From: Podarcis cretensis
Taxonomy: Eukaryota
Direction of reading: 5' to 3'
Assembly (NCBI GenBank): GCA_951804945.1
Contig: OX638161.1
Location: 39,742,001-39,806,000 of the forward strand
Length of the DNA: 64,000 nt
Shown: positions 1-64,000 of the stretch, one piece after another
Numbering within the stretch: position 1 is the first letter of the stretch
Layout of the letters: each line of letters opens with the position of its first letter
Program-made: the position numbers and the translations under genes
The notes under the pieces: generated by a model
Seen by the model: the letters and a program-made list of their open reading frames with translations, nothing else
Told to the model about the DNA's origin: nothing
Database searches by the model: none

Positions 1-789
1 GAAGGGAACGGCGGAGGCGAGTGGAGAGCGGGGACCCGGTGCAGGTCCTGCCGCAGGCGGCGCACCCCGGCTGGGCTGGGAGAGGCGAAGCTGCTGCCGG
101 TTCAGCTGTGCAGAGTGGGGTGGAGGGAGCCGGGCGGGCGGGCGGTGTGCCACACCGCAAAGCAGGGGCGCCTCCCACCCCGAAGAGGACCGCGCCGGCA
201 TCTGGGCGGCTGGAGCAAAGTGGGAGCCTGCCAGCAACTTGGCTGTGGGAGCCTGGCTACGAAACACCGCCCCCCTCCCCATGCCAACACATCGGCTTTC
301 TCCGGGCTGGAGGACTTGGTGGATAGCCCCCTCCCCAGGAGCAACTGCAGCAGCTTGGGACCCCAGCAGGACATCCTGGCCACCCACGGCCGCAGTGCCG
401 CTGGGGCTCCCTTGCAAGGAAGAAACTGCTGCTGTCCAAACTGCAGCTCCGTATCCTCCGACTTCTGAGTGCGGCGGCAGGGCGGGGGGAGGCAACATTT
501 GCTTCTGCTCTGCTCTGTTGGGACAGGCTCCTGTCTCCTCCCCGTTGGAGCTCCAGTCTGCCTGGAAGCCCATCTCGTCATCTTTTTAAAAAATCATTAT
601 TATTTCTTCTTCTATTCTTATTTAAAATCGTACTGGAATAGGTATATTAAATAGTGTATAGGTTCAAGACAACACACACCAGTGCCTAAGGAAAAATAAC
701 TTTGATAAAGTCCTACAGATACAACTGGCCCTTTGAGGGTGACCAAACTGCTGATGCGGCCCCCGATGAATTTGAGTTTGACACCCCTG
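1..789. mobile_element. hAT (Charlie-like) non-autonomous DNA transposon, right end; left end probably outside the window
   Basis: Ends in ...GCGGCCCCCGATGAATTTGAGTTTGACACCCCTG (to 789), the reverse complement of a CAGGGGTGTCAAACTC-type hAT terminus. The GC-rich interior has no recognisable protein, so how far left the element extends is inferred. Confidence 0.55.
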
Positions 790-2471
790 TATTAGTAAGT
801 CTAAAGGCTTGATTATGTAAAGTGTGGTTTGGCATTCCATCTAAATGTAGCCATAGGCTTGAGGGCTAGGATCTTGCAGCTCTTTTTGTTTGTTTGTTTG
901 CAATTACCTGTGAACCAAATCTTACTACTTTTCTTGGTTTGGGCATTACATCTGAACCAAACTAATGAAGAGAGAGGCCTAAAGTGCATGGCTAACGGTC
1001 GGTAACATTTCTGAAATTGGGGCAAGGAGTAGCTGAGCACTTCTAGAAACCAGTGCCTTGTACAGGTGTCTGGCCCTTCCCACTGCTAGCAGAAGAAAAA
1101 TGGTATTATATGAAATAAGCAAGTTATCATTTACTTCATTTGTGTAATTACACAAGTGCTAGAGTGCAGATGGTTTGGGCTGTAATCCTATATCCGTTCT
1201 CTTGGAAGAAAGCCCAATGAACGCATTAGACTTACTTCTGAGTAGATATAGGATTGTACTGATAGATACCAACACTAGGTATACTGATGCAGTATTGGGT
1301 TGTTGTTGCTTTTTTAAAAAAGCAGATGCATGGTCCTGCTCATAGCGATCATAACCCACAATTTATAATGTGTGTTTTTACCCTCAGGAGGGCAAATCTG
1401 AAATGATTTTTTAAAATGCATTTGAAAAAAGCTATAATAAAGAAGATGAAAATCAAGATTTGTTCATGTTACAAGAAGTTGGGGAAAAGGTCTTTAGAAG
1501 AAAGGTCCCCCGGTCTTGTAAAAGTTGTAAGCAGAAATCCAAAGGTAGAAATAAAATCTTCTGAAAAGTTGTTGTAGCCACGTTTTAAACCAAATTATTC
1601 TTGACATTTTGCTTTGCAAGCACTAGCCAGTTAAAAAATATTTTGTTAAACATAGTTGAATTTGCATATAACCCCAATGGAAAAATTTAGGTAGAAAAAA
1701 TTGTTGAACCAACCTCTCAGGCTACTTGCTGTTACCAAAGATAGTTCCACTAAACAGCTACCTTAAATATCCATTCCAAATATTATCATCAGTTTAGACC
1801 TCTATTGCACAACAAACACTTTATGAATTCTTTTGTTTTCTAGCTTTTCCCTGAGACTAGGCATTCTCAGTTCTGCATTTCTCATGGCAGATCTTGCAGT
1901 ATAAACATTTGAAGTTTACGTGGTCTCCTCCCAGGGGTGGGTTTTAACAGCCATTTCCTGTATGCAGCACTTTTGCTTCATTGTCTGAGCTGGGTGCATT
2001 GTACCAATTTCACAAGAGAAAAAAATTCCATGTTGGAAGTATTACTTGCCTCCAGTTTAAATTGTCAATGTTCTTCATAGTGTTTGAGCTCCATTTGTGA
2101 TAGCAGATATATTTTAAGTATCTCCTTCAAAATGGAGCATCACAGAAATGTCTGTCACACAAGATCATGTAGATTTACCTGCTGTTAATCCAGGACCCTC
2201 CCACATACATAATAGGAAAAGAAAAAAGGAAGCAAGAGCCAAATGCAGTCTTCTGGGCCAGATGCTCTCCAGCTTCTCCAACTTGCCCATCCTCGTAGGG
2301 ATGAGCCAAAATTGAACCTAGCTCAAGTGGTAGAGCAGACTTTGCACAGAGGTCCCAGGTTCAGTTACTGACATCTTAGTGTGAAAGGATTGGATAGTAA
2401 GTGAGGAAAGTCTTTTCGCCTGAGGGTTCTGGAAAACTGCTGCTAGTCAAAGGAGACAACACAGGCTACAT

Positions 2472-2635
2472 CAGGGTGGTCCAATTCACAACCCTCAATA
2501 CTTTTTTTGGTGGCCCTCAGCAACATATGCCCCTCCCCACTGGGTCTTGCGCTGCCTTCTCAAAGTTTGTGGTCCATGGGTTCCCTGTCCAAGTACGCCT
2601 GCGGCCTACTTGGTTTGAAAAGTTGGGCCGCCCTG
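2472..2635. mobile_element. hAT MITE
   Basis: Imperfect TIRs CAGGGTGGTCCAA / TTGGGCCGCCCTG, flanked by an exact 8-bp target-site duplication GGCTACAT (2464-2471 and 2636-2643). Confidence 0.8.
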
Positions 2636-3591
2636 GGCTACATGAACAAACACCTTGATCTGGCATTAAGCAGTTCCCCTATAAAGTTAAGAAGGAAGGA
2701 GGAAAGGTTTCTCAAAAACAATTCTTCCTTGCTTTATTTGCTTGCAAAGTTTAACATTCTGATTTAAATTCACCCAGCTTCTAGATACCATTGGAATGCT
2801 CTGTTCCTGAAATGCAAAAAGGGAGAGAAAAGCATCCTGCTTGGTATGCCGATACTTGTCTTGTTAATGCCTTAGGACTTAAGAAAAAAATCAATTTCAA
2901 CAGCAACACTTGAATGTGTGTAAAACTGTTGAAATTGCCAGCAAGTTTGCTTCCAAGGATCATCCGAGCCTTCTCCATCTCCAGTAGCCTATACGAAACT
3001 GGCAGAGAAGAGAGTTGGAAATGCTGGTACTCAACAGTTTGCTTCCGAATGTTTGATTTCTAGGGATGACCTCAACATTCTTTTTAAATGTCAGTGAGAT
3101 TCCACCAAGCCTTGCCTACTTCTTCATACCAACTTGTTGGAGAGCTGTGGCTCATGTAGCCGAGGCACCTCACTTAAGAGTGAGAAAGCCCTACCCACTG
3201 CCCTGATTGGCTAAAGGAGGAAGGTGGGACCCCAGGACGGCATAAAACCCCTTCTAATAGAAGACTGCAAGATTTCTGGCAAACCCACCTTGATCTTTCT
3301 CCTGCGGCTGGGTATATGATTCTGCTCTTCCCACAGCCCAGCTTGTATCAAAGTTTCAAGCTCTGATAACCTGATACTAGCCACTGTGGGTATCCATCTC
3401 CTTTTTTTGCTGCAGTTGTTTGGGATCTACAAGCCCTCATGTTCTTCTGCCCTTTACATAGTCCCAACACTTCAGTGGTCTAGCTACTTGGGATTCTTAA
3501 AGTGAAGCTCCCTCCACACCAACAGTTAGCAAAACAAGCAAATCTGGAGCCCTCTCAATGCATGGGACATACGCTTTCCAATTCTTATTTT

Positions 3592-3597
3592 TTTAAT
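3592..3597 (-). terminator. Candidate poly(A) signal (ATTAAA) ending the long ZNF865 3' UTR
   Basis: The minus strand reads ...GATGTACAGACTAAACAAACATTAAAAAAATAAG, preceded by an AU-rich, TGTA-containing stretch typical of 3' UTR ends. No transcript data available. Confidence 0.4.
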
Positions 3598-6500
3598 GTT
3601 TGTTTAGTCTGTACATCGTAAATCAGACACCTTTAAAACAATAGCTTGGTTTAAAACACAAACACACGCTCCCATTCCCCTAACCCCGACTGAGAAAAAC
3701 ACACGCTGTACAGTTCCCAAAGGGGCACCACCAAGGAGGACGGGACAGGTTATATCGGTCCAGGCCCATCAGCTGCATGGACAACGAGGGGGTCCTATAC
3801 ATATTATATTTTAGTACACGTTATCATAAGGGACTTGAATCTTGGCACCAAAAGTACTGCACTTCCTATGGCCAATGGGAGAAAGGGGTAGTTAGAAAAA
3901 GAAGTATTTATATATAAACGTATGTATTTATAGATCTGTATTAATATAAAAAGTCATCTTGCTAACATGATTGCAATGGGTTGGATCCTATCTGCGGCAG
4001 GACTCTCTTCAGAGATCACAACAGTCACTGGTCTGGGAATGTTTGAGTCCTGTCTCAAAAATGTCCATCTCCCAGTTTGGGATGAGTGGGGAGCATGGGA
4101 AAACATCGCCCGCTGTCAGAACCAGAGAATCCATGTTCCCCAATGAACTGGAGGGCTGATGGAAGTTCAGATGATTGTGTGTCTTGCGGCATCTTAAAAC
4201 GTCAGGTCTGATGCTTGGAAAAGACAGGAGGATCTTCACAATTCCCGTTCACAGCAGGCAAGGCATCAGGGGTGATGAGAATCTGTAGGACAGCCAGCAT
4301 CCTAGTGATGCACACACTTCAGAGCTAAGAATCCATCCAGGTATATTTATATAAAAGGCAGAGCAGTGAAGTGGGAAGGTTAGTTGGCAAGTCTTGATCG
4401 CACACTCCAACTGGGTCTTCAAAAGGATCCCATTGCCCAACCAGAATTAAAACCTGGAACACCTGTCTTTGACCTTAGTCCCTACAGAACCTTCCCACAG
4501 AATTCAAGCCAAAGAATGCCACCTCTTACTCTCTAATCCCATGACCTCTTATAGAGGAAAATTAGAAGTGCTGTTCAGCTCTTTTTTAAATAGCATCTTT
4601 CACATGAGAGTGAGGCATGACAATTTCACATCGCACCAACTATCCAAACCAAACTACAACGGAGAACAGGGAAACATACTTGGAAAAATCAAACCACTCC
4701 TAGAATGAAGAGTGGGCACAAGCTTCATTTCTTAAGCAAACCTGATCTTACAAGTGACAGCAGGCAGATGAGCAGAGTTCTCTGCTCTCTGGCATTAGAA
4801 TTTTGGCTGGAAGCAAAGAGAGCCATTTTGCCCTCAGCTCCCTCTTCACCTGTAAATAAAAAAATTAAAAGGGTGAGTGGGGAAGCGAACTCTCTCTTGC
4901 TACTTTCTAATCATTGTGAACACAGGAGGTGATTAAGGGGTGTTAAGATGGAGTAACTGCTCTTCTAAGGTCAGAAAACGTTAAAACCTTTTTTTCTTTT
5001 TTTTTAAAGAACTTTTAAAAACTTAGGATGAAAGTCGAGACTACATTTTGTCAATTGTAGGAAACAGAACACCATTCTCATAGGCAAGGCCTGGCTGAAT
5101 ATATTAGCATAAATTTTGTGACTGAAACAGGAATTCCACAGCTGTGTGGAAATTTGTCTTCTATATTTTAGGCCTGTAAATTATTCTGGAGGGGAAAAAA
5201 TCCATTGGAAATCCTGTTATGTGTGAGACAATGTTATGTTGTGGTTTCGAAACATAGTATTTTTGTCTTAGGTCACCTGGGAATGCATAAGACTTGTTTC
5301 ACCCTGTCATGCTCCATCGTCCATTTGGGAACCTACACTTAAAACAATTTGACAGACAAATCATCTACTAGATTAGTTGTTGTGAACTCGCTTGTTATTC
5401 CTGGGTAATAAAGTAGATGGTATAAACAACAGCCTTTAGTGTGAGAACAGGTCATCAGTTTTGGGGTTACCACGTCTTTCCGTGGGGTTTCCGTGGAAAC
5501 CATGCTCAACTCAACGCAGAAGCAGCTCTTCCTACGAAGCAGGTATGGTATAAACAAGATACACTTGTATTCATAAGGAGGAAGGAGAATCTAATATTAA
5601 ACTCAGCTCTATTGGCAAATTACAAAGTCAGGGAGGGAAAATTCTATATGGAAAGTTTCCATGTAAGGCAGGGAGAGTTATATCCACCACCATGGGGAGA
5701 ATCCACTGAATTTCAGCTACAAGTTCAGGCCTTAAAACTTTAGTATAAAGATAAAACAAGAAAGAGAACATCCAGTATCAGCCACTTATGGAGGCAGGAC
5801 ATTAGTCAGTAGTATTTCAGTCTGTCAGAGACATTAAGATAACTGGGCCTGACTCAACATGGACAAAGAGTTTCCCCCTGGAGTTGACCCAACATAGGAA
5901 ATGTGGAACCGAGGCTGGAAAGTAACAGGCTGAACCCTCTTCCCATCTCCTTTCTGTTCTTCACACTCTTCGTCAAATAGGACACAGGGTCACCAAATTC
6001 CGCGAGGTTTCCTTTAAGGAACGCCCCACCCCCCAGCCGAGTCCATTTCTATCACAATTCTCTATCCCCAGGCAACTCTGCAACTTTGGCAACATCCCCT
6101 TTTCCCTCTTCTTCCAGGCACTGGGCAACCACACTGGAATAATAAAAGCATCTTTGGGTCCTCCTATCCTTGGACCGTCCATCTCACCAAAGTAGGAACT
6201 ATGGATGCAGATGCAGGGATGTAGACCAGAAATGGCAAGGAGGCACCTTTGGTATTGCCACCTGAAAGAAAGTCTTCATGCTCCAACATGGAAAAGCAGT
6301 AACGTTTCCCGTCACAACTGTCTTATTAGATGCAGAAGGTCAACTTGGATCACGAGGGACAGGGAGAGGTGAACCACCTGGTGTCCACCGTCCACAAGGG
6401 GGCGTGCTCTTAGAACTCTTTGGTTGCATGTAGTAACTCAGCTTCCTCTTCTGCCTGTTCAGAACCAGAGGGTGATGAGCAGCGCCCAGAGAGGGTGCTG

Positions 6501-8015
6501 GGGAGCCACGCCAGGGAGCTAGAGAGTTTGGAAGAATCTTTTTGACCATACCTGACCAATATTCCTGTTTGGGTGGGGGGGAAGAAGGTCCATGATTTAA
6601 GACTGAGGATGAAAAAGTCCCCGTGGGGTACTCCAGCCACAAACTAGTTAAGTCTGCCATTTATCTGATGTGAGGGCGCCAAAAGTGTTGCCAAGAACAG
6701 GGTGGGCTTGTGGGAGTGGAAGAACTGGGGGTGAAGCACTGGATGTGCTGTGCAAACCAAAGCAACATATCTCACTGTGGGATGCAGAGCCACCAGGTAC
6801 GTTTGCTTTCCTCTCTCTCAGCTTCATACGCAACCACAACCATATGAGGTTCTGGCAGGAGGAAGAAGGCAACACACACTAGCTAACTGGTGTGTCAATT
6901 TGAAAATTCGGGAAAAGACCACATGGTACAGTCTTTCTGGGCCTACACCACTTCAAGATACATAAGGGGGGAAATGACCTATCTGAATGCTCTTTCATAT
7001 TCAATACTGTATTCCCTTCATGTGGAAGGTATCAGGGAGAAGGCTAGGCTAGAACCTTCCCTCCAGACTCGCTTGTTTCCTATGAGTGTTTTGTTTTTAA
7101 AGTGAGGGAGCATTCGGGTTTATGATCCTCCAGCTGCATCATGAAGTGGTAACTGTCCTGGAGGTGGGAAGACATGTAGATATTTTATGGTGTGGCAGCA
7201 TCTAGATCATATTGTACGATATGCAAAGTTCAAGCAAGCTCCTCTAATTTCCTACACAGGTAAATGGTGGTGGGGGACGGGACACTATCTTCTGTCAGCA
7301 ACCAGGTCCCATGGGCAACTAAGGTATTTGAAAGAGGAAAAGCAGCCCATTGTCAGAGGTAAAGGAAGCACCCAAATCAATGTCTTTCCTCCAGAAAGGA
7401 AGCAAGACCTACATAGCATAGATCAGGTGGCTGGGTTCACAGTAAAATTTGGCAAGCGCTCCTGAAGGACTGTACCATGTCCTGCCCTCTACTGAAATTT
7501 ATGAATTGGCTCTAACACTTAAATGGAGGAAAGGAAGAGCCATCTCTTCCTGCAAATGGGAACCTAGATGGCTTCTTCTCTCTTTCAGTATCTAGGCTTA
7601 TTATTCCACAAGAACATCATTCCTCTGCTCCCACTTCCTGGAAAAGGTAATAAATGTCCATCCGTTCTTGGTAAGAAAGGTAATTTCTATGACAGCCATC
7701 CTCTCCTATCAGTTTAGATTAGGGAATCCAGGATAGACAGGGCAACAGCTATTTGTTTGGGGAAAACCAAGGTCCAGGGAGGATACCTACGTAAACCAAT
7801 CCTGTGTTGCATCCCTGGTTCTCCGTGGATTGCCCCATGCAATTGTGACTTGAGGACTCTCCCATATCCTTCCCCAAACATAGCATCTTACTGCCATTTT
7901 ACTACAGGGAAACGCCTGCCCTTGTGGCTTGCAACAGACAGGAACTAGCCTCCTCTTCCCACCCTCAAGTACCAGGATAAAGGACCGCCCAGATTTTCTT
8001 CCCCTGCCCCCAGCG

Positions 8016-10596
8016 CTAGGCTTGCTCCTTGTGGCCTCCCATGGCGGCAAAGCGCTCCATCTTGTGGATGTGGCGGTGTTTCTTGAGGCCATAGGTGTTG
8101 GAGAAGGCTTCTCCACAGGTGCTGCACTTAAACGGCCGCCCTCCCTGGTGGGCCTGGACGTGTTTGCTGAAGTACTTGGGGTCTTTGAAGAGCTTGAGGC
8201 AGGCCCCGCATCGCAGCTCGCGCTTGGCATCGTGGGAGCGCTGGTGGCGCAGGATGGAGGACAGGTAGAAGAAGCTCTTGGAGCAGCGGTCGCAGCGGTA
8301 GACCTTCTCGCCCAGGTGCACCCGCTGGTGCTCCAGAAGGTTGCTGCGGTAGCGGAAGGTCTTGCCGCAGGTGGGGCAGCGCTGGGGCCGAGCCACCACG
8401 TGGAGGCGCTGGTGCTCGGCCAGGCTGGACGACTGGGCAAAGCGCTTGTTGCAAAGAGCGCACTTGTAGGCCCGCTCGCCGGTGTGCACCACTTTGTGCT
8501 GGCGCAGGTACCAGGAGCGCAGGAAGCCGCGCCCGCAGACCGCGCAGCGGTAAGGGCGCTCCTCGGTGTGGCAGCGCTGGTGGCGCATCAGGAGGGCGGC
8601 CTCCCAGAACCGCTTGCCGCACACCGGGCAGGAGAAGTGCCGCTTCTGCAGGTGGGTGCGGCGGTGCAGCAGCAGGTCATAGGCCCCCGCGAAGCTCTGC
8701 CCGCAGACTGAACAGGCCAGCGTGCGCCGCACCAGGTGAACGTACTTGTGGGTCACAAGGCCCAGGAAATGCTTGAAGGTCTGGCCGCAGATGGAGCAGG
8801 AAAAGCGCTCCCCGCTGGGCAAGGTAGGGTGGTGGTCTTCGAAAGATGTCATGTTGTCGCCACTGGCCAGCCCGTTCTCCAGAGGCGCCACCGCCGCGGC
8901 CGTCTCGTCCGGTGGCAGGAGCCGCTCGGGGGCAGCCTGGTGGACCAGCTTGTGCCACATGAGATTCTCAATGAAGCCAAAGCACTTGCCGCAGACGTCG
9001 CACGGGTACGGCTTCTCGGCCACGTGAACTTCCTTGTGGCTCATGACGTGGAAGAGATCGGGGAAGCGCTCTCCACAGTCAGAGCAGCCGTAGGTCAGCC
9101 CTTCGGGAGGCGGTGGCAGCGAAGGACCCATGGGTGCCAGCGAGGGCCCCATGGGTGGCAAAGAGCAAGGCAGCTGCAGCCGGTGGATCTGCTTGTGGCG
9201 GGTCAAGCTCTGTGGGTAGCCAAACACCTTCCCGCAGATCTCGCACTTGTAGGGCCTCTCCCGCGTGTGCACCACGTGGTGTTTGCTGAGGTGGAACGAC
9301 TCGCGGAAGCGCTTCCCGCACACAGCGCACTGGTGAGGCTTCTCCCCGGTGTGGATCCTTTCGTGGCGCTTCAACGTCTCCCGGCGCCCAAAGCCGCGGC
9401 CGCAGATCCCGCAGCAAAAGTTCTTGCCCGCTGCCGTCCCCACCAGCAGCGGGTGACCCAACAGCCCGTAGGATGTGGGCTTGGTGTCGCCGTCAGAACC
9501 GGTAGCCTGCGGGTCTTGTGGGAGGAGATAAGCTCCCGGCGGCAGGTAGGACAGGGCGTTGGTGCCGTCCTTGGGCAGCTGGGCTCCCTCGTGCTGCAGC
9601 TGCCGATGGCGCAGGAGGTTCTGGGGAGCCACGTAGCCCTTGCCACAGATGTCGCACTTGTACTCAGGGCGTGGCGGCAAGGTTCCAGGTGGCGCGTGGG
9701 TAGCCTGGTGCTTCAGAAGGTAGGAAGCGTCCCGGAACTCCTTGCCGCAAACCCCGCACTGCACTCGCAGGAGATCCGAGTGGGTCCGCACGTGCCGCTT
9801 TAGGCTCTCGCGTCGGTTGAAGCTCTTCTGGCAGACGGAGCATGAGAACGGCTTCTCGCCCGTGTGGATGATCTGGTGCTGGTGCAGGTGGCTTGGTTTC
9901 TTGAACACCTTCCAGCAGAGAGAGCAGGTGAACGGGCCTTCCGCCTGAGCGATGGCAGCACTGAGGGCGGAGGCGGCTGCTGTCCCAGCGGATGCGGGAA
10001 CCACCTGAGGGTTGCCGCTCTGAGTAGGAGGCTGAGCTGCTCCCTCGGCACCAGAAGCAGCAGTTGCGTTGGTGGCAACAGCTGCGGCAGCTGCTGCAGC
10101 AGCGGCTGCAGCTGCGGCTGCGTTAGCAGCGGCCGCATTGGCAGCCGCCGTGGCATCCTCGGTGTCCTTGTGGCAGCGGCGGTGCCGGATGAGGCTGGAA
10201 ATGTGGTTGTAGGTGCGGCCGCAGGTGGTGCACTCGTAGGGCCGCTCGCCTGTATGTACCAACATGTGTTGCACAAGGTGGGATGACTGCTTGAAGGATT
10301 TCTGGCACACGCCGCACGGGAAACGGCGGTCGATGAAATATTTCAAGCGCCGGAAGTAGTTCTTGTCGTCTTTGCCCGCCTGGCTGTCAGTAGCAACAGT
10401 GGCTGTAGCTGGGGGCGGGGCCTGCCCACGTTTCAGGCTGCTGAAGAGGTGCTGGTGGCCAGAAAGGTCCACAATGCCCCACTGAGGAGTGTTGTAGGCA
10501 GCGGCAGCGGCTGCAGCTGCTGCTGTACTATCGAAGAGAGGCTGGCCTGTTGCTGGCACCACTGCTGGACCAGTATAGGGTGGTTGCTGTTGCTGT

Positions 10597-10631
<35 letters not shown>

Positions 10632-10958
10632 TGGTGGTGCAGGAGCCCCCGGTTCGGCTTTCTTGACTTGAACGTTGGCAGAAGAGGCAGCCGAGGAAGA
10701 GGAGGATGGGCCTTCAGCTTTGGGCTTGGAGGTGCCAACAGCGGTGGGGACACGGTCAAAGTGGGCAGGTGGGGCGGCAGCGGGCGGCTGGGTGTAGTCG
10801 TACTGTGGCTGTGGGCAGGGGAGGGCGGCGACTGCTTTGGCGTGCTCGTGGTTGTAGGCCTCCATAGGTTCAAAGCGTTGGTGGTTCAGGAACTCCAAGA
10901 AGTCGAAGGGGTAGCTCTGGAAATGCACACCCTCGTCGCTTGCTGCATTGGCTTCCAT
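8016..10958 (-). CDS. ZNF865: Zinc finger protein 865 (980 aa, 20 C2H2 fingers, single coding exon)
   Basis: The N-terminus MEANAASDEGVHFQSYPFDFLEFLNHQRFEPME, the motifs TPQWGIVDLSGHQHLF and KDDKNYFRRLKY, and 20 CxxC..H..H fingers match ZNF865 as recalled. The true start is M47 of the ORF track (10958), because a splice acceptor (TTTCTCTCCTTTGTCTAG|G) places the exon start at 10981. Confidence 0.93.
10584..10631 (-). repeat. Coding (CAG/CAA)16 polyglutamine tract in ZNF865
   Basis: 16 consecutive CAG/CAA codons on the minus strand. Confidence 0.9.
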
Positions 10959-11429
10959 CTCCACCCGGGAGGGGGCACTGCCTAGACAAAGGAGAGAAAC
11001 CGGATACCAATGTAGACACATGCCAGACATATCCAGGACACCGGCACTCTTTGCTATGGTGGCTCCATTAAAAAAAATAAATCTGATATGTTCCATTTAC
11101 ACAATGGGATGGGTCAAGAATTTTCTGATTTAAAAAAAGAAAAAGGTGCCAGTTGTTAAAATTAATTGCAAAGAACCATGGTGCTGCCTTATATTCAGTC
11201 AGACTTGTCCACCAAACCCAATATTGTCTACTTCTGACTGGCTGTGTCTCTCCAGGGTCTCAGGTATGAGAACAAGAACCTCGCTGCATCAGATTAAAGG
11301 CCAAATATTCCAGCATATAGTCTCTGTAGTGGCTGTTCAGAAACATATGCGGAGCTCATAAGCAGAACCTGAAGGCAAGACCTGTCTCCTCTGCTGTTGT
11401 CCATCAGAGACTGGCATACAGAGGCATGC

Positions 11430-11770
11430 TGTCTCTGATCCCAGAAGTGGTAAAATAGTATATAGTCATCATGACAGCTACCCACGGAGAGCTTTATTCT
11501 CTGTGAATTTGTCTTAATCTAATTTTAAAGTCGCCTAAATCGGTGATCATCACCAAGGAAATCCCAAGAGAACACGTGGGGTAAAGGAGTACTTCCTTTT
11601 GTCTGTCCTAAATCTCCTACCCTTCTGTTTCATTGGAAGACCCTGGGTTATAGTATTATGCTGGCATCATTTTACACACCTCAATTGTGTCCTTAATTGC
11701 TTTTAAAAAGGCCCAAATATTGTAACTTTTCTTCATGGGGTGTTTCTCTAGCCCCACAAACCTTTTATGG
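11430..11770 (-). mobile_element. Degraded CR1 LINE fragment
   Basis: Resembles an antisense CR1 ORF2 3' region (e.g. TACTTCCTTTTGTCTGTCCTAAATCTCC). Boundaries approximate. Confidence 0.45.
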
Positions 11771-12389
11771 ATGGCATTTACCTGTTCTAACATTCTTAAA
11801 ATAAACCAGGATATGTCTCAAACCACCGGTGCTGCCTCTCAGCTTTAGTTCCTCCTCTCAATGAGAGCACAGGTGACTCACTCTCCTAAGCTTGACAATC
11901 CTCCAGGTTTTGAGTGGCAAGCAGGGTTTATACCCATTCAGTGCTAGTTGGCTCCAATGCAGCTAAAGCATTAGTTCTTTGAATATTTATGGAGTCCTGG
12001 TATTAAACAGAGGTTAAAAAATGGGACTCTCAGAGGTCACAGGTACAAAGCATTCCAAGGCAAGGCTCGCTTTGGGGAGTTCAGAAGCCCGTGCTTGTCC
12101 CTGAAGTTTGGGGTTTGCGTATTTAAAACAAACTCCTCTGCAAAGTGGCTTTCCTTGCTCGAACATGCTGGGCTCTGCCAATGTAGGTTACCAGGGCTGA
12201 AAGCCAGTGTAGAAAGTTTGAAGATGGAAAACTCCATCTTCCCACTCAGCTAAAAAGGTTTCTCATGCCGCCTAAAACCAGCCACTCTTATTCTGCCTAA
12301 CCTACCCCACAGGATTGTTATAGAATGGCATAGTCCCATACATGCCCCTCTAGGCATGCATACATACATGGGGCTGTCACATTTTATAA

Positions 12390-12718
12390 CAGGCATGGGG
12401 GGAACTCAGGCTCAGAGGCCAAGCACTGCCCTCTCCACCCAGCCCTTGGAATTCGACCCAAGCCACACCCCTTTCCCTGGGGCCACGCCCCTTTCACCAG
12501 TCCTTATTTGCATCCTCCTCAAGGGTTTTTGCTTGGCTGAAAGGTGTTCTGCCACTGTGGTAATGTCTCAATTGCCTAGATGCAGAGATGGGTGGATGTG
12601 CTTTTGCATGGCTGGTATATAGCCAACTGTTTGAAGATGAGGCACACCTATGGCACTTTTACCTGCCCCACCCCTTGAGGGAACATAACTGTTGAGCTGA
12701 AGAGCTTTCCCCCACCTG
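12390..12718. mobile_element. hAT-type MITE
   Basis: Termini CAGGCATGGGGG ... TTTCCCCCACCTG with similar flanks TTTTATAA / TTTTATGG. Confidence 0.5.
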
Positions 12719-13065
12719 TTTTATGGCAACCCTGTAAGATAAGGTAGGCTTGAGGGGTCATGAAGGGATACAAACTAAAATGTGTATAGGGTTGATGCGT
12801 CAAAGATTCTACCTCAAGGAAGTGGGCTTCTCATCCCTTCTGGCTAAATGCTTTCCTACTTGCCAATCTTATCTAGAACAGTGTGTGCCTTAATAATAAA
12901 ATACAAACTATTCTGCATTCAAGATCCTCCCGTATTCTGCCCCCATAAATGCAGAATTCTGCAACCTGTATGACTTATGGAAATTCATCCAGTTGTGAAT
13001 ATTTTATATTTCATAACGGCAATCTGTTTCTGATAAGACAAGGGGAAGGTAAGTAAATGTAAGTA

Positions 13066-13190
13066 CAGTGGTACCTCAGTTTTCGCGGCTCCCGTATTGA
13101 GTTTTCCGTATTGGGTTTTCAGTTTTTGAACGTTTTGGAACTCAAACGATCTTCCGGAATGGATTACGTTCGAAAACCGAGTTACTACTG
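13066..13190. mobile_element. Tc1/mariner (Tigger-like) MITE, internally deleted
   Basis: TA|CAGTGGTACCTC ... GAGTTACTACTG|TA, with TA target duplication. Confidence 0.7.
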
Positions 13191-13597
13191 TAAAAGGTCC
13201 ATTTGAATATCCATATGTAACATCTTATTTGCCTATCTCGGGCTATCATGTGTCTCTCCAAACAGAAAAGTCTTGCAGTGTTGTCAATATTTGCTCCAGT
13301 TAGGTCTCTGGTAACTTTACAAAGGAAGGGAGTTCCATAAAGGTGCATTTGATGACCATCAATAGAGGGCACTGATGGGGAGCATGGGCCACCATTTTAC
13401 CCAGCAGAAACTTACCACAGTGAGGGGGAACACATGGTCTTCTGCAGCATCTAGCCATGAACAGAAGAGGTTTTCACCACTTCCCTTCAATTTCAAATGT
13501 GTCCTAAGAGTCTCATGACCACGTAGGTGGACACTACAGATGTACCCAGGCCCACCGCAGTAAGTTACCATTTGGTAAATCATTGTCACCATTGGTC

Positions 13598-13742
13598 ATA
13601 TCCACACCATACATTTAAAGCACATAGCTTCCTCCAAAGAATCCTGGTAACTGTAGTTCAACACCATAGAGCTACAATTATCAAACTACAGTTCCCAGGA
13701 CTCTTTGGGGGAAGCCATATGCTTTAAATGTCTGGCATGGAT
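13598..13742. mobile_element. Palindromic MITE (ACTACAGTTCCCAG family)
   Basis: Arms CATTTAAAGCACATAGCTTCC..AAAGAATCCTGGTAACTGTAGTT and AACTACAGTTCCCAGGACTCTTTGGGGGAAGCCATATGCTTTAAATG are reverse complements. Related copies at about 35130-35250, 38280-38490 and 39095-39200. Confidence 0.65.
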
Positions 13743-14971
13743 GTTACCATCCTCTTCTAATGTTGGGGAGCACAATGGGATACAGAAAAGCAGGTAGCCT
13801 CTGGAGGATGTAGGGGCCAAGCCATGTAGGGTTTTAGAGCGGTCCCACTGCACTGGCTGACTTACTCTTGGGGGGACGGCGTCTCAAGAACTGCCTTGCA
13901 CATTAGGCTGGAAGGCACTTCTGTTTAGGAAGCAGGAAACCCGATGTAAATCATCACATATGATGATCACATACGCATGTGTTTTGTTTCGTACAGACAC
14001 AGCAGGAAACCATAGCCTCCAGTATAATGATCACACATATATTCATCTCCATGTGCACACCCTGGAATGCTATGGCCTTCGAGTGTATGTACAACCAACA
14101 ATTAATGTGATATGCAAGATCACCACATCTGATTATATGGACACAAGCTTCACAGTTTCTCTTCCAAATATGCACTTTCCACAAAGGAATGGTCAAATGT
14201 GAGACCCCTGCAAGAAAAAGGGGGAGGGGTGGGGAGTCAGCCACTTCAGAAAGTGAAAAAATAAAAACCTTCTTGTGGGTTCTTCAATTTGCCTCATTTT
14301 TGTAGTTACTTACAATGCCTCTTGCGTTTACCAACTTTCTGCATATATACTTAAACACAGAGAGAAAACTTTCAGAGTTTTAAAGTATCAGGAAATACTT
14401 AGATAAGAATCCCAAATACCCACCCTTTCTCCACCTCCCTTCTTTCCATGCAAGACAAAGATAAGAAGTTGTGTAGGACACAGCACTGCTATCACCACCC
14501 ATTTCCAGCCCAACCCCCTCCATTAACAAACTGCCCTAGATTTAAAAGAAAACTGGTCTAATTCGGCAAATGGCAATGTGGTGGGTTATAATGCAGCAGA
14601 TGTAAGATTTAGAAGCCAGGGGTTGGAGGCAGACTATGTTAGCTGAACCTACTTAGGTCTCACTGAAATCAATGGGAGAAGATAGTCAGACATGCTTAAT
14701 TCCCTCTGAAAACAATGGAACTTAAGTTCAACTAACTTTGTCTGGATCCAACCTCAGGTCTCCATGTTTCTCATACATGAGGAGTGGAATGCACTGCAAC
14801 AGGAAACAATGGAAGCCAAGTTCTCTGAAAGGAGGCAGAGTATTCTACTACAGCCACTTACATATCCCAATGCCTATCGCTGGAGTTATATTTAAAAATA
14901 CGGATTTTAGTAACAGTGCAGTGTCTGCCTTAAATGGGGCAATGAAGCAGAGGTCTGGGAACAATGGAATA

Positions 14972-15186
14972 CAGTGGTACCTCTGGTTACATACTTAATT
15001 CATTCCGGAGGTCTGTTCTTAACCTGAAACTGTTCTTAACCTGAAGCACCACTTTAGCTAATAGGGCCTCATGCTGCTGCCGCGCCGCCACAGTGCCATT
15101 TCTGGAGCAAAGTTCTTAACCTGAGGTACTATTTCTGGGCTACTGGAGTCTGTAACCTGAAGCGTATTTCACCTGAGGTACCACTG
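14972..15186. mobile_element. Tc1/mariner (Tigger-like) MITE
   Basis: TA|CAGTGGTACCTC ... GAGGTACCACTG|TA. Same family as 40009-40234, in the opposite orientation. Confidence 0.85.
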
Positions 15187-17149
15187 TACCAAGGATGAGG
15201 TAAAGAAAAGGAGGTAACAATGGAGGCATGGATAAAGTGAGACCAGGATCATCTAGGAGAGGGCTGCGAGGGCCTTAGTGGATTTCAGGGGTGTGGACTG
15301 GACTGAAAAAATGACAACAATGGAGGAATATAGCAGCAGGACAAGAAACCAAGGAGATTGAGGGTGGAGGGCTGTGAACTAGGGTTCCTCTGTCCTTGAG
15401 AGAGGAAATGGGAGTCTGGTGCATCATTTTAAACCCATAGCACTAGGAGGCAGAACTCCTGGGTTATGTAACTAAGCTTGCTAAGATACTTGGCAGCCAA
15501 GTTCCATTGTTGGTTTAACCCTATACATCTGGAAATGTCATGAATCTACCTCTCTCTTTTGAGGGGAGATTCCCATTAAACCCCACATGTAGAAGGCATT
15601 TTTAAGAAACACCATAACTCCAAGAAAGCCCTCCCCCCATTTTCATCCCCCTCCCCTGAACACTTTCCAAGTCAGGAATTGCCTGTTAATTCTCCACAAA
15701 GGGTCAATTCAAACACACAATAACTGAGGCAAAGCAGTTGTGCTGCAGGGACAGAGACACCTGAAAGTTTTTCAAGTGGTGGCACAGGGAAAAGAATGAA
15801 TGAAGAATATTTCAATTGGCTACATTCCCAGATGATAATTGCATCCTGTACGAAAAACATACAAATCAGGGAGGAGGCAGATGTAGTTAAGATGTTTGGG
15901 CTACACCCAGTGACATAGCCAGAGAGAGAGAAATAGAGGGCCAAGCAGAAATTTCAATATCAAGCCTGCAATGTTTTGTATAGATCCTTATCCCTCCTCA
16001 TCACTAGCGGAACAGAGTTAGTCATAAAAAGATGCACAGATAAGGAATTTTGCTTAATGCCAATGGGGCACAAGATAAAACTCTTTGTGCAGCAATTTGG
16101 GGGGGGGGTGTTTGTGTGCAAAATCACATCATCTCCCATTACAGAAGGATCTGGTTAAGCAGACCTGAGAATGACCTTTTCTTCATAACCCGAAGAGCTT
16201 CTGCCAGTTTACAGTTCAGGGCAGCAAAGTACTGCATAACCCTGGGCAAGAAATGGGTGGGAGGCAGCAGAGAGGGCTCTAACAGAAACTGTGGAAGTCC
16301 AGTCATTCCTCACACTGATGAGGAAGGGTACAAGATGCACCTGGGGCCTGCAGTGGGGGCAGGAGAAATATAACACATTTACCAGTCAGTGGTGGGTAAA
16401 AATAGTGTGTTGAGGTTCAAGAGTCACGCTGTGAGGGTTATACCTCTGCAATCTGTGGATGGAGCCAGAAATAAATCTGTTTGGGAAGGTGGTTATCACT
16501 CAGGTTTGAGTAACACTTTCTTCATCCATATTTTTTTTTAAGCATCGGAAGAGAAGGGTCATGGCTCAGACACAGAAAACATACTTTGCATTGCAAGGGT
16601 TGGACAAGATGACCCATGAGGTCCCTTCCAACTCTTCTTCTATGAAAAAGTCCCAGGATCAACCTATTCCATATTCAGGGAGGTCTGGGAAAGACCCATC
16701 TGAATCTCTGGGCAGTTGCTGCAAACCACTACTGTGACCTAAGTGGACTAATAGTCTGAAATGGTGTCAGGCAGTTTCCTAGACATTAATAAAATAGCAT
16801 GGGGGGGAGAACCAGGACGAGAAAACAGTGTGAGGGAAGGTGCTTGCAAGAGGCAGCAGGGTTGCAAGCCTGCAGTAAGTAGAAGAGCCCCCATCTATAT
16901 TGGGGTCGAGCTAGATTAGTAATGTGGAGTTGACCACCAAGGTAAAATGCAGGATGGGGTGGGAATCTGACTACATCTATGGGGAAAGCAGCGGATACAC
17001 GAGAGGTTTGAAGGCAACAGTAATCCGTACTAGGTTATAAGGTTAAAGATAAAAGTCAATGGATGGGATGACAATTCCAGCTTGAGGTTGGATGTGAATA
17101 TGAGTTGGCGGGGAGGGGAGCGAAGGGAGAAAAGTGACATAACGCAGGT

Positions 17150-18110
17150 TTCTGGTTGGGGGCCAGCTGTGAGGCTACTGGATGCAGGAGGAGAAGAGGG
17201 AGGGGGCGGAGGGAGCGGGTCGCGCAGGCGAACCGGGCGGGAGGGGGGCGAACCGCGTTCGCAGGGGCCGGCCGGGCGGGGCGGGGGGCGGCGAATCATG
17301 GGGCGGAAGTTAACCCAAGCGAGGGAGCGGGGCCGGGCTGGCGGGGAGGCCCCGGGGCCCAACCTATGCGGCCGAGCGGGGGGGGGGCGAGCAGGTCTGG
17401 CTCCAGGACGGCGCACTCACCGGTGTGTGGCGCTGCCCCAGCCTCCTCCGCGCCCCCGGCAGGGGCTGCTCCTTGTGCGGCAGGATTGGTGCTGGGGGGA
17501 AGCCCCCTGGCCCTCGCCTTGCCCCCAGCGGACGCGGGGGGCGTTTCTGGTCCCACTGGGGTGGGGGGTGGAGGGGGCACTGCCAGGCTGCAACTCACAC
17601 AGGCCCGGCCGGAACCGGAAACCTCCCTCCCCAAGGAAGAAGGCCGTTTCCTGCCCTCCCCTCGTACCCACAATCCTCTCCGCATTCCGACCTCCCCTCC
17701 CTCCGTTCCGTGGCCCAGAGGCCTTTGCGCGCGAGTGAGCGCGAGCGCGTGCTGGCTTCGGCTTCCTCCTCCGCTGCTGCTGGGGTAGCGTCGTATCCTG
17801 CCGCCTCCCCGCTCCCCGCTCCCCTTTGCTGCTGCAATTCAATGCCATGCAGAAATAGTGCCTCGTCAGGCGCTCCTCAGCGCGTGGCCCGACCCCGCAG
17901 CGGCTGTTTGCAGCCCTGTTGGGGTTGCCAGCTTGCCCGGTGTTGGTGTGCGTGTTTTCTGGGCATAGCCTCGCCGCCTTTAGCAGGTTGCTTGACAGGC
18001 AGAAAACAGCAGGAAAAAGCTTTTCCTGACATGGAGGCGAAGCGCTGAGAAGCCGCGTATTTGCCATATATCTGCCTGCCAGGCAACCGGCAAACGGCAC
18101 GGGAATTGGG
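17150..18110 (-). promoter_or_regulatory. ZNF865: CpG island promoter and non-coding exon 1 of ZNF865 (splice donor after 17421)
   Basis: Very GC/CpG-rich, with GC boxes, tandem CCGGAA ETS cores (about 17609-17621) and GCGC runs. Minus-strand donor CCG|GTGAGT at 17421/17420 pairs with the acceptor at 10982. Confidence 0.75.
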
Positions 18111-20966
18111 GTGAGCGATAGGAAGGATGGGGTTGCAGTTTTAATTTGTTGTTGTCTTGCTGAGTTATATTATTATGTTTATTTCTTGGAGTTTTTTAAT
18201 TGTATGTTGCCTGTGAATTGGTTTTATTCACACTTCTGGACACAATCCTGGAATTTTTTGATTTAGCTACAAATATTTTAAGTAAATGAATATTGTGGGG
18301 CATGACTGGCTCTAAAGTAAATGTCTGCGTACTTTCTAAATAGAAACTTGTCAGGCGGTAAGCCCCATTGGATTCAATATGACTGACTTCTGAGAAGACG
18401 TGGTTAGGATTGTGTTGCAAATTACTAAGAGCACTTCATGGAAAACAACAGCAAAAGGACCTGTGGCACCTTAAGAGCTTTTGCCACAACAGCTGACGCA
18501 AAATAACATTTCAACAGGCACACAATGAACCAGTGTGATACATCCTGCTTAATACAAAAATGTAATCTTCAGTTACCAGTACTTCTTTTAAAAAAATAAA
18601 ATCTAATGCCCTCAATGACCAACCAGCATTCAAGCAAGTGAATTGGAGAGTCAAATTGTTCACCCAACAGATTTTTCATTCTGCAACATCAACTCCACTT
18701 CAGTTTGATGAGTACTGCCAAGTGTGGGCTGCTAATGTGCACAGAGGAGGACTAAGGAGGAGCAGACTATGTCCCCATCCTCAGAAAAGCAGACTTAATC
18801 ACACAGAACAGCAAATTTCAGTCTACTTTACTCTCCTCACCTTAAGAGGTGCCACTGTGTGCTAGAATGGAAAAAGGGCTCACAATGCTAAACGTTTTGA
18901 AGTTTTGGCCCATAAAGTTGCTAAATAGATTTCCATTGGAGACTCCACAAAGGTTTGGTAAATTCCAGAAACTTACAATTCACATTTATGTATGATACAG
19001 ATATAGCCCACCTTATCAGTTAGCCTCAACCTCTGTAATCACTGCCACTGTATCCTCAGAACTGGTCCCTGAATTGTGACCATTATCTCAGGTTAGGAGA
19101 GAAGCCCAATTTTCTGCTCTGAAATGCTGGCACTACTGATAGCACTTTAAGCATGTGGAAACTGTAAGGAGGTACTTTTTAATAAATGCATTGATGCTTG
19201 TGAGGGGAAGCGTCCCTTCTCTGAAAGATAACTATCTAAAAAGTAGCAGGAAGATAAAACACAGAAGAAAAATTCTAGTTATATAGCTTACTCTTACGTA
19301 ATTTTGGCCCAGTGAAATTCCAACTGCTTGTAAACCATCTGCAGGCATGGCATCTAGCAAGGAGCCCTGACCCCGCTATTTTTATATTAAATATGTGTAT
19401 TACCAACACTCAGTCTTCCATATCCAGAAACACAGGAAACCTGAGGGGAATTTTATTTAGTCTGTTTATTTAAGGGTTGTTGTTTTTTTATCCCACCGTT
19501 CAGTCCCCAAACTGGGCCCTCAAGGCAGATTACATAATTTCTTAAATAAAAATACAGTTATAAATACAATAAATGTATAATAAAGGGACAGACCAGAACC
19601 TTTAGGTTTTAAATAGCTCTAATTTGAATGGTTCTCTTTGGATTTTGTTGTGCGTGTGGTTGGAGGAGGGGGGGGGAAAGAGAGTACTAAAGGTACGGAT
19701 AACCTCACCTCCAGCTCTTAGGACTCTTGTCTCTCTCTTTAAGGCGTGGTTGACACACATGCCTATTTATCATCTGAGGACTGGAGCATCAACTCTGCAT
19801 GTGTGAATCAGTGAGCCAAACAACCACAGGCAGAACTTCCATATCACTTCACACAGTGCCATTAAATAACAGATAATGGGCTGGGGTGTTTGTGAGCAAA
19901 CCTCCTCCCATGCAGCCTGCCATTTTGAGTGACAATGTTGTGTGGATAAAGGTCCTCATGGTGTCAGTTCCATCCTCACAGGGAACACCACAGGGCCATT
20001 TGTCTATCTTTAAATGTGGCATTAGCTTCCCAAAACAAAACCCCCCAAATAATCCAAACCAGCAGCCACCATGAGGTGTGGTGTGGACTGGACCAGTGGT
20101 TTAACAGATGTCTCTGGCTATCTCCCATAGGGGAGGGAAAACCCAGCTAGCATAAATAATACTGGCATGGAGTATTACAATGAGAGAATCCCAAATCCTA
20201 GCTTCCATAATTTTGTTTCTCTTTTTTAAGAGCTTCATATCCCCGTGGCTAAAAAGGAAAACAGTGATGCGACAGTGTGTTTCCATTTAATCCTTCAGCC
20301 TTCACGACAGCCAAGGCCTTGAGGCCCTTCTTAACAAAGATTCTGCTTGTAACAACCCAACTGTGTGCTCAAGGTGGTCTCCATGGCAACAAAGATAACT
20401 TGGAGGCCTGGGCATACAAGACAGCCTTGGAGGTAGTTCAAGGCAAAAGCTTGGCTCCATTCCTCCAGCTCACATGCCGCTTGCGGAGAGAGAGAGAGGG
20501 AGAGCCTTTGATGGGAAGAGAGGCAATCTTGTTGGATGGGCTGCAAGGCCTCCACGAGACAGGGCGCCATATTTTACAATGCTAGTCAGGTTTCAGACCT
20601 GGAACACACTGTCTTCATCTCTGGTGGCACTAGGGGGAGGAAATTAGCTGGGGGAAAGGGCTTTAAGTGGGTAGGCTCTCTCATATGTTTCAGGGGGCAA
20701 AATGGAAAACAAAGTTTGCTTGCTTATCCACCAGCTGCAATTTTGAGTGGCTTGCCAGGGCCAGCTACATCAGTGGAAGGGAGGACGAGATGATGATTAT
20801 TTTCAGAGCGGGTGTTTACACATTCTTCCCCTGCCTCTTGTAGTGTTGTCTATAGAGAATAGAAATGACCTTGATAACAGTACAGCTAGCATGAGCAAGA
20901 TTTTAGATATTGGCTTCCCTTTTTAAAGCTTAAAAAGGTGTGACTAATAGAGTAGGGATGGGAGAC

Positions 20967-21020
20967 TGTGTGTGTGTGTGTGTGTGCGCGTGTGTGTGTG
21001 TGCACGCGTGTGTGTGTGTG
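20967..21020. repeat. (TG)n microsatellite, interrupted
   Basis: Direct inspection. Confidence 0.9.
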
Positions 21021-21099
21021 CCACATTGCTAGTTTTAATTTGCCATTCTGCTGAAAATAGGCACTCTCACACATACATGCACCCTCTTGTCCACTCATT

Positions 21100-21240
21100 T
21101 CATAGAATTATAGAATTGTAGAGTTGGAAGGGACCACAAGGACCATCTAGTCCAACCCCCTGCAATGCAAGAATCTTTTGCCCAACACGTAGCTCAAACC
21201 CATGACCCTGAGATTATTTACTGACTGAGTTATCCCAGCT
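21100..21240 (-). mobile_element. tRNA-head / CR1-tail SINE
   Basis: CR1-type 3' tail (rc of ATTCTATGA, ATAGAATTGTAGAGTTGGAAGGGACC) joined to a degenerate tRNA-like head. Same family as 29036-29175. Confidence 0.6.
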
Positions 21241-23283
21241 TCTGTCCTCCCTCCCTCTCTCTCTCTCTCTCTCTCACACGACACACTTGTAATGAAGCCT
21301 TCTCTGCTCCCTGTTAGGCTTTTGATACAGGAAATTAGGCTTCAAGAGAAATTCTGGAGGTGCAAGCAGTGGTATCTACAAAAATGAATTTTTGAGTGCT
21401 CTCATAGCTCCTTATCTCATGCAGACTGTTCAACCCATGTCACCTCTTATCATCTGCAATTTAGAAAGGTGGGGGTCCACATCATTTTCAGTAGCATGGA
21501 GTGATACAACCAACCCTGCTTTCTCCAACTGCCACAAGGATGTTCATAAAGTTCTCATTTAGCATCAGCTTGGACAGACACCTTGTCAGACACACCACTT
21601 GAAACTGAATCAGTAACGGAATTATGTCATTAACAGTGAGCAGTGGACCTCCACTCTTGTTTCTCTCTGAGCTGCTGTAAACCACTGGTAGGAGTGTTTT
21701 GCAGTGCCATGAAGAAAACCACTTGATAGTGGCAGATCCATATGGGGAGCCACTGTGCATTCATAAGTTGTGACTGAGCAGCCAACAATTTCTCAAGCTG
21801 CTTCTACACTGCTTGTTACTTGTGTAATAAGAACTTGGTTTAGGAAAGGAATTGCAAGGAAGCAGCCATAAATGAAATGGGAGACTCAATCTGCAGTTAT
21901 GATTGTGAGGAAGGAAGAAAGGGGATGTTAGCTATTTTCATATTGACGTAACACAGAGTACAAGGATGTGACCTTGTAAGCAGGTCATTGAATGCTTGTG
22001 CAATCACGCACCTGGGCAAATCTCAGTTCAGATCAAGTGCAACAGCATAAAGACAGGAGAAAACATCCAACCCTCATGTACATCACATGCCAAATATATG
22101 TAAAATAATTAAAAAACTCCGGGTCACGGTAATATTACAGCGTGGTCTCAGTTTGCAGACATTGCCCCTTTTTGGATTCTAACCATTACTTGTATCAAAA
22201 GCCTACACTTTTTAAACAGAAATAATGGAGAATCACCATGCTGATTTCTCTCCCATCTGCAGCATGCTCACTCATACTCTTCCTCCCATGTGTTCTGCCC
22301 TGTAAGAGATGCCTTGTGTTTGATTAGGGAAGTCGCCTTCAAATTGTCAGACAGACATTGCCAAAGCTCAAATTCCCCTTTTGCTTCCCTCCAAATATAT
22401 CCTGATTGGGACACTGTCCAACACAAGGCAATTTGCTGCCAGAGGTGAAGGACAAGATGGCGCCTCCTCTCATTCCACTAAGTGGACTGGCAACTAACGG
22501 GGCGGCAGCCTCTACCATGCTTGAGGTCAGTAGGCTAGTTTAGAAGGTGCAGAGCAGGTTGTATGCCACACACAGATGTGACCTCCAACACTTCGATGCC
22601 ACTCTATCTCCCCATAATCTGCTGCTCCACTCTGCCTAATGGTAGGGCTAGCTCTTTTTGGAACCATTTAAAACAGCCAGTGGTGACTGCCGCACACTGG
22701 AACTGGTACAGCAGAAAGCAGAGAGCCCAAAAGTAGATGGAGCCAGAGCCAAACAATTGTCCCTATTCCTTTCCCCTGGTGAGTTCTACAAGGGCGAACA
22801 CAGAGACTAAGGAGGAGGAAGCTGCTACAGCCACCCCAGGCTGCTTGTATGTAAGAAGGCAGGCGGCTGGCAGCTGGCAGGAAGCAGACTATGGTTGGTG
22901 GGGTGTTGCCCTATTTGCCCTAATGGGGGCCTCCACTGAAAGCAGCCATGTTCTTTCCCAAAGAGAACATTGTGAGTTTATGTAAACTTGCTGCCTCCCA
23001 CTTCTTTTAATTTGCTAGGGGGGAAATTTTAGATGAGAAGCCCAAAAGTATATGGGTTGAACAGTCTACAAGTACAGTAGTGGGAAATGTAAGTTCTGTG
23101 AAGGGGCTTGAGATTCCTCACAGAATTTTCAACACTTTTCACAAAACATTGATGTCTCAAGACTTTAACCTTTGTGGTGCAGTGGTAGCACCGGCACATC
23201 TGCCCTGCTCATTCTTTGTCAAGATCTTGCTTCATGTGGCACTCTGGACCAGATGATGGCCTAACACCTCAGACCTAAACACA

Positions 23284-23289
23284 TTTATT
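23284..23289 (-). terminator. Candidate poly(A) signal (AATAAA) for ZNF524
   Basis: TTTATT on the plus strand, about 1 kb downstream of the ZNF524 stop codon. Confidence 0.4.
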
Positions 23290-24283
23290 TAAAAGTAATT
23301 CTGGCTGATTTGAATGCAATTTACTTGTAAGTGTATGTGCTTAGGACTGAGGTATTAAGTGCACATCATCTCTGGATGTTGAGAGGGAAACGGGAGAAAG
23401 CTGCAGTGTGTAGAAGGGAGGGATTGGGGCCTGTTGTGCTTCCCTTTGTCCTTCCTTTCAGTCCTTCACTTCCAGACATGTATTCAAATTGGATCTCTGA
23501 CTACACATTAGGATTTTGCCTCACACCTATCGAGAAGTGCACACACATATACACAAAGACATAGAACTCCACATGTACCCAGATTTTTCAATTCCCTCAA
23601 ACTCTAGACTCAAGCACGCACATTATGGGCTGAGGGAGAGATCTCCAAACCTTAGATCACACTTTTTGGAAAGATGGGGGCAGGGGAAGAACGAGGAAGG
23701 AGGAAAAAGGAGACAACTGCTCTTTTGCATATGTTAATTCATTGAAAAGTTTGCAAACTTGAAAATGCCCCACTGCATGGAGGAGCCAAGAAAGCAACTC
23801 AGAATGGGGCAAATAATCTTACAGAGGACCAACGTGTATCGGCATTTTGTTTGGTACAACCGGGAGAGGAGCACACATCACCCAGTGCCCATTCCTCTGG
23901 GAAACCACAAGAAACAGCAAATTCCCCAGTTTCATTTGCTATACTCTGCTACAGAGTTTAACACATAACACTGTTTCTCCAATCCCTCAACAGCTCCAGA
24001 TGTCATGATATAATTGTTGGAAGGAGGGGACAGTCATGTTTCCCTGTCCACCAGTAGCATTCTCCAGTCTTTGGTGATGCCCACCCATTGATACTTCAAA
24101 GGCCATAATATTCTAGAGCAGCTCTAGGAAATGGTCCTATCCTCAGTCTCATGCCCTCACTTGAGGGGGCGGGAAAAGTCTCAATGCAGTTACAGAGGTT
24201 TAAGTCCTTTTAGACAGTGGCAGGGCAGAGTACATGTCCCAGTCCCTGGTGCCCCCCGCCCCCCCCCCCTAGTTTTTGCATAT

Positions 24284-25408
24284 TTATGAGGGCTGGATCC
24301 CAGGCTTGTCTTTGTCCTTGCTGTGTTCTGTCTCTGGTATCTGTGACATAGCTACTGGAGTGCTTCCTGCCCCGCCTTCTGCAGCTTCTCCCCAGTGGCT
24401 CCCATCCCCGACCCAGTCCTCCACTGATTCGTTGGTCCAGCCACTCCCAAGTTCCTCCGGCCCCCAGTCACCGCTTCCCGCCACCACTTCTGATTCCCAG
24501 TCTCCTGCCGTTGTCCAGCTGCCGCCTCCCTCCTCGACGGAGCGCTGGTAGTAGGTCTCACGGGCATGCTTGCGCTTGGCGTGTCGGCGGAGGGTGTTGC
24601 GCTCCGTGAAGCGCAACCGGCAGATCTGGCACTGGTACGGCTTCTCCCCGGTGTGGACTCGCTGGTGGCGCAGGAGCTCCCCGGATTCCCGGAAGCCCTT
24701 GCGGCAGACCGGGCAACTGAAGGGCCGTTCGCCGGTGTGGATGTGCTTGTGCCTCTGAAGGTGCGAGGAGCGCTTGAAAGCCTTGCCGCACTCACGGCAC
24801 ACGTACGGCTTGCTCTCCGAATGGGTGATGCTGTGGCGCTCCAGGTCCGACTGGTACAGGAACGTCCGTAGGCAAATGGGGCAGAAGTACAGCTGCCGGG
24901 GTGGCGGGGCTGATGCCAATAGCTCGGGCTCAGAGGATTGCATCTGCCCAGCCTGCTCGACCTCTTGGCGGGACACAGTGTGGGGCACCCCCTCAGCATC
25001 AATCAACACCATGGACCCTTCATCTGCAGCGTCTCCCTCTCCTGGCGGATCAAGATGCTTGGAGGCCGGAGGGGAGGCCTGTGCATTGGACTGCCCCCCT
25101 CTGTGCCTGGTCAGCGCCGAATGCAGTTTGGGCCCCCACAGGGCAATGCTGTAGATCTCGGGATGAGAAGGCCTGTCCTCTAGGGCCGTGTGGTTCTGGG
25201 GGCTGTCATTGCTGAGTGGGGTCTGCATATAGTGAGCCCAAGGAACTGGGGGGCAGGTTTCTATCACCTGGTTTTCAAGCCCGACGCTGCCATGGTTTTC
25301 CGCTCGTGGCCAACTACTCCCGCCTGGCACCAGCACCCGAGCCTTTGCCTGCAGCTCCGCTGGATGCCCATCACCCCTGTCGACATGCCACCTGTGAGAT
25401 GGCTCCAT
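24284..25408 (-). CDS. ZNF524: Zinc finger protein 524 (374 aa, 4 C2H2 fingers, single coding exon)
   Basis: Motif VLIDAEGVPHTVS (ZNF524/580/581 family) precedes fingers FCPICLRTFLYQSDLERHSITH ... CRLRFTERNTLRRHAKRKH, which best fit ZNF524 as recalled. It lies directly upstream of ZNF865 on the same strand, as in mammals. There is an in-frame stop upstream and an acceptor TCTCCCGTCTCCGCAG| at 25451/25450. Confidence 0.85.
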   Translation of the reverse strand: MEPSHRWHVDRGDGHPAELQAKARVLVPGGSSWPRAENHGSVGLENQVIETCPPVPWAHYMQTPLSNDSPQNHTALEDRPSHPEIYSIALWGPKLHSALTRHRGGQSNAQASPPASKHLDPPGEGDAADEGSMVLIDAEGVPHTVSRQEVEQAGQMQSSEPELLASAPPPRQLYFCPICLRTFLYQSDLERHSITHSESKPYVCRECGKAFKRSSHLQRHKHIHTGERPFSCPVCRKGFRESGELLRHQRVHTGEKPYQCQICRLRFTERNTLRRHAKRKHARETYYQRSVEEGGGSWTTAGDWESEVVAGSGDWGPEELGSGWTNESVEDWVGDGSHWGEAAEGGAGSTPVAMSQIPETEHSKDKDKPGIQPS

Positions 25409-27799
25409 TGGGCACCAGGAACAAGAGCGCGTTCAGCTACAGGGACATCGCTGCGGAGACGGGAGAACAGTGAGAACCACAGAGAAGCCCACCAGGAAGA
25501 CCCCGCCACCCCAGCAATGCATTTGGTCTTCTGCGAAAGTATAAGCGCCACTACCATCTTTGCATTTCAGACCCCGAGAATACATCCAAGTACTCATTCC
25601 AAAAGACATGGGGTGATAGCCAACTGAGCCACACTCAGCGTAGGCCCACTGATTTCTGTGGGTCTACTCGGAGTGTGACTTATTTGGCTAGTACCCTAGG
25701 CGCCTTAAATTACAGTGGCAAAAAGCACTGGGGCACCTTAGAGATCAAGAGTGCAACATTTACGGAAGTGATTCCTTTTGAACTCAGCAGGGTTAACCCT
25801 CAAGTTACATAAACTATGAATGAGATTCCAATTCCCCAGCCTCCTCACCAGTTACTGCCTCCTCCAAATTGGGCTGAAATCTAAAACATTTCAAAGAAAC
25901 CCTAACTGTATATGTGCACTCTGTGCACACTTACCTGAATCTGTATGTGCATGGATATAATGGTGCACAGTGTCTGCACATGTGCACAGTCTAAATTGGT
26001 CTTAAGAGAGTCTTGCAGATAACATCTTCCCTTGTGGATGGGAATGCAAACATGCATATGTCTACAAGGTATCTGTGAGCAAAAACATATACACAAAGAC
26101 ATGCATTTTACGTCTGTGAATAACTGTGTGTACAGTTATTCACTGTACATTCATGACATTTGCATGCCAGTGCACCCTAACTTCATATATGAACATGCAC
26201 TGCATCAGCAAGAGGGTCTGCGATACTCATACTTAAGATCTGTTAACACCAATAATCTAATTTTAACCATCCTGCCATACCCAGAACAGATGAAGCGTGC
26301 AGTTTTCCTCCAGCTTTCAATATGCACTCATGAGTGAAGTGGGAATTCTAAACTGAATTAGCCATTCCAAGGATGCAGACTGGGTAGCTATTCCAGATAA
26401 CTGAGAAGAAACCAAGTTTGATCGTGCATAGGAGGTGGGGGCTTTGACTCTGAGGCAAGGATAGAAAGAAGGAGACTGCAATTCTATGTGTGACCCTTGC
26501 CTTATATCCCTTATTGCAATGTGCATCACATTTTTGCAAGTAGAGCAGACTTGTTTACAGACATTCAGGAGGAACGCTTAGGACATCTGAATATGTACCC
26601 TAAAGATCGTTCACACAAACTATGTAATTCCCAGGGCTCCTTGGGGGTTGCCGTCTATCCCCAAGATACAGCAGATGTCAGCTGCAGAAACTCACTTGCT
26701 TATCTGCTGGGAATTACCTCTTGCCATTACTTAGATGTAGATCTGTATTACCAGGAGATAAACCTAGCGGGTATCTCTTGGCACAGCTATAATGCAGGAC
26801 TCAGAGCTGAGTCTGTTCTGCTCTGGAACCCATTTCCAAACAGCCCTAGAAAACAGTCTAAGCAGAATATTAATACATTTTTAACTGGTATCTGCTGATA
26901 AAGAGCAGTCTCCCAGCTTCTCTGCAAATACTTTCTCCAGATGCTGCTCGTCCAGTTCTACAGAAATATGTTGAAATACAAAATAGAACCGACTAGAACG
27001 GCAATTACATTTTGCACAGATCTGAAGCTTGGCAATGTTTCAGTGGATTGCGTTTGAATTCTGACCATTTTCTAACCCTACTTTCAAAATTTAACTTTGA
27101 GAAATACTTTTAAAAAACAACCCTGGTTCATTCATTTTAAAGCTATCATGCTATGCATCAAGTTGCCAAATCCAGCTCTTTTGCACTTTTCTAAACAAAC
27201 AAATGCTAAAGTCCAAGAGCATCCACTACTGGAAATGTTAAGGGGGAAAAGAAAAGATGAATAGGGAGAGTATAAATTCACCATGTTGCTGTCAATATGA
27301 ATTAGGAAAAGAGATTCCCCCATCAGCAACATCCAATTCATTTCATTTCCACAATCCACCAATCTTACAGATTGTTAACACTGGATAAAAGGGAGTCATG
27401 CACAATCTTTCAGCTAAATTCCTGTGACCAAGTCCCTGTCACAGCCATAACATAAGAACCAGCTTCGTTGCTTAATCTGAACTGAGACTTTGGCAGCCTT
27501 AGGCCAATGAATCTTCCAGAATCTAGCGACAGATTCTAGAACGATCCTGAGTGCCCCCCCTCTTTTGTGTTTTGTTTTTGGGCTGATTTTGCTCGACTAT
27601 AGGGAAGAGGGCACCTCTGGGCATGTGCTGAGTGCCCTTCCCTCACTCCCATCACGAGCCAGCCCGAAGGCATTTGGGATTATTTAAAAATAAATAAATA
27701 AACAAACAAACAGAAGGGGTTTCTAGGGGAGCTGGATTCCCCTTGGATAGGGAACGGTAAGAGGGGGAGGAATGCATTAGAAGAACCATTTGCGTTAAA

Positions 27800-28730
27800 A
27801 TCATCTTCATCACAACAATCCCCGGCTCGACCCCGATCCTTTAAACGCAAACAAGTCTCGCTTAAAGGGAGCAGACCCGTTGCAATGCAAACCATCTCTC
27901 GTCCACCTCGCAGATCGAGGGTCCTGCTCCCTCCCTTCCTCCTGGCGCCCGGAGCTGCAAAGCTTTCCCCGCCCGCCCCATTTGTGATCTAGGCTGGGCA
28001 GGAAGGGGGAGCGGGGGGCGAGGGAGAGAGCTACCCACCCAAACCAGGAGGCATAGGCAGCGGCTATTACCTGTTTTGCATTGTGATCTGCGGCAACTGA
28101 AGGTTTCAATGGGCCGGCGGTGGGTGGGGAGATGAGCGTCCGGTGGGAAACCTCTCGCCGCCCGGCCGCTGCAGAACAAAAGAGCCGGGCTGGTCGGAGC
28201 CGGGCATCCGGGAGGCGCACGGACCCAGCAGATGGACCCGGCGGAGAAGGCGAGCGCGCCAGTCGGAAGCGCCTCCTGGGTCCCAGCGCCGACCCGCCAG
28301 TGCCTAGAACCCCCCGGGGAAGGTTGGAGAGACCTGGGAGAGCCCAAACCAGGGTTGCCTGCTCAGTGCAGGGGGGGTGTTGAGTCGTTGTCGGCATTCT
28401 GTTCCTTTAAGAGTTGCAGAGAACGGAGATTCCCCCCACCCTCGACGTGGCTTTTCCCACCACAGCGCTGCAGTGCTGGGAGAAACAGCGTCTGACAGAA
28501 TGCTCCCTTCTATGCAACTCTTTTAAAGGGACAGGGGATGCGCGTGTGCCAATTCCAGTTCGACGCCTCTTTGGGAGGAGGATTCACGCATCGGAGGAGC
28601 TGTGGTCTTCTTCCATGACAGATAGCGCCACACTAAATCAGCTGGTCTTTTGGGTGCCAAAGGACTCTTTGTCGTGGAAATCCAAGACTTTCTGTTTCTC
28701 CTCGTCGCTTGGCCGCCTGCGCTGATGATG
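27800..28730 (-). promoter_or_regulatory. ZNF524: CpG island promoter and non-coding exon 1 of ZNF524 (splice donor after 28071)
   Basis: CpG-rich stretch with a minus-strand donor AAACAG|GTAATA at 28071/28070, compatible with the acceptor at 25451. Confidence 0.65.
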
Positions 28731-29035
28731 TTAAGGGCAGAACCCCCCCCCCCTTTCCATGCTGGGAAAAGCTTCGCTTGGAACACCGTGTAGAGTTCTG
28801 GTCTCCACAACTCAGACAAGATGTAGAGCTTGAAAAGTCCCGTCCCCCCCCCCCACACAAAATGGAGTGCTTTGAGCTTCTTAGTTTAGGAGGAAAGGGC
28901 ATTTGGTGCGGGGAGCATGGTAGAAATATATAAATATATGCATCTTGCGAACCTGGACAGCGATAAGTTTACCTCCCGATCTCATAAAATAGGTCCATGT
29001 GAAGCTGGATGTTGGAAGATTCGAGGCAAACAAAA

Positions 29036-29175
29036 GGCTAGCTCAGTCAGCAGAGCCTGAGGTTCTTAATCTCAGGGTTGTGGGTTCCAGCCCCCATTGA
29101 GGAAAAGACTCATGCATCACAGGGGGTTACACAAGATGACCCTCGCGGTCCCTTGCAACTCTAGGATTCTATGAT
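29036..29175 (+). mobile_element. tRNA(Lys)-like head / CR1-tail SINE inserted in a CR1 fragment
   Basis: Head GGCTAGCTCAGTCAGCAGAGC...GTGGGTTCCAGCCCC carries A- and B-box-like motifs, followed by the CR1 3' end GATGACCCTCGCGGTCCCTTGCAACTCTAGGATTCTATGAT. Confidence 0.65.
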
Positions 29176-29620
29176 ACTTCTTGAACAAAGCATACCATAG
29201 TTAAACTTTGGCATTCACTCCCACAGGAGAACACCAAACTGGATGGCTTTAATGTTGAATGGTCACTTTAAAATGTGAAGGTTCATTACTGTTTCACAAG
29301 TTGTGTATGTCTTTAAGGGCCAGGGCCAGGGCAAATAACGAGACCCAGTCTTACAGCTGTGAAACATAGCAGGTGCTGCTGAGTTGTGTTAATCAAGCTG
29401 TGTGTAAGCAATTGGGTGTAATATATAAGGAGCAGCACCTAGCTCTCCCATTACCCTGGGGGATGGGTTGGTGGTTGGGTCTGGTTTGTTGTTGATGTAT
29501 TTAGTGTATAAGGAGTTTTTGTTTTTGTTATTAAAACCTTGTTTAAGTTATTTTTGAGTCCCTTTTTAATGCATGGTCTCCCCAGCGCTACTAAACTGCA
29601 AAAAGCCAACATTTAAAAGT

Positions 29621-29767
29621 GACAGATAGGTAGCCGTGTTGGTCTGCCATAGTCAAAACAAAATAAAAGAAAAAAATTCCTTCCAGTAGCACCTTAAAGA
29701 CCAACTAAGTTAGTTCTAGGTATGAGCTTTCGTGTGCATGCACACTTCTTCAGATACACTGAAACAG
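29621..29767. mobile_element. Penelope-like element terminal fragment
   Basis: GGTAGCCGTGTTGGTCTG...AAATTCCTTCCAGTAGCACCTTAAAGACCAACTAAG...GAGCTTTCGTGTGCATGCACACTTCTTCAGA; a near-identical copy lies at 60731-60825. Family assignment is from recall. Confidence 0.55.
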
Positions 29768-29963
29768 TGAGTTGGACAAATCCATGGAGGAGCATGCTAT
29801 TTGTGGCTAATGTTCTACAATCAGGCTCTGCTTCCCTGCTTCCCACAGGCATCTGGTTGGCCACTGTGATTACAGGATGCTGGGTTGCCATATACTCTCT
29901 TTTTCCAGGACAGGTCCTCTTTTTCATTATGAGAGTTGCCTTAGAGATCCATAGTTAAAAGTA

Positions 29964-30308
29964 AAGGTAAAGGGACCCCTGACCATTAGGTCCAGTCGTG
30001 ACTGAGGGTTGCGGTGCTCATCTCCCTTTATTGGCCGAGGGAGCCAGCATACAGCTTCTGGGTCATGTGGTCAGCATGACTAAGCTGCTTCTGTTGAACC
30101 AGAGCAGTGCATGGTAACACCGTTTACCTTCCCGCCGGAGCGGTACCTATTTATCTACTTGCACTTTGACGTGCTTTTGAACTGCTAGGTGGGCAGGAGC
30201 AGGGACTAAGCAACAGGAGCTCACCCCTTCATGGGGATTCGAACCGCCGACCTTCTGATCGGCAAGTCCTAGGCTCTGTGGTTTAGCCTACAGCGCCACC
30301 CGCATCCC
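29964..30308 (-). mobile_element. Sauria SINE (older subfamily)
   Basis: (ACCTTT)n tail, conserved core TACCTATTTATCTACTTGCAC, tRNA-derived head, and flanking duplication ATAGTTAAAAGTA (29951-29963 and 30313-30325). Confidence 0.85.
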
Positions 30309-30855
30309 TCAAATAGTTAAAAGTAGATGTCGGCAAATATGTCCTCTTTTTTTCTCTTCAAAGTATGGCAACCCAAAGACCCTTTGGCTCAATCCGTAAG
30401 CAGGGCTCTTCTTTATGGTCTCTCGAAATATCAGTTGCCAGGGAGCAGAAATGGGGAGAGGGCTTTTGTGCTTATGTTCTATAGGCATCTGGTTGGCCGC
30501 TGTGAGGAGGCTGTATTAAATGGCCATTTGGTCTGATCCAGCAGGGCTTCTTCTTCATTCTGTCTGTTGGGCAGTTGTTACAGGAACAAAAACATGCTTC
30601 TGTTAAAAAAGAAAGAAAAAGGTGGCACCTTAGCCTGCTGTTTGCTACAGAAAACATTTGGTGGGAGGAATTAAAATAGCTATTCAAATTATTCAGTACT
30701 GAAATATCAACGCTTCCCAGTGGGGCAGCAGAATATGTTGCTGCAAAACAGCAATGAGTCTTGTGGTACCTAGAAGACCAACACATTTATTGTGGCATAA
30801 GCTTTCATGGACTAGGACCCACGTCACCAGATGTATGACATGTAAGCCTCACTTA

Positions 30856-30859
<4 letters not shown>

Positions 30860-30931
<72 letters not shown>
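30860..30931. repeat. Compound (CT)n(CA)n microsatellite
   Basis: Direct inspection. Confidence 0.95.
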
Positions 30932-30933
<2 letters not shown>

Positions 30934-32285
30934 ACGTAAGGGGGGGTGGGGAGAGAAAGAGTTATAAGCAGTGGAATTCAAGGGAATTGTTCAATTCTAT
31001 GACTTCATTCAGTGGACTTATGCAATGCTGAAACAAAGTGAGGAAGAAGACACAGCCTTACGGAACCTCACAAAACATGCATTGTGGGCCTCAGCAGAAA
31101 GTTCCTCCAGCACCAGCTTCTGGGAAACAGTCTTTCAGCAAGTAGGATGAGAACGACTGTAGCAAAGTTGCTTCAGCTCCCATCCTGAACAGCCAGGCTA
31201 GAGAAAGCTACTTGTGGTTGTGATTCTGAAATCTGCAGAGATGCTTAAGAAAACTGACTGGATCACAGTTGTCTGCATGTCTTCTCCCAGTGCTGGTCAT
31301 TCAGCAGGGTGATCAAGGTGTTTTTTAGCATGGAACCTAGTCTCGAACCCAGATTAAAATGGATCTAGATCAGGGCAGCAAACCCACAACCTGCCTAAAT
31401 ATTTTATTTTAGTTCGCTCCCCACATTTTCAAAAATATATATTGCTGTCTGCTTCCTTGCTTTGATACTGTGACACCAAACATTTTTTCTGGTGCTCCAA
31501 GAACCCCCATTGTCTATTAATATAAAAAACTTAATAATGTTTCATTCCACCTTACTGCTTCACTGAGATGCCAAACATTTTCTGAGACCCCCTAATTTGT
31601 CCATTTTAAAAATGCTTTTAATTTATTTTTAGATGTCTACTTTAAAACTGACTACTCCTGCATTCCCCTTGATACAATTGCTTTGTGAAAATGTTTTTGT
31701 GGCCCCCAAGTCCCCCTATGTGCCCTCTTAAAAAAAACTAAAATATGATCTAGATAATCTGCCCAATCGAAAAATGTCTGGAGTAGTACAGCTGCTTACC
31801 CCTTCAGCACTTTCTCTCCCCTTGAGGCTTGTGCTGTGATCCTCACCACTCTGTTGCCCTTTTTGCTGCCTGTTACAAAAGGGAAAGAGGAAAAATAGGG
31901 ATGGGAATGTTAAGTCACCTGCAAACACCTGCCACTTGCCTCCGCCTCCTCCTCCTTCTCCTCTCTCTTCTATTGTGGTAGCAGTAGCAGCAGAGTCATA
32001 GACTCATGCTGTGGGTGGGTGCTGTGCGCGCATGCACACACGCACACACACATTTCCAGACATTTTCTTCCAATAACAATACCATATTGGACAAGCAGTG
32101 TCTCCAGCCCTTTCCCCCAAGATGCCTAGTGCAACCTAGCTCATTAGTGCAAATGGGGCACAGCTCCACCTACCTGATTCTGTCCTCAAGCAGCGCCCAC
32201 CTGCCTGCCTACCTGCAGATGCTCCAAGTGTCCCTATTTTCCAGGGGCATCCCTAATTTTGAGAAGCCGTCCCAGTTCCTGATTT

Positions 32286-32527
32286 GAGAGCCAGTGTGGT
32301 GTAGTGGTTTAAGAGCGGTAGTCTCATAATCTGGGGAACCAGGTTTGCGTCTCCACTCCCCCACATGCAGCTGCTGGGTGACCTTGGGCTAGTCACACTT
32401 CAACCCCACTCACCTCACAGAGTGTTTGTTGTGGGGGAGGAAGGGAAAGGAGAATGTTAGCCGCTTTGAGACTCCTGAAGGGGAGTGAAAGGCGGGATAT
32501 CAAATCCAAACTCTTCTTCTTCTTCTT
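32286..32527 (+). mobile_element. tRNA-derived squamate SINE (Squam3-like) with (CTT)n tail, nested in an older repeat (about 32220-32830)
   Basis: Head GAGAGCCAGTGTGGTGTAGTGGTT and tail CAAATCCAAACTCTTCTTCTTC. The host repeat (GTCCCTATTTT...GGAGAAATGTTGGAGGGTATG units) continues on both sides. Confidence 0.7.
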
Positions 32528-33680
32528 GATTCTGGAATGTCTTGCTTTTCTTCAGACTGTCCCTATTTTTATTGGAGAAATGTTGGAGGGTATGGTAGGA
32601 TGTCCCTATTTTCACTGGAGAAATGTTGGATGATATGGAGTTATCCGACTCCCAAGTCATCTGAAGGCAATCCAGTATAGGGAAGTTTTGTAATGTTTAA
32701 TGTTTTCTTATGTTTTTATACAGTATATGTTGGAAGCTACCCAGAGTGCTGGGGCAACCCATTAAGATGTGTGGTGTATAAATAGTCAAATTATCATGGT
32801 GGAATGGGACGCCCCTGTTTTCATCAGAGAAATGTTAGAGGGTATGTACTTGCTTAAAATCCAGGCCAGGTTGCAGCAACTTCCCGATACCTTCCTCCAC
32901 ATCCTTAGTCTCAGTGTCCTTCCCTTCTTTCCCCCCATGTTGCTTCATAGGCTGCAAACCTCTTGGGGTCAGGGACAGGTCATTTTCTTCTCTATTATGT
33001 GTCGGCACACAGATAATAAAATTGGAAAGGGCCTCAAAGGTCTCTAGTCAACCCCCCTGCCAATATAGGAAACCCAGCACTTCAGTACTGCTAACACCGC
33101 AGATTGACTTCACCCTCGGAGGCACACTCCATTGCCTGTTGAGACAGTCAGATGCCAACCAGTATTACAGTGCCTGCGCCAGAGTCAACCCATTATTTAC
33201 AACACTCAGGTGGGAACATAAAGACATGGCTCAGTGGTAAGGCAACTGCTTTACAAGTACTTGTAGAAGGTCCCAAGTTCAATCCCTGGCTTCTCCAGCT
33301 AGAGATGAAAGAAAGACCCTCTGTTTAAGAAGGAGGGCAAAGGGCCCTATCTTACACATCCTGGCTGGGGCCAGTAGCCCAGCTGGTTCGCCTCCAGTCT
33401 CATGTCTAGCCTATTTTCACCGATGAAGCAAGACTGCAGCACTATTGGTTTCTGTTCTTCGACTTCCAAGCTGAGAAATGAAACTTTCACTTCTGCAGAA
33501 AAAAATGCATGTGGACTTAACCTTTGCAGCAGTTTCCTTTAACACTAGAAAGATGAGAAACTAAGTTCTGTGAGGGACTTGGGCTTGTCCCATTTAATTT
33601 GCATAGCCCACATCCATAGTCCTCAAAAAACACAAATCCTGATGCTCCCCCCCACCTATAAATTTGGGATTACCTGCTAT

Positions 33681-33821
33681 CATGGGTGTAGCCAGGCCTT
33701 TTGGTGGTGGTGGGGAGCAGGTCTCTTGTTGTGGGGACAGAATCTCAGTTACTTATGTATTTTTATTTATTTTTAGTTACTGGGGGGGACAGCTGCCCCC
33801 CCCCCGCCGCCTATGCCCATG
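33681..33821. mobile_element. hAT MITE
   Basis: TIRs CATGGGTGTAG / CTATGCCCATG with an 8-bp near-identical TSD CCTGCTAT / CCTGATAT. Confidence 0.7.
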
Positions 33822-34239
33822 CCTGATATGACGATAATCTGATATTTTGGGGGAACATCAGGCTCCTAAACACTCCACTCGGGGTATGTGAACCAATTGT
33901 CATTTTCTGCTTTTCTTTTTTCCATGCCTGCACACTCCTCAAAGCTTTCATTTCTGTTTTGGCTGTGCTTCTAAATATTTCTGATGTGCTCGGGAAGGGA
34001 GGAAGATCCCTCACTTTTTATCTCTCCTGATTTACTCAAAGCCAGGGAACTGCGAATTCACAATTGCCAAACTGTGTGCTTTTGCACATTTCTTGGTGTG
34101 GAGGCATCGTTAAAAACAAAACAAAACACCAAGTTGCAGGCACAGCAATCTGCACCTGTCCGTACTTAATAGCCATAACAGAACCAACAGATTAGAAGGC
34201 AGAGACTAAAGAAAAGATGAGAGCTGCTTCTCATACGAT

Positions 34240-34520
34240 AGCCATCTTGAACTACCTTAAGGGCTGTCATGTGGAGCAAGCTTGTTTTCTCCTGCTCTGG
34301 AGGGCAGAACTCAAACCAATGGCTTCAAGTTACAAGAAAAGAGATTCCAACTAAACACCAGGAAGAGCCTTCTGATAGTAAGAGCTGTTCAACAGTGGAA
34401 CAGGTTGTGGACTCTCCTTCCTTGGAGATTTTTAAGCAGAAGTTGGGTGGCCCTCTGTCATGGATGCTTTAGCTGAGCTTCCTTCATTGCCAGGGGTTGG
34501 ACTCATTGACCCTTGGGGTT
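34240..34520 (+). mobile_element. CR1 LINE 3' fragment
   Basis: Remnant ORF2 C-terminus (GRTQTNGFKLQEKRFQLN..KSLLIVRAVQQWNRL) followed by a CR1 3' UTR-like GGGGTTGGACT...GACCCTTG. Confidence 0.75.
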
Positions 34521-34556
34521 TGTTAAGAGTGCTGGGAATTGTAGTTCGTAAGGGGT

Positions 34557-34990
34557 AACTGGATATGGAATAACTGATTGGTTCAAAATTGTGAAAGGAG
34601 TACAACAAGGCTGTATATTGTCTCCCTGCTTATTTAAATTATATGCAGAATTCATCATGCGAAAGGATGAACCCCAAGCCGGAATTAAGATTGCCGGAAG
34701 AAATACCAACAACCTCAGATATGCAGATGACACAACCTTTGATGGCAGAAAGTGAGGAGGAATTAAAGAACCTTTTAATGAGGGTGAAAGAGGAGAGTGC
34801 AAAATATGGTCTGAAGCTCAACATCAAAAAAACAAAGATCATGACCACTGGTCCCATCACCTCCTGGCAAATAGAAGGGGAAGAAATGGAGGCAGTGAGA
34901 GATTTTACTTTCTTGGGCTCCATGATCACTGCAGATGGTGACAGCAGTCACGAAATTAAAAGATGCCTGCTTCTTGGGAGAAAACCAATG
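34557..34990 (+). mobile_element. BovB/RTE LINE reverse-transcriptase fragment (disrupted)
   Basis: Encodes WFKI.KGV.QGCILSPCLF.LYAE, LRYADD (YADD at 34720-34731) and LMAESEEELKNLLMRVKEESAKYGLKLNIKKTKIM, broken by frameshifts and deletions. Confidence 0.88.
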
Positions 34991-35619
34991 ATAGCAAGTA
35001 TCAAACCCAGTGGGTTGGTTGTGCTTCTTTGGAAGAGAAGAGGGGTAGGTGAGAATCAGTATTAAGAGTTGGTAGGGACCTCAAAGTCCACCCTACTGCA
35101 GACAGCTTTACACCACTTTTAATAGTTATTGGGTCCCCTAATCCTGGGAACTATGTTTTTCCTCTCCCAGAGCTACAATTTCCAGCACCTCTTACAAACT
35201 ATAGTTCCCAGGATTCTTTGTGGGGGAAGGCGTATGATTTCAGTGCACCGTATGTGCCAAAGTAACCCAAAGACTTGGGCTACAATCCTAACACCACCTT
35301 GTCTGGCAGTAAGCTCTGTTGAATTCAGTGGGACTTCCTTGTGAGAGCTGCCGCTATAGTCACTACGCACTTTCGCTGAGGCAGCAGGGGAGGCATTTCC
35401 ATATCTGTCTCTCTGGAGCCAGCCGTAACTTAGGGATCGTAGATCACAAGGATCCTAGAATCGAAGAGTCGGAAGGGACCCCAAAGGGTCATCTAGCCCA
35501 ACCCCCTTGCAAGACAGGAATCCTGCCAACTACAGCTGTCTCTGGATGGGCTGGATCTTGGCCACTCCCTTCTGTAGTGTATCAGATACCGACTCTTCCA
35601 CCTCTCCGCCTTTGGGACT

Positions 35620-35899
35620 GAATGCCCACCGTCTTTGCCCCACATCCCCCTCTAAAAGTGCCCGCCCCACTCCTCAGCTCCGAGACATTCCCCGCCTCTT
35701 TCCCAAACGGAGCGAAATCGCTTTCGGTTTCCATTTCGCCGGAATCAAAAGCGACTGGCATCTTTAAAGCGCAGCAGCCGCTGCTTCCCCGCCCTCCGCC
35801 TTGAGGCGAGGTAGGGCGGCGGACCTATTTTGGTCCTTAGTCATCGTCGGCCGGGAAGCTGCGCGGAGATCTTCGCACCTGCATCTTCCAAGAGACGCG
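35620..35899 (+). promoter_or_regulatory. CpG-rich promoter and non-coding exon 1 of the sacsin-like gene
   Basis: GC boxes (CCCGCCCC 35661-35668, CCCCGCCC about 35787-35794), TTTAAA at 35763-35768, and donor GCG|GTGAGT at 35899/35900 upstream of the ATG-bearing exon. Confidence 0.7.
35720..35738. promoter_or_regulatory. Interferon-stimulated response element (ISRE/IRF-E), three tandem TTTC units
   Basis: GCTTTCGGTTTCCATTTCG equals TTTC-NN-TTTC-NN-TTTC and matches the ISRE consensus TTTCNNTTTC. It lies in the proximal promoter. Confidence 0.7.
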
Positions 35900-36952
35900 G
35901 TGAGTAATAACAGACCGCAGGTGATGGGGACCGATTCAACAGGACTCCTGGGCTCCTTGGGAGGAGTAACGGGGTTTAAACAGGCTTAGAAGAAGTACGA
36001 GCGTCTCTGGAAACACAGCGAAATGCTCTGATCCTAAACACATTTGCTTAGTTAATACAGACACTTCTAGCCCACCTTTCCTCCAAAGAGCGCAAGGTGC
36101 CTCGTTCGCATTTTATCCTCCCAACAGCCTGGGAAGTAGGCTAGGCTGAGAGATTGGCGTCTGCGAGCCATCGCTTTTGAGGTTTTCCTCACCTAGCAAA
36201 TTCCCCGCAGAAGCAAAAAGCTAATACTTCAGGCGGGGGAGAAAAATATATAGCTCGGCCTTGTTCCTATCGCTCTAATTTCTACTTGCAGGGAACTCGC
36301 CTTTTCTTCTTATAAAACTTGGGAGGGAAAGTTAAAACGTCGACTTGCCTTGACGTTTAGCCTTGTCGACTAAAATGGTGCAGTGCTGGGCTCTTAGACC
36401 TCATTCACCTAGTGTAGACTTGGCTTATAGTGTGACTATACAGTAGAAATACAAATATGGCTGTATTCTAAATGGTACTGCGTGAAATTACCACCGTTTT
36501 GCATTCTGGGGAACCACCTGCGTCTAGTTGGCCTGGCTGGCAGGCATTCAAAAGGCGAAACTTTCCCTACCGTCTGGATGCAGTGATAATCAGGGAAGAC
36601 CTTGTCACTTGAATGAATTTTGTTTCCCTGCATATAGCAATTAAAAGAAAGGCTGAAGAATGTGAGGTGGCAAGTGAGCAGCCCCACTGTTCTGGTACCC
36701 AAGCAATTCCTATAAAACTGTAGTTGGGAATCTACAAATGTAAACCCCTCCCCTTTGCTTTCTTGACACTCACCCCAGACACCATCTGGGCTCTGCATCC
36801 TCCTCCATTGTTTTTGGCTGGCTTGGAAGGTGTCCTTGAACATTTTTGATAATGCCTTTTGTTTGCATAGATATATAAGTTTGTGTCCATCTAGAAGCCT
36901 CTAGCGTTGAGTTTGCTGGGATGTTTCCTTCTTGATGAGGGTAAGAGGCACA

Positions 36953-38650
36953 CCCATTTCTCTGTCCACTTTTTGCTTCTTGCCATGCCCCCCACAGGCA
37001 TGTGATGGCCAGAATGTGGACTTTGGGCTGAAAAAAAGGTTTCAGTCAGAGCACATCCTCTCTTATCAACCCTTGGTAGGAAACACAAAAATTTCTCTGG
37101 AAATGATGATTCTGCAATAGTTGTAACGGATCATGTGCTTCCATTGTATTCTGGCTCTGTAAATGTGTTGTTTATTGTGTGTTTGGCTGTCTTGATGGCT
37201 GAAAAGGAGTGAACCAAATAACCTCAGTGACCTGTGATGACCAGGGGATGTGTCTCTTCCCCTTACGTGTTTGTGATCCATTCTTCCAAAGTGCTCCCCT
37301 TAAAATTAGGGGAGCTGAACAAGTTTACAGTTGGGTCTGTAGTTTGAAATGATGCAGGGATATTTGATAAATTATTAGTAGGGTCCACGCTACTAGGTTA
37401 TGCAAAATGCAGCTGGACTGAGAAACATGAGAAAAGACAGGAATATTAGGAGGTGAACAGTGGAAAGCCTTGGGAGGAAAGTTCCCATACAATAATACTT
37501 CAGTATAATTTAGGGAAACATCACTTTAAAATATGCAGAACTGATTTTTAACACCTTTTAAGTTGTAACAATTAAAAAAATGTAAAAAGTGTTGTTGGAG
37601 GGGCTGTTGGGGAGTTGGATCTTATATGTGGTGGGATTGTAAGTATGTTGCCAAATTTTGGGGAAAGATTTTTAATGAAACCTCAGCAATAATTGTCGGG
37701 GGGCAGGGAAGGGATCCCCAAAGCACCTGAACTGGATCTGTTATTACAGGGGGAAATCAGAAAAGCTTACATAAACAAGTTCTTGGTGGGGCTCCAAGAA
37801 TCTCAGTGACGAGATTTGGAGGGGGGGACTTACAAGAGTTGAAACACAGCAAAATAGTACAACACAGCATGGGAAATCATGTTAATTGACGTATTGATAA
37901 GGGTACGTTTGACCTAGGGTAAAAAAGAGAGACATTTTTGGTGGCCTTTTATTATGTACACAAGAAAGGTGGTGTGAAACCTATGCCACTGGTCTTTAGA
38001 AATATCTGGATTATGTAACTTTTATTTGTTCAAAGGCAACATACTCTCAGGAAAAGAACAGTGCAGGCTTGATTCTTTGTATACACTGTCTAGTTTATTT
38101 GTATGTTCATTTTATTTTGTAATCTTTGGAATGCTTTTGGTGTCAAATGTTTTAATTTAATAAACAATAACTATAATAAATAGTAAAAAGGTTGTATGCC
38201 TGCATAAGAAAATGAATAAAAGATGAACTGACACAGGACAAGAACTGGGAGTTGGCAAGAGTTCAAGGAACTTGATAAGGTGCTGAGAGTTGTTAGGAGA
38301 CCCCTGTTCCCTTCACAGAGCTACAAATCTCAAGAGTGATTTCACAATAAATCCCTCTTCCCAGAGAACTCTGGCAATTGTCTTCCCGTGAGGGGAATTA
38401 GAGGTTCCTAACAACCCTCAGCACCCTTAACCAACTACAGTTTCCAGGAATCTTTGGGGGAAGCCATGACTGTTAAAATGGTATAATAGTGGCTCATCAT
38501 TTCCGGAGAAATTTTTGTGTTTCCTACCAAGGGTTGATAAGAGAGGATGTGCTCTGACTGAAACCTTTTTTTCAGCCCAAAGTCCACATTCTGGCCATCA
38601 CATGCCTGTGGGGGGCATGGCAAGAAGCAAAAAGTGGACAGAGAAATGGG
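36953..38650. repeat. 157-bp inverted repeat (arms 36953-37109 and 38494-38650)
   Basis: The arms are reverse complements with one mismatch seen (CTCTGGAAAT vs rc of ATTTCCGGAG). The ORF track shows the same peptide on opposite strands (36932+ and 38435-). Confidence 0.92.
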
Positions 38651-39445
38651 CAAAATATCTGGCAAAATATATATCTGGCAAAATAGCGGTTTAAATAAAT
38701 ATCGTCCACCTTTCCTGTCCACCTCATAGAATTGTTGCACAGTCTGTTGGCTACAAAAGCACATTCCAGATCACAGTCAATCTTAAGTAAGCTTACTCTA
38801 AAGTGAGTTGGGCCCAATGGCTTAAAAGGACTTAATTTTAAAAAGTGATGGGGGGGGGGTTATTGAGTTGTTTTTTTGATTATGTACTTTGTGTTTTTAT
38901 ATTGTGATTTTATCCTGTGAACTGCCCTGAGACCTGCAGGTATAGAGCAGCATACAAATTTAATAAGTTACAGCAATAATAATTTAGTAAACGTGTTTTA
39001 GATCGGAAGCAGATGACACAGAAAGATGCCACACTGCTTGTGGCAGGCTTGGACTGTTTGCTTTTGCCTTTGGTAACAGAAGTCACATCCTTACCATACA
39101 TTTAAAGCACCTGGTTTTCCCCAAAGAATCCTGGGAACTGTAGTTTCTTCCTCACATAAACTACAGTTTCCAGCACACATAACAAACTGCAGCCTGGCAG
39201 GGTTTTCTATTGTTCCAAAATCCCTTGGATGAGAGATGACTGGGGGGGGGGGGAGTGTTTGTAACATCATGGTAAGTGATACCTCTTGTCTGTTTTGTTA
39301 AAAAATGTCCATTTACAGAAGGAACAATAGTTTATGAGCTCTTTTTTTGTTCAGTGGGGACCAATGTGCAAATCGTATTGGTGAGATTATATACTCCATT
39401 TTTTCCTCATTCTGCATTTTTCTCCTCACTTTTGCAGGTATCAAC

Positions 39446-39465
39446 ATGTCTCAGGGGCAGAAGAG
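39446..39465 (+). CDS. Sacsin-like coding exon 1 (MSQGQKR); exon starts at 39438
   Basis: Acceptor CTCCTCACTTTTGCAG|, start context AACATG, donor AG|GTGAGA. Phase 2 matches the next exon. Confidence 0.7.
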
Positions 39466-40234
39466 GTGAGAAATGCTGTGCGTGTGTATCCATGGGATTT
39501 CTCATGGACAAAAAAATGCCAGTGAGACTGTGCTGGATGTGCTGATCATAGAACTGTAGAGTTGAAAGGGACCTATCGGGGCCATCTAGTCCAACCCCCT
39601 ACCATGCAGGGATCTCAGCTAAGGCATCCATGACAGGTGGCCATCCAACTCTGATTAAAAACCTCCAAGGAAGGAGAGTCCACAATCTCCCGAGGGAGAC
39701 TGTTCCAATGTCAAACAGCTCTTACCACCAGAGAGTTCTTTCTGATGTTTAGTCAGAACCAAATCTATCTGGGATCTGATAACACCTTGCTTAAAACATT
39801 GCTGACTCTTCCTCCAAGGAGCTCAGAGTTAGAACGAGTGTGTGAAGAACTGGCCCAAGGTCACCCAGTGAGCTCTGTGGCTCTGAGGGTTAGGCTGTGG
39901 GCAGCAGACTGGGGTGAGAGCTTGCAGTGAGAACCAAAAGTTAAATGAGGATGCAGGATGAAGAAGCAAGTTAGGAGCAAAAGGCTACAGACCTCTGGGT
40001 ATAGGGTACAGTGGTACCTCAGGTTACATACGCTTCAGGTTACAGACTCCGCTAACTCAGAAATATTACCTCGGGTTAAGAACTTTGCTTCAGGATGAGA
40101 ACAGAAATTGTTCTTTGGCGGCGCGGTGGCAGCAGGAGGCCCCATTAGCTAAAGTGGAGCTTCAGGTTAAGAACAGTTTCAGGTTAAGAATGGACCTCCG
40201 GAATGAATTAAGTACTTAACCTGAGGTACCACTG

Positions 40235-40275
<41 letters not shown>

Positions 40276-43200
40276 ACGAGATGTCAGGTAGACAAGCCTT
40301 GAACAAACCTTACCTGGAACAAGAAGTTCACTTACAGTTTTTGCTGGCCAGTAGGATCCAATAGCCAAGCTGGGTCAGTAGTGGCAGCCCAGGGTCCTTG
40401 GAATACTAAATTGTCCAGGCACAACAATGCAGTGTCACTCAGGAGGGAAACCTGCACACAGACCCAACAGCAGAGTGAGGATTTAAACTAGGAGTTAGGA
40501 ACCTTCGGACCATGGGCCAGTTGCCTCCTTATTCTGATTATAGTGTTTCTCACCCCTGCTAAACTTAAGGTTGCAAAGGCCTTCTATTGTAGCCAATAAT
40601 AAGCTTTTCCCCAAGCTCAATTGGGTTGTGTTGTTTTTAGGGTGGTGGGTTTGCAGCTGGGTCCAGAAGCGTGATTAATCCTTTTCTCTCCCCACTTATA
40701 AACCCTCCACAATGTATTTTAAAAGAAGTCTTCTTTTGCCGTAATGGTTGTATGAGAGGGATGATCTTCAGAGAGAGTGCAGTTGGAGAGGGAAGGGTTA
40801 ACCCATCTCTCTTCTCAGCTGAGATTTCCAGGAATCTCTCTCTTTCTCTCTCCTGGCAATTAGGCTTGCTAAAAGTTAGAAGGCTTTTTTCAACCCCAGT
40901 TGCTGTGCATGTTAATACATCTCTCTGTCTCTCTCTGTATATGCATGTACACCTGTGTATGCTTGTATTATTGTGCATTTGGTGGCTACACACACAACTG
41001 GGAATGTGGCTCTCACAGAGGTGGAGCTAGCTGCTGCGGCACCAGGAGCTGCGCACATGTTGTGCACCCAGGGGGCAGGGCGAGTGTCCCAGGGGGGCGC
41101 CGCCTGCGCCAAGAGTCCCAGGGGGCGAGACACCTAGGGGGGCGAAGCAAGCCACCCATGGCAGGTTGCTTCCTGGGCAGGGTGGGGACAGGGAGGGAGC
41201 CACGGCGCTTTGCCAGCAGCCTTCCTCCCTTCCCTCTTCCTTTTGACAGCTCAGGAGAGGCTCCCCCCAAAGGAAGCGGGGGGGGGGCAATGGCGAGCTG
41301 CTCATCCGCAACTCCCAAGCCTCCTTCGAGCTGTCAAAACGAAGGGGGAAGGGGGGAAGGCCGCTGGCAAGGCGGCGCAGCTCTGCCCCTTCCCCTGATG
41401 GCTTGGGATATGCTTGGGAGTCATGGGCGGGCAGTGTGTCGAACATCAACCCCCTCAGTGATGACACCCGGGGTGGACCGCCCCCACCGGCCCCCCTTCC
41501 TTCGCCCCTGGACTCTCAGGCCAAAAAAAATTCCCTACTCCAGACTGAAATCTAGGAGTGGCTGGTGTGGACAACCCCTCTTGCTACACCATTGCTACAG
41601 TGTACTTGGGCAGTGCAAGGGTTGGGCAGGTCAGCAGTGAGGTCAAGGTTGCCCAGGTGCACCACCCCACCCCACAGCCTGGTCCTGCTTAGATTGAAGT
41701 CTCTCTGTTTCTATTCATATACTCTAACTACTGTAACCGTCTGCCTTTCTTTCAGGAAGGGCTTTCGACAAAAATCACCTCCTGTCCTCAAATACTTGCA
41801 GGGTATCCTCCGCAAGTACCCAGATGGGGGTCAGATCTTAAAAGTAAGTTTTTTAAGCATTGGGCCTGGACTTTTTGCATTTGCCGTTTTTGAGAGCGAA
41901 GCTATTTCACATGGATTGCATTTTAAGTAGGGATTTAACAACTTGCGTGTTCACAGAGAGGAGGCAGTCAAACACCCAGATTTTGGGGGAAGAGAAGTAA
42001 GATTGCAAGTTTAGAGCAGGAAGCTGCTCTGAAGCGCAGGCCCAAAGGACGGCTTGTGGGAGTGGCTGGGTGCAGGGGTACCAAAGAAGGGTGTCAAAAA
42101 CATCAGAATGGCCAGTTCTAGTGCAATATTAAAGAAGGTACAGATTTGCAGCAAAGAAGCCTGCCAGGTCTCCCAGCCTTTACAGATGTGGGACAGCAGC
42201 AAGGAGATGGCTTGCCCTCCCTTTTCTAAATAGGTAAAGTTTGAAAGGGGTGATATTGATGACCCCTGTATATGTCTAGCAGTTTATGGGATGTGGGGCT
42301 GGCATCCATGTAGCAATTTCCACAGTTGTGTCTGTGTTGACCCCTGGCATTTATTCCTACTCTCATTCTCTTCTTCTTCCTGAAGGAGCTGATCCAAAAC
42401 GCAGATGATGCGGGGGCTGAAGAGGTGATCTTGCTCTATGATGCACGGAGTTTTGGAACCCAGAGCCTTTTCTCAGAGGGGCTGGCAAGCACCCAAGGTA
42501 TGGATTAGACAGCTCCCAATGGTGGGTGCTCTGGGGGCCCCAGCAAAGAAATCACAAGGTATCCTATAGGGAGGAGGTTGGCTGGATGAAATTCATAATA
42601 ATTTTTCAGGGATGCTTTCAAGGGCCAAAGGCTTCCTTTTTAGCAGTCAGTAACCAAGGCTCCTCTAAGTTCTCCTTATATTGACACCAGAATGATTCTT
42701 TGTGCCTGGGAAAGCAGCAGTGAACTTCCTCTACTTTGGGGCCATTTCGTCCCACAATGCAAACAAGGAAAGCTGCAATGATGTAGTGTCCTTCCAGGTG
42801 CCTTGTGGGAGGGAAATATGGCTGTACAGTAGTTTCCCACATTCTCATTTCTGTGCTACAATATCCATTTTGGGATAGATGGAAAACACTGGCTATATAT
42901 GCTCTCACAGGGGACGCGGGTGGCGCTGTGGGTAAAACCTCAGCGCCTAGGACTTGCTGATCGCATGGTCGGCGATTCGAATCCCCGCGGCGGGGTGAGC
43001 TCCCGTCGTTCGGTCCCAGCTCCTGCCCACCTGGCAGTTCGAAAGCACCCTTAAGTGCAAGTAGATAAATAGGTACCGCTTTATAGCGGAAAGGTAAACG
43101 GCGTTCCGTGTGCTGCTCTGGTGCCAGTTCGCCAGAGCAGCTTCGTCACGCTGGCCACGTGACCCGGAAGTGTCTGCGGACAGCGCTGGATCCCGGCCTT

Positions 43201-46200
43201 TAGAGTGAGATGAGCGCACAACCCTAGAGTCTGGCAAGACTGGCCCGTACGGGCAGGGGTACCTTTAACTTTACCTTTATATGCTCTCACAGTGACTGTT
43301 AAAGTCGTATAAATGTGCTTTAAACAAATGATGTGAGTACCTGAGAGTGCACCTCCAGTATATTCAATATATTGGCTCTATTCCAGTATCACATCATGGT
43401 TTGCAGAAATCTTAATCTAGAAAAGAGATGGGGGGTGGCGGCTGTGGCTCTCCAGATATAGTTGATCTCCAACTCCCATCAGTCCCAGTGATTATAGCCA
43501 ATGGTCAGGGATGGTGGCAGGGCTCTCCAGCCCTTGTTTATAGGACCTGGTCTGCTTCTGATAGCAATCGGGTTTATTAGCCTGCTCCCATCTCTCTGGT
43601 GCCACAGCCCTCTGGAGGTGGCTGTTACCACGGTTTGCTAAATTAGACAGGATCTCGTGCCACAAAACGTTCAATCATGATTTCTGTTTTGGTTTGCTGG
43701 CCGATCACAAACCCTAGTTTGCAATTCAGACATTGTGCCATGTCAAATTTGGCTTGGGAGTGCCACTGTGAATCAAACCATCATCAAGGGACTTGAGTAA
43801 AAATTGCATGACCACATTTCTCTTTTTCAGGCCCTGCACTTCTTGCCTATAACAACGGTCTATTCTCTGAGGCTGACTGGGAAGGGATCCAGAGTCCAGG
43901 CATCAGTCACAAGGAGGATGACCCTTCTACAGTTGGACGCTTTGGCTTGGGCTTCAATTCAGTTTACCATATCACAGGTGAGAAGTTCTGCCTGGCTCAA
44001 TTTGGGAGATTGTCAGTCTTCAAAACGAGATGTCTTTGGGAGGAAGGCATAAGAATTATAGGGAAAAGGCCTAGAAGACAGCTCAGGACCCCAAGACCTC
44101 AGGGACCACCTCTCTGTCCTCACATCAGCATACCTGGACCCTGCAATCATCCTCAGAGACCTTTGTCTGTGTACTTCTTCTGAGGGGGAGGGAATGGGAG
44201 AATGGGCTTTCTCAACAGTGGCTCCCCATTTGTAGAATGCTCTCCCCGGCGAAATATGCCTAATGCCATCATTGAGATGGGGGAAATTGAGAGAGATAAA
44301 GATTAATTGAAATAGCATGAAGGGAGAAAAGGAACCAAGTCTGGGGCAACCACATTTTAATGGCTGAATTCCTCCCCTTCACTCTGTTTAGATTTCCCGT
44401 CTATACTTTCTGATGAATGTTTGGGGGTGCTAGACCCACAGCAGATGGCATTACATGACGGGGGTCAGCTCTGGGAGGTGAGTGAATGGGAAGAGGCATC
44501 CGACCAGTTCCAACCATTCTGGGCAGCACTGAAGTCTCTGGGCCAGCCTTGCCCAACTGCGGAGGGCCGCTTTCCAGGCACCCTGTTTCGCTTCCCGCTA
44601 CGACAGAGTCCATCAAAGATCTCAGAAAATCTCTACAGTCCAGAACGGGTGCAGAAACTGCTGCTCTCGTTCGTGAATGATGCCCCCATTAGTTTGCTGT
44701 TCCTCAGGAACATCAAGAAACTGACGTTGGGTCTCATTGAGTCCGATGGTGCCATCCGCGAGCTGCTGAAGGCTGAGGCCACCACTCACCCATTTAATGG
44801 GTTGGGCATGAGCCAAGGTGTGCTTGAAGTTGCAGAATGCAGTAGTGGAAAGGCAAACCTTGTTGATGATGCTATGGGCACTAAACTGGACATGGGTGTC
44901 CACATCAAAACACTTACTCTATGTGGCACTGGGACTGGACAGGCCAGCAAGTGCAACTGGCTTGTGTTGTCTGCTGAAGCGAAGAAGGATGCCTTCCCAG
45001 AACTGTGGGATCTCGCAGTGAAGGTCAGCTCTAAGCCTGTGTTGTCCTTGGCTTACTGTTTGCAAGACAAGTGCATGGGACGCCTCAGCTGCGTCCTGCC
45101 GCTCCCGGCCACAGAGGAAAACACCACTGGATTGCCACTGCACATCAGTGCCCCTTTCCAGCTGACAGATGACCGAAGACACGTGCAGTGGTCTGAAGAG
45201 GGGTCCCAGGCAAGGGGAGCCGATGGTCGTTGGAATCACTTGCTTATGGAGGAGATGTTGCCTGTTGCTTATTGCCAAATGGTACTGCTGGCATCTACCT
45301 GTCCGGACAACCCATATGGGGCATGGCCAGACCCAGACCAAAGCCAACAACTCCGATACAAGCCTTTAGTGGTTCAGATATGCCAGACACTGATGGACAT
45401 GAAACTCTTGGTACGAGTCGGGGGTGGGGAACCTCGTTTGCTCCACCCCTGCAAAGCCGTGATCTTGCCAGAGGTAGTGAGTGGTAAACCAGTAGAGAAG
45501 GCCCTGGAGAAGGCCCTCATTTTGGCAGGATCACCGCTTGCAGCTGCTCCTCTCCATGTGCGGCGAGCTTTGGTGTGGGGTGCCAAAGGCAGGGCAGCGG
45601 TGCAAGAGGCCACACCGAAGTTTGTCAGGGAGACCCTGCGACGGACTACCAGTGTGTGGCATGGGATATCCTTGACAGAAAAACAGATGCTGTTGGAGTA
45701 CTTGGTTGGAGATGGGTGTTACCAGGAGCTGAAGAATCTGCCACTGCTGCCGACAGCCAATGGAAACTTTACCTGCTTTGGAGATTCTGGAGAGACGGTC
45801 TTCCTCGATAACCACAACTTCCCCAGGTGAGCAGTCTTACCACATATGATCCCCAGGGTAAACCAGCATTGTCCTTTTCGCCCTACCACAGTTAAATGTC
45901 CTCGCCCTATTAGATGTTCCAATTAATGGACTTGCATAATGGTTAATGCACGCATGTGCACACGCACACATACACACCTTGCAAGGCAGTTCACAAATGT
46001 CTTCACTATGGCTCATTTCAGACATTGCACCAAACCAAGAGACAGAGGCCCTTATGCACTTTTTTCATATGCATAGTTCGGCTCAGTGTCTCCCCTAGCG
46101 CCAGCCTGCACTTCTTTGAGACCCAGTTTTCACTCTGAGAAATACTGCCCTACAGGAAAGAGGCCCATGCTGCATTTCTTTGATTCCCTAAAATGGTTAG

Positions 46201-49200
46201 CCCCATAAATAAACCAGTGGCATTAACTGGGTGCTTGTTCCATAGTACATCCCTTTTCTTTGTCACCCTGCCTTTGTCCTTCCTAACTGACCTGTGGTTT
46301 CTTTCTGCCGATTTTGCAGGATCCTGTTGCCTGGCCTGGCTCACCGGTTCTTGCCCAAGGATCTAAACCCTGAGCTGCTGAAGCATCTGCAAACAATTGC
46401 AGAAAAGGGTGAGACTTTCAGTTTCCTGGGTGCCCCATGATCAGCTTCTGGTGTTTTATGGGTTCCCCACCCTGGTGTCCTTCAGACTACAACTCCTATT
46501 TTCACTGGCCATGCTAGACCTTCAACTTCCTTCAGCCTCAGCCAGCATGGCCAATGGTCAGAGATTACGGGGATGGTAATCCACAGCATCCACAGGGCAC
46601 CAGGCTGGCTGCCACCAGTGTAAATGTTCTACCATGTACAAACACATGCTTTTTACACACAGGCACCATTTTCTCCTCCCAGCAACACTGTAAAATAGAG
46701 TGGGTGGAAAGATACTGAGCGTGACACCAAATAGCAGTAGAGTGGCTGTCTCCAAGTAAACAAATTAACTTCACAGCTAGTTTGGGCATTTGAACCCTTA
46801 AGCACAGGGTTGGGGAACATTTTCCCCCAGCCACCAGTAGAGATGGATCACTCTTGTCAAAGGTCTGATCTGATCGCTTGCAGTGGATTCTGCCACCCTT
46901 CCATCATTCTCTGTTGGGTTGTCCTCCACCACCTGCATGAAATTAGAGCAAGGGCTGAAGGTTGTTTCCCTTTGCCTTAGTCTTATTTTCTAATCCAGGG
47001 GCAGGCGACATTTGGCCCTCCTGATGTTGACGAACTACAACTTTCACCAGCTCCCTTAATCATGGCCAATGGCCTGGGATGATGGGAGTTGTAGTTCAGC
47101 AATATCTGATGGGCCACAGTTTGCATCTGCCTGCTGTAATCGCTACACCACGCTGGTTTTCGGTACGCTGATCAGTTTCAGGCTCACTTTGCTTCAGCAG
47201 TGCTGTAGCATCATTGTGATACCAAATCATTCACAGACCTATACATATTGGAGTTCAGTTGCATCCAAAGTACTTTTCAGTGCTGGGCATAGAAGTAGTG
47301 TATACATTGCCACTTTGCTCCCAACAGGAAATGCAAGTGCACACAAATGGTGGTTGCTGATTTCTCCCCCCCCCTCTCTCTCCCTCTCTCCTTCAGGGTT
47401 ATTCAGGAACTTTGTCTCCATGGATCAAAATGTCATTGAGCAGAACCTTCGTGAATCTCTCCCTAAGGACTGGGTCAGCAGCAACCCTGCTCCTGTATCT
47501 TGGTGCCCAAAGGAGTACCCAAAACAGCCCCCACTTGAGTGGCTTTCTGCTTTCTGGAGTTTCCTGAGTCGCTATGCTCCCTCCCTGGCACCCTTCAAGG
47601 GATGCCCCCTGATACCGCTGACTCCTCTACAGAACTCCCACAGTGGAATCCAATTGGCACGGCTGCTGCCTCAGCCTACTCTGCTGTTCCAGAGCCACGA
47701 GGGGCGTTTTCTGCCAGACGAAGTGGCTGGCATTCTGGAGAGACTGGGATGCACTGTGGTCCGGAGCTGGCAGCCAGAATGGTGCCACCGCCAGCTGAGA
47801 GAGTACGTCCTAGAACCCACGCCTGGGAGTGTCTTGCAGGTCTTTGCCCATTTAGGGGTGGCATCAGTGGCTGGTCACGTTGCATCTCTGCCCACCTGCC
47901 AGATCAAGAGCCTGAGTGCTTTTTTCTCCACGGCTGCGTCGCTTTCCCCCAAAGAAGCCGAAGTCCTAACTGGGTTGCCGCTCTTCTTCAAGATGCCCTC
48001 CCTCCTTCCACCCACCAGGTCTGGCTTGGTGCCAGCCCAGCACCACCTGGCTTTAGAGAAGAACCTGGTTCCACCAGTGCCCTCGGATCTGCTAACTCCA
48101 GAGCCTGTGCTGTTGTGTCATAATGAAGCTGAACGCCACCTGCTCTTGCTAATCGGGCAGAAGCTCCTGGGGACGCCGGATCTGTGCCTGCTGTGCATCA
48201 AGGCGATGAAGAAAGGGGCATATGCCAGTTGGGCACAGGAAGCCAAGCGGCTCATGCTGTGGGTGCTGCACAATGGGGACTCCCTCTTCAGCCAGAGCCG
48301 AGAGCTGCAAACTTTGTGTCGTGAGCTGCCATTCCTGGATTGCGGATCAGGAAGGTTGGGCAGGCCCAGTGACCTCTATGATCCAGAGAATCGCACTTTG
48401 CAGGATTTATTGAGACCTTGCTGCTTCCCCACAGGGCCCTTCCGGGAGCCAGCAGCACTGCGAACCCTTCGTGTCCTGGGCCTGAAATCTGATCTCAGTG
48501 CTGTCTGTCCAGCAGATGCATTGATGGCTGCGGAGGAAGTTGGTCAACTGCAAGAGGCTGCAGATGCCAGTGCCAAATCACAGGCACTCATCCGGGTCTG
48601 CAATGAGACTCCTCTACTCTCACGCTTCTCCTTAAAGGAGCTGAAGCGGCTGCGGTCCCTGCCTTGGGTGCCTGCCACCAACACTTCCACATTGGCGGCA
48701 GCTGGAGATTTCTTGGCACCTGAACTGCTTCGCTCGGAGAGGTATGCTGCTCTTGTCGGGCTGGTCATGGGACTGACTAATGCTTTTCGGCCAGAAGCTG
48801 CAAAAGAACTGGGTCTGGAGAACTCTCCTCCACCAGAGAAAGTGATGGAGAATCTAGCTGCCTTGGCACAGGGATGTCACCCTGAGGAGGCCTTTGTGTT
48901 AACTACAAAGCTGCACAGCATCTATCGGCACATGCAACAGCACCTGAGGGACTTCCAGAAGCCACCTGTGGGACCTGTGGTGTGGAATGGGACTGGCTTC
49001 TCATTGGCTGCAGATGTGGTGCTGGCCTACCCTGATGGCTTAGACCTTACAGCCTTGATGTCACGAGTGCCTCTGGACTTCCAAGGTTACAGCCAGCTGT
49101 TTGCAGCATGGGGGGTCCATAAGTTACCAAAAGAGGAGGAAGTGTGCCAAGCAATGCAGAAGTTGGCAGATCAAATCAATGCCCGACCACAAGGCGGCAT

Positions 49201-52200
49201 GCATGCTGAACTGCTCCTCGTGATAGCTGTCCTGGACTGGCTGTGCGCTCGTGGCTACCATGGAGAAAGGGAAATGCCAGTGCCTGTGCGGATTCAAGGA
49301 CTGTCCGGTTTTGTTCTACGCCCGGCCAGTTCTGTGCTGTACTGTGACATGGATCGGGCACACCTTGCTGAGCTGGATGGCGACCCACCTACTTTGGTGC
49401 ATGAATCTGTTTCCTCTGCCACTGCTACCTTCCATGGTGTGGAAATGCTCAGCACACGGTTTTCAGGCTTGGAAGTGTTGGAGGCTCAGGCGTGGGGTCC
49501 TTCGGAGCCAATCACCCTCCGGATCCGTAACATTCTTCGTGAATACAACCAGGATGCAGATGTGTTCCTGGAACTGCTGCAAAATGCTGAGGATGCTGGT
49601 GCCCAAACTTGCCGCTTCTTAGTCGATCTCCGTGAGCATAACGGTACCACTGAAGGGCTCCTGGACCCGGGCATGGCTGCCTGCCAGGGCCCCGCACTTT
49701 GGGCCCAGAATGATGCGTTCTTCACCGAGACAGATTTCTCCAACATCATCCGTCTAGGTGCAGCTACCAAGGAACGGCAGGATGACAAGATTGGTCGCTT
49801 TGGGCTGGGCTTCTGCACTGTCTACCACATCACTGATGTGCCCTCTCTTCTCAGTGGCCACACCATGCTCATCTTTGACCCAAACATCACCCACCTTCGG
49901 AAGCATATCCGTAATTCAGGCCAACCAGGCATGCGTCTCACATTGAACCGAAAAGTCACCGCTGGATTTCCAGAACAATTTCGACCGTTCAGAGGAATCT
50001 TTGGCTGTCAACCTGGAGATGATTACCAAGGCACGCTCCTCCGCCTGCCCTTCCGCACTGAGGAAGAGGCAGAGGACTCTCAGATCTGCTGTGATCCGTT
50101 TGGACCCAGTCGAATCAAATCCTTGCAAATTGGTTTCCGGGAGATGTACAAGTACCTGCTGATCTTCCTGAGAAAAGTGCAGGAGGTGTCACTGACCCAC
50201 CTTCCTCATGGTTCCAGTTCCCCAGAAACCACCCAGCCATTAGCCACAGTGAGCAGGAAAGCACTTGTCAGGATGGGTACGTCCACTATTGTGCAGTTGA
50301 CAGCAACATGGAAGTCGAGTGTGGTCACCAGCCATTACCTGCTGCACTCCTGCTCTGCTCAAGGAGAAGCCCTTCAGGTCTTCAAACAGGGAAAAGAAAA
50401 GGATGTCCATTTCTCGCCTCCTGTTGCTAGCGTTGCTTTGCCCCTCCGCCCCGCCACTGCTGCTGGAAAATGGGTTCCAGATGTAGATGGTTTTAAGGGC
50501 CGTGCCTTCTGCTTTCTACCTCTTCCTATTGAAACTGGACTCCCGTTGCATCTCACGGCAGTCTTTGCTGTGCAGAGTAATCGCAAAGGACTCTGGGAAG
50601 CTACTGAGAAGGGGAAATGGAACAAGGCGCTCTTACGGGATTCCGTGTTGGGTGCCTGGCTTGGAGCTCTGTCCCTGCTCCGGGACATGTACGAGGAAGG
50701 ATTGCTGGAGGACTATGAGTACCATGCTTTCTGGCCTGACGTGCGCAGTGCCAAGCACCCATTCAGTGAAACAGTCAAGGCCTTCTACCTAGCCTTAGTC
50801 AATGGTGTTGATGGGGAACAGCCAGTTCTCTTTTCTGATGGACAGCAATGGTGCCCAGCCCGGGATGCCTGTATCCTCAATTCTGACATTACCTGTCAGG
50901 AGCATCTGGAACCTATAGCTTTCAGGGTCTTCTCTTTACTTTTGCCAGAGCCAAAGATGGCGGTGTCAGTTCCAGACTGGGTGAAGATGAACTTCAGAAC
51001 TTGCATCCAGGGGGATGTCCTGTTGCCAAACACCTACAATTGGGCACGATTCCTCTCTGAGCTTGTTTTGCCCAATCTTGCTCAGCTGGCAGTGCCTGAT
51101 CGCGATGTCCTCATTCTTCATGCTCTGGATATGAATGATGCTGGCGTGAATAAGATCCTGACATCCTGGCCTTGCATTCCAACTGTCCCCAATAGTTTGC
51201 TGAGAAACATTAAAGAACTTGTACACCCAAGGGGCTGCGCTGCACCTCTCTACGCTCCTGAAGATGGCCGTTTCCCCACGGGCACAGGGTTTCTGGAACC
51301 AGAGAGGCTGTTGCGCTTGGAGCATCTTGGCATGGCCAAAGATTGTGTAGAAATGGAGGAACTGATAGCCCGAGCCAGAACTGTGGCAGCCTTGTGGAGT
51401 CATGACCCAGTCAAGGCCTGCCAGCGTGCTCGCTGCATCCTAGAGCTCCTTGAGGACCACCTGCAGGAAAGCTACAGCAACACTACCCAGGTTACTTTCA
51501 GAGACATTCCCTTCTTGCCAGCAGTACTACCTGCTAACCAACGCAAACTCTGCTGCCCCAAAGAGGTTTACTACCATAAGCTGCACCCCCTGGTAGGCTT
51601 GACTGAGCCTGTCCTGGACAAGACAGCCCTGGGTAAAGGCTTGAAGCTCTCCATGGAGCTAAAGGAATTCCTAGGACTGAATCGCCAGCCACCAATATCT
51701 ACAGTGCTGACGCAACTGGAGGAAGCATCACGTAGTTCCAATGCCCTGTCCAGAATGGAGCTGGGAAACATAGCACAAATCTGCTATGCGTTCCTGAATG
51801 AAATAGTGCAGATGAACCCTCTGTCCAAGGTGGAGGTGTCCCAAAGGGCAAGCACATTCCCCTTTGTTTTCATGGACACTGGCTTTGTGTCAGTGTGCAG
51901 TGTGGCCCATTGCCTGTTCTTTGATGCTGCTCCATACCTCTTCCAGCTGCCTCAGGAGTACCAGAAGCAAAAGATGCTGTGGGAGTGTGTTGGGTTGCCT
52001 GCGACTTTCAAAGTGAAGGACTATGCCACTGTGTTGCAGACTTTGGCCAAGGAGGGAGCTGGACAGTCTCTTTCCAAAGGGCATCTGGACCTAGTTGTCA
52101 GGTTGATCACTGTAGGGCTGGCCGAGGCCCTGCCAGAGGGTCAACAGTTGAGTCCTTATGAAGCCCAGAGTGTATTTTTCCCAGACAAACACAAAGTCCT

Positions 52201-55200
52201 TCGACCATTGGCCAAGCTCCTCTTTGATGACACGCCATGGCTTCTGCATGAGAAAGGGACCCTGCTCTGTCATGCCATGATTCCGCGGGAAATTGCTATG
52301 CGCTGTGGCATTCAGACCACAAAAGGTCGTGTCTTGTCACGCCAGCGGATTCAGGGTCTCTCTTCCTGGGCCACAGATTTTGGAGCCAAGGAAGAAATCT
52401 GTACCCGGCTGGCCAACATCCTCCGTGAGTACTCCTCTTCACAGGATGTGCTAAAGGAGCTTCTGCAGAACGCAGACGATGCTGGAGCAAATCTTGTCCA
52501 CTTTGTCTGGGATCGGCGACGGCACCCGACTGATCGCGTCTTCAGCAAGGAGTGGAATGAACTTCAAGGCCCGGCACTTTGCATCTACAATGACCGCAAC
52601 TTCCAGAGGTGTGACATAGAAGGGATCCAGCGCTTGGGCTCTGGTGGCAAAGGTGGGAGGAGAGATGCTACCGGCAAATATGGACTAGGTTTCAATACAG
52701 TTTATCACTTGACTGACTGCCCTGCCTTTGTGACGGGGGACACTGCTCTGTGTGTCTTTGACCCCATGTTGCACTACCTCCCTGATTCTGATGAGATCTC
52801 ACCTGGTGGAATGTACAACCTTGCTAAAGAAGTCAAAGACACCATCCGTGATGTTTATAATACCTTTTTACCTGATGTGTTTAACTTGGAACAAGGAACA
52901 GTTTTCCGGTTACCCTTACGTACTCCTGATGGTGCAGCCTCATCCCGTATCTGCCAGAGCTCTGTGTCCGAGGAAGACATGAAGAAAATTGTGGTGGCTC
53001 TCATTGAAGAAGCCGACAGCCTTGTGATGTTCCTCAACCATGTTCGCTGCGTGGTCTTCTCTATAATAAGTGAGAGGGGAGGGACACCGAAGGAGGTGCT
53101 GCGGGTAGAGGCTGAAGGTGGTGAGCCTGAAAGACTGGAATACCAGAAGCGTCTCCAACAGGCTGCTGCAGCAGGTGGAATGGATGATGGCGAGCCAATG
53201 AGAGTCTTCTACAGAATGAAGGTGAAGAGTAGTATCTCCAATGTTTCCAGCAACTGGCTGGTAGGTAGGCAGATTGGGCTTGAGAGGGACAATACCGTGC
53301 AAAACATGGACTTGGCGTGTGGGGGTGTGGCAGCTTGTTTTGACGGACGGCCACCTGGTAGGGCCTTCTGCACACTGCCGCTTCTGGAAGAAACAGGCCT
53401 TCCCATCCACATCAATGGGAACTTTGCTGTGGACTCTGCTCGCCGTGGCTTGCGGAAGGATGATGGTGAAGGTGGTGCCAATATGTCCTGGAATAACTCG
53501 CTGCTGCAGTGTCTCATTGCCCCATTGTACTGCCACTTGCTTTATGAGCTGCGCCGGGCTCTGAATGATAGACCACTGCAGTTTCACTCCCTGACTGCAT
53601 GTGAGAAGAGGCTGGAATCAAACTATTTGCAGTATTTCCCATTTGTGACAAGGAATGTCCCCCCAGCATGGCAACAGCTGGTGACCCGTGTGTATGAACT
53701 GGCATACATGGAGCAACTTCCCTTGGTACCTGTGTACCAGAAGAAAATTAATTTCAAGCATAGATTTAAGATGGAAGAAGTGAGTGTGCACTGGAGTGCA
53801 CCCAGACTGGGCCACCCAACCAGTGATCCCTATTTCCTGCAGTCTGAGATAAGTGAGGTTCTTGAGCTTACTCTTCAGAGTCTGGGCATGAATTTTGTCC
53901 CTGCCTTCCAACATTTGCAATTGGTACGCGACCATTTTGTCAAGGCAGGAGTTGATATCCTAACCCTCGATTCTCCTTCCCTCTGCTGCTTCCTCAAGAA
54001 CCTGCCCAACTTTCTCCTGCCCTGCCCACTTCATCTGACACCTGTGAAGAATAGCTGTTACTGTTCTGCTCTCCTCGAGTTCTGCCTCAGTAAGCTTCTT
54101 CCTGATGACAAAAGCTGCCTGGAAGGTCTCCCTTTGCTGGTGACCCAAGATAACATGCTGAGGTGCTTCACTCAGCAGTGTCCTCCATACCATAGCAGTG
54201 TGCACCATCTTTTCCCACATCATCAGGACTCTTTCTTTGGCTGCCAAATTGATGGAAAGGCCAGGCAGCTGTTAGTAAAGATGGGGTTCCTAAAGGATTT
54301 TACACTCTCTGATTCTGTGGCCTTCATCAAGGAGATGCTGTCTTTGGACATCAGGGTCAGTACTGATAAAGGCCGGGAATGGCTCCGTGAATTGTGGGCT
54401 TTCTTTGAGAACCAGATCTGCATGACTGTGAATTCAGACACGATGAAAAATATGTTTGCAGAGCTAGTTTTCCTCTTCAAAGGTTGTGCCATGCTCCCTG
54501 TGTGTTGTGGCTGCACTAAGTTCTTGGTTCCCCTTGAGTCCCTCAACACGATAATGCCTGGTCAAGCAGGTACTGTTACTGAAGTTCTCCGCAAACTGGG
54601 CTTTTCCAAGTTGGACTCCTCTCTTTTGCCTCCAAAGCTCGCTGCACATTGCATTCTGCCATGTGTGTTGCAGATCGAGAATCCTACAGTAGTGCTCAAA
54701 CAACTGGCAGCTCATCATGGCCTGTGTTGGGATGCACTTGAAGGGTGGGAGTTTGAAGCGCTGTTGCGGTTCCTAAGCAGCCAACTGAAGACGCTGAAGA
54801 ATGACTGTGGATTGGTAAGCAAGTTGAAATCCTTGCCTGTGTTTAAAACACACCAAGGGAAGCACGTTTCGTTGGCTTCGTACGGGAATATCTACATCTT
54901 GGAGTCCAAGATTCCAAAGGAAACCAAGAAATTCCAGGAGCTTTATGAGGTAGATGAGAAGACTGTCCTGCTGAGTGATAGCTCGCTGAACCGACATCTC
55001 AGTAAGAGCTTGAATATTGGTGTAATGAACGATTTGCAGCAGTTTGTACAGCAGCTTTTGCCTCGGCTGTCCCATCTCCCCGAAGCTCGTGTACTGGAGG
55101 CTGTGAGATTACTCCTCCTTATCAAGAGGCATTATCCTGAGGAATATCAGGCCGAGAAAAAGACAGTGGTGACAACATTCCAGTCTTTTGCCTTCATCCG

Positions 55201-58200
55201 GGACAAGCAAGGTGTGATGCGTCCTGTGTCCTACTTTTATGAGGAGAAAATGTGTTTCAAGGAGTTGAGAATGGATTCTCTGTTCGTGCCACGCAAATTC
55301 TATGATGCAGTGTGGCCAGAGAATATATGGGAGTTGAAAGAGTTCTTACTTGATGTGGGCTTGCGGCAAGAGATCTCTGAGGAATACTTTCTAGTGTTGG
55401 CTACCCAAATTGCAAAAGAAGCATTGAGGGCTGGAGAACTGAATGATCTTGATAAAAGGAGGAGAGCACTCTGGAGCTACTTGCTTTCCAGTGAAACCTT
55501 CTCAGAGGCCTTCCTGGAAACAGTGTCCAAGATCCGTTTCCTATTGCCAAAGAAGATCTCTGAAGATCTGTGTTGCCTTCACTCGCCATACGTGCCGTGT
55601 AATACTCCTGTGGCACCCCAAGGTTCCTTGTTAACTGTGAAAGCAGACCTGGTGTGGACTTCAGCGGTCATTCTGCCTTCTGTTGAATATGTTGGGGAAA
55701 ATAAAGAAAATAAAGAAACCATCCTAAAACAACTGGGAGTGCTGCGCACCTTGCCAGCCCATTTAGTCTTGGAGAATCTAAGAAACGTATGCCAAGCACC
55801 ATGTGACACTCCAAAAGCTAAGAAAACTCGAGAGGATGTCCTAAAGTCAGCTTATGGCTACTTGTTGCAACAGGAAACGTTAGAGACTGGCTGCTTAAAG
55901 GGATTCCCTGTGGTACTAGTGGATGGCGGTGAGGTAGCAGAGGCCCAAAATGTGGTGGTCTCATTAAAATACCCACAGGACTTCCGGCCATATCTTTACA
56001 AGCTACCACCAAAGCTAGCTATCTATATGGATATCCTGGAGAAAGTGGGAGTGGAAGATGAGGCAAGCATCCATCACTATGCCAGTGTTCTGGCCAGAAT
56101 TCATGCAGAGACTGTAAGGCAGGCTAAACTGCACGCCAACCTCACCAAAACAGTGCTCAGGGCCACTCAGTTCCTCTTCCAGCTCTTAGATGAAGCAAAG
56201 GATCAAATGGATTTCTCAGAGCTGAAAGAACTGCATCTGCCTTGTGCTGATGGGAAGCTATATCCATCAAACAGCCTCATCTTTAGTTTTTACAAGCCTG
56301 GCCAGGAACCCCAGGGCTTGCAGTGCAAATTTCGCTTTCTGATAGATCTCTCAATATGTAATCTACCTTACGACAAGTATAAGCAGCAGAGGCTTCTGCA
56401 TCGGCTGCCTGAAGCCTTGCGCCCCAAGAACTTGTCAGATATCACTGAAGAGCAGCTGGAAGAGTCCTCTCTGAAACTCTGTACCTATGGGGAACACTGT
56501 GAGTTCCAAAACTGGCTACAAGAACTACTCATGTCTTGCGAGTTCCAGCATGCTCTGGTTGCACTGCTTAAATGGCAGGGTGGGACAAAAGTAGAGGAAG
56601 TGGAATGCATGTTTGAAGGACGCTTCTCACCGGAGCGGCTAGAAGTGGTTTGTTGTGAAAAAGTGTGCACAACCATGGTGCACAATTTGCAGAGTGTGGA
56701 AGGAACCCAGTGTGCCAGGACAGTGTATGTTGCAACAATGCCAGATGGTAAACTGCAGATTTACCTTGCACACCAGGAGAGCAAAGATGCACATTGGGGT
56801 GTGGAGTTCTCTGGCAATTTAGCCACAGAACTGAATAGGCTTTTAGGACAAAGACAAAGATTTAAACTGTATGCCCTGATGGTCCTTGAGCAGATTTTGG
56901 TTTGCCAAAGGCCTAAGGAAATTGCTGAGGTGCTAGAGAAAAACAAAGTCCCCTTGCAGCTGCCAGCAAATCTAAATGCCTATATCCTGCCTCCTCCTGG
57001 AGAGGACATCCCTGAGGAATGGTATGACAGCCTGGACATGAGCATCCTCCACACCTTTCTGCCAGAAGATTACGTGGGTTACCTGGATTCTTCCAAGCCC
57101 AGAGAGCATTACCTCTACGCTGTGGTCCTTGAAGCCCTTGGGCCACGGCAGAGCGGTACTGGCCAAGTACACACATACCTTGTTGACTTGGGAGGAGGGC
57201 GGCATGCAGAAGTCAGTGCCTATGACCTTTACCATTTCCGGAGGAATAACTCTGCATCTGATCTGAGTAAAGCTGTGGTCTTGGCAGAAGGCTCCCCTGG
57301 TGCTAGCAGTACTGCAAGACCACTTACAAGTGGCAATTGGTACGAGAGACCACTGAGTAAGATAAAGAAAGAAGTGGATGCCTGCTTGGCTGAAATTTGG
57401 AGCTTGTCAGAGGATGAGAGGAGGAAGGCTTTAAGAAGACTCTATCTGTGCTACCACCCAGATAAAAACATAGGTCAAGAGGATTCTGCCAATGAAATTT
57501 TCAAATACCTTAAAGACAAGATCAAGGAGATGGAGAACAATAGAACGCCCAGTGGCTCCAGAGGGGGACCCAAAAGTAGAGGTTCCTACAAGAGGAGCTC
57601 TGAATTTTGGGGTGAATGGGACCAGCAAGCTCATCAGCATCAAGAGAGGCGTACAGAATTCACCAGGCAAAGATGGGGTGGGGGTGGAGGAGGATGGGAT
57701 GGGGGTGGAGGAGGAGGAGAAGGAGGCCGCTGCAACTACAACTTCTGGTCCTTCCATCAGAGAGGGCCAAAGTATTCAAAGGATCAATCAAAACTTCGCT
57801 GCTTGGAGGAGGCCAGGCGCTGGCTAAGGCAAGCCAAGTGTGATCTGAAGGCGGCAGCCAGTAATGCTGGTCAGGGTAGCACTGAATGGCTTCTTTACAA
57901 GACTTACCGGGCAGTGGAGAAAGCCCTGACAGCAGTTGAATACTACCAGGGAGGTCGCTTTGACAGGAATCTGACTCTTCCAATGCTGGCTAGTAAGGTA
58001 GCTTCTTATGGACAGGAGTTGGAAAAGCTGCCTGATCAGATTGAGGAACTCCGGCAGCATGGCGTGGATGACAAGAGAACGCAGTATCCCAGCTACCACA
58101 ATTCACCCACCATTCCCAATGAGGCTTTCCTTAAATGCAAGGAGAAGGAGGTGCTGCTTTTAGCAGGAGATATCCTAAGCGTGGTGAAGAAGTGGATTGG

Positions 58201-58210
58201 CCTAGAATGA
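39446..58210 (+). CDS. Sacsin-like protein (SACS paralogue), about 4,234 aa; join(39446..39465,41756..41843,42386..42497,43831..43977,44392..45826,46320..46408,47397..58210)
   Basis: Seven GT-AG-bounded exons join in frame (12,705 nt including the stop). The product has three sacsin repeats with GHKL motifs ([11 protein letters not shown] / [11 protein letters not shown] / [11 protein letters not shown]; GRFGLGF or GKYGLGF; GTxFRxPLR), a J domain ([10 protein letters not shown]) and a sacsin-type HEPN (EARRWLRQA...IPNEAF). Confidence 0.9.
39545..39760 (-). mobile_element. CR1 LINE 3' end
   Basis: ATCATAGAACTGTAGAGTTGAAAGGGACC...CATCTAGTCCAACCCCC, an antisense CR1 tail plus ORF2 end. Confidence 0.7.
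40009..40234. mobile_element. Tc1/mariner (Tigger-like) MITE followed by (TAA)n microsatellite (about 40237-40273)
   Basis: TA|CAGTGGTACCTCAGGTTA ... TAACCTGAGGTACCACTG|TA, with 18-bp perfect TIRs. Confidence 0.88.
41016..41510. mobile_element. GC-rich hAT non-autonomous element
   Basis: Termini CAGAGGTGGAG / TTCGCCCCTG with a near-identical 8-bp TSD GGCTCTCA / GACTCTCA. Confidence 0.65.
41756..41843 (+). CDS. Sacsin-like coding exon 2 ([29 protein letters not shown])
   Basis: TTTCTTTCAG| ... |GTAAGT; homologous to the start of sacsin repeat 1. Confidence 0.9.
42386..42497 (+). CDS. Sacsin-like coding exon 3 ([11 protein letters not shown]..., GHKL motif I)
   Basis: TTCCTGAAG| ... G|GTATGG; 112 nt, in frame. 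Confidence 0.92.
42911..43277 (+). mobile_element. Full-length Sauria SINE
   Basis: Head GGGACGCGGGTGGCGCTGTGGG, (ACCTTT)n tail, and exact 15-bp TSD TATATGCTCTCACAG (42896-42910 and 43278-43292). Confidence 0.93.
43831..43977 (+). CDS. Sacsin-like coding exon 4 (GPALLAYNN...[14 protein letters not shown])
   Basis: TCTTTTTCAG| ... G|GTGAGA; 147 nt; contains the GHKL glycine-rich motif. Confidence 0.92.
44392..45826 (+). CDS. Sacsin-like coding exon 5 (1,435 nt)
   Basis: CTCTGTTTAG| ... AG|GTGAGC. Corresponds to ORF 44421-45830 with GTLFRFPLR and [18 protein letters not shown]. Confidence 0.92.
46320..46408 (+). CDS. Sacsin-like coding exon 6 ([30 protein letters not shown])
   Basis: TTTTGCAG| ... 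G|GTGAGA. This exon is needed to reconcile phase 2 and phase 1 between the flanking exons. Confidence 0.88.
46996..47132. mobile_element. hAT-type palindromic MITE (ACTACAACT...GGGAGTTGTAGT)
   Basis: CAGGGGCAGGC ... CATCTGCCTG termini with an internal palindrome. Related copies at about 43425-43530 and 46470-46610. Confidence 0.6.
47397..58210 (+). CDS. Sacsin-like giant terminal coding exon (10.8 kb: repeats 2 and 3, J domain, HEPN)
   Basis: Long pyrimidine tract acceptor CTCTCTCCTTCAG| and an uninterrupted frame to TGA at 58208-58210. [11 protein letters not shown] at 49571, [11 protein letters not shown] at 52457, HPD at 57455-57463, HEPN from about 57806. Confidence 0.95.
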
Positions 58211-58446
58211 GAGTGGTGAGGATTTTTTTGTTTAAAGTCTTGATTGACAATATATAAACATGGGCATTCTTGTAGCTGAAACATTTGGGATCAAATATTA
58301 TAAAATGGGAGCGGGGCCTGTTTGGAAAATTGATGTCTCTTCAAACAATTCCTAACTCACTAACACTGTACCATGTGAGAAAACAGGACTAGATAACCAT
58401 TCTTGAACAGTGACACTTTGTTACCTGTCTTCTGATATACAGAAAA

Positions 58447-58473
58447 AATAAAGTTGCTTTGTTAAGAAATAAA
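58447..58473 (+). terminator. Tandem AATAAA poly(A) signals of the sacsin-like gene
   Basis: AATAAA at 58447-58452 and 58468-58473, about 240 nt after the stop, followed by GT-rich sequence. Confidence 0.7.
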
Positions 58474-58601
58474 GAAGCTAAGTTATATGTTTACGTTGTA
58501 CAAGCTGTGGCAGAGATGGAGAATCAATGACACACACCCCCCCCCCCCCAGTAGGAAGCTGCTGTATACAGAGTCAGACCGTTGGTCAGTGCAGCTCAGT
58601 A

Positions 58602-58760
58602 CAGTCATACCTTGGATCCCAAACACCTTGCAAGTCTAACGTTTCAGCTCCTGAACGCCGCAAACCCAGTAGTGAGTGTTCCGGTTTGCAAACATTATTT
58701 GGAACCCGAACGTCTGATGCGACTTCCGCAGCTTCCAATTAGCTGCAGGAGCCAAGGTTC
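58602..58760. mobile_element. Truncated Tc1/mariner MITE
   Basis: TA|CAGTCATACCTTGG start; interior similar to 61140-61378. Confidence 0.6.
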
Positions 58761-58985
58761 TGCAGGGGTCAGAAACTGCATTTGTAAAATGCAGTACCTT
58801 TTCAGGGCTCAATTTAAATATCAATATGGAATCATCACTTAACACAACCACTATTTACTTTTATTAATGAATTCCTACCCCACTTTGTAAAAACAAAACC
58901 CTAAGTACACAAGGCTACACTACTCAAAACCAACATAGTACAAAATACAATGAAAATTCAACCTTAAAAGGTAAAAATAACAATA

Positions 58986-59210
58986 CAGTCAAACCTCGTT
59001 CTGCGTCTGCCTCCACTTGCGTCCGCTTTGGTGAACGTCCGCGGCAAGCCTGGAAGTACCGGAACAGGTTACTTCCGGGTTTGCGGCTCGCGCAGAAGCT
59101 CTAAATCGCACCGTGCATGTGCAGATGCGGCACTTTGATGTGTGTGCATCATTTTCAGGTTGCGGCGGGGCCTCCGGAACAGATCCCTGCCATAACCCAA
59201 GGTTCCACTG
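58986..59210. mobile_element. Tc1/mariner (Tigger-like) MITE
   Basis: TA|CAGTCAAACCTCG ... AAGGTTCCACTG|TA. Confidence 0.7.
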
Positions 59211-59388
59211 TACAACCAACAGCAGTTAACAAATAAAGTTTTCAGGCAGATCACACAATAAAATGCTGAGTAGGAGTACATTAAGGAATGCTTAAAGGGG
59301 AGGATGTCACCTGGGAGAAACAGGTTTTTTTAATGCTACTGAGCAGCAGTATAGAATCAAAGGGCATTAGCTATCCTTGCTCAATTAA

Positions 59389-59752
59389 AAAGGTAAAGGT
59401 AAAGGTACCCCTGCCCGTACGGGCCAGTCTTGCCAGACTCTGGGGTTGTGCGCCCATCTCACTTAAGAGGCCAGGGGCCAGCGCTGTCCGGAGACACTTC
59501 CGGGTCACGTGGCCAGCGTGACATCGCTGCTCTGGCGAGCCAGAGCCGCACACGGAAACGCCGTTTACCTTCCCGCTGGTAAGCGGTCCCTATTTATCTA
59601 CTTGCACCCGGAGGTGCTTTCGAACTGCTAGGTTGGCAGGCGCTGGGACCGAGCAGCGGGAGCGCACCCTGCCGCAGGGATTCGAACCGCCGACCTTTCG
59701 ATCGGCAAGTCCTAGGCGCTGAGGCTTTAACCCACAGCGCCACCTGCGTCCC
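59389..59752 (-). mobile_element. Full-length Sauria SINE
   Basis: Same subfamily as 42911-43277, with exact 13-bp TSD CTTGCTCAATTAA (59376-59388 and 59753-59765). Confidence 0.93.
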
Positions 59753-60730
59753 CTTGCTCAATTAACCTGGAGTAAATACATGTTGTTTTGTGTAGCAAAA
59801 GTGCCAATTGCCTCTGGTTTTGAGAATGTAGTTAGAGAACAAAATGATGAGAGTTCACCTTCAAAGGACATTCAGTCTCTGATTACTCCTGGATTCAGTC
59901 ACAAAACACTTGTTTCTCCAGATGAAATGATTGTTGGTGGTAAGGAAATATAGGTATATAAAAAGGAGAATTCCTGGATGCCATGATCAAGAGGTTTGAA
60001 ATCACAAAACATGCAGCAAAGTAAAATGTGGAAATAGGTTGTTAAACCTTTAAAATATGCCCTTAATTTAAAGTGAGTTCCAAAAATGTCTCCTCAAGAT
60101 GTTTTTTCCCCAAAGTTGCACTCTTTTCCTAGCGTAGAAAAAGACCACATGTTTGATAAGTTTAAAAAAATGGTTTACTTACAAACTCTCCAAAGGTCAG
60201 ATTAATGTACTTTTCCATACAGCATTTAGAAAAAGTTGCACAGTCAGTAAAACTTGACTCACTTACAATGGTGAAAATCCTAAATTATTAGTATAGGAAC
60301 TCAAGAGTAGCTTGTAAGAGCCATAGGGTCTGAGCTACAGCAACCAACTCAGACCTCACATGCTGAGTTCATCAGGTAGACTGGAGGTTGAACCATATGA
60401 TTGATCACCCAGTCCCTCCCAAGGTTAAGGACAGCTTGCTTTATGATCTCAATCCTTTTGTGTATTAATTAGACTTGGTTGTATGAGGCTGGTTATCTCA
60501 CAAAGACTATGTACAGATCTAACAGCCATCATTCATTTCTTTGTGATGTGGCTACAAATCACATGTTGGCTTGACCATGAAGACTGTTGAACTAAAAGGA
60601 GGAAGTTACCAGAAAAAATGCACCAATTTCCAAATTCTGCAAAAGGCCTCCAGCCACAATTCAAGATGCTAAATAGCTTTGGTCCAATACAGTTTAGAGA
60701 ACACCTAAGGATTTAGGAAACTTTTATGCT

Positions 60731-60825
60731 GAGACAAAATAAAAAAATTCCTTCCAGTAGCACCTTATAGACCAACTAAGTTAGTTCTAGGTATGAGCTT
60801 TCGTGTGCATGCACACTTCTTCAGA
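60731..60825. mobile_element. Penelope-like element terminal fragment
   Basis: Near-identical to part of 29621-29767. Confidence 0.55.
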
Positions 60826-61139
60826 CTACCATGCATTGTCCACACTGATTAACAGCAGTTATGCAAGGTTTCACATGGGACATTCATCCCTGCATGAGGA
60901 CTGAAATGGGACCTTCTGCATGCAAATTACCACTGAGCTACTATAGCCCTTCCCTTCTTACGCCCTGTCCCACCAAGATACCTTAAGATGAACTGAGAGT
61001 GCACTCATAACACAATCCATGGAACTGCACTGCCTTCGAGACTCACCTGACAAAGCATGTTTGTGTGTTTTAAAAAGCAACATAAATAGAAGCTGTGAGG
61101 GGGTTGGAGTGGAGACACAATAAAGCAAGCAAAGGAGTA

Positions 61140-61378
61140 CAGTGGTACCTTGGTTCCCAAACGGCTTAATTGCCAAACAAATCGGCTCCAGAACGCCGCA
61201 AGCCCGGAAGTGTTCCGGTTTGCAAACGTTTTTCAGAAGCTGAACGTCCAACGCAGCTTCCTCTTGAGTGCAGGAAGCTCCTACAGCCAATCAGAAGCTG
61301 CACCTTAGTTTTTGAATGGTTTCCTCAGTCAAAACAGACTCCCAGAATGGATTAAGTTTGAGAACCAAGGTACCACTG
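61140..61378. mobile_element. Tc1/mariner (Tigger-like) MITE
   Basis: TIRs CAGTGGTACCTTGGTT / AACCAAGGTACCACTG, with TA on the left. Confidence 0.82.
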
Positions 61379-61704
61379 TCTAAATTTTACTTAACAGTGT
61401 TTAGAAATTTTCTTAATTGCTTTATATGCAAAAGAAACACAAAGTGATATACAAAATAGATCAGTACAAAAGTATATATTAATAACAAAATGAAAACATG
61501 TAAAAATTACATTATACGATTTAAAAATCAACACTGACTGGGCAGTGATTTTTTTTTTTTTTATGAGGCTTTTTCACTGTCAGCCATTCTAAGTTGTCAG
61601 GATAAATTGTGCTGTAAATTTAATTTAATTAAAATATGAATAGATTAGAACAGAACTTTCCCCCTGTTTTAAACACATTTGCATTGTTCTGGCATACATT
61701 GATT

Positions 61705-61945
61705 GATTGTATTTATATTCCACCTTTTTCTCCAAGGAGCTCAAGGTGGAGACCCAGGATTGATGTTTCTGGCAGTAGCCATGCAATCTGTTCTCCCTTC
61801 CACCTTAATCAATCCCCACAACAACCTTGCTAGGTAGACTGGGCTGAGAGGCAGTGACTGGCCTAAGGGCAGCTTCATGGCTGAATGAGGATTTGAACCC
61901 TGGTCTCCCAGGTCCTAGTTGCTGACACTAACCACACTGGCTCTC
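61705..61945 (-). mobile_element. tRNA-derived MIR/Squam3-like SINE
   Basis: Antisense head (ACCACACTGGCTCTC), B-box-like GGATTTGAACCC, core ACAACAACCTTG..GGCTGAGAG. Confidence 0.55.
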
Positions 61946-62359
61946 CATTTGAGAACCTTATTAGTAAAGTGAAAATTATGTATAAATGGATGCTGACTGG
62001 GAAAGCCTGACCCTTATTGCAATAATTTCCTTCTCCCATATTCACCTAGCTAAGGTGAATTAACTTAATTTCCCTGCCCCACTATGACAGGCAGAAATTG
62101 CCTCACAGAATTATAATGGCATAAGGAGCCTCACCTGTGGAGTTTCTGTCAGCGTAGGGGGTGACAAATTACGGCTCTTTCCACTGTTGAAGCCTCATAA
62201 ATCTGTGAGTGATGCAGAAACACTGCAATTACTTACCATTTGAGTTTTTCAAGAAAAGACTAAAATATGGGATCCCCTCAGCCCCCCTCCTTCCTCACCT
62301 CATCACTGATGGATTCCTGTTCTTACTTTTTCCCTCACAATAAATAATGGTGCTTCTCT

Positions 62360-63380
62360 GACCACGCGAACGATAAACCTGTTTTGGTTTTGTTTTAGTT
62401 TATGCATTTCAAAACGAAAATTTGGCGCCTCCCTGAGTGTCAAAAATGACCTTTAATCTTCTTTGCCCACATCAAATATGGCGGCTCCATTGGATGGTGC
62501 GGGGAAGTTGCCGTAGTAACAACAAAGACATGTCCCTTCGTTCAGCTCTTCGCTTACTGCCCGGCGCAAACATGGCGGCCTCGCAGCACTTCCCTTTGCC
62601 AGTAAGAAAGATGGGTGCTTTCCATCGTTTTCGCGCTCCCCCTCCCTTCTAACCAATAATAATAAAAAACCTGTTTCCTACACTAAAAATACCAAGAGTC
62701 TTGCTAGTATGGCCCTGAGATTTTGCAGAACGGTGCTGTGAATATCAGAACATATCACACCTTTGAGCCGGCTGCCCACACAAAAAATGTCGCTTCACCG
62801 AGCCTCCAGTCCCTCATTGCGTGCCCACAGTAAAGATGGCGAAGATGCGACCGTTGTTACTCCTCCCTCCTTGCCCACAGAAAAGATGGGGGCGGAGTGG
62901 GGGGTGGGGTGTCCTGTGAACTTCCATAGGGGTTGGATTTGAGGGTGGAGAGGACAGGCTATCGCAAGAGGTCAACACCCCACCACCAGCCTGGCTGCTT
63001 GCTGCTATGGGAGGTTGGGGGCGGGGGAGAGGCTCTGTCCCCTTCCTCCGAAGAAGTGGCCCCCCACCCCCCCGTAAAATGTCGGCACCTATAAGAAGTT
63101 GTGAGTACCGGGGAGGTGGGTGGGGAGCAGACGGGGGGGGGGGAGGGATTCCCCTTAGACTTTGAGGTGGTGGTGGTGGGGAAACACAGGGGAGAAACAG
63201 ACCCACCCTTCACCCACCCCGTGATTGACACCTTGGTACTGGCCGCCTCTGTGCCTGAGCCAACTGGGTCATGCAGGTGGGATAAAGAGGCCAAGAAGGA
63301 GAGACGGGGGGGGGGGGCGCCTGGGTTCTTTAGGGAGGGGGCAGACAGAGTTAGGGTGGGGGGTCATTGCTGGGAAATGC
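62360..63380. promoter_or_regulatory. GC-rich promoter-like island with clustered YY1, RFX X-box and E2F motifs (gene not identified)
   Basis: AAATATGGCGGC (62474-62485), AAACATGGCGGC (62568-62579), AAAGATGGCG (62832-62841), X-box GTTGCCGTAGTAAC (62507-62520) and TTTGGCGC (about 62421-62428). No coding exon seen in the window. Confidence 0.55.
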
Positions 63381-64000
63381 TGGAAGCCAGAACTCATGGG
63401 TTCTGTACGGGTGCCTATTCAAGATCACTTAAGGCAGGTTAGTTCTCCGTAACACCTTATTTCAAGTACAAATCCCCAAAGGGATCAGCTTTTTTATTGT
63501 TCATTAAACTATGTAAAGAAGAGCATTGTAACATCATATCCGGATCCAAATTCTTTACATTTCTGTCAGCTACTGGAATGTTATGTGCCTGAGCTCGGGA
63601 GGGAGGGGGGATGATTAAATCTCATAAACTGAACCCAACTAGAGAACAAGTCAATAATATAAAATTGCCAGTGATTTTAAATTAAAAGGAAGGATTTAAT
63701 TAAATTATAATTAAGTAGGATTCCGTAACCTGATACATCAGTAGGAAGTTATGAACATTAGGAAGCAGGATGAGCTATATAGAACGTTGCGATAAAGTAC
63801 AGTAATAGTAATAAGTAGAATGGGGGCTTGTTTTAAGATATGAACGAGCATTAGTGTTGATTGCAGTACATATTGAAAAGATAAAGGTGGATGTTTAGTA
63901 TAGACTTTTTCATGTACAACGGTGTATTATTAGTGTGATACATGGCTGTCATGGTTTATGTTCTTCTACCTATCAAGTGTCTTTTATATGGATTATGTAT

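What the first reader, a model, noticed from the sequence alone, without database searches (positions are those of the whole stretch)
35620..58473. Candidate interferon-inducible sacsin-like effector: ISRE-driven GHKL-ATPase x3 / J-domain / HEPN giant protein
Seen: the proximal promoter has GCTTTCGGTTTCCATTTCG (35720-35738), three TTTC units at the 6-bp ISRE spacing, placed between GC boxes about 25 nt upstream of a TTTAAA and 160 nt upstream of the exon-1 donor. The gene is intact (about 4,234 aa) but strongly diverged from canonical sacsin. Established: TTTCNNTTTC is bound by ISGF3 and IRFs, and TTTCGGTTTC is the core of classic ISG15-type ISREs. HEPN domains and GHKL ATPases recur in anti-viral and conflict systems. 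I also recall sacsin-annotated transcripts being induced by virus or poly(I:C) in teleost fish (not verified here). Inference: a non-mammalian antiviral ISG built on the sacsin scaffold, distinct from the neuronal chaperone SACS.
Basis: partly seen in the sequence, partly recalled or inferred. Interest (0 to 1): 0.86.

Follow-up and report, generated by a model that had tools for sequence, protein, structure and literature searches.

The report
Lizard sacsin-like gene with ISRE-type promoter
This is an intact lizard copy of "sacsin-like", a fast-evolving sister gene of the ataxia gene SACS that no search here found in mammals, and its promoter carries a strong interferon-response-type DNA motif, so it is a reasonable but still untested candidate antiviral gene.

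Summary
GCTTTCGGTTTCCATTTCG lies at 35720-35738. It is the only TTTCNNTTTCNNTTTC in the 64 kb window (0.01 expected). It matches the human ISG15 ISRE probe at 15 of 19 positions, with all three cores in register.

RNA contigs from a sister species cover 35805-35898 and leave at the predicted donor, so the motif lies about 65-85 nt upstream of a real first exon. The gene has 8 exons, canonical splice sites and no internal stop, and encodes 4,234 aa.

It is the lacertid orthologue of the database-annotated "sacsin-like" gene (93% identity to Zootoca). A tree places it in a jawed-vertebrate clade, from sharks to squamates, separate from SACS. No mammalian member was found. This clade diverges about 4 times faster than SACS.

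It has three sacsin ATPase repeats, which are homologous to the bacterial anti-phage protein Tiamat. It also has an intact J domain and a HEPN domain, but no ubiquitin-like domain.

The HEPN domain lacks the canonical catalytic arginine: Q-x4-H throughout the clade, against R-x4-H in amphioxus. An RNase effector role is therefore not supported.

Interferon induction was not tested. Orthologous promoters could not be fetched. Fish sacsin and sacsin-like transcripts are induced by virus and poly(I:C), according to published work.

Verdict: a known gene family, with a plausible new interferon-stimulated gene (ISG) candidate in a tetrapod.

The parts
35720..35738 (-). Tandem ISRE/IRF-E-like element. 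It has three GAAA cores at 6-bp spacing on the minus strand (TTTC on the plus strand).
   Evidence: It matches the ISG15 ISRE probe at 15 of 19 positions (sequence from PMC9907019).
35600..35950 (+). Small CpG-island promoter with Sp1 boxes (35662, 35789, 35814) and TTTAAA at 35763-35768.
   Evidence: CpG o/e 1.0-1.27. It is single-copy in DNA run X13.
35805..35899 (+). Exon 1, non-coding 5' UTR. The 5' limit is the start of an RNA contig, not a mapped transcription start. The GT donor is at 35900.
   Evidence: X15 contig positions 1-94 lie on 35805-35898. X17 depth is consistent with about 35820-35898.
39438..39465 (+). Exon 2 (28 nt), with the ATG at 39446. It encodes MSQGQK plus two bases of the next codon. 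It has a strong polypyrimidine/AG acceptor.
41756..41843 (+). Exon 3, the start of sacsin repeat 1.
42386..42497 (+). Exon 4, carrying the ELIQNADDA ATPase motif I of repeat 1.
43831..43977 (+). Exon 5, carrying the GRFGLGF glycine-rich motif of repeat 1.
44392..45826 (+). Exon 6, the rest of repeat 1 (Pfam SACS domain; about half its residues identical to the lizard and human sacsin SR1 structures in the HMMER alignment).
46320..46408 (+). Exon 7.
47397..58210 (+). Exon 8, the giant coding exon (10,814 nt up to the TGA stop at 58208-58210).
49505..50233 (+). ATPase domain of sacsin repeat 2 (motif ELLQNAEDA at 49571; GRFGLGF at 49793).
   Evidence: Matches the Tiamat TmtA models.
52391..53120 (+). 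ATPase domain of sacsin repeat 3, limits approximate (motif ELLQNADDA at 52457; GKYGLGF at 52673).
   Evidence: TmtA E = 1e-102.
57350..57541 (+). J domain with an intact HPD motif (HPDKN at 57455-57469).
57809..58135 (+). HEPN domain. The motif site QYPSYH is at 58082-58099. Q replaces the catalytic R and the H is kept.
58211..58473 (+). 3' UTR with AATAAA signals at 58447 and 58468.
   Evidence: The polyadenylation site itself was not mapped.

Best explanation
The locus is the lacertid-lizard orthologue of 'sacsin-like' (SL). SL is an ancient jawed-vertebrate paralogue of the chaperone gene SACS. No mammalian member was found in the searches made here.

The gene is transcribed from a small CpG-island promoter at about 35.8 kb. 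[quoted passage not shown] It has no N-terminal ubiquitin-like domain.

About 65-85 nt upstream of the first exon lies a triple-GAAA element of the ISG15-ISRE type. The most likely reading is that IRF-family factors (ISGF3, IRF1, IRF3 or IRF7) bind this element and raise transcription after interferon or virus sensing, as reported for fish sacsin and sacsin-like transcripts.

The protein most likely acts as an ATP-dependent co-chaperone that recruits Hsp70. Its HEPN domain probably serves for dimerisation or for RNA or nucleotide binding, not as a canonical RNase, because the catalytic arginine is absent.

Shown here: gene structure, paralogy, position of exon 1, presence and rarity of the motif, state of the domain motifs, fast evolution.
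Inferred: IRF/ISGF3 binding, interferon induction, antiviral role, biochemical mechanism.
For: Gene and family:
- Pfam finds the SACS domain in three places, plus HEPN and a weak DnaJ hit.
- PDB matches include the sacsin SR1, J and HEPN structures.
- The best hit is Zootoca 'sacsin-like' at 93% identity, and orthologues are annotated in squamates, turtles, birds, frogs, sharks and ray-finned fishes.

Paralogy: the IQ-TREE tree separates an SL clade (100) from SACS plus the cyclostome sacsins (100). The window sequence is sister to Zootoca.

Evolutionary rate, SL against SACS for matched taxon pairs (turtle and bird are represented by different species for the two genes): 61 vs 91% identity (agamid-gecko), 44 vs 87% (agamid-bird), 38 vs 71% (agamid-chimaera). 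Conservation peaks on the three ATPase domains, so the protein is under constraint.

Promoter:
- The motif is unique in the window, with 0.01 expected.
- It matches the ISG15 ISRE probe at 15 of 19 positions.
- RNA contigs of two runs from different studies end at the 35899 donor.
- Exon 2 has an acceptor site and therefore needs an upstream exon.

Precedent in fish:
- Cod 'SACS' rose 10-17 fold after poly(I:C) (PMC3534563).
- In lumpfish, sacs-like went up while sacs went down after poly(I:C) (PMC11357929).
- Trout sacsin-like was induced by IPNV in all responding leukocyte types (PMC11258392).

Immune ancestry: the sacsin repeats match the anti-phage Tiamat TmtA models at E = 1e-102, as described in bioRxiv 10.64898/2026.09.30.755639.
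Against: - No induction experiment or comparison of conditions was possible.
- The element departs from the strict ISRE consensus on its flank (GAAAGC or GAAACC instead of GAAACT).
- The promoter is a CpG island with Sp1 boxes, a type common in constitutively expressed genes. No GAS or NF-kB site is nearby.
- One raw RNA-seq run of the sister species (X24, 12% of it read) had no read on exon 1.
- It was not shown that the virus-induced fish transcripts are orthologues of this clade.
- The rest of the RNA contig that starts in exon 1 could not be seen, so its link to the downstream coding exons rests on splice-site logic.
Confidence: 0.5

Rival explanations
1. The gene is a constitutively or tissue-specifically expressed chaperone paralogue, and the triple-GAAA element is not an interferon switch. 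On this reading the element is either a chance match or a low-affinity site. The fast evolution would reflect relaxed constraint on a partly redundant SACS duplicate, not conflict with viruses.
For: - The promoter is a CpG island with Sp1 boxes and has no GAS or NF-kB site.
- The motif flank departs from the GAAACT consensus.
- Near-full-length transcripts are held by six small probable-RNA runs from several studies, with no known stimulation.
- The canonical HEPN dyad is lost.
- Birds have lost the HPD motif of the J domain, which fits loosening constraint.
Against: - The motif is expected 0.01 times in the window, yet it sits within 100 nt of the first exon.
- Fish family members are strongly induced by virus (PMC3534563, PMC11357929).
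- The gene has stayed intact, with conserved ATPase domains, from sharks to squamates.
Confidence: 0.3
2. The element is an IRF site that sets basal, lineage-restricted expression, for example through IRF1, IRF2, IRF4 or IRF8 in leukocytes, and not acute ISGF3-driven induction.
For: - Repeated GAAANN hexamers are classic IRF-binding elements (established knowledge).
- The ISGF3-preferred 3' flank CT is missing.
- Expression differs between RNA samples: present in X15 and X17, absent from the part of X24 that was read.
Against: - No tissue labels were available, so lineage restriction was not tested.
- The ISG15 element it resembles is a true ISGF3 target.
Confidence: 0.15
3. Exon 1 at 35.8 kb belongs to another transcript, and the sacsin-like gene starts at a different promoter closer to exon 2.
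For: - The part of the X15 contig beyond the donor could not be inspected.
- The 3.5-kb intron 1 contains repeats.
Against: - Exon 2 is only 28 nt long and has a strong acceptor, so it cannot be a first exon.
- The contig leaves exactly at the GT donor and runs on for 879 nt. That would fit exons 2-5 (375 nt) plus part of exon 6.
- There is no other CpG island or RNA coverage of unique sequence between 35.9 and 39.4 kb.
Confidence: 0.05

Closest known systems
SACS (sacsin), the chaperone mutated in spastic ataxia of Charlevoix-Saguenay
   Same: Three sacsin repeat regions carrying the ExxQNAxD and GxxGxGF motifs, a J domain with HPD, a C-terminal HEPN domain, and one giant terminal coding exon.
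   Different: - Only about 30% identical, and in a separate clade.
- No ubiquitin-like domain: PF00240 is recorded for SACS proteins but for none of the sacsin-like proteins.
- About 350 aa shorter.
- Diverges about 4 times faster.
- The HEPN site reads Q..H here and R..L in SACS.
- In lumpfish the two genes respond to poly(I:C) in opposite directions (PMC11357929).
Database-annotated 'sacsin-like' genes of squamates, turtles, birds, amphibians, sharks and ray-finned fishes
   Same: This gene is their orthologue. It is 93% identical to the Zootoca protein, and the gene tree follows the species tree.
   Different: None of substance. The promoter element and the HEPN state reported here are not part of those annotations.
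Fish virus-responsive 'sacsin' and 'sacsin-like' transcripts (cod, salmon, trout, lumpfish, sea bass, sole, grouper)
   Same: They share the family name and probably the clade. Every non-SACS fish protein sampled falls in the sacsin-like clade. They are induced together with ISG15, viperin and LGP2 (PMC3534563, PMC8875540).
   Different: The identity of the induced fish transcripts with this clade was not shown. No tetrapod induction data were found in the literature searches.
Human ISG15 promoter ISRE
   Same: Three GAAA cores in the same register. An 11-nt core, TTTCGGTTTCC, is identical. Overall 15 of 19 positions match.
   Different: The flank reads GAAAGC instead of GAAACT, and the orientation relative to the gene is inverted. 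No binding or function was tested.
Tiamat (TmtA), a bacterial anti-phage defence protein, and plant NO VEIN
   Same: The sacsin-type GHKL ATPase plus solenoid repeat is homologous. TmtA models score E = 1e-102 on repeat 3 and 1e-72 on repeat 2 (bioRxiv 10.64898/2026.09.30.755639).
   Different: Tiamat and NOV carry one repeat and a PD-(D/E)xK nuclease. This protein has three repeats with J and HEPN domains. The homology holds for the whole sacsin family, SACS included.

Membership tests
Sacsin family | Three sacsin repeat regions with the SACS/Hsp90-like ATPase domain (PF25794) | tested here: met
   Pfam SACS E = 1.3e-160 with 2 stretches in the giant exon, plus one in exon 6. The ExxQNAxD and GxxGxGF motifs are present in all three repeats.
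Sacsin family | C-terminal J domain with HPD, followed by a HEPN domain | tested here: met
   PDB 1IUR E = 5e-14 and 3O10 E = 1.6e-20. HPDKN is present. Pfam HEPN E = 3e-11.
SACS orthologue (canonical sacsin) | Placement in the SACS clade, with high identity to SACS of the same taxa | tested here: not met
   About 30% identity to Pogona and human SACS. The sequence sits in the separate sacsin-like clade, which has 100% support.
SACS orthologue (canonical sacsin) | N-terminal ubiquitin-like domain | tested here: not met
   The protein starts about 10 residues before repeat 1. No PF00240 hit is recorded for any sacsin-like orthologue, whereas many SACS proteins carry it.
Vertebrate sacsin-like (SL) paralogue | Monophyly with annotated sacsin-like proteins, and a gene tree that follows the species tree | tested here: met
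   sister to Zootoca, then Rhineura, other squamates, turtles plus birds, frogs and fishes.
Interferon-stimulated gene with an ISRE | ISRE consensus (GAAANNGAAACT type) in the proximal promoter | tested here: inconclusive
   There are two overlapping GAAANNGAAA cores 65-85 nt upstream of exon 1, and 15 of 19 positions match the ISG15 ISRE. The 3' flank differs from the consensus.
Interferon-stimulated gene with an ISRE | Transcript induced by interferon, poly(I:C) or virus | not testable with these tools
   Only unlabelled RNA runs of a sister species were available, and they show presence alone. Induction is published for fish relatives only.
Interferon-stimulated gene with an ISRE | The element is conserved in orthologous promoters | not testable with these tools
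No other tool reaches vertebrate genomes.
HEPN RNase | Rx4-6H catalytic motif | tested here: not met
   The aligned site reads T-Q-Y-P-x-x-H throughout the vertebrate sacsin-like clade, against R-Y-P-x-L-H in amphioxus. An arginine two residues upstream occurs in only a minority of the sacsin-like sequences, so it is not a conserved substitute.
Tiamat-type sacsin-repeat ATPases | Match to TmtA profile models over the ATPase plus repeat region | tested here: met
   PADLOC TmtA E = 1e-102, 1e-73 and 1e-72. This shows homology of the module, not membership of the bacterial system: the nuclease domain is absent.

The most novel reading that the evidence does not exclude
Sacsin-like may be an ancient interferon-induced antiviral effector of jawed vertebrates, built from the same ATPase-repeat module as the bacterial anti-phage protein Tiamat. 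On this reading it has been kept from sharks to reptiles under rapid, conflict-type evolution and was lost in mammals. It would act through ATP-driven remodelling with Hsp70, plus a non-catalytic HEPN domain that binds RNA.

A more speculative extension follows from the reciprocal state of the HEPN site: R without H in SACS, H without R in sacsin-like. Because HEPN active sites form across a dimer, the two paralogues could complement each other.
Probability: 0.3. Interest if true: 0.65.

Novelty: new member of a known kind. Interest (0 to 1): 0.45.

Why it matters
- Sacsin has been studied almost only as a neuronal chaperone. Fish immunologists have repeatedly listed "sacsin" among their top virus-induced genes without saying which gene it is.
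- This analysis shows that jawed vertebrates carry a second sacsin lineage that diverges about 4 times faster. No mammalian member was found.
- The lizard copy has an ISG15-type element at its promoter. This gives a concrete tetrapod gene and a 19-nt site on which to test whether the antiviral regulation seen in fish is ancestral.
- The finding links vertebrate sacsins to the newly reported Tiamat/NO VEIN "ancestral immunity" module.
- It also shows that neither vertebrate paralogue keeps a complete HEPN RNase motif. That narrows the possible mechanisms.

Tried and rejected
Steps that failed or gave nothing:
- Looking for the ATG in exon 1: there is none. A first regular-expression search for the N-terminal peptide failed. 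A search that allowed for the splice site then found the 28-nt exon 2.
- Raw RNA reads (X24) gave no coverage of exon 1, so no start site, strand or expression level could be read. Most of the depth in that stretch comes from intronic repeats.
- Two word-indexed protein searches did not return canonical SACS. SACS sequences were reached only by way of hagfish sacsin.
- Literature searches for sacsin with ranavirus or avian influenza found no tetrapod induction data.
- The findings index held only this same note.

Ideas considered and rejected:
- The gene is SACS itself: rejected by the tree and the identity values.
- The HEPN domain is a canonical RNase: rejected by the missing arginine.
- The motif lies in a repeat: rejected, because the promoter is single-copy in the DNA run.

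Full report
**Observation**

- TTTAAA follows 25 nt downstream, at 35763-35768.
- A GT donor lies at 35900.
- The surrounding 300 bp form a small CpG island (CpG o/e 1.0-1.27) with Sp1-type boxes at 35662, 35789 and 35814.
- No GAS or NF-kB consensus lies within 35300-36000.
- The pattern TTTCNNTTTCNNTTTC occurs once in the 64 kb window on both strands, against 0.01 expected from dinucleotide-preserving shuffles.
- GAAANNGAAAC also occurs only here, against 0.68 expected.
- The ISG15 ISRE probes printed in PMC9907019 and PMC5131898 share the 11-nt core TTTCGGTTTCC with the window. All three cores are in the same register and 15 of 19 positions match.
- The flank that reads GAAACT in ISG15 reads GAAAGC or GAAACC here.

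**Gene model**

A tblastn of the Zootoca protein against the window, together with direct reading of the junctions, gives eight exons.

| Exon | Coordinates | Note |
|---|---|---|
| 1 | about 35805-35899 | non-coding |
| 2 | 39438-39465 | ATG at 39446 |
| 3 | 41756-41843 | |
| 4 | 42386-42497 | |
| 5 | 43831-43977 | |
| 6 | 44392-45826 | |
| 7 | 46320-46408 | |
| 8 | 47397-58210 | giant exon |

All coding junctions are AG/GT, the phases are consistent and no exon has an internal stop. AATAAA signals lie at 58447 and 58468. Exons were searched singly by reference.

**RNA support for exon 1**

- A 973-nt contig of X15 lies with its first 94 nt on 35805-35898 and then leaves the stretch exactly at the predicted donor.
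- The bin depths of X15 are fully explained by that contig.
- The bin depths of X17 fit a contig at about 35820-35898.
- X15 and X17 have zero depth on unique intron sequence (36250-36849 and 37050-38249) that the DNA run X13 covers. This supports the tool's guess that they are RNA runs.
- Together with four similar runs, they hold about as many words of the 10-kb exon as that DNA run does. The giant exon is therefore transcribed.
- Exon 2 is only 28 nt long and has a strong acceptor, so it needs an upstream exon.

Three caveats apply. Contigs cannot fix a transcription start. The remaining 879 nt of the X15 contig could not be viewed. The raw-read run X24 had no read on exon 1.

**What the gene is**

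- Pfam finds the SACS domain in exon 6 and twice in the giant exon, together with HEPN and a weak DnaJ hit.
- The PDB search matches the human and lizard sacsin SR1, J-domain and HEPN structures.
- The best database match is 'sacsin-like' of Zootoca vivipara (93% identity). Annotated orthologues follow in other squamates (62-76%), turtles (about 52%), birds (about 44%), frogs, sharks and ray-finned fishes (34-38%).
- No mammalian member appeared in any search.
- Anolis sagrei sacsin-like aligns with about half its residues identical to the crystallised 'lizard sacsin' SR1 domain. In the same alignments, human and lizard SACS are about 90% identical to each other. Lizards therefore carry both genes.

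**Tree and evolutionary rate**

Canonical SACS sequences were obtained through hagfish sacsin. I then built a tree of 57 proteins over 4,323 columns (IQ-TREE, LG+G4, quick search, SH-aLRT support).
- It separates SACS plus the cyclostome sacsins (100) from a sacsin-like clade (100).
- The sacsin-like clade contains sharks, gar, sturgeon, teleosts, lungfish, frogs, turtles, birds and squamates.
- The window sequence is sister to Zootoca, and the internal order follows the species tree.
- The tool warns that these two long stems meet. The depth of the split is therefore less certain than the separateness of the two clades.

Identities for matched taxon pairs; the turtle and bird are represented by different species for the two genes:

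| Pair | Sacsin-like | SACS |
|---|---|---|
| agamid-gecko | 61% | 91% |
| agamid-turtle | 51.5% | 88% |
| agamid-bird | 44% | 87% |
| agamid-frog | 40% | 78% |
| agamid-chimaera | 38% | 71% |

Sacsin-like thus diverges about four times faster than SACS. Conservation along sacsin-like peaks on the three ATPase domains, so the protein is constrained and not decaying.

**Domain states**

- All three repeats keep the ExxQNAxD and GxxGxGF motifs.
- The J domain keeps HPD in squamates, turtles, frogs and fishes, but not in the birds sampled.
- The HEPN site that reads R-Y-P-x-L-H in amphioxus reads T-Q-Y-P-x-x-H in all sacsin-like proteins with that region, with one penguin exception at the H.
- The same site reads T-R-Y-P-D-L-L in jawed-vertebrate SACS.
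- Anantharaman et al. (PMC3710099) already noted that human sacsin lacks the motif.
- Neither vertebrate paralogue therefore has a complete Rx4-6H dyad, and a canonical RNase effector role is not supported for this gene.
- There is no ubiquitin-like domain.
- The repeats match the PADLOC models of the anti-phage protein Tiamat (TmtA) at E = 1e-102 and 1e-72. This agrees with a 2026 preprint that unites Tiamat, plant NO VEIN and sacsins in one family (10.64898/2026.09.30.755639). The match is a property of the whole family, SACS included.

**Interferon question**

- Cod 'SACS' rose 10-17 fold after poly(I:C), beside ISG15, LGP2 and viperin (PMC3534563).
- In lumpfish, sacs-like rose while sacs fell after poly(I:C) (PMC11357929).
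- Trout sacsin-like was one of eight genes induced by IPNV in all responding leukocyte types (PMC11258392).
- A review lists sacsin among the core genes responding to nodavirus (PMC8875540).
- All non-SACS fish proteins in my sample fall in the sacsin-like clade. It is therefore likely, but not shown, that the induced fish genes are orthologues of this lizard gene.
- No tetrapod data were found.

The CpG-island/Sp1 character of the promoter and the imperfect flank leave room for two alternatives: constitutive expression, or basal expression driven by IRF factors.

**Verdict**

The gene is a known, annotated family member. Interferon regulation is a well-motivated hypothesis, which I put at about one half. 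Interest is moderate.

Noticed in passing
window 58082-58099 and alignment: The HEPN catalytic site has decayed in opposite ways after duplication. Jawed-vertebrate SACS keeps the R but has lost the H (TRYPDLL). Sacsin-like keeps the H but has Q for the R (TQYPxxH). The cyclostome sacsins have lost both, and amphioxus keeps RYPxLH.
   Followed up: partly
alignment (bird sacsin-like proteins P0028, P0032, P0033): The bird sacsin-like proteins sampled lack the HPD motif of the J domain (YNP followed by a deletion). They also sit on a very long stem (0.72) in the tree. No galliform or passerine member appeared in the hit lists.
   Followed up: no
window 8016-11096 (-) and 24284-25408 (-): Two C2H2 zinc-finger ORFs lie upstream on the opposite strand: one of 1,026 aa with 12 or more fingers, and one of 374 aa. 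Whether either shares the 35.8-kb CpG island as a bidirectional promoter was not examined. RNA contigs showed no coverage at 35650-35804.
   Followed up: partly
window 34643-35065 (+): A fragment of a reverse-transcriptase ORF (Pfam RVT_1, E = 6e-5), probably a LINE remnant, lies just upstream of the promoter.
   Followed up: no
window 38250-38650, 38850-39250, 39450-40250: Introns 1 and 2 hold high-copy interspersed repeats. Summed contig depth reaches millions in the DNA run, and the repeats are also abundant in the RNA runs. One element has a sharp boundary at 40006/40007.
   Followed up: no
window 57677-57718: A glycine-rich low-complexity run ([14 protein letters not shown]) lies between the J and HEPN domains. 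It is present but variable in length in squamates and absent from turtles, frogs and fishes.
   Followed up: no
(cluster sizes): At 90% identity, one SACS cluster holds 805 sequences under a bird representative and another holds 1,242 under the human representative. Sacsin-like clusters hold 1-18 sequences each. This is an independent sign of the difference in evolutionary rate.
   Followed up: yes
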